Source: Campylobacterales bacterium
GTDB lineage: Bacteria > Campylobacterota > Campylobacteria > Campylobacterales > QNZT01
Direction of reading: 5' to 3'
Length of the DNA stretch: 35,907 bases
NCBI GenBank assembly: GCA_027056215.1
Contig: JALULO010000112.1
Span: 1 to 35,907, forward strand
Shown here: one piece after another, positions 1-35,907 of the stretch
Numbering within the stretch: the first letter of the stretch is position 1
Layout: every line of letters begins with the position of its first letter
Position numbers and translations under genes: made by a program
Notes under the pieces: generated by a model
What the model was told of the DNA's origin: nothing
The model's database searches: none
The model's input: only the letters and a program-made list of their open reading frames with translations

Positions 1-32
1 TAAAAGTCTTGTGATAGACTAAACGCTATTTG

Positions 33-54
33 GTGGGATTCTCCCACCCTACGG
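33..54. repeat. 22-bp palindromic repeat, copy A (GTGGGATTCTCCCACCCTACGG)
   Basis: Stem GTGGGA/TCCCAC around a 3-nt loop, followed by invariant CCTACGG. It directly abuts the stop codon (55-57) of the minus-strand 1297-aa ORF. Two more copies lie at 4043-4064 and 4149-4170. Confidence 0.8.
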
Positions 55-3000
55 TTATCGCATGATCTTGATCGCTTTTCTTTTTCTTGTGTATGTAAAG
101 TTATTATCAAAACTAGCTCCTTTAAAATTACCGCTTTTTATTCCTATCGTATTATTTGCAGCTTCGTAAATATACTCAAAACAAGGGTGTGAGGCACAAG
201 TGCTGTCTGTAGTAAAATTATAATCCTCATATCTGCTATACCAAAGCCATGGATCTATGGAAAGGTGATAAAACTTTTTGTATGATTTGTCGGTGCCTGC
301 TCCGATAGTGAAAGTTGCTTTTCCATTTGTTGCACTATTTTGATTTGTTGCTGTTGTTGTTAGCTTTCGTTTATCTTCATCGGTATAATTAATATCACTA
401 AAATCATCTTCTTTGTTAAGATACCATGAAAGGCTCTCTTGCTCAAATCCTGTTAAAGGAGTTGTCGAGTAGATCTGTACTCTCTGTGTAGCGTTGACAT
501 CTGTTTTATTTGTTTTGATGTCTTTGGTTATAACTCTACCATAATAAAAAGTAGCATTGCCAGTAAAAGTTTGATGTTTGGTGGCGTTTACTTCATGGTC
601 GATACTATCTATGGCAGTTATGTTTATATCGCTATTTGCTCCATCTAGTGAAATAGGATTTTTAGTGACATTTCTATCTCTACCAAAATTAAAGTGTCTC
701 TCTGCGTAAGAGATGGTTTTAACACCTCCGATAAAGTCTGATTGTGTGATGGTTTCAGCCGAGAGTGTTGGGGTTTGTTCTACTGTTAATTGTAGTGAAA
801 GGTCAATATTGTTCGCAAACCATTTGTCTTGTGGATCTCTATAGTTTGTCATAGTTGCACCTTTTTCTCCAAGTGCTGTTATCTTAAAGTCAAGATTTTT
901 CAAATCCGCACTCATGTGTACTAAGTCATTTGCAAAGTATGTAAAACTCCGCCCATGATTGTCCATAGTTGGAGTTTGATCAAAAGTTATCTCAAATCTA
1001 TCAGGTATAAAGGTTAGGTTTTGCTCCAGATAGATTGTTCTGTCTATCAGAGGCGTATCATCGCTATCGACCTCTGCCCATGTTGTATCATTTAAATCTA
1101 ATCCAATATCTCCGACATTGTTGAAGCTAAGTGTTGTATCTGCCGTTACGCCATTGGTAAATGCAAAGTTGGCAGTTGGTAAAAATGCACCATCCATAGC
1201 TGAGCCATCGCTACCATCTCTAAAATATTTTTTATTTGCAGGAGTGAGAGAGGTGTTGTAGTCATCTGTTGTAGTTGTTCCATCACTATTTACCGCATGT
1301 GCTTGAAAGGTATAATCATGTTCGGATATAAGTTTTTGCGTCAAAGCATCTGATGAAGTTAGTACAAACTTGTCTGGACGGATAGAGAAAGTATCAGTTG
1401 CGTTGGATTCTACACTATTTCCATCATAGATACCTGTGATTTTTATCTTTGCACATTTTACCGCTTTGTTGTGGGTAAAGGAAACAGGATTAAAACAGGC
1501 ACTACTGTTTACCTCCTCGTTTCCACTCCATAGCTCTGTGGTGTCGTAAAGTGTGCTACATGAAGCATCTGAAAAACTTAAAAGTTCTAGTTTTGTAACA
1601 TTGACATCACTTAGAGAGTTGTTGTTATCGTTCTCATCTGCTGATAGGATAGTGAGGTCGATAGGACTTCCTGCTATTTTGGTGGTGATGTTGTTATCCC
1701 AGTTGAAACAGCCTCCGTTTCGGTTTACGGCGTTGAAAATGGCTTGAGAGCAGATGATATCACGCACAAGATCTTTTTCACTGTTGTAAAGTGAATCGAC
1801 AGTTGTGGCGTTTAGCTCGCCTTTGTAGATTTTCAACTCATCGAGGTAGCCGGTGAAGCGGTTATCGGTATTTCCTGTCCATCCTCCGATTCTTGCGCTG
1901 CTGTTTGCAATGGCGAGTGTGTTGTTGGGCGTACCCTGAAGTTGGGATAAATTTTGTAATATTCCATCTATATATAGTCTGTTCGAGTACATATCCCCAT
2001 TGGTAAAAACTGCTGTAATATGATGCCATCCATTTGCCAACCCGTCACTACTGATACCATATAAATCCCCATTAGATGAATTAAAACCAAAATATGTATC
2101 AGGCGTCCATAAATCATTCCATTCCCATCCAAATGGCATTTTACCATTGGTGCCATCCCAATACATCCAAAATGTAACCGTATTTTTTTTGTATTTTTCT
2201 GTCGAGACAGCAAGGTTATCTATATCTACTGCTCCACCATCAAGTTTTAAGGCATGTCCAATTTTTTTCTCATCTTTACTGAGGTTCGCATCATCTATGA
2301 TAGTTCCGTTGTTGTCTCCTCCTGCAGTATCTATCACCTCTCCTGTTGCACCTGTATATTTACACGCATCAAAATGATACTCTGCTAAAAGAACGGGAGT
2401 GGTACAGTCTACAGCCATGCGGTGGAAGCCGTCGTAGTTTTTGTGTAGCGTTGTGTTGCCTTCATTGTCGTAGATGGTTTGTACTTGTGTAGCATTGAGT
2501 CCTGTATCAAAAATCTTTAGTTCATCAATGATACCACCAAAATAATCATCACCATCACCAGTCCAAGTTGATTTTGCAATATAATTCACTGTTCTTGTAA
2601 CATTAGAGGGCATAAAGTCAAATGTATCTGAAGCTTTTTCAACACCATCAATATAGATTTTTGCATGTTTATTATTATCAAGTGTGGCTACAATATGGTG
2701 CATATCACCATCAATAACATCATCTGATGTTTCGATACCTTCATATTTGTCATTGTCATCGTCATCGTCACCCATATTTTCAAAAATTCCGAAGTTTAAT
2801 TTTTTGGTATCTTCTTTACGTGATAATGCTATTCCATTTTCCCCTCTGCCTGTTGTCATCTCTATAATCTTTTGATAACTTCCATCTGTATCAAAACGCA
2901 CCCATGCAGATATCGTGAAACCTTGAGAAAAATCAGCATCTATATCTGGCAAGTCAATATAGTCATCTGTTCCATCAAAGCTTGCACCATGGTTGATCTT

Positions 3001-3948
3001 AGCATCTTGTACAGTTGTTCCATTGATATCTGTCGCATGAAGCGCATGTCCACTATAATCAATCACTTCATGACTTGTACCATCCCAAGCACAACTATCA
3101 AAGTGATAATCAACAATCGGAACCAATATCGTACACACTCCTGAAATCGCCAGTTTTTGTGCAGCTGCTATATCATAAGTGATTTTTGTATCATCTTTGA
3201 CTTCAATATCCTGCCCTGTTACAGCACCGGTGATTTCAACATTTTTGCCTATTTTAATGTCGTCCTTAGCGTAGAAAAAGCCTTCATAAGTACCATCATC
3301 ATCAATATCTATTTTATTTGTTTTGTCATCTGATGCACTCAAAAGAATGAAATTTTCCGGATGATTTTTTGTATCAATCTTACTGTTTTTGTCAAATGTT
3401 GTGTCATTATAGACATAGATAATCAGTGAAGCGCCCTCTTTGATATCGATGGTAACATTTTGACCCAGTTTAAATTCGTCTACATACAGTATGACATGAC
3501 CATCGATAACAAGGGAATCACAGTCATCTTCAAGTTCAAAAGTGTCGTTAGTGCGAATCGTGATATCTCCTTGAAGTGTCAAAGTAGTATTTTCTTTCAC
3601 TTTAACTTCGCTATAGTTTTCATCATTACTTATCGTTGTATCACTGTCGATGTCCAGATCGTCGTCACTATCACCCAATTCATCCTTATCGATTGTAAAA
3701 GAGAGTGACGGTACTGTCGTGTCATTTGCGACACAGGTATCTCCATCACATGTTCCATCATTGTCTTTGAGATTATCAGTATAAATAGAACCATTGTCGG
3801 TATTGTTCAGTTCAGAGTTCTCATCTAAGTTTAATTCGCCACCGTCCAATGTCGCCACAGGACCAGCAAAAGTACTTTCGCAGACTGCTGCCTCAGCAAT
3901 CAGAGGGAAAAGGATAAAAGATAAAATGATGATAATTTTATATAACAT
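55..3948 (-). CDS. Secreted MshQ-like protein with two LamG (concanavalin-like lectin) domains
   Basis: Uninterrupted 1297-aa ORF with AAGGA about 8 nt upstream of the ATG. N-terminal signal peptide (MLYKIIIILSFILFPLIAEA). Repetitive beta-helix-like N-region. Two LamG-like units at aa ~279-495 (nt 2464-3114) and aa ~521-722 (nt 1783-2388), each starting (A/D)-Y-H-F-D-x-C and ending (I/L)DELKI(F/Y)...LNAT. The C-terminal ~570 aa are colinear with the C-terminus of the 2502-aa ORF. The architecture matches what I recall for MSHA-pilus MshQ proteins (LamG plus DUF6701-type C-terminus). Confidence 0.72.
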   Translation of the reverse strand: MLYKIIIILSFILFPLIAEAAVCESTFAGPVATLDGGELNLDENSELNNTDNGSIYTDNLKDNDGTCDGDTCVANDTTVPSLSFTIDKDELGDSDDDLDIDSDTTISNDENYSEVKVKENTTLTLQGDITIRTNDTFELEDDCDSLVIDGHVILYVDEFKLGQNVTIDIKEGASLIIYVYNDTTFDKNSKIDTKNHPENFILLSASDDKTNKIDIDDDGTYEGFFYAKDDIKIGKNVEITGAVTGQDIEVKDDTKITYDIAAAQKLAISGVCTILVPIVDYHFDSCAWDGTSHEVIDYSGHALHATDINGTTVQDAKINHGASFDGTDDYIDLPDIDADFSQGFTISAWVRFDTDGSYQKIIEMTTGRGENGIALSRKEDTKKLNFGIFENMGDDDDDNDKYEGIETSDDVIDGDMHHIVATLDNNKHAKIYIDGVEKASDTFDFMPSNVTRTVNYIAKSTWTGDGDDYFGGIIDELKIFDTGLNATQVQTIYDNEGNTTLHKNYDGFHRMAVDCTTPVLLAEYHFDACKYTGATGEVIDTAGGDNNGTIIDDANLSKDEKKIGHALKLDGGAVDIDNLAVSTEKYKKNTVTFWMYWDGTNGKMPFGWEWNDLWTPDTYFGFNSSNGDLYGISSDGLANGWHHITAVFTNGDMYSNRLYIDGILQNLSQLQGTPNNTLAIANSSARIGGWTGNTDNRFTGYLDELKIYKGELNATTVDSLYNSEKDLVRDIICSQAIFNAVNRNGGCFNWDNNITTKIAGSPIDLTILSADENDNNNSLSDVNVTKLELLSFSDASCSTLYDTTELWSGNEEVNSSACFNPVSFTHNKAVKCAKIKITGIYDGNSVESNATDTFSIRPDKFVLTSSDALTQKLISEHDYTFQAHAVNSDGTTTTDDYNTSLTPANKKYFRDGSDGSAMDGAFLPTANFAFTNGVTADTTLSFNNVGDIGLDLNDTTWAEVDSDDTPLIDRTIYLEQNLTFIPDRFEITFDQTPTMDNHGRSFTYFANDLVHMSADLKNLDFKITALGEKGATMTNYRDPQDKWFANNIDLSLQLTVEQTPTLSAETITQSDFIGGVKTISYAERHFNFGRDRNVTKNPISLDGANSDINITAIDSIDHEVNATKHQTFTGNATFYYGRVITKDIKTNKTDVNATQRVQIYSTTPLTGFEQESLSWYLNKEDDFSDINYTDEDKRKLTTTATNQNSATNGKATFTIGAGTDKSYKKFYHLSIDPWLWYSRYEDYNFTTDSTCASHPCFEYIYEAANNTIGIKSGNFKGASFDNNFTYTRKRKAIKIMR

Positions 3949-3985
3949 GTGTATTTGTGTTCCTTTTCATATGTCAAAAATAAAT

Positions 3986-3994
3986 TTTATACCA
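3986..3994 (-). promoter_or_regulatory. Candidate extended -10 (TGgTATAAA on minus strand) for the MshQ-like gene
   Basis: The reverse complement of tttatacca reads TGGTATAAA, about 38 nt upstream of the ATG at 3948. The call rests on sequence only. Confidence 0.3.
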
Positions 3995-4034
3995 ATTAAT
4001 GTTATAAATATTGAATCAATAATATATTCAAATA

Positions 4035-4071
4035 TTATTTTTGTGGGATACTCCCACCCTACGGCTTTTTT
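4035..4071. repeat. Palindromic repeat, copy B (37-bp extended unit; core 4043-4064)
   Basis: ttatttttGTGGGATACTCCCACCCTACGGctttttt. It matches copy C at 34 of 37 positions, and two of the three differences fall in the hairpin loop. Confidence 0.85.
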
Positions 4072-4140
4072 ACATGTTGTTTAGCACATTCCATACCGTT
4101 TTAAAAACTTTTGCTAAAATAGCTACTATCTATATAAAAG

Positions 4141-4177
4141 TTATTTTTGTGGGATTTTCCCACCCTACGGCTGTTTT
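4141..4177. repeat. Palindromic repeat, copy C (37-bp extended unit; core 4149-4170)
   Basis: ttatttttGTGGGATTTTCCCACCCTACGGctgtttt, 106 bp downstream of copy B. It sits over the expected -35 position of the Uma2-gene promoter. Confidence 0.85.
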
Positions 4178-4187
4178 GTTAGTTTTA

Positions 4188-4196
4188 TGATATAAT
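4188..4196 (+). promoter_or_regulatory. Extended -10 promoter element TGaTATAAT
   Basis: Perfect TGnTATAAT 28 nt upstream of the ATG at 4224, followed by the AGGAG Shine-Dalgarno at 4213-4217. Confidence 0.5.
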
Positions 4197-4223
4197 TACT
4201 TTTAGAAGATAAAGGAGTCTATC

Positions 4224-4766
4224 ATGGGTGCTGTTTATGCTATAGAAACTTATACTTATGAGGATTATAAACTCTGGAAAGGCGACTGGGAGCTTATAAA
4301 TGGGATGCCTCTTGCTATGGCTCCAAGTCCGATGAGAGATCATCAAAGAATAGGTGCAGAGTTTTTAAGTTTTTTAGCTGATGAAATTCGAGATTGTGAG
4401 GATTGCGAAGTTGTCTATGAGCTTGATTATATAGTCGATAGTGAAAATGTTTTGAGACCTGATATCGCTTTGATATGTGGGGAAGAAGCGGACTATATAA
4501 CAAAGGCTCCAAAGATTGTTGTGGAGATTGTTTCGCCCTCTACAGCAAAAAGAGATGAAAAAGTAAAGTTTGAAATATATGAGAAAGAGAAAGTTTTATA
4601 CTATATTTTGGTTTACCCAAAAATACTCCATGCAAAAATTTACAAGATAGAGAACCATGTATACCAAAAACAGGGTGATTTTACAAAAGAGAAATATCTA
4701 TTTGATGGCTTAGAGTGTGCGGTAGAGTTAGATTTTAAAGAGGTTTTTAAGAAGTTTAAAAGATAA
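4224..4766 (+). CDS. Uma2-family (DUF820) PD-(D/E)xK putative endonuclease
   Basis: 180-aa ORF with a good SD. Motifs are typical of the family: N-terminal ELINGMPLAMAPSP..H, then RPDIALI and VVEIVSPSTAKRDEKVKFEIYEKEKVLYYILVYP (D...E-x-S...K core). Confidence 0.8.
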   Translation: MGAVYAIETYTYEDYKLWKGDWELINGMPLAMAPSPMRDHQRIGAEFLSFLADEIRDCEDCEVVYELDYIVDSENVLRPDIALICGEEADYITKAPKIVVEIVSPSTAKRDEKVKFEIYEKEKVLYYILVYPKILHAKIYKIENHVYQKQGDFTKEKYLFDGLECAVELDFKEVFKKFKR

Positions 4767-4771
4767 AGGAG

Positions 4772-4802
4772 ATAACACAGCTAAAAATCTAAGCTGTGTT
4801 AT
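4772..4802. terminator. Bidirectional rho-independent terminator between convergent genes
   Basis: Perfect 11-bp stem ATAACACAGCT/AGCTGTGTTAT with a 9-nt loop. It is followed by TTTG on the + strand and by CTCCTTTATCTTTT on the - strand. It lies between the Uma2 stop (4766) and the carbonic anhydrase stop (4808). Confidence 0.6.
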
Positions 4803-4807
4803 TTGTA

Positions 4808-5587
4808 CTATTGTGTGATCAATCTTGCGTTGATTGGTTGCACGGGGCGGTTGTTTGGATGTCCTATCTCTTTGGCAATAGCGTTGATTTGCTCTTTTGA
4901 CGCGGTGACTGTTTTTTTGAAAACTGCCCAGAGAACACCTTCTGAACATGGAGGTGTGGTTAGTGAACCATTAAAACGGTAATAATCTACATCTGTTGGC
5001 ATAAGGGCTGAAGCATTTGCGGCTCTTTTCATAGGTGTGTCTACGCCTATTTTAGGGGAGAGTGATTCGATCACTTTTTCTAGTTCTGGGTTGTACTTAC
5101 CCTCTTCAAACATGAGTGCGAGTACGGCAAGGTTGCCTTCTTTGTCTTTGTGTACAAAGTGTGCTTCCATCGGGAAATGTTTTCCATTTATGGTATTTTC
5201 AGATGGTGTATGGAAGTGAAACTGTTTCAGCTCAAATGTATGTCCATCGATCGTTATAAAACTGCCGCTTTTGTAGTTTACTTGTACGGCATGACCGTTG
5301 TATACGACATCATTTCCACCTATAAAGTAACGAAACTGGATATGTTTCTTTTCTATATTTCGTGTATCTTTGATATCTACAGGTGATTGGTTTTTCCCCT
5401 CTTTACACATGAAGTACTCTTTTTTCAGATTGCCCCAGTGTAATGGACCACTTTCACCTTCGTATCCCCAGTGGTGTGTTGCATGATGTGCGTGTAAATC
5501 TTTTTTAACCACACTCTCTTTGCTTGCACAGCCTGTTGTAAGTAAGAGTGCCGCTGTTATGGAAAGTGCTAATATAGACTTTTTCAT
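4808..5587 (-). CDS. Periplasmic alpha-class carbonic anhydrase (lipoprotein)
   Basis: 259-aa ORF with SD AAGGAGA. Signal peptide plus lipobox (LLTTGC). Alpha-CA hallmarks are present: HWGYEGESGPLHWG, QSPVDI, FHFHTPSE.. and GSLTTPPCSEGV. Confidence 0.9.
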   Translation of the reverse strand: MKKSILALSITAALLLTTGCASKESVVKKDLHAHHATHHWGYEGESGPLHWGNLKKEYFMCKEGKNQSPVDIKDTRNIEKKHIQFRYFIGGNDVVYNGHAVQVNYKSGSFITIDGHTFELKQFHFHTPSENTINGKHFPMEAHFVHKDKEGNLAVLALMFEEGKYNPELEKVIESLSPKIGVDTPMKRAANASALMPTDVDYYRFNGSLTTPPCSEGVLWAVFKKTVTASKEQINAIAKEIGHPNNRPVQPINARLITQ

Positions 5588-5652
5588 AGATTTCTCCTTT
5601 AATTTTTCGCATATATTGTATCCTAATATTATTTATATGTTACAATCTGTGT

Positions 5653-6957
5653 ATGCATAGTTTAGACAAAGTGATAGAACTTTTAGAGACGGATAATCTG
5701 TTCCTTACAGGTGGAGCTGGGGTTGGCAAAAGTTATCTGACCAAAGAAGTGATACGGTACTATAAAAAAGAGTATCAGGGTGTGATCGTCCTTGGAAGTA
5801 CAGGTATCTCAGCAGTCAATGTTGGTGGTCAGACGATTCATAGTTTTTTCATATTTGGGATCTCTGGAAATCTTGAAGAACTTACTGCTTCAGATCGTTA
5901 CAACAAAAACCGTATCAAAGAGCTTGTGAAATTGTTAAAAAGTACAGATCTTATTATCATCGATGAGATATCCATGGTGAGTGCGGATTTGATGGAGATG
6001 ATACTGTATCGTTTTCGTCAAACTGGGTATAGTGGAAAGTTGATGGTTGTAGGAGATTTTTTCCAATTACCACCTGTACAAAAAAAAGGTTCAAATTCTC
6101 AAAATATGTTTGATCAGGGTATCTATGCGTTTCAAAGTAGTGCTTGGGAGACGTTTGACTTTGTGACGGTTGAACTAACAAAGATCAAAAGAACATCCAA
6201 TGAAGCGTTTATGAAGATACTTGAAAAGATCAGGATGGGTGAAGCAGATCATGCGGTATTTGCCTATCTTTCCAGATTGCGTCTCAATAGTTTTGAAAGC
6301 GAATCAGAAGCTACGATGCTTTTTGGTACAAATGCACAAGCAGACAGACTCAATGCCCAAAAAGTGGCATCGGTTAATCGTCCTGAAGTAACCCTAACTG
6401 CCCAAATCAAAACCAAAGATCATACGATCGATCAGAGGCGTATCGATAATTGGAAAAAGAATTTACCGATTATCGAAGATTTAAAACTCAAAGAGGGTAT
6501 TCCTGTGATTTTTACAACCAACAAATGGGGTAGTTATCACAATGGTGAAAGAGCGGTTGTGGAACACATCGACAAAGATGCTGTTGTGGTGGAAAAGAGT
6601 GGTAGGTTGATTAAGGTTGATCGTTTTGATTTTGATTTGAGTCGTACGGTTGTGGGAGAAGATGGAATGTTAGATGATGATGTGGTTTGTACCCTCAGCC
6701 AGTTTCCACTTCGCCCCGCATTTGCGATAACGATCCATAAATCACAAGGGATGAGTATTGAAAAACTGGTATGCAACGTTGACAATATCTTTGCCGATAG
6801 TCAATTTTATGTAGCCCTCTCTCGTGCCGTAGATCCTGCATATTTGAAGATCAGTTATACACGAGAGGATTTTGAAAACTACCTTCGGCGAACACTTCGT
6901 GTTTCGGATGCGGTGAAGGCATTTTATGCACAAAATAGTGCTCTTAGGTTAGAGTGA
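5653..6957 (+). CDS. Pif1/RecD-like superfamily 1B DNA helicase
   Basis: 434 aa. Walker A GGAGVGKSYL, Walker B IIIDEISMV, Pif1-type motif GDFFQLPPV, C-terminal AITIHKSQGMS and YVALSRA. Confidence 0.85.
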   Translation: MHSLDKVIELLETDNLFLTGGAGVGKSYLTKEVIRYYKKEYQGVIVLGSTGISAVNVGGQTIHSFFIFGISGNLEELTASDRYNKNRIKELVKLLKSTDLIIIDEISMVSADLMEMILYRFRQTGYSGKLMVVGDFFQLPPVQKKGSNSQNMFDQGIYAFQSSAWETFDFVTVELTKIKRTSNEAFMKILEKIRMGEADHAVFAYLSRLRLNSFESESEATMLFGTNAQADRLNAQKVASVNRPEVTLTAQIKTKDHTIDQRRIDNWKKNLPIIEDLKLKEGIPVIFTTNKWGSYHNGERAVVEHIDKDAVVVEKSGRLIKVDRFDFDLSRTVVGEDGMLDDDVVCTLSQFPLRPAFAITIHKSQGMSIEKLVCNVDNIFADSQFYVALSRAVDPAYLKISYTREDFENYLRRTLRVSDAVKAFYAQNSALRLE

Positions 6958-7819
6958 TTTTTCGTGTCAAACACATCGCAAACCCTTTCTCATAATAAGC
7001 CGCTTCATTGATAAAAAGGGGATAAAGCGGTTCTTCTTCCTCATAGTAAATCGTCTTTTCAGCAAGGGTATAAAAGAGTGGATCACCTTTTGTAATCTTT
7101 TGATAATCTCTATCTTGTCTTTGTTCATGTACCATCGCGGTGATATCGCCATTTGCATCTCGTGGATAGTCTAGTAGCTTGACATGATCATAGATTTCGA
7201 TTGGATTTTGATTGGTTGGTATGTTTTTGTGCTTGTTGTACCTCTGTATAAAATCAAGCAGATGGTAGATGAGTTGGGCGGTTTGTGTAAAGAGATTTGC
7301 CCGTAAAACGCCTTGCGGAATGGCTCCCACTTCGATAGCAAAACCATGGGGTGCGATGGAGTCAACAAAAGCATCTTCCTCATCACCCATCCATCGATAT
7401 ACATGGAGTTTTGGCTCTTTGGCACAGAGATAACGAACAGCGTCCCAAGTCAGAGAACTTTGTGAACTAACAACGAGTGAAAGCCCCATATTTGCAGTGG
7501 TGGAGTGCAGATCAACGATAAAGTCAACTTTGGGATTTTTACTCCCTTTAGGTCCTAGCATTGTGTTGAGTTCATATGCACGTTTTGCTTCATAATGATC
7601 ATGTTCTTCGTTGAGTTGAGTGGTTTGAAAAGAACGGTTTAAATCTTTGTCAATGTAGCGCCTGCAAGCTTTGATGGCTTTTGGGTTTGTATGGATAAGG
7701 AGTGTTTCAAAGTTTTCTCTATGAACCAGATTGGGTTGTTCTTGCCATTTTTTGATCAGATAGACACCGGTTAGTTCATTGCCGTGTGTTCCTCCTGTGA
7801 TCGCTACTTTGTTGATCAT
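6944..7819 (-). CDS. Aspartoacylase / succinylglutamate desuccinylase (AstE-AspA) family zinc hydrolase
   Basis: 291 aa with SD AAGGAGAG. The N-terminus VAITGGTHGNELTG and the later DLHSTT motif are typical of the family. Its 3' end overlaps the convergent helicase gene by 14 nt. Confidence 0.85.
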   Translation of the reverse strand: MINKVAITGGTHGNELTGVYLIKKWQEQPNLVHRENFETLLIHTNPKAIKACRRYIDKDLNRSFQTTQLNEEHDHYEAKRAYELNTMLGPKGSKNPKVDFIVDLHSTTANMGLSLVVSSQSSLTWDAVRYLCAKEPKLHVYRWMGDEEDAFVDSIAPHGFAIEVGAIPQGVLRANLFTQTAQLIYHLLDFIQRYNKHKNIPTNQNPIEIYDHVKLLDYPRDANGDITAMVHEQRQDRDYQKITKGDPLFYTLAEKTIYYEEEEPLYPLFINEAAYYEKGFAMCLTRKITLT

Positions 7820-7986
7820 GTGGCTCTCCTTGACATTTTTTTGATTATAGCGTTAAGAAGTTTGCGATAACATGAACAAAATGAAGGATTAAAAATCTTT
7901 GATATCAGTGATGTAAATAATGTGCAAAGAGTGGGTGTATTGAAATTTTGATTTAAGACGATATTCCTTTTAAAAGGAGATGTCGC

Positions 7987-8475
7987 ATGAAAGTGAAACA
8001 TACCAAATGGTTTTTACAACTTAGTTTTGTACTTGTTGTTTTGACGCTTGGTGGTATCTATCTGTTGTATAGTAAAATACATAAAAATGATGTTCATACA
8101 TACCAAGCTGTATTGGCTCATAACAATACAGAAGAGTTTTCAGAGTTTTTATATGAAAACAGAGATAAATTTGTCCATCTCAGTATTGTTTTGTCTGAGT
8201 CAATGAAGCAAGATGTTATCAAAGGGATGGATCAAGATGGTCGCATCATATTTCATGCACCACGTTCAAATACCGATAAAACGCTGACAAAATACTTGAT
8301 TCGTTTACCCGATGATGGTAGGAGAGATTTTTCATTTGACCAGACAAGTGGCAAACTTGAGGGCTATTTTAAAACATACAAACGCAAAGATAGTGATGGT
8401 TGTGTCTTGATAAATCTTGTACCTATCAATCCTGCATGGCTTCCAAAAGTTGATGGTATTGTAAAACAAGGTTAA
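7987..8475 (+). CDS. Hypothetical N-terminally membrane-anchored protein
   Basis: 162-aa ORF with AAGGAGA upstream and one N-terminal TM helix (WFLQLSFVLVVLTLGGIYLLY). I recognise no family. It is co-directional with the giant gene and 62 nt upstream of it. Confidence 0.5.
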   Translation: MKVKHTKWFLQLSFVLVVLTLGGIYLLYSKIHKNDVHTYQAVLAHNNTEEFSEFLYENRDKFVHLSIVLSESMKQDVIKGMDQDGRIIFHAPRSNTDKTLTKYLIRLPDDGRRDFSFDQTSGKLEGYFKTYKRKDSDGCVLINLVPINPAWLPKVDGIVKQG

Positions 8476-8537
8476 ACTTTTTTCATTTTTGGACGATATT
8501 TCTTTCATAATATACTATATATGAAAGGTGTCGTCAT

Positions 8538-11500
8538 ATGATATCGCAAAGATTTTTTAGATTTTTTCTTCTAATTATACTATTTATGCTAAATCTACAA
8601 GCAGCAGATAGTTGTACTTCTCCAACAGCTGTACTTAGCCTCAACAATACACTGACAGGTCAATATATAGACAAACCTTTTATCAATGGTCAATCTGGTA
8701 GTGGTGAAGCCCTTTATTATAAGATCACATTATCTCAAAATGGTACACTTGTTTTACGAACCAATATAGATGCAACACACTCTTCTGATACAGTAGATAC
8801 GTACGCTGAGTTACTTGATAGCAGTTGTGCAAAGATTGAAGATGTGCCTATGGTCTCTTCAAATCCTCGTCTTATAAAAGAAGATAAATCACTTGTATCT
8901 GGTACGTATTATCTTAAAGTCTACAACAAAATCGATATCAATGATGGCAGCTTGGAAAACGCAAATGGGTATTTTCAAATCCAAAACACTCTTACAACAT
9001 CGCTCCCAAGTCATGATATCTCTTTTTTTAGAGACCATGTAAACAGTATGCAATCAGGCAGTGAAATCATACAACATTTTTATGTCAGAAATAACGGATC
9101 TGTTTCTACCGCTGCTGTTAAAGTGACTATCCCATCTCATACTCCTGCCGGAAATTTAAACTTTGTCTCTAAAGTCAATTCAACACAATGGAGTTGTAGT
9201 AGTGGCGATCCTATTGTTTGTACACTCAACAGTGGCACCATAGCAACCAACGAAATACAAGAGTTACAATTAAAATATAAATCAAATTATGCTACATCCG
9301 ATAGAACAGTAAGCAATCAGGCAAAAGCTGATATCACCTTTACAGATGCGACTACGATGCAAAAGACTGCAACCAGAAGTGTGGATATATATAAAGAAAT
9401 ACCAGGTATTCATATAGAAAAAAGTGCGCCAGATTCCGTGATACGCAACAATACTTTTGACTATACATGGACTATTGATAACAATGGAACATTGCCAGAT
9501 GACAATGTAACAGTTACAGATAAAATTGGAACTGATTTTGATATCGTCAGTATAAATTATGATGCATCTGTGTGGAAGAACTGTGGTTACAGTGGTAAAA
9601 ATGTTTCATGTGAATTGATTAATCCACTACAACCAGGTTATGCAAATCGTCAATCTTTTCAGATCCAAGTTAAAGCTACAGGTGATCCTGCTAATCCTGA
9701 AGGAGTGACACACTATGCTATTGTAAATGCAGATACCGTTATGGGACATGTTAGTGATGATGATGCAAAAAATGTAACAATCATCGCACAAAGTTTTATA
9801 GCTACCTTAACAAAAACAGCTAGTGTGTCACAAGTGATGGTTGGGCATGATGCGTATTATAATGTTACCGTAGCAAATACTGGTAATAGTGCATTGAGTA
9901 ATGTTCGCATAACAGATAATGTACCTTCTGAGTTAACATTATCGTCGTTGAGTAATACAAGTGGTTGGGATTGTTCTGCATCCAATATCGCTTCAAATAG
10001 TGTAGATTGTACTCTAAATTCAGATTTGGCAGCTGGTGCGGCAAAAAGTTTGAGAGTTAATGTCAAAGGAAAAACAGTAGCAAATAGTGTTACCAATACT
10101 GCTACTGTGAATACTACCGAGGCACCTCCTGCAAATGGATCTGATACTCTGGATGTTATAACAGCAACACCCTCTATAAAAATTTATAAAGGTGGACCTT
10201 CAAACATTAAAAGTCTACATAAATATTATTATACTTTTAGTGTTCAAAATGATGGTTCTGAAATCGATCACAATGTTACAGTCACAGATACTATAGATAC
10301 ACAACTGACTTTACCTACGGACTGGGATGATGCTGTAGATGCCACATGGAGTTGTGGTAAAAGTGGACAAACAGTAACGTGTACCTATGCAAATGATTTT
10401 TATCCTGGTGATTCTACACCAACTTTGTATATCAAAGTACAAGCACCGTATGTTACATCAGATACACCGATTTCAAATACAGCTGTTGTCAATGCGGATG
10501 GATCAGGAATACCGCTTACAGACAGTTCTACAGTGAGTACTACCATAAATACCCCTACAGAGGGGATAAAACTGGATAAGACGGTAAGCTCTCCTACTGT
10601 AAACTCAGCTGCCTATTTTACCTATACACTAAATGTTGAAAACAATGGTACGTTAGATGAAACAACGATAAAAGTGATAGACGATCTTCCTACGCAATTG
10701 GATGGCAATGGTGTGATTGATAGTGGGACAGATGCTGACTTTGATTGTTCTGCATCTTCTGGTAAACATATCGAGTGTACGCTTGCTTCTTTACCTGCAG
10801 GTGTTTCTAAGTTGATAAAGATAAAAGTCAAAGCACCGATTGTTACAACTAATACAACTATAACAAATCATGCAAATACATCGGCAAAAATCGTTGTAGC
10901 AGGTTTTGTAGATGATACGACTACTGCAAATGGACATGTGAGTGTAACTATCTTACCGCCGGCTTCTGATTTGATTATCAGTAAAACAGCTCCAAAGAGT
11001 GTGGCATTGGAAAATGATCTCTTTTATTATACGATCAAAATACGTAATAATTCCATAGCAGACGAACACAATGTTACTATGACAGATGATGTACCACATG
11101 ACTTACAGATTCAAAACATAGTGGCTAGTGGTTGGACGTGTACAACTTCTAGCAATCTCATAACTTGTCAGATGAGTGATCTGCTTGCAAATACACAAGC
11201 TCAGGATATCAATATCAGTGTCAAAGCACCTAATACCATAGCCACACAAAAAACGATAACCAATACGGCTAAAGTCACTTCTGTAAAAGAGATTGGTGGA
11301 AAAACAGCACACGTAGATATAACACTCATGCCTGCGAATAAAGCGTTAAATATGCATATAAGTAGTCATCCATCTACTGTATATGCAGGTAATGAATACT
11401 ATTATAAAATCTTTATGACAAATAATAGTGGTCGTGATATTGATGATATCAATATTACAGATACATTGCCAGCTGATGTGACATATGTACGTTATGACAG

Positions 11501-14500
11501 TGGTGGTTGGAATTGTCACTATAACAGTGTAACGCGTCTCTTTTCATGTGACAATAACGGTACAAAATTTCATGGTGGAGATAAAGAGATAAATCTTTAT
11601 GTGACTGCTCCATCATATGAAACAAATGTCACAAATAGTGCTTCAATCGTTTCAAACCTCTCACCTGAAGTGATTGATGGCAATGTAACAACCACAGTCA
11701 TAGGCAAAACTGCCAAACTAACGTATGCGAAATCACAAAGTGATAAAGCAGTTGTAAAGATAAATGAACCATTTACCTATTCGGTCGCTGTGTTTAATGC
11801 CGGAGATGATCCTTCCTCAGAAGTGAATGCAACAGATATCAATGTTTCTTTTGCATTAGATCAAAATATCTCAGTACTTTCCTATAGTGCACAGGATTGG
11901 AATTGTTCACAAAGTGGACAAAACTTTACCTGTATCTATACCAAAGCACTAGATGTAGGTATCACAACACCAGATGTCAATCTAACAGTCAGTGGCGCAT
12001 CCCCAGGACAGAAGATAACATATATCGCTACAAAAGCTAAAGAGATGCCAACATCTGTTACGGATTCAATCAGTGTTGATATTAAAGATGTGGTACATAC
12101 AGACCTCTCACTAAGTATAGATGATAGTTTAGATCCAGTTGATGCCAATGATGGGTATAATTATACGCTTATAGTACGTAATCCACATATTAGTAAAGCA
12201 GTTGAAGATATCGTTGTAGATATCAATACAACCAGTACACGAGATTATACCTATATAGATTATAGTGATGTTAATGTTTGGAATTGTTCTCATAGCACAA
12301 AACATGTGCGATGTTTATTGAAAAATAATTTACCAGCAGACAGCAATGTCAGCTTACAGCTCAATGTCCAAGCACCCAATCTTTCTACTATCATCGATGT
12401 TAATGCAAGTGTCTCATCACAATATGTCATCGATTTCAATAAAGTAAATAATAGTGCAACAGAATCCACAGATGTTATCGATGCAAACGTAACAGGTGAT
12501 GCGCCAAGAGTGTTTACGAAAGTACCTATTTTAGGTAATGAAGATACCAATATCTTTGGCGATATTATCACGATCGGTAACCAGTCTATTTGTGAGAAAA
12601 ATGCTTTTGGACAGTGTCGAGAACCTAGTTATATGGTCAACGATCTTATAACACAAAAATATGTTAATTTAGATACTTTTTTCGGAATGGGACATAAAAG
12701 TGCAACCAATGCAAAGTTTACTATCAGTAGTGATGATGAGGTAGTATGGGCTGGTTTATATTGGATGGGTAGGATAGATAAGACACAAGCTGGAGCCAGC
12801 ACTAAGATGAAAAATGCCAATAAAGTCTTTTTTCGTCATAACAGTGATACAACATATCATAAGCTTTATAGCGTTAGACACGCAGATGCTATAGATAACA
12901 ATGGCACACTTATTCAAGTTGATAAATTTAACTATATCAATAGCAGCGATTATTTTGATTATCAAGGGATGGCTGATGTCACGGCATATGTTAAAGCACA
13001 TCGTGGTGGTACGTATTGGGTTGCTGATGTACAGTCAAGTGAAGGTGAAAATATTACAGCTGGTTGGAATTTGGTTGTGATTGTGATGGATACAAATGCA
13101 AATCCTGCACACAGTTTGAAAAATATTACACTATTTGATGGTTTTGAAGGTGTATGGAAATCACCAGGGGATACGGGTGATGCTTATCCTGATGAAGTCA
13201 ATGCACATGTCAGTGGTTTCTTAACACCGGCTAACGGTTTGATTGATTCTTCATTATCCTTTTTTGCTTTTGAAGGAGATCGTTTACTAAAAGATAATAT
13301 TCAGATTAGTGATGATGCCTCTATCATGCACACTCTTGTCAATGCCAAAAATCCCGCTGATGATGTAGTAAATGGTACTATTTCAAAAAATGGTATTACA
13401 GTAAGTGACAGGATGCCTCATCTTGATAATACATCAGGGATTGATATAGACCAATTTTATCTTGGTGATATCAATGGTACATTGGGCAGTGGTATTATTA
13501 AAAATGGACAAACATCTACTGATATCAAAATCGCTTCTGATGGTGATAGATTTTTCTTAGGTATGTTCGCGTTTGCTACATCACTATATGATCCAGTTTG
13601 TTATAATCAAAAACTTCAAAGTGCTGATTTCTCTTCACCACTTGGCAGTGAAGTGCATTTGGGTGATGAGATAGGTATTGAAGTAGAGTTTCACAACAAA
13701 GAGGTACAAACATTAAATAATTTTAAAGCATTGACTGATATTGATACGATTCTCAAAGATGACAATACAAGTTTTGAATTGAAAAATATCAATGCTTCAG
13801 GAAATCTTGAAGCAAGTTTTACGGCACAAAATACGCTGTTTAAATTTTCAAAAATAGATACAGGAGATGCAAATCAAACCGAAGTGATCGTAAATGCGGG
13901 TAAAGGATCTAATGGTACAAATGGTGGGGATTTAAGAGCAACGGATAGTATTTTCTTCCGTTATAAAGCAGTTGTTGCTGATTTGTATGATGTCAATAAA
14001 TCCCACAATATCTATAAAGCGATTTATGCACCGGCAAATAAAAAAGTAATGGTTCCTCCATGTGGTGCACAACCGAGTTTTCCAACAGTGAAAAAAAATA
14101 ATACCAGCGGCTTTGCAATAACGCATAAAAATGGTGTTACAGATGGTATCCTTGATGGTTTTGTTGGAGGTGACATCAGTAAACCTTCTAATGAAAACCA
14201 TCTTTTTACGCAAGTTTCAGATACAAACTTTTCAGTTGACATCGTTGCATTGGATGACAATAACAATAAAATGCTTAGATCCAATAACTATAAAGGTATT
14301 TTGAAACTTGATATCGTTGATACATCAGATACAACAAAAGAGTGTAAAACCTATCCAGTGATTGATAGTGACTATGTATCTATGGATGCTATTGTATCAA
14401 CACATACGATTTCATATAGTACTGCTAAAAAATCTGTTGCTTTTAGAACGCATTATCTAGTAGACAGTTATGGTAGATATATTCAATGGGGTTCACTTTC

Positions 14501-16046
14501 TAATAGCCTTACAAATTTTCAAACTATTTTACAAAATGCATCTTTTAGTGATCATCGTTGTCAAACAGAATGTCTCACCTCCCAAAACTTAGACAATTGT
14601 CGTGATTGTGTCTATAAAAATGTTGATAATGGTGGTTTTAGTAAATATACTTGTTCTACTGATAGTTTTGCTATCAAACCAAAAAATATTTCTATCGATG
14701 TTAATAGCACTGCAACAAATTTAAAAGGCGGAAAAACATATAGTCTTGATTTTAATGCTTCATTTTCGGCTTATGATCAAACTATTGATGCTTCTACAGG
14801 AACATTAAACAGGGCATTAAATGTGCCTTCTGGTTGTACGCTCTTGGCTGCAAATACTTCCATCATACCAACAGGTGGATTGGTTTTTAACAATGGGATT
14901 GCCAGTTTGTCATCGTTTACATATCCAAATGTAGGAGATGTAAATATAACATTTGAAGATCATGCGTGGACTATATATGATCAAAATAGTACAGATGCTA
15001 ACATGAGTGATTGTATCTTAGGTAGCAATACAAATACACCTGATTCTAATGGAAAAGTTGGATGTAATATCGCTTCTAAAAAGATGTTTCATTTTGTACC
15101 AGACACTTTTTCAAATAGTATCATTTTAAAAGATTTTAATGCCAGTGGTTTTGTCTATTTATCTCCTGGTGATTCTAATATGGCAGCAACGATTGCATTT
15201 CAAACCAAAGCGGTTTTGGCAAATGGAAGTGTTGCAACAAATTATACCAATGGTTGTTTTGCACAAGATGTGAACTATCAGTTTAGTTTTACCAATCCTA
15301 CTATACCTGCAAATGCTGGTGGTATTAGCTATTTTGATGATGGAGGTGTTACCTCTACTTATCATGGTACACCACATTCAGGAGATTTTGATACCACACA
15401 GAGTCATTTTAATAGTGGTATTGCAAATATAGATATAAAATTTAATTTTAATAAAAATGCGATGGTTGCGGTAAATCCATTTGAAATCAATAAAAATGAT
15501 TTTAATATTACAGGCATTGTTGATACAAATGGTGCAAGTGGAAGTGACTTTAATCGAAGTGTCAATCAAAGTATCCCTTTTTACTATGGACGTTTACATA
15601 TACCTGATATCACAGTAGATAAACCACAATGTACAATGCCTCTGTATTATGAAATATATTGTAAAGATTGTAATAAAAGTCGATATACATTAGCAAACAA
15701 TCCTGAAAGTGTAGACAGTGTTAATTGGTATAATATCAATACAATACATACAACTGCTTTACAGGGAAGTTTCAGTGGTGAACATACGAACAATGGTGTG
15801 CATGTTGGGACAAAAACACTCAAAGGTGTCAATCTCTCTTTAAATGGGATCAAACCACCTTATAAAGATAAAGTTGTTGTGAATCCTTCAAGTTGGTTGT
15901 TGTTTAATCCTTTTGTTGCAACAACAAAAACTTGGGGTAAAGTTGATTTTACAAGTGCTGCAAAAGAGTGGGCTGGTAAAGGAAAGTTGGGTTATACCGT
16001 AGATAGTAATATATCTAAAAGAGATATTAAAAAGATGGATTGGTAA
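8538..16046 (+). CDS. Giant (2502 aa) secreted multidomain surface protein: PPC-like domain, 9 DUF11-like repeats, unassigned central domain, MshQ-like C-terminal module
   Basis: Single uninterrupted ORF. Signal peptide (FFLLIILFMLNLQA). Aa ~55-130 resemble a pre-peptidase C-terminal (PPC) domain (ALYYKITL...GTYYLKVYN). Nine ~95-aa repeats span aa 158-1280. The C-terminal ~650 aa are colinear with the 1297-aa protein: TDSFAIKPK vs TDTFSIRPD, YPNVGDVNITFED vs FNNVGDIGLDLND, FHFVPDTF vs LTFIPDRF, and FYYGR in both. Confidence 0.75.
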   Translation: MISQRFFRFFLLIILFMLNLQAADSCTSPTAVLSLNNTLTGQYIDKPFINGQSGSGEALYYKITLSQNGTLVLRTNIDATHSSDTVDTYAELLDSSCAKIEDVPMVSSNPRLIKEDKSLVSGTYYLKVYNKIDINDGSLENANGYFQIQNTLTTSLPSHDISFFRDHVNSMQSGSEIIQHFYVRNNGSVSTAAVKVTIPSHTPAGNLNFVSKVNSTQWSCSSGDPIVCTLNSGTIATNEIQELQLKYKSNYATSDRTVSNQAKADITFTDATTMQKTATRSVDIYKEIPGIHIEKSAPDSVIRNNTFDYTWTIDNNGTLPDDNVTVTDKIGTDFDIVSINYDASVWKNCGYSGKNVSCELINPLQPGYANRQSFQIQVKATGDPANPEGVTHYAIVNADTVMGHVSDDDAKNVTIIAQSFIATLTKTASVSQVMVGHDAYYNVTVANTGNSALSNVRITDNVPSELTLSSLSNTSGWDCSASNIASNSVDCTLNSDLAAGAAKSLRVNVKGKTVANSVTNTATVNTTEAPPANGSDTLDVITATPSIKIYKGGPSNIKSLHKYYYTFSVQNDGSEIDHNVTVTDTIDTQLTLPTDWDDAVDATWSCGKSGQTVTCTYANDFYPGDSTPTLYIKVQAPYVTSDTPISNTAVVNADGSGIPLTDSSTVSTTINTPTEGIKLDKTVSSPTVNSAAYFTYTLNVENNGTLDETTIKVIDDLPTQLDGNGVIDSGTDADFDCSASSGKHIECTLASLPAGVSKLIKIKVKAPIVTTNTTITNHANTSAKIVVAGFVDDTTTANGHVSVTILPPASDLIISKTAPKSVALENDLFYYTIKIRNNSIADEHNVTMTDDVPHDLQIQNIVASGWTCTTSSNLITCQMSDLLANTQAQDINISVKAPNTIATQKTITNTAKVTSVKEIGGKTAHVDITLMPANKALNMHISSHPSTVYAGNEYYYKIFMTNNSGRDIDDINITDTLPADVTYVRYDSGGWNCHYNSVTRLFSCDNNGTKFHGGDKEINLYVTAPSYETNVTNSASIVSNLSPEVIDGNVTTTVIGKTAKLTYAKSQSDKAVVKINEPFTYSVAVFNAGDDPSSEVNATDINVSFALDQNISVLSYSAQDWNCSQSGQNFTCIYTKALDVGITTPDVNLTVSGASPGQKITYIATKAKEMPTSVTDSISVDIKDVVHTDLSLSIDDSLDPVDANDGYNYTLIVRNPHISKAVEDIVVDINTTSTRDYTYIDYSDVNVWNCSHSTKHVRCLLKNNLPADSNVSLQLNVQAPNLSTIIDVNASVSSQYVIDFNKVNNSATESTDVIDANVTGDAPRVFTKVPILGNEDTNIFGDIITIGNQSICEKNAFGQCREPSYMVNDLITQKYVNLDTFFGMGHKSATNAKFTISSDDEVVWAGLYWMGRIDKTQAGASTKMKNANKVFFRHNSDTTYHKLYSVRHADAIDNNGTLIQVDKFNYINSSDYFDYQGMADVTAYVKAHRGGTYWVADVQSSEGENITAGWNLVVIVMDTNANPAHSLKNITLFDGFEGVWKSPGDTGDAYPDEVNAHVSGFLTPANGLIDSSLSFFAFEGDRLLKDNIQISDDASIMHTLVNAKNPADDVVNGTISKNGITVSDRMPHLDNTSGIDIDQFYLGDINGTLGSGIIKNGQTSTDIKIASDGDRFFLGMFAFATSLYDPVCYNQKLQSADFSSPLGSEVHLGDEIGIEVEFHNKEVQTLNNFKALTDIDTILKDDNTSFELKNINASGNLEASFTAQNTLFKFSKIDTGDANQTEVIVNAGKGSNGTNGGDLRATDSIFFRYKAVVADLYDVNKSHNIYKAIYAPANKKVMVPPCGAQPSFPTVKKNNTSGFAITHKNGVTDGILDGFVGGDISKPSNENHLFTQVSDTNFSVDIVALDDNNNKMLRSNNYKGILKLDIVDTSDTTKECKTYPVIDSDYVSMDAIVSTHTISYSTAKKSVAFRTHYLVDSYGRYIQWGSLSNSLTNFQTILQNASFSDHRCQTECLTSQNLDNCRDCVYKNVDNGGFSKYTCSTDSFAIKPKNISIDVNSTATNLKGGKTYSLDFNASFSAYDQTIDASTGTLNRALNVPSGCTLLAANTSIIPTGGLVFNNGIASLSSFTYPNVGDVNITFEDHAWTIYDQNSTDANMSDCILGSNTNTPDSNGKVGCNIASKKMFHFVPDTFSNSIILKDFNASGFVYLSPGDSNMAATIAFQTKAVLANGSVATNYTNGCFAQDVNYQFSFTNPTIPANAGGISYFDDGGVTSTYHGTPHSGDFDTTQSHFNSGIANIDIKFNFNKNAMVAVNPFEINKNDFNITGIVDTNGASGSDFNRSVNQSIPFYYGRLHIPDITVDKPQCTMPLYYEIYCKDCNKSRYTLANNPESVDSVNWYNINTIHTTALQGSFSGEHTNNGVHVGTKTLKGVNLSLNGIKPPYKDKVVVNPSSWLLFNPFVATTKTWGKVDFTSAAKEWAGKGKLGYTVDSNISKRDIKKMDW
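9009..12380 (+). repeat. Nine tandem ~95-aa Ig-like (DUF11 / conserved-repeat-domain-like) coding repeats
   Basis: Recurrent pattern: Y/F-x-Y-T-hydrophobic-x-V-x-N-x-G, then D/E-x-N-V-T-V-T-D, then W-x-C followed ~8-10 residues later by a second C, ending V-K-A-P or V-Q-A-P. The repeats are divergent at DNA level and recognisable only at protein level. Confidence 0.75.
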
Positions 16047-16049
16047 GAG

Positions 16050-16757
16050 ATGAAAAAAAGTGGATTTAGTTTGATAGAATTAGTATTTGCGATTGTTATT
16101 ATTGCTATTTCTGTCATGACAATTCCTTTGATGCTGTCACAAAGTGCTAAAAATGATAGTTTTTCTCTCATGCAGGAGTCTATCCTTGCAGCAAGAACAA
16201 AGATGGGCAATATTCTCAGTTATATGTGGGATGATAATGCCATTGAAACAAATAGCACGATGATTGTTGTTTTAGATGTAAAAAATGGTGACAGTGAACT
16301 TGATCGTAATATGAGTACACTCAATAGCAATAGAAGAATAGGGCATATTCCAAAAGATAAAAGAAGACATATGATGGAAGGGAACAGTACTGTTATGACA
16401 TTTCCCTCAACTGCTGTGGATGTCAATATAACGGACTTAAACGATTTTGATGCTAAAACTACGTCTATAGCTTTTAGTGGAACTGGAAGTGCAACTGATA
16501 ACTTTGATTATTTAGATAAAAATCTCTCACTTGCAACAAAAGTTTATTATATCGATGATAAAACAGACTATAACGCTACAAATATTACATTTGATTTTGA
16601 TGTAAGTACTAAAAAAAGTATAACAGCTGTAAATAATACGACAAATATCAAAATGATAGAGTTAAATGTAACAAGTCAAAGTTATCAGCCATTTGTATTT
16701 CGTACATTTTCATGCAATATTGGACAATCTAAATATCTCTATAGGACAGCAAACTGA
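16050..16757 (+). CDS. Prepilin-type (type IV pilin / T2SS pseudopilin-like) protein, minor-pilin candidate
   Basis: 235 aa. Class III signal peptide MKKSG|FSLIELVFAIVIIAISV (G-F-S-L-I-E with Glu5). It starts 3 nt after the giant gene stop. Confidence 0.78.
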   Translation: MKKSGFSLIELVFAIVIIAISVMTIPLMLSQSAKNDSFSLMQESILAARTKMGNILSYMWDDNAIETNSTMIVVLDVKNGDSELDRNMSTLNSNRRIGHIPKDKRRHMMEGNSTVMTFPSTAVDVNITDLNDFDAKTTSIAFSGTGSATDNFDYLDKNLSLATKVYYIDDKTDYNATNITFDFDVSTKKSITAVNNTTNIKMIELNVTSQSYQPFVFRTFSCNIGQSKYLYRTAN

Positions 16758-17695
16758 TGCAAATTATAAATGATACTAAACGTGAAGCATTTACCTTGAT
16801 AGAGATTATACTTGTTATTGTGATTTTAGGTATTGTCTCTATGATTGGTGCAGATATTATCGCACATATGTATGAAGGCTATACTCGTTCTAAAATAGTT
16901 AACGAATTGACGCAAAAAACAGAACTATCTATCGAGCAAATTGCAAAACGTTTACAATACAGAATCAAAAACACCACTTTTGCACGAGATAAAAATAATC
17001 CAAATACGATAAAACCCCTCTCTTCTGATGATTTAAATGAGACCTTCAATATGATAGAGTGGATAGGTTATGACAATGAAGGATTTTTGGGAGATTACAA
17101 CGGTTCTGTTAATGTTCCTGGATGGAGTGGTTTTGTTGATTTAAACAATGCCAACACTGATAAAACACAGATTGTGACACCAGGTTCACACCTAAGCTAT
17201 GCAAAAAGTACCATCAATGCACTCTCTTACAATGATATCGATATCTCCGCACCAACACCCGGTAAAGGTCCTGCCATAGTTTTTAAGTGTTGGAACAGCG
17301 TAGAACCAAAGATGTATGGATTTGACTATACCCATCCTAATGATCATAACAATACTTTGCGTGTTAAAAGTGTTGGTGAAGATGTCCTTCAATTTACTGA
17401 AAACCTTAATTCCAAAGAGTTATGTGAACAGTATTATCTAGCATGGTCGGCTTATGCACTTGTACCAGAGGGAAATGATGCAAATGATTTTAATCTAACG
17501 CTCTATTATAATTATCAACCATGGTATGGTGAGAAGTACAGTGATCCGGGAACGAAACATAGTGTTGTTGCTGAGCATGTCAGCACTTTTCGTTTTATCA
17601 AGGTAGGAAATACGGTTCGCATCAAACTCTGTATACAAGATGGTAATCAAACGGGTACAAGTGTTGGTATATGTAAAGAAAAGGCGGTGTTTTGA
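16757..17695 (+). CDS. Prepilin-like minor pilin (MshO/PilW-like size class)
   Basis: 312 aa. N-terminus ...KREA|FTLIEIILVIVILGIV (F-T-L-I-E with Glu5, Ala at -1). The ATG overlaps the upstream stop (TGATG). Confidence 0.7.
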   Translation: MQIINDTKREAFTLIEIILVIVILGIVSMIGADIIAHMYEGYTRSKIVNELTQKTELSIEQIAKRLQYRIKNTTFARDKNNPNTIKPLSSDDLNETFNMIEWIGYDNEGFLGDYNGSVNVPGWSGFVDLNNANTDKTQIVTPGSHLSYAKSTINALSYNDIDISAPTPGKGPAIVFKCWNSVEPKMYGFDYTHPNDHNNTLRVKSVGEDVLQFTENLNSKELCEQYYLAWSAYALVPEGNDANDFNLTLYYNYQPWYGEKYSDPGTKHSVVAEHVSTFRFIKVGNTVRIKLCIQDGNQTGTSVGICKEKAVF

Positions 17696-18138
17696 TGCGT
17701 AAAGGATTTGGACTATTGGTTGCGATTTTAATCATGATGACGGTTGCCTTGTTGATGACAATGATGATCTCTTACAGTACCAGTTCTGTAAAATCAACCA
17801 TTGACCTTTACTTAAAAGAACAAGCAGAGATCTTAACCAGAAATGCGACGGAGTATACGCTTTTAGCGATCTCGGGACACAATAACACACAAAATTGTAT
17901 TGAAGAAATCAATGCGACTTATCCTAGCGCTACAGCACCGACGCATCATATTCATGTCAATGTATGGTATATTGGAGATGGTATTCCTGTAAGTTGTTCG
18001 CATATTTTGGAAAACAATATTACAACAGCTGATTCTAATCTAACAGCTATTATTGATGTTGTTGTAAGTGTCGATCAAGCTAGAACAGGTATTACAGAGC
18101 CTATACGTTTACACAGACGGACAATTCAAAAACCTTGA
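17695..18138 (+). CDS. Small pilin-like protein lacking Glu5 (MshP/PilX/GspK-like class)
   Basis: MRKG|FGLLVAILIMMTVALL. The ATG at 17695 overlaps the upstream stop (TGATG). The ORF track starts it 3 nt earlier at a TTG (17692). 147-148 aa. Confidence 0.55.
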   Translation: MRKGFGLLVAILIMMTVALLMTMMISYSTSSVKSTIDLYLKEQAEILTRNATEYTLLAISGHNNTQNCIEEINATYPSATAPTHHIHVNVWYIGDGIPVSCSHILENNITTADSNLTAIIDVVVSVDQARTGITEPIRLHRRTIQKP

Positions 18139-18162
18139 TTTTACATACACTACACACTTATA

Positions 18163-18171
18163 TGCTATACT
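18163..18171 (+). promoter_or_regulatory. Extended -10-like element TGcTATACT
   Basis: Lies 37 nt upstream of the ATG at 18208, which has a strong SD (AGGAGAGAGAG). This suggests the small peptide gene has its own promoter. Confidence 0.4.
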
Positions 18172-18207
18172 TTACTTGTATTTAAAATTTAACACAGGAG
18201 AGAGAGT

Positions 18208-18429
18208 ATGCGTACAACAAAATTGATTATTGCATTATTGGCTGCGTCATTTATATCTACAGCAGTTTATGCAAAATGCGGCGGTGGTATGATGGATCAT
18301 GCGACAGCAAAAGCTAAAGAGGTTGTTTCGCAAGAAACAAATGCAACAGTACAAAAAGCCAAAACGACAGTTAAAACCAAAGCCAAAGAGATGGTAAAAG
18401 GTAAATGTGGCGTAGGAAAATGCGGTTGA
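18208..18429 (+). CDS. Small secreted Cys-Gly-motif peptide (73 aa; three KCG motifs)
   Basis: Strong SD. Sec signal peptide ending VYA. The mature ~51-aa Lys/Ala/Thr-rich peptide begins KCGGG and ends KGKCGVGKCG-stop. Confidence 0.6.
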   Translation: MRTTKLIIALLAASFISTAVYAKCGGGMMDHATAKAKEVVSQETNATVQKAKTTVKTKAKEMVKGKCGVGKCG

Positions 18430-18448
18430 TTATAAACCACTTTTAATC

Positions 18449-18612
18449 TCCCGTCCCGTCAATACGACCTTCCTTTGGCGGGACACCTTAAGTGTATTTG
18501 CACCATTTAGCATATCTCAAACGGCTTCACGGTGGGTATCCCCAAAATTTGTTCCAAATTTTGACCCTACCGCTGTAGATGTTATTCGATAAGCTAAACG
18601 GTGCAAATACAT
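18449..18612. other. Highly structured intergenic element (possible sRNA, 3' UTR structure or MITE-like element)
   Basis: Hairpin 18453-18458/18479-18484. Then a 117-nt rod: 18494-18511 pairs with 18593-18610 at 17 of 18 positions, extended by 18513-18516/18588-18591. Inner stem 18530-18537/18564-18572. Apical perfect 9-bp hairpin 18543-18551/18555-18563 with loop TTC. It lies upstream of the predicted obg promoter. Confidence 0.5.
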
Positions 18613-18654
18613 TTAGTACTAATAAAACATCATAATTTCATTCTCATCAATTTT

Positions 18655-18663
18655 TGCTATAAT
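18655..18663 (+). promoter_or_regulatory. Extended -10 promoter element TGcTATAAT (obg operon)
   Basis: Perfect TGnTATAAT 29 nt upstream of the obg ATG (18692). Confidence 0.5.
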
Positions 18664-18691
18664 CGCGAAAGATTATAATGCAAAGGCAAAT

Positions 18692-19792
18692 ATGTTTATA
18701 GATAATGTTGAACTGACACTCAGTTCTGGTAAAGGCGGTGCTGGTTCGGTATCGTTTCGTCAAGAGAAATTTGTTCTCAAAGGTGGTCCTGATGGTGGCG
18801 ACGGTGGACGTGGTGGTGATGTTTTTTTTCAAGTAGATAAAAATAGTCATACACTCTCCTCCTTTCGTGGCAAAAATCACATGAAAGCTAAAAATGGCAA
18901 TCCCGGTGAAGGACGAAAAAAGTATGGCAAAAAAGGTGAATCACTAACTGTTGTCGTGCCTCCTGGAACGCAAGTATTGGATCCACAAAGTGGTGAAGTT
19001 TTACTAGATTTAACCCAAGACGGAGAAATTGTAAAATTTTTAGAAGGGGGAAAGGGTGGACTGGGTAACTGGCACTTTAGAAGTTCCACCAATCAAAGAC
19101 CTACCTATGCACAGCCTGGGCTTCCAGGGGAGACAAAACAGGTGCGACTTGAGTTAAAGCTTATCGCTGATGTTGGTTTGGTAGGATTTCCAAATGTAGG
19201 AAAATCAACGCTTATCTCCACCGTATCCAATGCAACACCGGAAGTTGCCAATTATGAATTTACAACGCTTACACCAAAGCTGGGTGTTGTTCAGATTGAT
19301 GCTTTTAGTGCATTTGTGATGGCAGATATTCCCGGTATCATTGAAGGGGCGAGTGATGGTCGTGGTTTGGGATTTGATTTTTTACGGCATATCGAGCGTA
19401 CCAAGTTTTTGTTGTTCATGATTGATTTGGCAAATTATCGACCACTTGAAGAACAGTATGATGTTCTCAAAGAGGAGTTGGCAAATTTTTCAGATGAACT
19501 TAAAGACCGCAATTTTGCTATCGCTTTGAGTCGTGCTGATGCCTTGAGTGAAGAAGAAGTTGTAAGTAAAACCAGAGATTTTTTAAAACATTTGGATTTA
19601 AAAGAAGAGACACATGGCAATAAATACCAATTTTTAGAAAAGTTTCCAACATATCTACAAGATACTGAGTTACCGGCTGTGTATGATAAAACAAAACCTT
19701 TTTTCGTTGCACCCTTTTCATCAATATCTCAAATCAATATAGATCCACTTCGTTATGCACTCTCAGATATCGTATCCAAAGAGCAAATGTGA
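18692..19792 (+). CDS. obg: GTPase Obg/CgtA
   Basis: Glycine-rich Obg fold ([15 protein letters not shown]...[14 protein letters not shown]), G1 [10 protein letters not shown]3 DIPG. Confidence 0.95.
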
Positions 19793-20562
19793 AGCGTATC
19801 GTTGTTAAAGTTGGCTCTCATGTCTTAAGTGAGCAAAACAGGTTGGCAAAAGAACGTATCACAAACTTGGTTAAATTGTTATGCGATTTGCAACAAAAGT
19901 ATGAAGTGATACTGGTCTCTTCTGGTGCAGTTGCGGCGGGGTATTCAAAACTGAAAATAGACAAATCGATACTGGCAAATCGTCAAGCGATCGCTTCTGT
20001 TGGACAGCCATATCTGATGAGCGTTTATCAAAAAAAGTTTGCTGCTGCTGATATTTTAACAGCACAGGTACTACTCACAGCGGATGATTTTGATTCTCGT
20101 AAACGCACGGCTCATGCAAAAAGTGCAGTTAGCAAACTACTTAAATATAATATCATACCCATCATCAATGAAAATGATACAACAGCAACAGAAGAGCTTG
20201 TCTTTGGGGACAATGACCAACTCTCAGCCCATGTTGCATACTATTTTGATGCAGATATGCTAGTGATTCTCTCAGATATCGATGGTTATTATGATAGTGA
20301 TCCAAGAGAGAATAAAAATGCAAAAATTCTTAAAGAGGTTTCACAGATAAGAGATGAAGATTTAGAGATTCCATGTGATCCAAATCATACTTTTGCAACT
20401 GGTGGTATCGCGACAAAACTTAAAGCCGCAAAATTTTTGCTCGAACATGAAAAAGAGATGTTTATGACCACTGGATTTGATCTCAGTATCATCCGAAGTT
20501 TTTTACTTGAAGGTAAACAGATTGGCGGTACACACTTTTGTAAGGAGATCCCATGCGTATAG
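19789..20562 (+). CDS. proB: Glutamate 5-kinase (short form without PUA domain)
   Basis: 257 aa, amino-acid kinase family ([39 protein letters not shown]). The GTG start overlaps the obg stop. Confidence 0.9.
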
Positions 20563-21464
20563 TGTTTATGGGAACACCTTCTTATGCTACAGAAATTTTA
20601 AAAGCACTTTTACATGAAGAGGGCATAGATGTGGTTTCGCTGATCACGCAACCGGATAAGCCTGTTGGTAGAAAACAGATTTTAACCCCGCCGGATACAA
20701 AAAAGTACTGTCTTGAACATGAAGTTTTGATTGATATCTTTCAGCCTAAAAGTTTACGAAATGATGAAAGTATCGCTTATATCAAAAAACATAATCCTGA
20801 TTTCATCGTAGTAGCTGCTTTTGGGCAAATCTTGCCTCAAGCAGTTTTAGAGATAGCACCTTGTATCAATCTTCATGCGTCATTGTTGCCCAAGTATCGC
20901 GGTGCTTCACCCATACAAGCAGCCATCTTAGATGTCCAAAGATATAGCGGTGTAACGTCTATGCTTATGGATGTCGGACTTGATACAGGGGATATACTGG
21001 GATATAGTATGCTTGATATCAGAGATAAAGATGCTGTGATATTGTTTGAAGAACTCTCTTATTTGGCTGCAACACTTTGTTTAAAAACACTCAAAAAATT
21101 TGATATATTAAAACCTTTACCACAGATTGATTGTGACAGTACCTATGCTAAAAAAATCAAAAAAAGTGATGGTGAAATTACGTTTGAAAATGCTTCAAAA
21201 GTTTACGCAAAGTATCTTGCATTTATCTTTTGGCCAGGTATCTTTTTGAAAAGTGGCTTGAAACTTAAAAATCTTTCACTACATCAGTGTGATGGATCTT
21301 TTAGAGAGGGAGAAATAGTAGAAATCTCAGATGACTATATCATCATAGGTTGCAAGAGCGGTGCTTTGAAGATTAAGGAAGTACAACCACCATCTAAAAA
21401 AGTGATGGGTGTGATAGATTATATACGTGGAAAAAGGTTAAGTGTTGGAGATACTTTATCTTGA
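20553..21464 (+). CDS. fmt: Methionyl-tRNA formyltransferase
   Basis: [30 protein letters not shown] signature, 303 aa. Confidence 0.93.
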   Translation: MRIVFMGTPSYATEILKALLHEEGIDVVSLITQPDKPVGRKQILTPPDTKKYCLEHEVLIDIFQPKSLRNDESIAYIKKHNPDFIVVAAFGQILPQAVLEIAPCINLHASLLPKYRGASPIQAAILDVQRYSGVTSMLMDVGLDTGDILGYSMLDIRDKDAVILFEELSYLAATLCLKTLKKFDILKPLPQIDCDSTYAKKIKKSDGEITFENASKVYAKYLAFIFWPGIFLKSGLKLKNLSLHQCDGSFREGEIVEISDDYIIIGCKSGALKIKEVQPPSKKVMGVIDYIRGKRLSVGDTLS

Positions 21465-22089
21465 GAGTATAGACTCTACGCATCGCTATCTGATCGATGC
21501 TTTAAAACAAAAAAGTATTCGACCTCCTTATGCAATCAGTGCACAAAGGCAATTGGCTGGAATCGGAAGTCGTGGTAATCTTTGGACTGGTATAGAGGGT
21601 AATCTTTTTTTATCTTTTTGTCTTTATAAAAGTGAGTTGCCTTCAGATTTACCGATACAATCCATGTCGATATATTTTTCGTTTATTTTCAAAGAACTGT
21701 TGTCTGATCTTGGTTCAAAGATATGGTTAAAATGGCCGAATGATTTTTATATAAAAGAGAAAAAAATCGGAGGTACTATCACGTCTATATTACATGAAAA
21801 TATGGTTGTTTGTTCTATAGGATTAAACCTTTTGGCAGCACCACATGATTTTGGAGTTTTAGATATTTCGGTAGATAAAGATAAGCTTCTTTTTGATTAT
21901 TTTTTAAAATTAAAAGAAGATATTTTTTGGAAGGATATATTTAGAAAATATAAGGTAGAATTTTTACAATCTACAAAATATACATACTATGACGGAAATA
22001 GTGCAAAAAAGGTTTCTTTAAGAGAAGCAGAGCTGCTTGAAGATGGGTCGATTTATTTAGAAAACAGAAGGATATACAGTTTAAGATGA
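21442..22089 (+). CDS. birA: Biotin-[acetyl-CoA-carboxylase] ligase (class I, no HTH domain)
   Basis: 215 aa. Contains the GIGSRGNLW variant of the GRGRxGRxW biotin-ligase motif and WPNDFY..KKIGG. The GTG start overlaps the fmt 3' end. Its position matches the C. jejuni gene order. Confidence 0.8.
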   Translation: MLEILYLESIDSTHRYLIDALKQKSIRPPYAISAQRQLAGIGSRGNLWTGIEGNLFLSFCLYKSELPSDLPIQSMSIYFSFIFKELLSDLGSKIWLKWPNDFYIKEKKIGGTITSILHENMVVCSIGLNLLAAPHDFGVLDISVDKDKLLFDYFLKLKEDIFWKDIFRKYKVEFLQSTKYTYYDGNSAKKVSLREAELLEDGSIYLENRRIYSLR

Positions 22090-22877
22090 GTGAAATTATA
22101 GCTATAGCAAACCAAAAGGGTGGTGTCGGAAAAACTACAACAGCAGTAAATCTTGCTGCTTCACTTGCTGTAGCAGAAAAAAGAGTTTTACTGATTGATA
22201 TCGATCCACAAGCAAATGCTACAACTGGTTTAGGATTTGTCAGAAGTGATTATGAGTTTAATATCTATCACGTCTTAATCGGACGTAAAAAGATGTCACA
22301 GGCAATCCTTACATCAAACATTGAGATGCTTGATCTTGTTCCTGCAAACATCGGTTTAGTTGGATTGGAAAAAGATTTTTATGATAGTGGTATCCAAAAT
22401 AAAGAGCTTGTCTTAAAAGAAAAATTAGATGAAGTGAAAGACAACTATGACTATATCATCATCGATTCTCCTCCAGCCCTCGGTCCCATTACTATCAATG
22501 CTTTAAGTGCATCCAATTCTGTGATTATTCCTATTCAGTGTGAATTTTATGCCCTAGAAGGGTTAGCACAGTTGTTAAATACGATCAAGTTAATTAAAAA
22601 AACAATCAATCCAAAACTCAATATCAAAGGTTTCTTGCCTACGATGTATAGTGCACAAAATAATCTTTCAAAAAATGTACTTTATGATTTGCAACAACAT
22701 TTTAGCAGTAAACTATTTACATTAGAAGAGAGTGAAGAGAAATATATCGTTATACCTCGTAACGTTAAATTAGCAGAATCTCCAAGTTTTGGTAAGCCTA
22801 TTTTACTTTATGATATAAAATCGACTGGTTCAATCGCATATCAGCATCTTGCACAATCGATTCTTGATGCAGGCTAA
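22086..22877 (+). CDS. parA: Chromosome partitioning ATPase ParA/Soj
   Basis: Deviant Walker A IAIANQKGGVGKTTTAVNLA, IIIDSPP, 263 aa. Confidence 0.93.
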   Translation: MSEIIAIANQKGGVGKTTTAVNLAASLAVAEKRVLLIDIDPQANATTGLGFVRSDYEFNIYHVLIGRKKMSQAILTSNIEMLDLVPANIGLVGLEKDFYDSGIQNKELVLKEKLDEVKDNYDYIIIDSPPALGPITINALSASNSVIIPIQCEFYALEGLAQLLNTIKLIKKTINPKLNIKGFLPTMYSAQNNLSKNVLYDLQQHFSSKLFTLEESEEKYIVIPRNVKLAESPSFGKPILLYDIKSTGSIAYQHLAQSILDAG

Positions 22878-22958
22878 TCCGAAAAAACAAATCAACTTAA
22901 AACTATTTCTGATCTATCCAGATCAATACAATAAAAATTATGCAAATAGGAGCTATTT

Positions 22959-23834
22959 ATGGCAAAAAATAGATTGGGTAGAGGATTAGGTGCAATCCTC
23001 GATGATGTAGAAGATGCTTATCGAAAAGATATAGAAAGTGATACTACTGTTGTAAGAGATATTCCTTTATCCGAAATCAAGCCTAATATCTACCAACCAC
23101 GTAAAAGTTTTAATGAAGAAGCACTTCAAGAACTAGCGCATTCACTTGAAAAACATGGTCAGTTACAACCAATAGTCGTTATTCAAAAAGATGAAGGTTT
23201 TATGATTATTGCCGGTGAAAGAAGATTCCGTGCATCAAAACTTGCTGGATTTGAGACGATTAAAGCTATCGTTGCTAACTATGAAAATGAAAATTTACGG
23301 GAATTGGCTTTAATTGAAAATATCCAAAGAGAAAATCTTTCTCCTCTTGAATTGGCTCAGTCCTATAAAGAGTTAATAGAAGAGTATCAAATAACACAAG
23401 ATGAATTAGGTGATATTATTCATAAAAGTCGCTCTCAAATTACAAATACTTTGCGTTTATTGCAATTGTCCGCTTATACTCAGGATTTATTGAGCACTGG
23501 AAAAATAACACAAGGTCATGCCAAGGTATTAGTTGGACTTGATTTGGAAGCCGAAAAGCTTATAGCAGATACAATTATCGGGCAAAAACTCAGTGTTCGC
23601 GATAGTGAAGAGCTTGTTAAAAGTTTAAAAGAAAATGTGCATGAAAGAGATAACGATACCAAAGAAACAGTACAATTTCAGACTTCTTCAAAAAAATTTC
23701 CTGAAATGAAAAATATCGTGCGAAAATTGCAGGATAAAGGATTTAAAGTTTCAAATACTAAAAACAAAATAGCGCTTACTTTTGAAGATGAGTCACAAGT
23801 TAATGCGTTCTTATCGATATTATCAGATAATTAA
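22959..23834 (+). CDS. parB: Chromosome partitioning protein ParB/Spo0J
   Basis: ParB box IAGERRFRA, NPxQPR-like motif (NIYQPRKSF), HTH region, 291 aa. Confidence 0.93.
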   Translation: MAKNRLGRGLGAILDDVEDAYRKDIESDTTVVRDIPLSEIKPNIYQPRKSFNEEALQELAHSLEKHGQLQPIVVIQKDEGFMIIAGERRFRASKLAGFETIKAIVANYENENLRELALIENIQRENLSPLELAQSYKELIEEYQITQDELGDIIHKSRSQITNTLRLLQLSAYTQDLLSTGKITQGHAKVLVGLDLEAEKLIADTIIGQKLSVRDSEELVKSLKENVHERDNDTKETVQFQTSSKKFPEMKNIVRKLQDKGFKVSNTKNKIALTFEDESQVNAFLSILSDN

Positions 23835-23880
23835 ATTTTTCTTTATGAATTGTATGATACAATCATGCGAATTTTTCATG

Positions 23881-23886
23881 TATAAT
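23881..23886 (+). promoter_or_regulatory. Candidate -10 hexamer TATAAT for the ATP synthase operon
   Basis: TATAAT lies 27 nt upstream of the atpF' ATG in the 78-bp parB-atpF' spacer. The TG is directly adjacent rather than at the canonical extended -10 spacing. Confidence 0.35.
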
Positions 23887-23912
23887 TTGAAAAAACTTAC
23901 AAAAGGCTACTT

Positions 23913-24338
23913 ATGTTAGATATACAATTTGGTGTACTGTTATTTATTGCGGTGTTGTTCCTTGCTCTTATCTTTATTCTCAATAAAATGCTTTATCAGC
24001 CACTGTTGGCTTTTATGGATAAAAGAGATGAAACAATCAAAGATGATATGAAATCTGCCAAACAGATGGGAAATGATGTTGAAGAGGCTCAAAAAGTTGC
24101 ACATGATACAATTCTTGAGGCAAAATCACAAGCACATAAGATTCGTGAGAGTGCTACAGCCCAAGCAAAAGAAAAAGCAGAGAAATTGATCGATAGTGCA
24201 AAAGAGACAATTGATGGCAAATACAATGATTTTACACAATCACTTCTTTCACAAAGAGAAGAGTTGAAAAAAAGTATTTCTGCAAATGTTCCTGCTTATC
24301 AGAAAAGTATTCAAAACAAATTAAAAAAATTATCATAA
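23913..24338 (+). CDS. atpF': F0F1 ATP synthase subunit b'
   Basis: 141 aa, single N-terminal TM helix then a long charged helix. It is the first of two b-type genes, as in C. jejuni and H. pylori. Confidence 0.85.
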   Translation: MLDIQFGVLLFIAVLFLALIFILNKMLYQPLLAFMDKRDETIKDDMKSAKQMGNDVEEAQKVAHDTILEAKSQAHKIRESATAQAKEKAEKLIDSAKETIDGKYNDFTQSLLSQREELKKSISANVPAYQKSIQNKLKKLS

Positions 24339-24348
24339 AGGAGAGCAG

Positions 24349-24864
24349 TTGAAACTTAGATATCTAATCATCTTGTTGTTACCTGCAATTGCGTTTGCTG
24401 GAGAATCTGAAGCAAATAGTGGAACAGATATAATGGCAAGGACAATTAACTTTATTATTTTTGCAGGGATCTTGTATTATCTGATTGCAGATAAAGTGAA
24501 AGCATATTTTAAAGGAAGAACCAGAGGTATTGCCAATCAACTTACAGAGATACAAGAAAAATTAAATTCTGCTAAACAAGCAAAAGAAGATGCTTTGGCT
24601 GACGCAAAAAATGCTGATGCTAAAGCAAAAGAGTTGGTAGAAATTGCTAAGAATGAGGCATCATTTATAAGTGACAAAATTGCCCAAGATACTAAAACTG
24701 AAATCGCACATCTTGAAAAAGCATTACAAGAGCGTATGGAGATAGAAGAAAAAAAGATGGGAAAAGAGGTTGTATCAGAAGTTATTGATGAACTTTTTGC
24801 AGATGGGAAAATCAAACTGAGTAATGATGATTTCTTAAATATTATCAAAAAGAAGGTAGCTTGA
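24349..24864 (+). CDS. atpF: F0F1 ATP synthase subunit b
   Basis: 171 aa, TTG start after AAGGAGAG, TM helix then a charged coiled region. Confidence 0.85.
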   Translation: MKLRYLIILLLPAIAFAGESEANSGTDIMARTINFIIFAGILYYLIADKVKAYFKGRTRGIANQLTEIQEKLNSAKQAKEDALADAKNADAKAKELVEIAKNEASFISDKIAQDTKTEIAHLEKALQERMEIEEKKMGKEVVSEVIDELFADGKIKLSNDDFLNIIKKKVA

Positions 24865-24865
24865 G

Positions 24866-25393
24866 ATGAGTGATATCGCTAAAAAATATGTTAAAGCTTT
24901 GATAAATAGTATGAATGATAAAGAGATTGGCACACTTTCAAAAGGTCTTGATAGTATGACTGGAGCTTTTAAAAATAACAAGTTTCTTGCTATTATACAT
25001 TCTCCTGATGTTAGTCGTGTACAAAAAGAAGAATTTATAAGAGGTCTTATAAATACTAAAGATGAAAAAATTATTAATTTTATCAAATTGCTTATTTCTA
25101 AAGATAGATTAGATGAAATACCATCAATTGCACATGAATTACAAAATCGTATTGCTCTTAAAAACAATACTTTTCATGGGGTATTGATAAGTGGCAAAAA
25201 AGTAACAAAAGAAAAACTCAAAGATATCGAGAGTGTTTTGTCTAAGAAATTTGATTCTGCTATTAAACTTGAAAATAAAGTTAGTGATTATAATGGTATG
25301 AAAGTTGAGATAGAGAGTTTAGGTGTAGAAATAGGATTGTCTACTGATAGATTAAAACAACAAATTGCGCAAACAATTTTAAACGCGATATAA
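24866..25393 (+). CDS. atpH: F0F1 ATP synthase subunit delta
   Basis: 175 aa, OSCP/delta-like (KKYVKALI...), located between atpF and atpA. Confidence 0.88.
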   Translation: MSDIAKKYVKALINSMNDKEIGTLSKGLDSMTGAFKNNKFLAIIHSPDVSRVQKEEFIRGLINTKDEKIINFIKLLISKDRLDEIPSIAHELQNRIALKNNTFHGVLISGKKVTKEKLKDIESVLSKKFDSAIKLENKVSDYNGMKVEIESLGVEIGLSTDRLKQQIAQTILNAI

Positions 25394-25411
25394 ATTATAA
25401 AGGAGAAGTTA

Positions 25412-26929
25412 GTGAGTGCAAAAATTAAAGCTGATGAAATCAGTACATTAATTCAGGAAAGAATTGAAAATTTTGAATTAAATGTTGATATTGAAGAGAC
25501 GGGTAAAGTTATCCAGTTTGCGGATGGTATTGCAAGAGTTTATGGCTTGAACAATGTTATGGCAGGTGAAATGGTTGAGTTTGAAAGCGGTGATCGTGGA
25601 ATGGCTCTTAACCTTGAAGAATCTGTTGTGGGTATTGTTGTTCTTGGAAAAGGTGGTAAAATCAAAGAGGGTTCAAGTGTTAAAAGACTTGGAAGACTTT
25701 TAAAAGTCCCTGTTGGTGATGCTATGATTGGTAGAGTTGTAAACCCACTTGGTGAAGCGATCGACGGAAAAGGTGTTATTAATACTACTGAAGAGAGATT
25801 TGTTGAAGAAAAAGCACCAGGGATTATGGCAAGAAAATCTGTTCATGAGCCACTTCAAACTGGTATCAAAGCGATTGATGCACTTGTACCGATTGGTAGA
25901 GGACAAAGAGAGTTGATTATCGGTGATAGACAAACAGGTAAAACAACTGTTGCGATTGATGCAATTATCAACCAAAAAGGTCAAGATGTTGTTTGTATTT
26001 ATGTTGCTATTGGTCAAAAACAATCAACTGTAGCACAAGTTGTAAAAAAACTTGAAGAACACGGTGCTATGGATTATACAATCATTGTTAATGCTGCTGC
26101 AAGTGAATCTTCCGCCCTTCAGTTCTTAGCTCCATATGCTGGTGTAACCATGGGTGAATATTTTAGAGATAATGGTAGACATGCATTAATAGTTTATGAT
26201 GATCTTACAAAACATGCGATTGCTTACCGTGAGATGTCATTGATTTTACGTCGTCCTCCAGGTCGTGAAGCATATCCGGGTGATGTATTTTACCTACACT
26301 CAAGATTGTTAGAGCGTGCTGCAAAATTGAGTGATGCGTTAGGTGCTGGTTCTATGACTGCCTTGCCTATTATCGAAACACAAGCAGGTGATGTTTCGGC
26401 ATATATTCCAACAAATGTTATCTCTATCACAGATGGACAGATTTTCCTAGAGACAGATCTTTTTAACTCTGGTATCAGACCGGCGATCAATGTTGGTTTA
26501 TCTGTATCTCGTGTTGGTGGTGCTGCGCAAATCAAAGCGACAAAACAAGTTTCTGGTACACTTAGACTTGACCTTGCACAATATCGTGAACTTCAGGCAT
26601 TTGCTCAGTTCGCATCTGATCTTGATGAAACAAGTAGAAATCAGTTAGAACGTGGTGAAAGAATGGTAGAAGTTTTGAAACAAGGACCATATTCTCCATT
26701 GCCAATTGAGAAACAAGTTGTAATCATTTATGCTGGTGCAAATGGCTATCTTGATGATTTACCAGCATCTGATGTTACAAAATTTGAAGCTGAACTTTAT
26801 CCGTTTGTTGAAGCAAAATATCCGCAGTTATTTAAAGATATTGCAACAAATAAAAAGATTGATGATGATACAAAAGCTCTTTTAAATAAAGTCTTGGATG
26901 AATTTAAATCAACTTTTGTAGTTAAATAA
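25412..26929 (+). CDS. atpA: F0F1 ATP synthase subunit alpha
   Basis: 505 aa, Walker A GDRQTGKT, and highly conserved alpha-subunit sequence throughout. Confidence 0.97.
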
Positions 26930-26937
26930 GGCTAAAT

Positions 26938-27819
26938 ATGGCAAATCTAAAAGATATAAAAAGAAATATCAAGAGTGTTAAAAATACGCAAAAGACTACA
27001 CGTGCGATGAAACTTGTCTCTACTGCAAAGCTTAGGCGCGCAGAAGAGGCAGCTAAACGTGCTCGTCTATATGCAGAGAAATTAAATGACATGCTTTTTG
27101 AGATTTCTGAAAAAATTAATAAATTTAAAGTAGGCGGATCTACAAGTAAGTTTTTTAATAAAGTACAAAACCCTAAAACTGTTGATATCCTTTTTGTGAC
27201 AGCAGATAAAGGTCTTTGTGGTGGCTTTAATGCTCAGACTATCAAAGAAGTTAAACGCGTTAGCGAACTTTATAGTGGTAAAGGTGCAACTGTTAGACTT
27301 CGTTGTGTAGGCAGAAAAGGGATTGATTTTTTCAATTTTCAAGGTACGGATATCTTAGATAAATATATCGGTATCAGTGCTGCACCAACATATGAAAAAG
27401 CACAAGAAGTTATTCAAGCGGCTGTTGATTCATTTACAGCCGGTGAGACTGATGTTATTGTATTGATTCACAATGGATACAAAAACATGATCACTCAGGA
27501 GATGAAAACACTTAATCTTATGCCCGTTGAAGCTATAGATGTGGATGATAAAATCAACGAATCTATGATGGAAGTTGAAGCAGAAGATGAAGAAAAAATC
27601 TTAGATGAATTGGTCAGAAAATATTTCGAATACAATATGTTCTATGCACTTATTGATTCACTTGCCGCTGAGCATAGTGCGAGAATGCAAGCTATGGACA
27701 ATGCGACAAACAATGCAAAAGAGCGTGTAGATCAATTGACAATTCAATACAATAAAGCAAGACAAGAAGCAATTACGACCGAATTGATAGAGATTATCAG
27801 CGGTATGGAAGCACTATAA
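26938..27819 (+). CDS. atpG: F0F1 ATP synthase subunit gamma
   Basis: 293 aa, N-terminal IKSVKNTQKTTRAMKLVSTAKL and C-terminal ITTELIEIISG. Confidence 0.95.
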   Translation: MANLKDIKRNIKSVKNTQKTTRAMKLVSTAKLRRAEEAAKRARLYAEKLNDMLFEISEKINKFKVGGSTSKFFNKVQNPKTVDILFVTADKGLCGGFNAQTIKEVKRVSELYSGKGATVRLRCVGRKGIDFFNFQGTDILDKYIGISAAPTYEKAQEVIQAAVDSFTAGETDVIVLIHNGYKNMITQEMKTLNLMPVEAIDVDDKINESMMEVEAEDEEKILDELVRKYFEYNMFYALIDSLAAEHSARMQAMDNATNNAKERVDQLTIQYNKARQEAITTELIEIISGMEAL

Positions 27820-27838
27820 AAAAATAAAAGATAAATAG

Positions 27839-29254
<1,416 letters not shown>

Positions 29255-29289
29255 GGAGTATTTCCCCTCTTTTTCGAAAAGGATAAGTA

Positions 29290-29679
29290 ATGGCTACAAT
29301 GAAAATGGAGATAGTAACTCCGCATGGAATGATTTTTGAGGGTGATGTTTCAAGTGTTACACTTCCGGGAAGCGAAGGTGAATTTGGTGTTTTGCCTGGT
29401 CACGCATCTGTTGTAACAACACTGTCAGGTGGTGTTATAGAAGTTGTAAAAGCGGACAATTCTAAAGAACTTATTGCTATTAACTGGGGTCATGCCAAAG
29501 TTGATAGTGATAAAGTAAGTGTCTTGGCAGATGGTGCAGTTGCTGTAGGCGGAAATTCAAATGAAATTGCACAAAATCTTGAAGAAGCAAAAGAATTAAT
29601 CAAAAGTATGAGTGATTCTGATATAGCAATCGCGGCTGCTACTGCAAAACTGGAGACAGCAGCTAAAAGCGGATTTTAA
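29290..29679 (+). CDS. atpC: F0F1 ATP synthase subunit epsilon
   Basis: 129 aa, LPGSEGEFGVLPGHA motif. Confidence 0.93.
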   Translation: MATMKMEIVTPHGMIFEGDVSSVTLPGSEGEFGVLPGHASVVTTLSGGVIEVVKADNSKELIAINWGHAKVDSDKVSVLADGAVAVGGNSNEIAQNLEEAKELIKSMSDSDIAIAAATAKLETAAKSGF

Positions 29680-29683
29680 TAAT

Positions 29684-30256
29684 ATGGATCTTCTATTTAC
29701 TTATATAACCAGTGGTGGTATCATTTCCACACTGGTGTTTATATGGCTTTCGCTTTATTTTATAGTGACATTTTGGATTTGGATTAGTAAACATTTGACA
29801 CTAAAAAGCTGGGAAAGTGTTGAAAAAAAATCTCTTGAAACACTTTTACGTGGTTCACGGAACATCAACAATGCATCAATCTTACGAAATTGCTTGAATG
29901 CAAATGCTACAAGAACGTCACTTAATATCTGTAAAAGTGTTGCAGAAAAAAAATCTACGTCATATTTGGCAATGCTCTCAGTTATCTCTTCAACAGCACC
30001 TTTTATTGGTTTATTTGGCACAATCGTATCTATCTTAAATACTTTCAATCAGCTAGGAGATGCGCAAACTGCGTCATTGACTGTTATTGCTCCGGCTATT
30101 AGTGAAGCATTGGTCGCTACAGCTGCTGGTATTTTTGTTGCTATACCCGCTTATAGTGCGCATGTATTACTTAAAAGAAAAGCGTATGAGTTGATGAGTT
30201 TGATCCAAAGAGAAGTTGATATGTTGACTTCTGACGATACTTTTTTGTATGAGTAG
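29684..30256 (+). CDS. tolQ: MotA/TolQ/ExbB-family proton channel (Tol-Pal context; annotated exbB in some relatives)
   Basis: 190 aa with three TM segments and a conserved C-terminal TM pair (APFIGLFGT..., ALVATAAGI). It starts 4 nt after atpC and lies upstream of tolR-tolA-tolB-pal. Confidence 0.85.
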   Translation: MDLLFTYITSGGIISTLVFIWLSLYFIVTFWIWISKHLTLKSWESVEKKSLETLLRGSRNINNASILRNCLNANATRTSLNICKSVAEKKSTSYLAMLSVISSTAPFIGLFGTIVSILNTFNQLGDAQTASLTVIAPAISEALVATAAGIFVAIPAYSAHVLLKRKAYELMSLIQREVDMLTSDDTFLYE

Positions 30257-30264
30257 AGGTCGGT

Positions 30265-30654
30265 ATGTTTAACTGGGACGAAAATCCAGATCTAAATATC
30301 ACACCACTTGTTGATATCATGTTGGTTCTTATGGCTATCTTAATGGTAACTGCACCTGTTATGGAGTATGAAGAACAGATTAATTTACCAAAAGGATCTG
30401 CCCAAAAATCTACCCATAAAATACCTGATCTTTCTATTCGTATTGATAGTAAAAAAAATATTTATATCAAACATGATAAATATAGTTTTGCTACGTTTGC
30501 AGATGATTTTGTACTTGGATCCCAAAAATATCCTAAAAGTACGGTTGTATATATCAAAGCTGATAAAGAGTTAAAATATAACGATGTTATCTATGTGCTT
30601 AAAGTCATCAAAGATTCAGGTTTTACTAAAGTATCACTCGTAACCAATGGTTGA
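30265..30654 (+). CDS. tolR: ExbD/TolR-family protein
   Basis: 129 aa, NITPLVDIMLVLMAILMV TM helix with the conserved Asp. Confidence 0.88.
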   Translation: MFNWDENPDLNITPLVDIMLVLMAILMVTAPVMEYEEQINLPKGSAQKSTHKIPDLSIRIDSKKNIYIKHDKYSFATFADDFVLGSQKYPKSTVVYIKADKELKYNDVIYVLKVIKDSGFTKVSLVTNG

Positions 30655-31537
30655 TAAATTTTCCTATAAAGTAATTGCTCTATTTCTTGCAATTTTTATT
30701 TATATATTCCTTGTTTATGCACTAGTATTTGGTGTATTTAAGGATGATAAGAAGAAAAAAGACTACGGTTTTAATGTCGATGAAGCTGTTGTTGTCAATA
30801 TAGATACACTGGTTCCAGATACGCCAAAAGTGATCAAAAAACCAAAACCTGTTGTAAAGTCTCCTAAAATTCCTGTACGCGCTATGCCTATTGAGCATGT
30901 TGTTCCTGTAGAAAAACCGATTGAAAAAAAGCCTGAACCGCCAAAAGAGGTCACAAAGCCTGAACCTGAAGTTGTTAAAGAGGTTAAAAAAGAGAGTCGC
31001 GACAAAGAAGCTAAAAGTGCTAAAGATCTTTTTTCAACAATTCGTACAGACAAGTATCAAAAAGCGATGCAAGAAAAGTTGAAACAAGAAAAAGCTAGAG
31101 CAAGTAGACTTAAAAAACAAAAAGCTAAAGAAGCTCGTAAAAAATCTCGTGAAGCAAAAAAGCGTAAAGAAAAACAAACAAAAGCAAAAAGACGTGCGCA
31201 GCAAATGTTGGAAGAGTTACAAATCTCACAAAGTACTTCAAAACACCGTAAAAAAGGTGAAAATGATAAGTTTTGGAGTTATGTTTCTGATAAAATCATG
31301 TCAAAATGGCAACGTACTATTTCCACACAAAACGGCTTACATGCAACGGTAATCATACGTATTGATAATAGAGGAAAATTGACTTATCATAATTTAAAAT
31401 CCTCATATAATAGTTTATTTGATACAAAACTTAAGGTATTTCTTGATAATTTAGAGTATACGAGATTTCCTGCTTACAAAGATGGTTCTTACATTGAAGC
31501 AGAATTTGAATTTAAAGATAAAGACAAAGGGTTGTAA
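30647..31537 (+). CDS. TolA/TonB-family energy-transducing protein
   Basis: 296 aa with an N-terminal TM anchor, a Pro/Lys/Glu-rich spacer (KPEPPKEVTKPEPEVVKEVKKE...) and a C-terminal TonB/TolA-like globular domain. It overlaps tolR by 8 nt. Confidence 0.75.
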   Translation: MVDKFSYKVIALFLAIFIYIFLVYALVFGVFKDDKKKKDYGFNVDEAVVVNIDTLVPDTPKVIKKPKPVVKSPKIPVRAMPIEHVVPVEKPIEKKPEPPKEVTKPEPEVVKEVKKESRDKEAKSAKDLFSTIRTDKYQKAMQEKLKQEKARASRLKKQKAKEARKKSREAKKRKEKQTKAKRRAQQMLEELQISQSTSKHRKKGENDKFWSYVSDKIMSKWQRTISTQNGLHATVIIRIDNRGKLTYHNLKSSYNSLFDTKLKVFLDNLEYTRFPAYKDGSYIEAEFEFKDKDKGL

Positions 31538-32806
31538 ATGAAAAAAGTATTTTTGCTTTTATTCAGTTGGGTCTATCTTCATGCCTATGATTCTACTATT
31601 GAAATTGTTAAAAATATCGATAAAAAGGCGCATATTGCAGTGGCAGATTGTTCCACACAAGGCGTAAATCGTGACGTTAATAGAAAGTTTTTAAAGCTTT
31701 TAATAGGTGATTTAAAAGTAACGACACATTTTATGGTAGATGATAAGTATGTCACTTTAGATTATAATAGTAACAGTGCATTGCCACAGTTGGCAAAAAA
31801 TGGTGTTGAATTGTTGGTTAAGACAAAACTAGAAAGCAAATCAAATACTAAGTTTGTTGCGAGTGTAAAATTGTTAAATGCTAAAAATGGATCACAGTTA
31901 TATGAAAAATTTTATACTATCTCCAAACCCAAGCGTTATCCTTTCCTTGCCCATAATGTAACGATTGATGTCAATAACTTTTTTGGTGCTCCACCGGTTG
32001 ACTGGATGCGTAAATATGTAATATTTGCGATGTATACCAAAAGTGGCAAAAGCAATATTATCGTTTCGGATTATACTTTGACATTTAAAAAGACGATTAT
32101 TTCCGGTGGTCTAAATCTCTTCCCAAAATGGGCGAATAGTGCGCAAGATGCTTTTTACTATACTTCTTATAATGGTTTAAAACCTACCTTGTATCGTGTT
32201 GATATTTATACAGGAAGAAAACGAAAAATTGCATCGAGTTCAGGTATGATTGTTTGTTCAGATGTGAGTAAAGATGGTAGCAAGATTTTAGTAACAATGG
32301 CACCACATGATCAACCAGATATCTATCTTATTGATGTAAGAAATGGTTCAAAAAGTAGACTTACTTCATACAGTGGTATTGATGTAAGTGGCAATTTTGT
32401 TGACAATGAATCGAAAATTGTTTTTATTTCTGAGCGATTAGGTTATCCAAATATCTTTGCAAAGTCTATCAATGGTGGTAAAGTTGAGCAGATGATTTAT
32501 CATGGGAAAAATAATAGTTCTTGTTCTACCTTTGGTAAGTATATTGTCTATTCAAGTCGTGAAGGACGTAACTCTTTTGGCAAGAATACGTTTAATCTCT
32601 ATCTCATATCAACACAAACAGATTTTATACGTAAATTAACAACCAATGGAAAAAATTTATTTCCAAGATTTGCACCTGATGGAGAAACAGTTTTATTTAT
32701 CAAGTATATAGGTAGCAGGAGTTTATTGGGAGTGTTGCGTTTAAATGCCAATAAGAGTTTTTTGTTCCCGCTTAGATCAGGAAAAATACAGTCAATCGAC
32801 TGGTAA
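31538..32806 (+). CDS. tolB: Tol-Pal system beta-propeller protein TolB
   Basis: 422 aa with a signal peptide and repeated propeller blades (P.WS.DG..I.F). It sits directly between the tolA-like gene and pal. Confidence 0.9.
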   Translation: MKKVFLLLFSWVYLHAYDSTIEIVKNIDKKAHIAVADCSTQGVNRDVNRKFLKLLIGDLKVTTHFMVDDKYVTLDYNSNSALPQLAKNGVELLVKTKLESKSNTKFVASVKLLNAKNGSQLYEKFYTISKPKRYPFLAHNVTIDVNNFFGAPPVDWMRKYVIFAMYTKSGKSNIIVSDYTLTFKKTIISGGLNLFPKWANSAQDAFYYTSYNGLKPTLYRVDIYTGRKRKIASSSGMIVCSDVSKDGSKILVTMAPHDQPDIYLIDVRNGSKSRLTSYSGIDVSGNFVDNESKIVFISERLGYPNIFAKSINGGKVEQMIYHGKNNSSCSTFGKYIVYSSREGRNSFGKNTFNLYLISTQTDFIRKLTTNGKNLFPRFAPDGETVLFIKYIGSRSLLGVLRLNANKSFLFPLRSGKIQSIDW

Positions 32807-32862
32807 CAGGTCTATTATACAAAAAACGTTACAATAAAAAATTAAAAAGTAAGGATTTTAAA

Positions 32863-33414
32863 ATGAAATATATATATATTTTAGTTATTACACTTTTCGT
32901 TGTATTAGGTAGTGGTTGTGCTGAAAAAGCACCTGAACTGGCAAATAATACATCAGGACAATTACCACAAAACAATACCCCTGAGATTACAAATGATTCA
33001 CAGATATCGAATATGAATAATATGGATGAAAATGTAAAATACGGTTCCACAGATGAGCGTATTGCTGCGATTGCACAGGAAGTTGAGCCTATCTACTTTG
33101 CAACAGATAGTTATACTATTTCACCAAGTGAACATGAAAAAGTTGATAGCGATGCAGCGATATTCAATGGTGATCTAGCACAAGATCTCTCTATTCGAGT
33201 AGAAGGAAATTGTGATGAATGGGGAACTGATGAGTACAATTATGCGTTAGGTCTAAAACGTGCCAAAAGTGCTAAGGATGCTCTCTCTGTTGCAGGTGTC
33301 AACGAAGGTAGAATGGCTTTGATAAGTTATGGTGAAAGTAAACCTGTTTGTTCTGAGCATAATGATGCATGCTGGCAACAAAACCGAAGAGCTGATTTTA
33401 CACTTTTACCATAG
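32863..33414 (+). CDS. pal: Peptidoglycan-associated lipoprotein Pal (OmpA-like)
   Basis: 183 aa, lipobox LGSGC, OmpA C-terminal domain (VEGNCDEWGTDEYNYALGLKRA, NRRADF). Confidence 0.92.
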   Translation: MKYIYILVITLFVVLGSGCAEKAPELANNTSGQLPQNNTPEITNDSQISNMNNMDENVKYGSTDERIAAIAQEVEPIYFATDSYTISPSEHEKVDSDAAIFNGDLAQDLSIRVEGNCDEWGTDEYNYALGLKRAKSAKDALSVAGVNEGRMALISYGESKPVCSEHNDACWQQNRRADFTLLP

Positions 33415-33423
33415 GTTAATAAC

Positions 33424-34254
33424 ATGAAATATATATTGATACTCTCTTGTGTTTTTTCTATTTATCTAAATGCTGAAGTATCTGCATTTGGTGCAGGCAA
33501 TCTAAATGCAAAAAATCCTTATGGGCTCACCGAAGGTGAAAAGGTGATTTATGCTAATAAAAAGGCAATTCTTACCAATTCTAAAGAAGTCAAATCATTA
33601 CGTTATAAAGTTGATCAACTCACTGAAAGTATACAAGGATTGAGGAGTGTAGTGGACTCTTTAAGTGAAAAAGTTGGGCAAACAGGTCAGCAACTCCATC
33701 AAATGGATGCTGATAATTCACAAGCAAAAGACGATAAGATTCAAGCACTTAAAAATGAACTTTCAGAGCAAAAAGAATATGCTCAAAAGCTTGCAACTGC
33801 TTTACAGAAGCTTACAGTTATGATCGATGACATGAGTGTAAACTATGTCAAAAAAAGTGACTTGCCAACACGAAAAAAAAAAGTAATTAGCAAAAAAAAG
33901 ATTACAAATAAACTACTTTTGAGTAGTGCGATTAAGTTGTTTCGTGCAAAAAAATATGATGATGCATCTTTAAAATTTGCATTACTTGCCAAAAAGAGTT
34001 ATAAACCTGCAATGTCTAATTATTATCTTGGCGAGTGTGCTTATTATCAAAAGAGTTATAAAGCAGCTATTGTCTATTTTAAAAAGAGTGCAGGATTTTA
34101 TGATAAAGCTTCATATATGCCTACGTTATTACTTCATACAGCACTTAGTTTTGAAAAGATACATGATAATGAAAATGCAAAACGTTTTTTTCAAGCCGTC
34201 ATAACTAACTATTCTCAATCAACACAAGCAAAAATTGCACAAAAACATTTATAA
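33424..34254 (+). CDS. ybgF: Tol-Pal system protein YbgF/CpoB-like (coiled coil plus TPR)
   Basis: 276 aa with a signal peptide, a central coiled coil and a C-terminal TPR-like region (YYLGECAYYQKSYKAAIVYF). It is located after pal. Confidence 0.75.
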   Translation: MKYILILSCVFSIYLNAEVSAFGAGNLNAKNPYGLTEGEKVIYANKKAILTNSKEVKSLRYKVDQLTESIQGLRSVVDSLSEKVGQTGQQLHQMDADNSQAKDDKIQALKNELSEQKEYAQKLATALQKLTVMIDDMSVNYVKKSDLPTRKKKVISKKKITNKLLLSSAIKLFRAKKYDDASLKFALLAKKSYKPAMSNYYLGECAYYQKSYKAAIVYFKKSAGFYDKASYMPTLLLHTALSFEKIHDNENAKRFFQAVITNYSQSTQAKIAQKHL

Positions 34255-34278
34255 GTGTAGATTGCACTAAGTCTTTTG

Positions 34279-34287
34279 TGCTATAAT
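34279..34287 (+). promoter_or_regulatory. Extended -10 promoter element TGcTATAAT (slyD)
   Basis: Perfect TGnTATAAT 33 nt upstream of the ATG at 34320. Confidence 0.5.
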
Positions 34288-34319
34288 GCACACTTCAAAT
34301 ATAAAATGAGGAATAATTT

Positions 34320-34820
34320 ATGGCTATAGAAAATAACCAAGTAGTATCAATCGAATATGATTTAACTGAAAAAGATCAAACAGAAGTTTTAGATTCAAAT
34401 ATAGGTCATGCACCTTTAGAATTTATCACAGGTAAAAGCCAAATCATCCCAGGACTTGAAAGTCAACTTATGGCACTTTCAGCAGGTGATGAGCAATCTA
34501 TCACAGTGCCAGCAGCAGAAGCTTACGGTGAAGTTAATCCAGAAGCTGAAGATACATTACCAGCAGAGCAATTTGCAGGTCTAGAACTAAAAGAGGGTAT
34601 GCAACTTTATGGTCAGGGTGAAAATGGTGAAACAGTTATGGTAACAGTAAAATCTTTCAATGATGAGAATGTTACTATTGATTATAATCATCCTTTGGCA
34701 GGTAAAGATTTGACATTTAATGTTAAGATTCTTGATGTACGTGATGCAACTCCTGATGAAGTATTAAGCGGTCAAGTAGGCGGTAGTGAAAGTTGTGATT
34801 CGGGATGTGGTTGCCACTAG
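34320..34820 (+). CDS. slyD: FKBP-type peptidyl-prolyl isomerase SlyD
   Basis: 166 aa, VSIEYDL...PLEFITG..IPGLE..., IF-insert, and a short Cys/His C-terminal tail (SCDSGCGCH). Confidence 0.9.
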   Translation: MAIENNQVVSIEYDLTEKDQTEVLDSNIGHAPLEFITGKSQIIPGLESQLMALSAGDEQSITVPAAEAYGEVNPEAEDTLPAEQFAGLELKEGMQLYGQGENGETVMVTVKSFNDENVTIDYNHPLAGKDLTFNVKILDVRDATPDEVLSGQVGGSESCDSGCGCH

Positions 34821-34895
34821 AATAAACTTTTATTTAAAGCATGGGATTGAACCATTCTTTCTCATGCTAGATTTTACACTCTCTTACAATTTTCT

Positions 34896-34904
34896 TGTTA
34901 TAAT
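34896..34904 (+). promoter_or_regulatory. Extended -10 promoter element TGtTATAAT (fabD)
   Basis: Perfect TGnTATAAT 22 nt upstream of the ATG at 34926. Confidence 0.45.
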
Positions 34905-34925
34905 CTCACAAAAACAAGGATTTTT

Positions 34926-35852
34926 ATGAAAAAAACTGCTTTTATATTCCCAGGACAAGGTTCTCAATCCATCGGTATGGGAAAAGATTTTTATGATGCT
35001 TCAGATATCGCTAAAGAGATGATTTCCAATGCATCTGATGCAATCAATGTAGATTTTAAAACACTTTTGTTTGAAGAAAACGACAAACTAGAACAAACCC
35101 AATATACACAACCAGCTATTTTACTCGTAAGTGCTATCGCACATAAACTTTTTGAAGATGCACAAAATATCAAACCCTATTTTGCTCTTGGACACTCTTT
35201 AGGAGAATTTTCTGCACTTGTTAGTGTAGGTGCACTGGACTACATAGATGGCGTGAAACTGGTACATCAACGAGGTAAGCTCATGCAAGAGGCTTGTGAA
35301 GGGAAAAATGCTGGTATGATGGCGTTGATCGGTTTAGATGATGAAAGTGTTGAGAAACTAACTGCTGATGCAAGAGATGAAGGAAAACAAGTTTGGGCGG
35401 CAAACTATAATAGCAATGGACAGATTGTTGCTGCCGGTAATAAAGACGATTTAAAAGCGATGGAAAGTATTTTTAAAGGTGCAGGTGCAAAAAGAGCACT
35501 ACTTTTAAATATGTCAGTTGCAAGCCACTGTCCACTGCTTAGTTCGGCTGTAGAGCCACTCAAAAATAGTCTCGAAGCGGTTTTGAAAGATCCATTCATT
35601 GCACCTGTTATCTCTAACGTAACAGCTGAAAAATATAACACAAAAGAAGAAGCAATAGCCCTATTGCCTGAGCAGTTGGTCAAACCAGTGCTTTATAAAC
35701 AATCAATCGAAAGATTTGATGATGAAATTGATATGTTTATAGAGTTTGGTGGCAGTGTACTCAAAGGCTTAAATAGAAGGGGTACAAAAAAACCTACTAT
35801 TTCTATCACGGACATGCTCTCTTTAAACAGTGCATTTGATGCGTTAAAATGA
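34926..35852 (+). CDS. fabD: Malonyl-CoA:ACP transacylase
   Basis: 308 aa, FPGQGSQ, active-site GHSLGEFSA. Confidence 0.95.
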   Translation: MKKTAFIFPGQGSQSIGMGKDFYDASDIAKEMISNASDAINVDFKTLLFEENDKLEQTQYTQPAILLVSAIAHKLFEDAQNIKPYFALGHSLGEFSALVSVGALDYIDGVKLVHQRGKLMQEACEGKNAGMMALIGLDDESVEKLTADARDEGKQVWAANYNSNGQIVAAGNKDDLKAMESIFKGAGAKRALLLNMSVASHCPLLSSAVEPLKNSLEAVLKDPFIAPVISNVTAEKYNTKEEAIALLPEQLVKPVLYKQSIERFDDEIDMFIEFGGSVLKGLNRRGTKKPTISITDMLSLNSAFDALK

Positions 35853-35907
35853 TTAAAATAGCACTTGCGCAAATCAGCCCAAAGCTTAGTCGAGAGAACT
35901 TTGAAGT
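35849..35907 (+). CDS. 5' fragment of a CDS (possibly a carbon-nitrogen hydrolase family protein), truncated by the window end
   Basis: The ATG overlaps the fabD stop (ATGA). Only 19 aa are visible (MIKIALAQISPKLSRENFE), which resembles the N-termini of nitrilase/CN-hydrolase proteins. Confidence 0.35.
   Translation, partial: MIKIALAQISPKLSRENFE

Follow-up and report, generated by a model that had tools for sequence, protein, structure and literature searches.

The known glycoproteins of Campylobacter jejuni are mostly periplasmic or membrane proteins that carry one to a few N-glycosylation sites. The C. jejuni oligosaccharyltransferase PglB requires an acidic residue at position −2 of its acceptors, a rule that most of the active homologues tested also follow (PMC4894442). 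PglB is common in Campylobacterota (PMC4894442, PMC2952790), and homologues with the WWDYG motif have been reported from Nitratiruptor, Sulfurimonas, Sulfurovum, Nautilia, Caminibacter and Sulfurospirillum (PMC2952790, PMC4894442, PMC6025236). Among type IV pili, multisite glycosylation masking the fibre has been described in Neisseria (PMC4569582).

Here, we analyzed a stretch of 35,907 nucleotides (the window) from an uncultured hydrothermal-vent bacterium of the Campylobacterales, which represents one scaffold of a metagenome assembly. Five of its proteins, all parts of an MSHA-like type IV pilus, are rich in the motif D/E-x-N-x-S/T (the sequon). From the pattern of these motifs, we conclude that selection probably maintains them as acceptors for a Campylobacter-type (PglB) N-oligosaccharyltransferase.

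Sequon excess and its register

Sites were counted with the regular expression [DE][^P]N[^P][ST], and 2000 composition-preserving shuffles of each protein served as the null, a comparison suggested in an earlier sequence-only reading of this DNA. The observed counts are far above the shuffles in all five proteins (Table 1). None of the 2000 shuffles of any protein equalled its real count; per-protein enrichment is 7- to 25-fold and the pooled count is 72 sequons versus 8.3 expected. The regular expression finds slightly more sites than the 20 and at least 33 that had been counted by eye in the 1297-aa and 2502-aa proteins, and it reproduces the earlier counts of 7, 5 and 3 in the three pilin-like proteins. 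The remaining 26 open reading frames (ORFs) of the window have 0 or 1 sequon apiece; carbonic anhydrase, TolB, Pal, the YbgF-like protein and the 162-aa protein have none by the same count, as had been claimed for these other exported proteins. The sequon excess in the five proteins is confirmed as real and lies far above chance.

An excess of this kind could be a by-product of composition, of AT-rich codon usage or of internal repeats, given that D, N, S and T are abundant in the five proteins and that the 2502-aa protein has six DUF11 repeats bearing D-x-N-V-T-V-T-D. We rejected this explanation, which retains practically no probability. The shuffles yield about one-tenth of the observed counts, in agreement with the earlier claim that the excess goes beyond an N/D/T-rich composition, and reversed and register-shifted motifs, which draw on the same residues, occur at expectation. 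Moreover, 85 of the 87 sequon contexts are unrelated, and LamG proteins of other phyla that are equally rich in N, D and T have sequons at chance level. Clustering of the 87 contexts gave 85 clusters, with only two pairs linked by the DUF11 repeat, and repeats account for at most about 5 sites of the 2502-aa protein. The caveat of the sequence-only reading, that part of the enrichment is inherited from the Ig-like repeats, is therefore negligible.

Across the fibre proteins, 88 sequons were observed versus 9.4 expected (9.3-fold, z = 27), while thirteen control motifs reached 0- to 2.3-fold, mostly near 1, with the highest value for S/T at +3. The controls had the acid at −1 or −3, S/T at +1 or +3, the motif reversed, proline included, Q, D or S in place of N, or K/R or N/Q at −2, and two of them were half-motifs. 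Pro-containing variants of the sequon are absent from the tested proteins. N-x-S/T sites without an acid at −2 occur at or slightly under chance (59 observed, 70.7 expected), and the N-x-S/T surplus is thus due wholly to the class with D/E at −2. This position is acidic in 59% of the N-x-S/T sites of the fibre proteins, against a background of 12% and against 11% among 37 further proteins encoded on this scaffold; at −1, −3 and −4 of the fibre sites the values are 6 to 9%. At +2, threonine outnumbers serine by 59 to 29. Enrichment is limited to one register, with an acid two residues before Asn and S/T two residues after it, and the earlier link to the PglB-type extended sequon stands.

Two adhesin and minor-pilin sets

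Positions 55 to 18138 had been read as one module. They comprise two paralogous adhesin and minor-pilin sets, one of them in an operon that leaves the window, and positions 4224 to 7819 hold four unrelated genes. The 1297-aa protein is encoded by the first gene of a full operon for an MSHA-like type IV pilus, which extends leftwards beyond the window, and the 2502-aa protein with three prepilins is a paralogous adhesin/minor-pilin cassette (Table 1).

Table 1. Positions of the pilus-related genes and the adjacent 162-aa gene in the window, with sequon counts and the counts expected from shuffles
Feature	Position	Strand	Sequons	Expected	Characteristics
MshQ-like pilus adhesin, 1297 aa	55..3948	-	22	2.9 (z 11.6)	PF23981, PF13385 x2, PF28247 (DUF6701_3rd); sequon Asn 48, 111, 309, 498, 547, 555, 713, 753, 776, 783, 814, 849, 898, 953, 977, 1093, 1109, 1121, 1152, 1187, 1244, 1283
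Conserved family domain, C-terminal 560 residues (aa 738-1297) of the MshQ-like protein	55..1737	-	15
162-aa protein	7987..8475	+	0		one N-terminal hydrophobic segment; directly 5' of the giant adhesin
Giant adhesin, 2502 aa	8538..16046	+	35 (spread over the full length)	4.5 (z 15.1)	signal peptide; six DUF11/CLIPPER Ig-like repeats (PF01345 x6, E 2e-58; TIGR01451, E 1e-28)
Prepilin-type minor pilin, 235 aa	16050..16757	+	7	0.4	leader ...G↓FSLIE, Glu5; PF07963, TIGR02532; sequon Asn within 68-206
Prepilin-type minor pilin, 312 aa	16757..17695	+	5	0.4	leader ...A↓FTLIE; sequon Asn 94, 115, 198, 246, 297
Pilin-like protein, 148 aa (147 from the ATG at 17695)	17692..18138	+	3	0.1	without Glu5; NF037980 GspK-type, weak match; sequon Asn 74, 109, 116

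Both large proteins have signal-peptide-like N-terminal segments, as judged directly from their residues. In the 1297-aa protein, this segment is followed by DUF7305, two LamG_3 domains and a C-terminal DUF6701-type β-sandwich array. Residues 850 to 1160 of this protein are homologous to a C-terminal region of the giant adhesin (aa 2040 to 2374; 22% identity, E 5e−12). The 235-, 312- and 148-aa proteins are paralogues of, respectively, a 218-aa prepilin (E 3e−10), a 292-aa prepilin (E 1e−23) and a 125-aa protein (E 3e−18), all encoded left of the window. The 235-aa and 312-aa proteins have a class III leader (G/A at −1, F at +1, E at +5), as do three of the four prepilins encoded to the left; the 148-aa and 125-aa proteins lack Glu5, like GspK-type tip pilins. 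A family search with the 162-aa protein returned nothing significant.

Beyond the 1297-aa gene, the same scaffold encodes prepilins, three PilMNOP-like proteins and a secretin, and the syntenic operons of relatives also include an MshEN-domain ATPase and a T2SSF platform protein. Beyond four minor-pilin families, there is no extra small prepilin, such as an MshA-like major pilin, in the window, in the left-hand region or in 51 related loci.

Within this system, the sequons are unevenly distributed. They lie downstream of the N-terminal hydrophobic helix in all of the pilins, and in the globular part in the 235-aa pilin. Every N-x-S/T site is a sequon in the four further prepilins of the scaffold (16/16), among them the 292-aa prepilin (8/8), while the PilMN-like, PilO-like and PilP-like proteins and the secretin of the same scaffold have 0 or 1 sequon. 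In the 51 related loci, fibre proteins have 1474 sequons versus about 137 expected, PilP-like proteins have 0 versus 1, and 437 other ORFs have 108 versus 78. Among the sampled genes, the median is 1.35 sequons per 100 aa in 192 fibre ORFs and 0 in 1170 other ORFs, of which none exceeds 7 sites. These observations show that the enrichment is confined to proteins expected to leave the cell in the pilus. The description of these proteins as a dominant substrate holds only for the genes sampled here, a comparison of 192 with 1170 ORFs.

Relatives, site turnover and predicted structure

All 71 homologues that we found belong to Campylobacterota (49 genome loci and 22 further protein matches), and all are enriched about 10-fold. 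Their carriers include Sulfurimonas, Sulfuricurvum, Hydrogenimonas, Nitratiruptor, Nautiliaceae and Lebetimonas sp. JH369 and JH292. LamG and MshQ homologues from Patescibacteria, Planctomycetota, Bacteroidota and Pseudoalteromonas have sequons at chance level. DUF6701/MshQ-type proteins from outside Campylobacterota, Pseudoalteromonas included, have 1 to 4 sites versus about 2 to 3 expected, and in five such MshQ proteins none of the 12 sequon columns with the highest conservation holds a sequon. The LamG proteins of other phyla are as rich in N, D and T, yet their sequons are at expectation.

Within Campylobacterota, individual sites are short-lived. The C-terminal domains of 31 orthologues have a mean of 20 sequons, spread over 142 alignment columns, only 5 of which are common to more than 15 of the 31 domains, and the sharing of sites between orthologues drops from 60% to 22% with divergence. 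Even conserved sites vary at the D/E, x and S/T positions (DYNES, DYNET, DYNTS, DFNQS, EYNET). Judged on these alignments, sequon positions turn over while density is kept, which points to selection on the motif and not on individual residues.

An AlphaFold2 (AF2) model for the MshQ-like protein (pLDDT 85.8) is an all-β chain of macroglobulin-like domains, and of the 15 sequon asparagines of the modelled C-terminal domain 8 fall in predicted β-strands and 7 in loops. LamG and Ig-like adhesins often bind Ca2+, and in the modelled strands, which hold half of the sites, D(−2), N(0) and T(+2) share one face. The motif could accordingly be unrelated to glycosylation and serve the β-sandwich, LamG or pilin folds themselves, either as a structural element, such as a ladder of polar D/N/T residues along exposed strands, or in metal binding, for instance at a Ca2+ site. 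We regard this as very improbable, because at least four unrelated folds (pilin globular, LamG, DUF11 and DUF6701 β-sandwich) show the enrichment, their homologues outside Campylobacterota are without it, across the protein as well as at conserved columns, the sites shift among the 142 columns, and D-x-D-x-S/T, D-x-S-x-S/T and D-x-N-x-(not S/T) are unenriched in the fibre proteins. If the motifs are acceptor sites, the strand location of about half of the modelled ones suggests either modification before folding or that some sites stay unused. In C. jejuni, some sequons are unused, and folded substrates are poor acceptors.

Candidate enzyme, predicted coat and known systems

Neither pglB nor any other pgl gene is present in the window or in about 52 kb of its scaffold. 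There are likewise no pgl genes within 10 kb of the pilus module in any of the 51 related loci, and no module gene within 10 kb of 80 metagenomic pglB genes. In the source metagenome, for which the sequencing runs are all of DNA, at least 149 contig pieces have a similarity of 80% or more to a vent pglB, with summed depths of 1500 to 6900, and matching the depths of pglB contigs to that of the source organism (43.6) tied no contig to it. Our search for PglB representatives, one of which is from Sulfurimonas sp. MAG313, gave 311 clusters at E ≤ 1e−30, and the family is thus very diverse. The conservation of Arg331, which contacts the −2 acid, is high (100 of 123) but predicts little, because the residue is also kept in the GC-rich, Desulfovibrio-like PglB representatives, reported to be relaxed at −2.

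The sites could also be true selected acceptors for a dedicated enzyme instead of the general PglB, either a second PglB paralogue, of which several Campylobacterota have one, or another periplasmic Asn-modifying enzyme with the same rule. The diversity of the family would suit this possibility, as would the two PglB homologues of some epsilonproteobacteria, which are 25 to 38% identical and encoded in different genome regions (PMC4894442). We consider it unlikely, since no such gene is linked to the pilus operon in the 51 loci and since the modest excess in other periplasmic proteins (108 versus 78; 177 versus 132) fits a general system.

With a general PglB as the enzyme, the two large adhesins would enter the periplasm via Sec, and the prepilins would be anchored in the inner membrane, their globular domains facing the periplasm. 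PglB, in the inner membrane, would take an oligosaccharide already assembled on undecaprenyl-pyrophosphate and attach it to the sequon Asn, probably while the protein is being translocated or shortly afterwards, ahead of β-sandwich folding. The glycosylated minor pilins and the adhesin would go on to make up the tip complex of the MSHA-like type IV pilus, which would be extruded through the secretin, and the outward-facing part of the pilus would bear a dense N-glycan coat (1.4 to 3 sites per 100 residues in this organism, and as many as 5 in relatives). Given the fast turnover of positions at a held density, we infer that the coat itself, and not single sites, is selected. It may shield the pilus from proteases or from phages specific to it, or it may keep the proteins soluble and stable in vent fluid. 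The sequence evidence points to a densely sugar-coated pilus tip, which has not been described before in bacteria.

A wider reading, which we offer tentatively, is that in vent and free-living Campylobacterota the pilus tip is the main client of general N-glycosylation and the densest natural bacterial N-glycan array (up to 60 sites per protein), its positions constantly shifting under pressure from pilus-binding phages or proteases, as a counterpart of the viral glycan shield. By extension, the pilus tip could be the ancestral reason for which Pgl was kept before pathogens such as Campylobacter inherited the system.

Viral glycan shields resemble the predicted coat in their high sequon density and in the gain and loss of sites at shifting positions while the total is kept; this is an analogy only, as organism, enzyme and selective agent differ. 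The mannose-sensitive haemagglutinin (MSHA) type IVa pilus of Vibrio cholerae and other Gammaproteobacteria shares with this locus an MshQ-like DUF6701/LamG protein, minor pilins, PilMNOP-like proteins and a secretin (MshL in MSHA), and with the operons of relatives also the MshEN-domain ATPase (MshE in MSHA) and T2SSF platform protein. In contrast to MSHA, the gene order here is different, the regions read have no MshA-type major pilin, and there is a second adhesin/minor-pilin cassette with a DUF11-repeat giant protein; DUF6701/MshQ-type proteins outside Campylobacterota, for their part, show no sequon enrichment. The glycosylated type IV filaments of Neisseria and Pseudomonas (PglL/TfpO) and of Archaea (AglB) resemble the predicted case in using a lipid-carrier glycan and extracytoplasmic transfer. 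Glycans are O-linked and on the major pilin in Neisseria and Pseudomonas, and N-linked at plain N-x-S/T in archaeal pilins and archaellins, whereas a bacterial N-linkage under the −2 acid rule is predicted here, and the proteins seen to carry the motif are tip adhesins and minor pilins. The Pgl system of C. jejuni and C. lari, from the same phylum, has the same acceptor motif (acid at −2, proline excluded, threonine over serine at +2) and also acts on exported substrates. C. jejuni is not known to have such a pilus. Against the one to a few sites of most of its known glycoproteins, the pilus proteins described here have 3 to 35 each and those of relatives up to 60.

Sequon counts and register specificity in the pilus proteins

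The five pilus-like proteins of the window contain 22 (1297 aa), 35 (2502 aa), 7 (235 aa), 5 (312 aa), and 3 (148 aa) copies of the bacterial N-glycosylation sequon D/E-x-N-x-S/T (x, not Pro), against an expectation of 2.9, 4.5, 0.4, 0.4, and 0.1, respectively (2000 composition-preserving shuffles per protein). No shuffle reached the observed count in any of the five proteins, and the excess over composition claimed in the sequence-only reading is thereby borne out; its by-eye counts (20, at least 33, 7, 5, and 3) were exact for the pilins and slightly low for the two large proteins. Each of the remaining 26 ORFs of the window has 0 or 1 sequon. The exported carbonic anhydrase, TolB, Pal, YbgF-like, and 162-aa proteins, already noted as devoid of the motif, indeed have 0 each, despite 7 plain N-x-S/T sites in TolB and 4 in Pal.

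Specificity for the register of the motif was evaluated on these five proteins pooled with the four prepilins encoded just left of the window. Across the nine fibre proteins (adhesins and minor pilins of an MSHA-like type IV pilus), position -2 of N-x-S/T sites is D/E in 59% of cases, versus 6-9% at positions -1, -3, and -4, a background of 12%, and 11% at -2 in 37 other proteins from the same scaffold. The exact sequon is 9.3-fold enriched (88 observed versus 9.4 expected, z = 27), and control motifs are near expectation. Displacing the acid to -1 or -3 gives 0.9- and 1.5-fold, displacing S/T to +1 or +3 gives 1.8- and 2.3-fold, and reversing the motif gives 0.95-fold. Replacement of N by Q, D, or S yields 0.7-1.2-fold, K/R or N/Q at -2 yields 1.3- and 0.1-fold, and the two half-motifs, D/E-x-N-x-(not S/T) and (not D/E)-x-N-x-S/T, yield 0.9- and 0.8-fold. 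The +2 residue of the pooled sequons is Thr in 59 and Ser in 29, and Pro occupies -1 or +1 at 0 sites. An artefact of composition or of repeats is excluded: the possibility that part of the enrichment is inherited from the Ig-like repeats applies to two pairs of sites that trace to the DUF11 repeat, a minor contribution, while 85 of 87 sequon contexts are unrelated.

Gene layout and location of the signal

The window, AT-rich at a GC of about 0.35, belongs to a 96-kb scaffold (ENA ERZ23495730 scaffold_40) that was assembled from a hydrothermal-vent metagenome and is also found in Logan SRR10312499. Most of it is filled by housekeeping genes (Obg, ProB, Fmt, ParAB, the ATP synthase operon, and Tol-Pal), and scanning it for tRNAs and Rfam families gave no hits. 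We call the 1297-aa protein MshQ-like because of its domain content. Reading the scaffold past the window's left edge revealed that its gene is the first of an operon, followed by four prepilin genes (218, 292, 125, and 167 aa), three PilMNOP-like genes, and a secretin gene; the syntenic operons of relatives continue with an MshEN-domain ATPase and a T2SSF platform protein.

Features of the pilus loci and of related sequon-rich proteins (L006, scaffold DNA left of the window; other L numbers, loci from related genomes or metagenomes)
Feature	Coordinates	Strand	Remarks
MshQ-like protein, 1297 aa	55-3948	-	DUF7305, two LamG_3 domains, DUF6701-type C-terminal region
Its last 560 residues	55-1737	-	modelled with AlphaFold
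Four unrelated genes between cassettes	4224-7819		Uma2-family nuclease, secreted alpha-carbonic anhydrase, PIF1/AAA_30-type helicase, AstE/AspA-family enzyme
Giant adhesin, 2502 aa	8538-16046	+	six DUF11/CLIPPER repeats
Minor pilin, 235 aa	16050-16757	+	paralogue of 218-aa operon prepilin
Minor pilin, 312 aa	16757-17695	+	paralogue of 292-aa operon prepilin
Pilin-like protein, 148 aa	17692-18138	+	paralogue of 125-aa operon prepilin; start TTG 17692 (148 aa) by ORF tool, ATG 17695 (147 aa) in public gene call
ORF, 73 aa	18208-18429		public assembly call; in gap between last pilin gene and obg
Remainder of pilus operon	L006:1-5739	-	directly left of window position 1
Conserved 350-361-aa protein	L002:4948-6033	-	5-7 sequons in the three proteins, about 0.6 expected
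Same	L010:5700-6749	-	
Same	L012:5784-6866	-	
1014-aa protein	L003:812-3856		P0024, GCA_054029195.1; LamG/Calx-beta/cadherin-type, not MshQ-like; 10 sequons, 2.3 expected
MshQ-like protein, 1213 residues	L031:27-3668	+	Sulfurimonas sp. MAG; 60 sequons

The stretch 55-18138, previously treated as one module, resolves into two. Homology links a C-terminal stretch of the 2502-aa protein to the C-terminal domain of the MshQ-like protein (22% identity, E = 5e-12), and this shared domain, together with the paralogy of the pilins, indicates two paralogous sets, each of an adhesin and minor pilins, split by unrelated genes. Given that the MshQ-like gene of relatives lies in other contexts, the junction between the two cassettes may be a rearrangement or insertion point. 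Beyond the four minor-pilin families, no major pilin was seen in the window, the adjoining scaffold DNA, or 51 related loci. The 148-aa protein and its 125-aa paralogue differ from typical pilins in lacking Glu5, like GspK-type tip pseudopilins.

In the four operon prepilins, 4/4, 8/8, 2/2, and 2/2 of the N-x-S/T sites (16/16 in total) are full sequons, while the PilMN-like (496 aa), PilO-like (223 aa), and PilP-like (138 aa) proteins have 0, 1, and 0, and the secretin fragment has 0. Because prepilins are rich and assembly proteins are poor in the motif, the enrichment is a mark of the fibre proteins, which leave the cell, and not of every periplasm-exposed part of the machine.

The AlphaFold model of the DUF6701-type C-terminal region is a confidently predicted chain of beta-sandwich domains (pLDDT of 85.8 with a 27-sequence alignment and 35 with a 6-sequence one). 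In Foldseek the model comes closest to alpha-2-macroglobulin and complement proteins, in their macroglobulin-domain arrays (E = 7e-9); a TM of only about 0.2 places the predicted resemblance at the domain level only. Sequon Asn residues fall in strands (8) and loops (7) of the model; this lack of a loop preference bears on the glycosylation reading neither way. The many sites in predicted strands would imply either that a glycan is transferred before folding or that occupancy is partial.

Relatives, outgroups, and turnover of the sites

An MshQ-like profile retrieved 49 loci from a species-representative genome collection, all 49 of them in Campylobacterota MAGs (labelled Campylobacterales, Sulfurimonadaceae, Sulfuricurvum, Hydrogenimonas, Nitratiruptor, Sulfurospirillum, and Nautiliaceae) and many from vent deposits. 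The contrast between fibre and other proteins is present in every single locus. Homologues of the PilMN-like and PilO-like proteins show a mild excess (L019, L026, L037, L041, and others), far below the fibre proteins and above background, that may reflect one or two sites in periplasmic parts.

Sequons in 49 related loci and two earlier loci
Proteins	Observed	Expected
MshQ-like proteins	928	82
Four minor-pilin families	374	28.5
DUF11-type giant homologues	170	27
PilP-like	0	1
PilO-like (223-aa homologues)	13	3.2
PilMN-like (496-aa homologues)	35	10.9
437 other ORFs	108	78

Searching the proteins again with a C-terminal-domain profile built from 31 sequences yielded 22 more members, each about 10-fold enriched, including those of Lebetimonas sp. 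JH369, Lebetimonas sp. JH292, Hydrogenimonas, and Sulfuricurvum. The MshQ-like protein of Lebetimonas sp. JH369 has 28 sites versus 2.5 expected, and the full operon lies on a 1.55-Mb contig; in ATHP01000001.1 of this strain the module occupies about 998-1011 kb. The densest case is the Sulfurimonas protein, with 5 sequons per 100 aa and no two contexts alike. The median density over 192 pooled fibre ORFs is 1.35 sites per 100 aa, compared with a median of 0 (99th percentile, 1.06; maximum, 7 sites) in 1170 other ORFs drawn from the same genomes and from pglB neighbourhoods (Mann-Whitney test, P = 4e-122).

Two further kinds of sequon-rich proteins were seen. In three close relatives, a gene lying a few kb upstream of the pilus operon encodes a conserved 350-361-aa protein with no Pfam family. 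The window showed no counterpart of this protein, which may be another glycoprotein linked to the system. Given the sequon-rich 1014-aa protein, other large surface adhesins in such genomes may be rich in the motif as well.

The number of sites is maintained while their positions shift. Orthologues at 44-60% identity have about half of their sequon columns in common, and column sharing drops from 0.60 to 0.22 with falling identity. Across 31 C-terminal domains, a mean of 20 sites (range, 7-34) is distributed over 142 different columns, of which only 5 are filled in a majority of the sequences and 48 in a single sequence. Conserved sites keep residue classes and vary the residues (DYNES, DYNET, DYNTS, DFNQS, and EYNET; ETNST, ESNSS, and ESNAT). 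Such a pattern would be expected if selection sees the motif and its number per protein.

Sequons could alternatively have a structural or ion-binding role. This explanation is contradicted by the spread of sequons over unrelated folds, by site turnover, by the lack of enrichment of chemically similar triads, and by the absence of the motif in outgroup homologues. In particular, the LamG/MshQ homologues of other phyla from the first search (Patescibacteria, Adhaeretor, Xanthovirga, Pseudoalteromonas, and four other DUF6701-architecture proteins included) are all at sequon expectation, and none of five outgroup proteins aligned to the family has a sequon at the 12 most conserved sequon columns.

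PglB in the vent community and meaning of the sites

The N-oligosaccharyltransferase of C. jejuni, PglB, follows an acceptor rule of an acid at -2, as do most active bacterial homologues (PMC4894442). Matches to the WWDXG motif are reported in Sulfurovum, Nautilia, Sulfurospirillum, Sulfurimonas, Caminibacter, and Nitratiruptor (PMC2952790), and active vent PglBs are stated in a passage of PMC6025236 that cites Mills et al. 2016. All 120 matches listed in a protein search with C. lari PglB (query confirmed as 3RCE_A, 1548 bits) are from Campylobacter and say nothing on vent taxa; an exhaustive representative search gave 150 diverse PglB-like proteins, the only named one being from Sulfurimonas sp. 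MAG313. Conservation of Arg331 was considered as a predictor of the -2 rule, but it extends to GC-rich Desulfovibrio-like representatives; the predictor is therefore uninformative and was rejected.

No pglB was found in the fetched scaffold parts or related loci (tblastn with C. lari PglB and the 150 representatives), and no pilus genes were found at 80 metagenomic pglB loci; pglB and pilus genes are thus linked in neither direction. These 80 loci were ranked by tetranucleotide similarity to the scaffold, and contigs of the source run were mapped onto them. At least 149 contig pieces of the run are 80% or more like one vent pglB, and the summed k-mer depth over the WWDYG region is 1500-6900 (SRR10312499 on L062:5000-5320 and L084:2459-4579). 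Since the window organism's depth is 43.6, PglB-encoding populations dominate the vent community; at that depth, none of the many pglB fragments in the source run could be assigned to the organism. Both this community and the module-bearing genera are thus widely furnished with PglB. A less probable alternative to the general enzyme is that a dedicated second transferase modifies the sequons.

On the sequence evidence, the most economical reading takes the sequons as PglB-type acceptor sites under selection, and the tip complex of the pilus would carry N-glycans at multiple sites. Sequons change position at a maintained density and occur only in the extracellular parts, from which we infer a coat rather than site-specific functions. 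Such a coat might protect against proteases or pilus-specific phages, or it might provide stability or solubility.

What general N-glycosylation does for the physiology of Campylobacterota is still under debate. To our knowledge, this modification has been examined almost only in host-associated Campylobacter and Helicobacter, on substrates with one or few glycans. If the proposed glycosylation is true, the fibre proteins offer a concrete, testable substrate class for this question, with a family of 10-fold excess in cultured strains such as Lebetimonas sp. JH369, and natural multi-sequon acceptors, such as the 235-aa pilin with 7 sites, for studies of vent PglBs. If the sites are unoccupied, their strict register-specific conservation itself needs a new explanation.

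A full-text literature search, with Mills et al. 2016 (PMC4767053) and Nakagawa et al. 2007 (PMC1907315) outside its scope, returned nothing on N-linked bacterial type IV pili or sequon-rich Campylobacterota pilus proteins. Type IV filaments known to be glycosylated comprise bacterial major pilins with O-linked glycans, and archaeal pilins and archaellins whose glycans are N-linked. Within the literature searched, no earlier prediction of N-linked glycosylation came up for a bacterial type IV pilus, and the present one would be the first.

Follow-up and report, generated by a model that had tools for sequence, protein, structure and literature searches.

A conserved four-gene cassette as the likely second tip module of an MSHA-type pilus in Campylobacterota

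Main finding

The window analysed here is the whole 35,907-nt stretch of a contig from a Campylobacterales bacterium. It carries four tightly coupled open reading frames on the plus strand, which encode a secreted giant protein of 2502 aa (Q2) and then three pilin-like proteins (A, B and C). Sequence comparison indicates that this cassette is most likely a second, paralogous copy of the Q-A-B-C tip module of an MSHA-type pilus. The whole reading, in which the cassette would provide a type IV pilus of the MSHA type with a second tip module and Q2 would be displayed at the tip, is given a probability of about two thirds. The tip-complex assignment is supported by homology and synteny, and we infer the formation of the complex, the docking of the Q2 tail, the machine that is used and the adhesive role. 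The initial annotation had suggested that the giant protein might be presented by a tip or priming complex, which is consistent with the pilin pattern, the MshQ-type C-terminal domain of Q2 and the conservation of the unit. It had also considered an undescribed surface-fibre module; the cassette is instead a paralogous version of a system already known.

Gene organization and the pilin-like trio

Q2 (8538..16046, +) belongs to the MshQ family and is a putative pilus-tip adhesin. A (16050..16757, +; 235 aa) and B (16757..17695, +; 312 aa) are candidate minor pilins with Glu+5 in the positions of GspI/PilV/MshD and GspJ/PilW/MshO, respectively. C (17695..18138, +, or from an alternative start at 17692; 147 or 148 aa) is a candidate tip pilin without Glu+5 in the position of GspK/PilX/MshP. 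The Q2/A junction reads TAA-GAG-ATG, with a 3-nt gap at 16046/16050, and the A/B and B/C junctions are TGATG overlaps at 16757 and 17695, so the coordinates, gap and overlaps described at the outset are all confirmed. All four reading frames are intact. A membrane-anchored 162-aa protein is encoded 62 nt upstream of Q2 (7987..8475, +), and its membership of the unit is uncertain. It matches no Pfam or NCBIfam family, and its only counterpart is in the closest relative (locus L007, 68%); no other locus has it upstream of Q2.

The N-termini of the trio are MKKSG|FSLIE in A, ...KREA|FTLIE in B and MRKG|FGLLV in C. All three had been read as prepilin N-termini, and this holds for A and B: A scores 24.4 bits with Pfam N_methyl and 21.3 bits with TIGR02532, and B 23.7 and 23.1 bits, all above the respective cut-offs of 21.2 and 16.3. 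C has no N_methyl match and only weakly matches the GspK N-terminal model (E 0.006; 16 bits vs a cut-off of 130). Glu+5 is absent from C in 22/22 family members and present in every A N-terminus found by motif scan (57 loci). Homologues of PilK/GspK/MshP are reported to be apical and always to lack this residue (PMC13533445). Because A and B have Glu+5 and C does not, the trio shows the pattern expected of the GspI/J/K = PilV/W/X = MshD/O/P initiation trio, and the assignment of the three proteins as type IV pilin-like is supported by their sequences.

B has 1789 homologues, and its model consists of a helix at residues 14-67 and a beta globular domain (pLDDT 81), which is the lollipop architecture of pilins; no significant structural neighbour of B was found in the PDB. 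Against canonical MshO, hhalign gives B a probability of 96.5%, confined to the N-terminal 66 aa, and a profile comparison of C with canonical MshP gives 26%. Over their globular portions, neither B nor C significantly resembles canonical MshO or MshP, a difference from the MSHA set.

Domains of the giant protein

Residues 1-22 of Q2 resemble a Sec signal peptide, as judged by eye. The initial annotation had proposed a PPC domain followed by a nine-repeat stalk. The stalk is well supported, with nine DUF11/CLIPPER stretches at residues ~165-1330 (9030..12527, +, bounds approximate; PF01345 E 1.8e-58 over 9 stretches, TIGR01451 E 1.1e-28). The PPC-like domain at residues ~60-129 (8715..8924, +) is sub-threshold, as PF04151 reaches 18.0 bits vs a cut-off of 25.9 (E 0.005, profile positions 4-69 of 70). 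The stalk region differs among Q2 orthologues, and Calx-beta, cadherin, He_PIG or Big domains are found in others. It is followed by a conserved, DUF3344-like, all-beta middle domain (residues ~1331-1700; 12528..13640, +), which is beta-rich in the model (pLDDT about 80-90). This segment has tblastn matches upstream of the pilin trio in many loci, and PF11824 is matched by 4/22 aligned homologues (best E 3.5e-6).

The MshQ-type C-terminal domain (residues ~1967-2459; 14436..15914, +) carries the family assignment. Its homology to the protein encoded at 55..3948 on the minus strand (Q1), proposed earlier, is borne out by BLASTP (3e-12) and by an hhalign comparison of the Q2 profile with a Q1/MshQ profile that took in a canonical gammaproteobacterial MshQ (probability 100%, E 2e-45, 476 columns). 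The domain is matched by 442 cluster representatives at E<=1e-10, and among the 150 representatives listed, the match lies at, or <=~70 residues from, the C-terminal end of the protein.

The closest known counterpart is the MSHA type IVa pilus of Vibrio cholerae and other Gammaproteobacteria. There, too, three minor pilins (MshD/MshO/MshP), the last of them without Glu+5, are encoded beside a large protein that is exported by Sec and has the MshQ C-terminal domain. A 2026 model treats MshQ as the counterpart of PilY1 (PMC13533445). The cassette differs in its order (Q-A-B-C vs D-O-P-Q), in its location outside the msh operon and in the N-region of Q2, which combines the PPC-like, nine DUF11 and DUF3344-like parts and has no LamG. 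PilY1/PilC with FimU-PilVWX in type IVa pili would share the proposed logic, in which a minor-pilin trimer or tetramer and a large tip adhesin prime assembly and remain at the tip. Q2 is, however, homologous in sequence to MshQ and not to PilY1; no PilY1/PilC Pfam match was found in it, and its model shows no PilY1 beta-propeller but a generic beta-sandwich chain, which is uninformative on function.

The conserved tail and the question of secretion

Q2 ends in a flexible tail, ...KRDIKKMDW (15963..16043, +), which is proposed to be a pilin-docking strand. The family motif is N-[RK]-[RK]-[ILMV]-[DEN]-W-COOH. A basic residue at -4 and the terminal W are found in 42/43 Q2 locus orthologues and in 136/147 Q2-family representatives sharing <=50% identity. 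The tail is also kept in loci where the Q2 and A genes do not overlap. In the monomer model, the last 27 residues are disordered (pLDDT below 50). Q1-type tails, whose partners are C1-type pilins, follow a different motif, [KR]x[VI]K[IVT][FLM]R, with ...RKAIKIMR in the window; the Q2 ending, ...[RK][RK]Φ[DEN]W, thus contrasts with the ...[FLM]R of both canonical MshQ and Q1.

This conservation agrees with the 2026 model of a β-strand added to a K-type pilin by the last residues of the adhesin. The C-terminal strand of PilC/PilY1 is needed for pilus initiation, and AlphaFold predicts likewise that the C-terminus of MshQ completes the beta-sheet of MshP (PMC13533445). The docking of the Q2 tail into a pilin is proposed by analogy with this model. 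C does not reach half the size of GspK and would therefore need a terminal strand in trans.

The trio could also be compared with the GspH-I-J-K tip of the T2SS, which has prepilin-type N-termini and a last member without Glu+5. Q2 might then be a secreted or outer-membrane-anchored adhesin outside any fibre, and the pseudopilins would form the tip of a short T2SS-like piston that recognises Q2 and pushes it through a secretin. The weak NCBIfam matches of the trio are indeed to Gsp pseudopilins (N-terminal matches to the GspI/J/K/H models), giant repeat architectures are found in secreted adhesins too, and in a Sulfurovum transcriptome, GspH/F/G-annotated genes and MshL are reported to be induced on elemental sulfur (PMC10045233). 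Nevertheless, we consider this explanation improbable. All Gsp equivalog scores are far under their cut-offs, C is as small as MshP and PilX, unlike GspK, and a giant adhesin gene is joined to the trio. The strict conservation of the tail and the homology to MshQ favour stable docking over transient recognition of cargo.

The neighbouring MSHA-type locus

The cassette lies 4.6 kb from an MSHA-type operon on the opposite strand. The first gene of this operon encodes Q1, a 1297-aa MshQ orthologue with DUF7305, two LamG stretches and a DUF6701-type C-domain (Pfam; precomputed PF28247 DUF6701_3rd). The operon extends leftwards out of the window; its next gene starts 32 nt, and its secretin about 5 kb, beyond the edge. 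The order past Q1 was read from another, almost identical assembly of this contig (L009; 7 mismatches in 14,766 nt vs the window) and is A1-B1-C1, a fourth pilin, MshI/J/K-like genes and the secretin. The best match of the secretin is MshL, and the secretin of relatives clears the MshL equivalog cut-off (257.3 > 250.2). In relatives, the secretin is followed by an AAA protein (MshM-like), a TPR protein (MshN-like), an ATPase that has the c-di-GMP domain of the MshE type, and a platform protein of the GspF type. MshM/N/E/G, the major pilin and the prepilin peptidase are seen in relatives only, and by synteny the operon of this genome would continue into M-N-E-G.

As stated initially, the 36 kb contain no gene for an ATPase, platform protein, secretin or peptidase, but this reflects where the window ends, as an MSHA-type operon begins at its left edge. 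With the secretin beyond that edge and M-N-E-G probably behind it, the initial picture of a cassette without a machine is not supported. Nor does the Q-first order set the cassette apart from an msh locus, since the local locus has the same order. The two modules are recognisably paralogous, with pairwise identities of 22-31% and E values from 3e-12 to 6e-25 (A vs A1, 26%, E 1e-11; B vs B1, E 6e-25; C vs C1, 31%, E 9e-21), and C1 likewise lacks Glu+5. They differ in that Q1 is half the size of Q2 and has its own domains and tail, and in that a fourth pilin and assembly genes follow C1, whereas the Q2 cassette is free-standing.

Proposed mechanism

In the proposed tip-module reading, A, B and C would be processed as prepilins and would form a GspI/J/K-like (MshD/O/P-like) initiation trimer in the inner membrane, with C at the apex. 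Q2 would be exported by Sec, and its MshQ-type C-terminal domain would be seated on the trimer. The tail (...KKMDW) would dock into C, probably by adding a beta-strand to it, and this docking may license polymerisation and leave the adhesin on the pilus tip. The displayed part of Q2 would comprise the PPC-like head, the stalk and the DUF3344-like domain. The fibre-building machinery would be encoded elsewhere, most likely in the adjacent MSHA-type locus. If this is true, Q1 and Q2 are alternative tips with different adhesive specificities. The genome of Myxococcus xanthus encodes several alternative minor-pilin/PilY1 sets for a single machine (PMC7541494, PMC8833165).

Conservation across Campylobacterota

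The survey of Campylobacterota showed that the four-gene unit and its overlapping stop/start codons are conserved. In about 50/58 evaluable loci, Q immediately precedes A, usually beside hpf, and the Q/A stop-start overlap is 8 nt in 29 loci and 4 nt in 6 loci. The order Q-A-B-C is kept across families sharing only 22-40% identity, and L007 encodes a 2508-aa Q2 orthologue in the same gene context.

The juxtaposition might still be functionally meaningless, either through an adhesin gene placed by chance upstream of a conserved trio or through decay of the copy. The trio stands without Q2 in seven or eight loci, and for this reason it can evidently function without an adjacent Q2; in locus L015, a shortened Q2 lacks the W tail. 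Such an explanation is very improbable given the intact reading frames, the overlapping codons, the order kept at such low identity and the identical order in the paralogous msh module.

The cassette could form the initiation or tip complex of another type IV filament, for example, a Cts-like (T2SS/T4P-like) DNA-uptake pseudopilus as known from Campylobacter, with Q2 capping a competence or secretion pseudopilus. Most genomes have the cassette beside hpf and no msh genes within the +/-10 kb seen, and in Campylobacter spp., A-B-C stand next to hpf and Q2 is lacking. In the C. jejuni cts locus as tabulated in PMC8308473, ctsG is the one pseudopilin and a GspI/J/K-like trio is absent. The cts order, ctsR-D-P-X-E-F, seems similar, on our reading, to MshK-L-M-N-E-G here. 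This assignment is nonetheless unlikely, as the C-terminal domain of Q2 is specifically MshQ-like and both this genome and Nitratifractor S147_21 (L035 and L081) have, besides the cassette, a full msh-type locus with its own paralogous module. Among the loci recovered, in a scan biased towards B, the free-standing Q2 cassette is far commoner than the Q1-type module. The cassette is also present in a cultured isolate of Sulfurimonas.

The Four-Gene Cassette and Its Minor Pilins

The giant MshQ-family protein Q2 (2502 aa; 8538-16046, forward strand) is followed on the same strand by three pilin-like ORFs, A (235 aa; 16050-16757), B (312 aa; 16757-17695), and C (148/147 aa; 17692/17695-18138). 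The tight coupling of the four co-directional ORFs described in the initial annotation was confirmed, with TAA-GAG-ATG at 16046/16050 and TGATG at 16757 and 17695. Promoter and terminator scans of positions 7700-18800 gave counts not above those of shuffled sequence and do not inform the operon limits.

All three short proteins had been read as prepilins from their N-termini, and the prepilin motif was defined here as a G/A↓F-x-x-x-E cleavage/methylation site followed by a hydrophobic helix. This reading holds at the level of profile models for A (MKKSG↓FSLIE) and B (...REA↓FTLIE), which score 24.4 and 23.7 bits against PF07963 N_methyl (cut-off 21.2) and 21.3 and 23.1 bits against TIGR02532 (cut-off 16.3), but not for C (MRKG↓FGLLV). 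The latter has the G↓F site and the hydrophobic helix, gives no N_methyl match in Pfam, carries Val instead of Glu at residue 5 of the mature pilin (Glu+5), and matches the GspK N-terminus weakly (E 0.006). The lack of both Glu+5 and an HMM match is the pattern expected of K-type tip pilins, and the trio as a whole belongs to the prepilin-type proteins. According to a 2026 PNAS study (PMC13533445), MshD/O/P are homologues of PilI/J/K and of GspI/J/K, and the K-type pilins are apical and invariably lack Glu+5. The trio shows the pattern of the initiation trimer known as GspI/J/K, PilV/W/X, or MshD/O/P, as derived from the same work, with three syntenic minor pilins, the last of which is always devoid of Glu+5: this residue is present in A and B and absent from C in all 22 family members, and the order A-B-C is constant in all loci.

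Resemblance to individual canonical pilins is limited. B was matched to canonical MshO with 96.5% probability, but only over 66 N-terminal residues, and C to MshP with 26% probability, so that likeness to these proteins is confined to the N-terminal helix or missing; against the Gsp/Pil equivalog models, every score of the trio fell far under the cut-off. B is modelled (pLDDT 81) with the lollipop shape of a pilin, made up of a helix (residues 14-67) and a beta domain. Its structural assignment to GspJ or PilW was dropped, as Foldseek found no significant neighbour in the PDB (best E 0.075).

The Giant Protein Q2

The N-terminus of Q2 resembles a Sec signal peptide when judged by eye. The nine-repeat stalk noticed earlier corresponds to nine stretches of PF01345 DUF11/CLIPPER (E 1.8e-58; TIGR01451, E 1.1e-28), and these tandem repeats place Q2 among the DUF11/CLIPPER repeat surface proteins. 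The PPC domain also proposed does have a match, but one below threshold (18.0 bits against a cut-off of 25.9). The LamG region of the MshQ family is missing from Q2, as had been stated: Q2 gives no Laminin_G_3 match, and Q1, the 1297-aa MshQ-like protein at 55-3948 on the reverse strand, matches this family at E 2e-37. The homology between the C-terminal regions of Q2 and Q1 was upheld by BLASTP (E 3e-12). When a profile of 19 Q2 C-termini was compared by hhalign with one of seven Q1/MshQ C-termini, including canonical gammaproteobacterial MshQ (locus L091), the probability was 100% over 476 columns (E 2e-45). By this profile-profile comparison, Q2 carries an MshQ C-terminal domain of the DUF6701 type; DUF6701 itself had no match on Q2 in the local Pfam copy. 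No PilY1/PilC Pfam match and no C-terminal beta-propeller of that kind were found on Q2.

Among the orthologues of Q2, conservation is restricted to the middle and C-terminal parts. The N-terminal part holds DUF11 repeats in the window and Calx-beta, cadherin, He_PIG, or Big domains elsewhere, a variability characteristic of adhesins. A relationship to DUF3344 is seen in the middle domain (residues ~1331-1700), with PF11824 matched in 4 of 22 aligned homologues (best E 3.5e-6). An AlphaFold2 model of residues 1331-2502, built from 22 sequences (mean pLDDT 77.7), is an all-beta chain of sandwich domains. Its Foldseek neighbours in the PDB are generic macroglobulin- or Ig-like multi-beta-sandwich proteins (alpha-2-macroglobulin, complement) with TM-scores of ~0.1, and a sequence search against the PDB returned zero matches. 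These neighbours are uninformative as to function, and no PilY1-like propeller is predicted in the model.

At E<=1e-3, an exhaustive search with the last 600 residues of Q2 yielded 632 cluster representatives, of which 442 remained at E<=1e-10. Among the 150 matches listed, the matching region lies at the C-terminal end or at most ~70 residues from it, in proteins mostly 700-2700 aa long.

An MSHA-Type Locus beyond the Window Edge

The initial annotation had reported no assembly genes in the 36 kb and none nearby. The first part is correct, since none was found among the ORFs of the window; the genes between Q1 and Q2 encode Uma2, carbonic anhydrase, a PIF1-like helicase, and an AstE-like protein, and the remainder is housekeeping (obg, proB, fmt, birA, parAB, the atp operon, and tol-pal). 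The second part is not supported, because a pilus operon headed by Q1 runs off the left edge of the window. An exact-match lookup of the Q1 protein returned no record, and its Uma2 neighbour served instead: an exact match to this protein led to L009, a 96-kb metagenomic scaffold that differs from the window at 7 positions in 14,766 nt and reaches 5.8 kb past the left edge. The puzzle of the missing machinery was thus solved by reading a few kilobases further, which illustrates a limit of window-based scans.

Q1 opens the operon and has DUF7305, LamG, and DUF6701_3rd domains (PF28247, precomputed Pfam annotation). It is followed by the minor pilins A1 (220 aa; it starts 32 nt beyond the window edge), B1 (294 aa), and C1 (126 aa; MMRKA↓FGLIQ, without Glu+5), a fourth pilin of 167 aa with a GspH-like best match, a coiled-coil ORF of 499 aa at the MshI/PilMN position, ORFs of 223 and 138 aa at the MshJ and MshK positions, and a secretin, the first 261 aa of which are visible (best match TIGR02519 MshL, E 4e-21). 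The MshI/J/K-position ORFs (499, 223, and 138 aa; L009 1-5745, i.e., window -5776 to -32) gave no significant Pfam or NCBIfam match. They are kept in relatives all the same, which points to a divergent alignment subcomplex.

In this genome, the msh-type machinery is therefore seen as MshI/J/K-like ORFs and the start of the secretin. The msh-type loci of relatives were located via secretin homologues, and in L010/L011, L012, L080, and L082 the order from the secretin onward is MshL, AAA_22 (MshM-like), TPR (MshN-like), MshEN+T2SSE ATPase, and T2SSF platform. L012 has two further pilins on the opposite strand, and L081 shows the ATPase and platform with no secretin match. The L010/L011 secretin is 69% identical to that of this genome; the L010 secretin scores above the cut-off of the MshL equivalog (257.3 against 250.2 bits), and the L010 ATPase has the MshE-type c-di-GMP-binding domain NF053729 (67.9 bits, cut-off 38). 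This genome's own secretin was not among the search results, and MshM, MshN, MshE, and MshG are therefore placed on its contig from relatives rather than read there. A complete msh locus just outside the window, named earlier as an observation that would speak against a new module, was consequently found as far as the secretin on the near-identical contig and beyond it by synteny.

The cassette lies 4.6 kb from this operon, on the opposite strand, and, judging by sequence, it is a paralogue of the operon's head: A and A1 are 26% identical (E 1e-11), B and B1 25% (E 6e-25), and C and C1 31% (E 9e-21). C-type and C1-type pilins form separate subgroups, with Glu+5 in 0 of 22. The gene order Q-A-B-C is common to both modules. 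"Q first, pilins after" was therefore a correct description of the cassette, but it is the Campylobacterota arrangement and not a peculiarity of this module. In contrast, canonical msh (L091) has the order MshG-pilins-D-O-P-Q, and Q2 does not stand last, as MshQ does in mshD-O-P-Q, within an msh structural operon. The earlier suggestion of an undescribed fibre system is not supported.

Conservation across Campylobacterota

Homologues of B number 1789. A B-based scan, with one genome per GTDB species, gave 80 loci, which were surveyed by tblastn and ORF calling. They come almost entirely from Campylobacterota: Sulfurospirillum, Sulfurimonas, Sulfurovum, Nitratifractor, Sulfuricurvum, Hydrogenimonas, Campylobacter, and unclassified Campylobacterales. 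The four-gene unit recurs in related genomes, as a large ORF (~700-2958 aa) homologous to the middle and/or C-terminal parts of Q2 stands directly 5' of A in ~50 of 58 evaluable distinct loci. In 29 loci the Q stop overlaps the A start by 8 nt, and in 6 the overlap is 4 nt. A fortuitous linkage of Q and the trio is opposed by this conservation and is unlikely.

The gene hpf usually comes next, and the ancestral neighbourhood seems to be secA-lolE-Q2-A-B-C-hpf, as in locus L015. In the window's clade, the cassette has been relocated beside obg (L007, L008, L013, and L014); the closest relative (L007; B 79% identical) has a 2508-aa giant at the same position. Sulfurimonas sp. HSL3-7, which is in culture and completely sequenced, encodes a Q2 of 1379 aa and, after it, three ORFs (210, 276, and 160 aa), next to hpf. 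Nitratifractor S147_21 has both module types (L035 and L081). The free-standing cassettes of Sulfurovum and Nitratifractor have an extra fourth, GspH-like pilin after C, as in the msh-locus module; it stands directly after C in L036, L043, L044, L045, L048, L060, L068, and L078, and it was lost from, or never present in, the cassette of the window.

The trio occurs without an adjacent Q2 in two lineages (secA-lolE-A-B-C-hpf), in L013, and in Campylobacter spp., including C. ureolyticus. L013, the closest GTDB relative with the trio beside obg, encodes a 344-aa protein 5' of the trio (8160-9194) that also ends in Trp. It was ruled out as a substitute for Q2, being an LVIVD-like lipoprotein after a cusCBA-like RND efflux operon, with a 99-nt gap. 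The 162-aa gene 5' of Q2 in the window was likewise left out of the cassette; it is conserved in the nearest relative only.

Class-Specific C-Terminal Tails

Pilus initiation depends on the last ~6-12 residues of PilC/PilY1, which complete the K-type pilin's beta-sheet, and AlphaFold modelling predicts the same for MshQ (PMC13533445). The cassette shares with the published scheme the trio with Glu+5 in the first two pilins and not in the third, a Sec-exported MshQ-family protein, and a conserved, flexible extreme C-terminus, which is not the same in the two paralogous modules; every feature of the scheme at sequence level is thus present. The Q2 tail motif is N-[RK]-[RK]-[ILMV]-[DEN]-W, and the window's Q2 ends in D-I-K-K-M-D-W. 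A terminal Trp with Arg or Lys at -4 is found in 42 of 43 Q2-type proteins among the surveyed loci, and a terminal Trp in 136 of 147 family representatives with mutual identity <=50%; in the AlphaFold2 monomer model, the last 27 residues are disordered. Q1-type proteins end differently, in [KR]-x-[VI]-K-[IVT]-[FLM]-R (RKAIKIMR in the window's Q1), and the canonical MshQ of L091 ends in ...FRREGFR. By analogy, we infer that a C-terminal strand of Q2 may dock into the K-type pilin, which the conservation of the tail and its disorder in the monomer model support indirectly.

The Trp codon of Q2 is frequently part of the overlapping start codon of A. This overlap was ruled out as the origin of the terminal Trp: the W tail is equally conserved without gene overlap in at least 8 loci, the window included, which places the constraint on the protein.

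A third tail class, ...DYAPA[IT][RQ]-COOH, was seen on other proteins with an MshQ-type C-terminal domain (representatives P0213, P0221, P0226, P0229, and P0232) and may mean that more module families exist, each with a tail type of its own.

A Probable Tip Module and Its Likely Machine

Type IV pili and MSHA-type systems have been little studied in Campylobacterota, a phylum whose members include sulfur oxidisers of vents and sediments that have to adhere to minerals, sulfur, or a host. Type IV pili had been called atypical of the phylum. In Sulfurovum indicum, elemental sulfur induces genes annotated as GspH/F/G and MshL (PMC10045233), and type IV pili are described as the means by which C. 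ureolyticus moves (PMC3758288), so that machinery of this kind is not alien to the phylum. As tabulated in PMC8308473, C. jejuni ctsR-D-P-X-E-F (105/472/202/195/519 aa) resembles MshK-L-M-N-E-G (L010 7462-13212) in gene order and sizes, which suggests that the Campylobacter transformation system may be a reduced MSHA-type machine.

The analogy with pilus-tip complexes is backed by homology, synteny, and conservation. In the best-supported reading, Q2-A-B-C would be an alternative tip/initiation module that displays a giant adhesin, most likely acting on the neighbouring MSHA-type machine; we infer both complex formation and the choice of machine from sequence comparison. Several minor-pilin/PilY1 sets serving one machine are known from Myxococcus (PMC7541494, PMC8833165). 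The cassette may also serve another filament, e.g., a Cts-type competence pseudopilus, as in most genomes it lies far from any msh genes and Campylobacter retains the trio alone; in this genome, the msh-type operon is its close neighbour. Alternatively, Q2 may be the cargo of a T2SS-like piston and not a fibre tip. With the tip module as the preferred reading, the cassette is, by all appearances, a duplicate of an MshQ/minor-pilin tip module that stands free of the msh operon, has a giant adhesin of unusual build, and bears a C-terminal tail motif of its own; it is widespread yet unannotated in Campylobacterota.

A bolder proposal, which we regard as rather unlikely, is that the cassette is a plug-in tip, in which the class-specific tails (Q2 ...N-[RK]-[RK]-Φ-[DEN]-W; Q1 ...K-[IV]-[FLM]-R) would form an address code that matches each giant to the K-type pilin of its module. 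Different adhesins could in that case cap one and the same MSHA/Cts-type machine, and in the many genomes in which no other module than this cassette is seen, the type IV filament of the phylum, the competence pseudopilus included, would have it as its only initiation complex.

Two modules with distinct conserved tails in one genome provide a natural test of the 2026 beta-strand-addition (tail-licensing) model; if it is true, a tail swap can be expected to re-route the adhesin between tip trimers. The cassette also gives a likely role to a large, mostly unannotated protein family (442 clusters at 50% identity with E<=1e-10) and to three equally unannotated pilin families (B alone: 1789 matches). 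In all, several hundred protein clusters gain an annotation, most of which had no source-given name in these searches.

Other Features near the Cassette and Q1

Directly after the cassette, a 73-aa ORF (18208-18429, forward strand) begins like a signal peptide and is rich in Cys and Gly at its ends (AKCGGG... / ...KCGVGKCG); it matches no family, and L008, from the window's clade, has a 71-aa ORF at the equivalent position. Between this ORF and obg lies a strongly structured non-coding element (18440-18640) with a 28-nt inverted repeat that is 89% complementary (arms 18489-18516 and 18588-18615, 71-nt spacer). Its predicted RNA fold reaches -70.2 kcal/mol against -33.8 for shuffles (z = -9.0). 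The element has no Rfam match and no second copy among the compared loci, and the whole window gave no Rfam match at gathering thresholds; in L007, the gap from C to obg is just 85 nt. In the intergenic region from which Q1, at the start of the msh-type operon, and Uma2 diverge, a 50-nt element occurs in two copies that are 84% identical (4022-4071 and 4128-4177, 106 nt apart). Each copy contains the palindrome GTGGGA-nnn-TCCCAC and could be an operator or a REP-like element.
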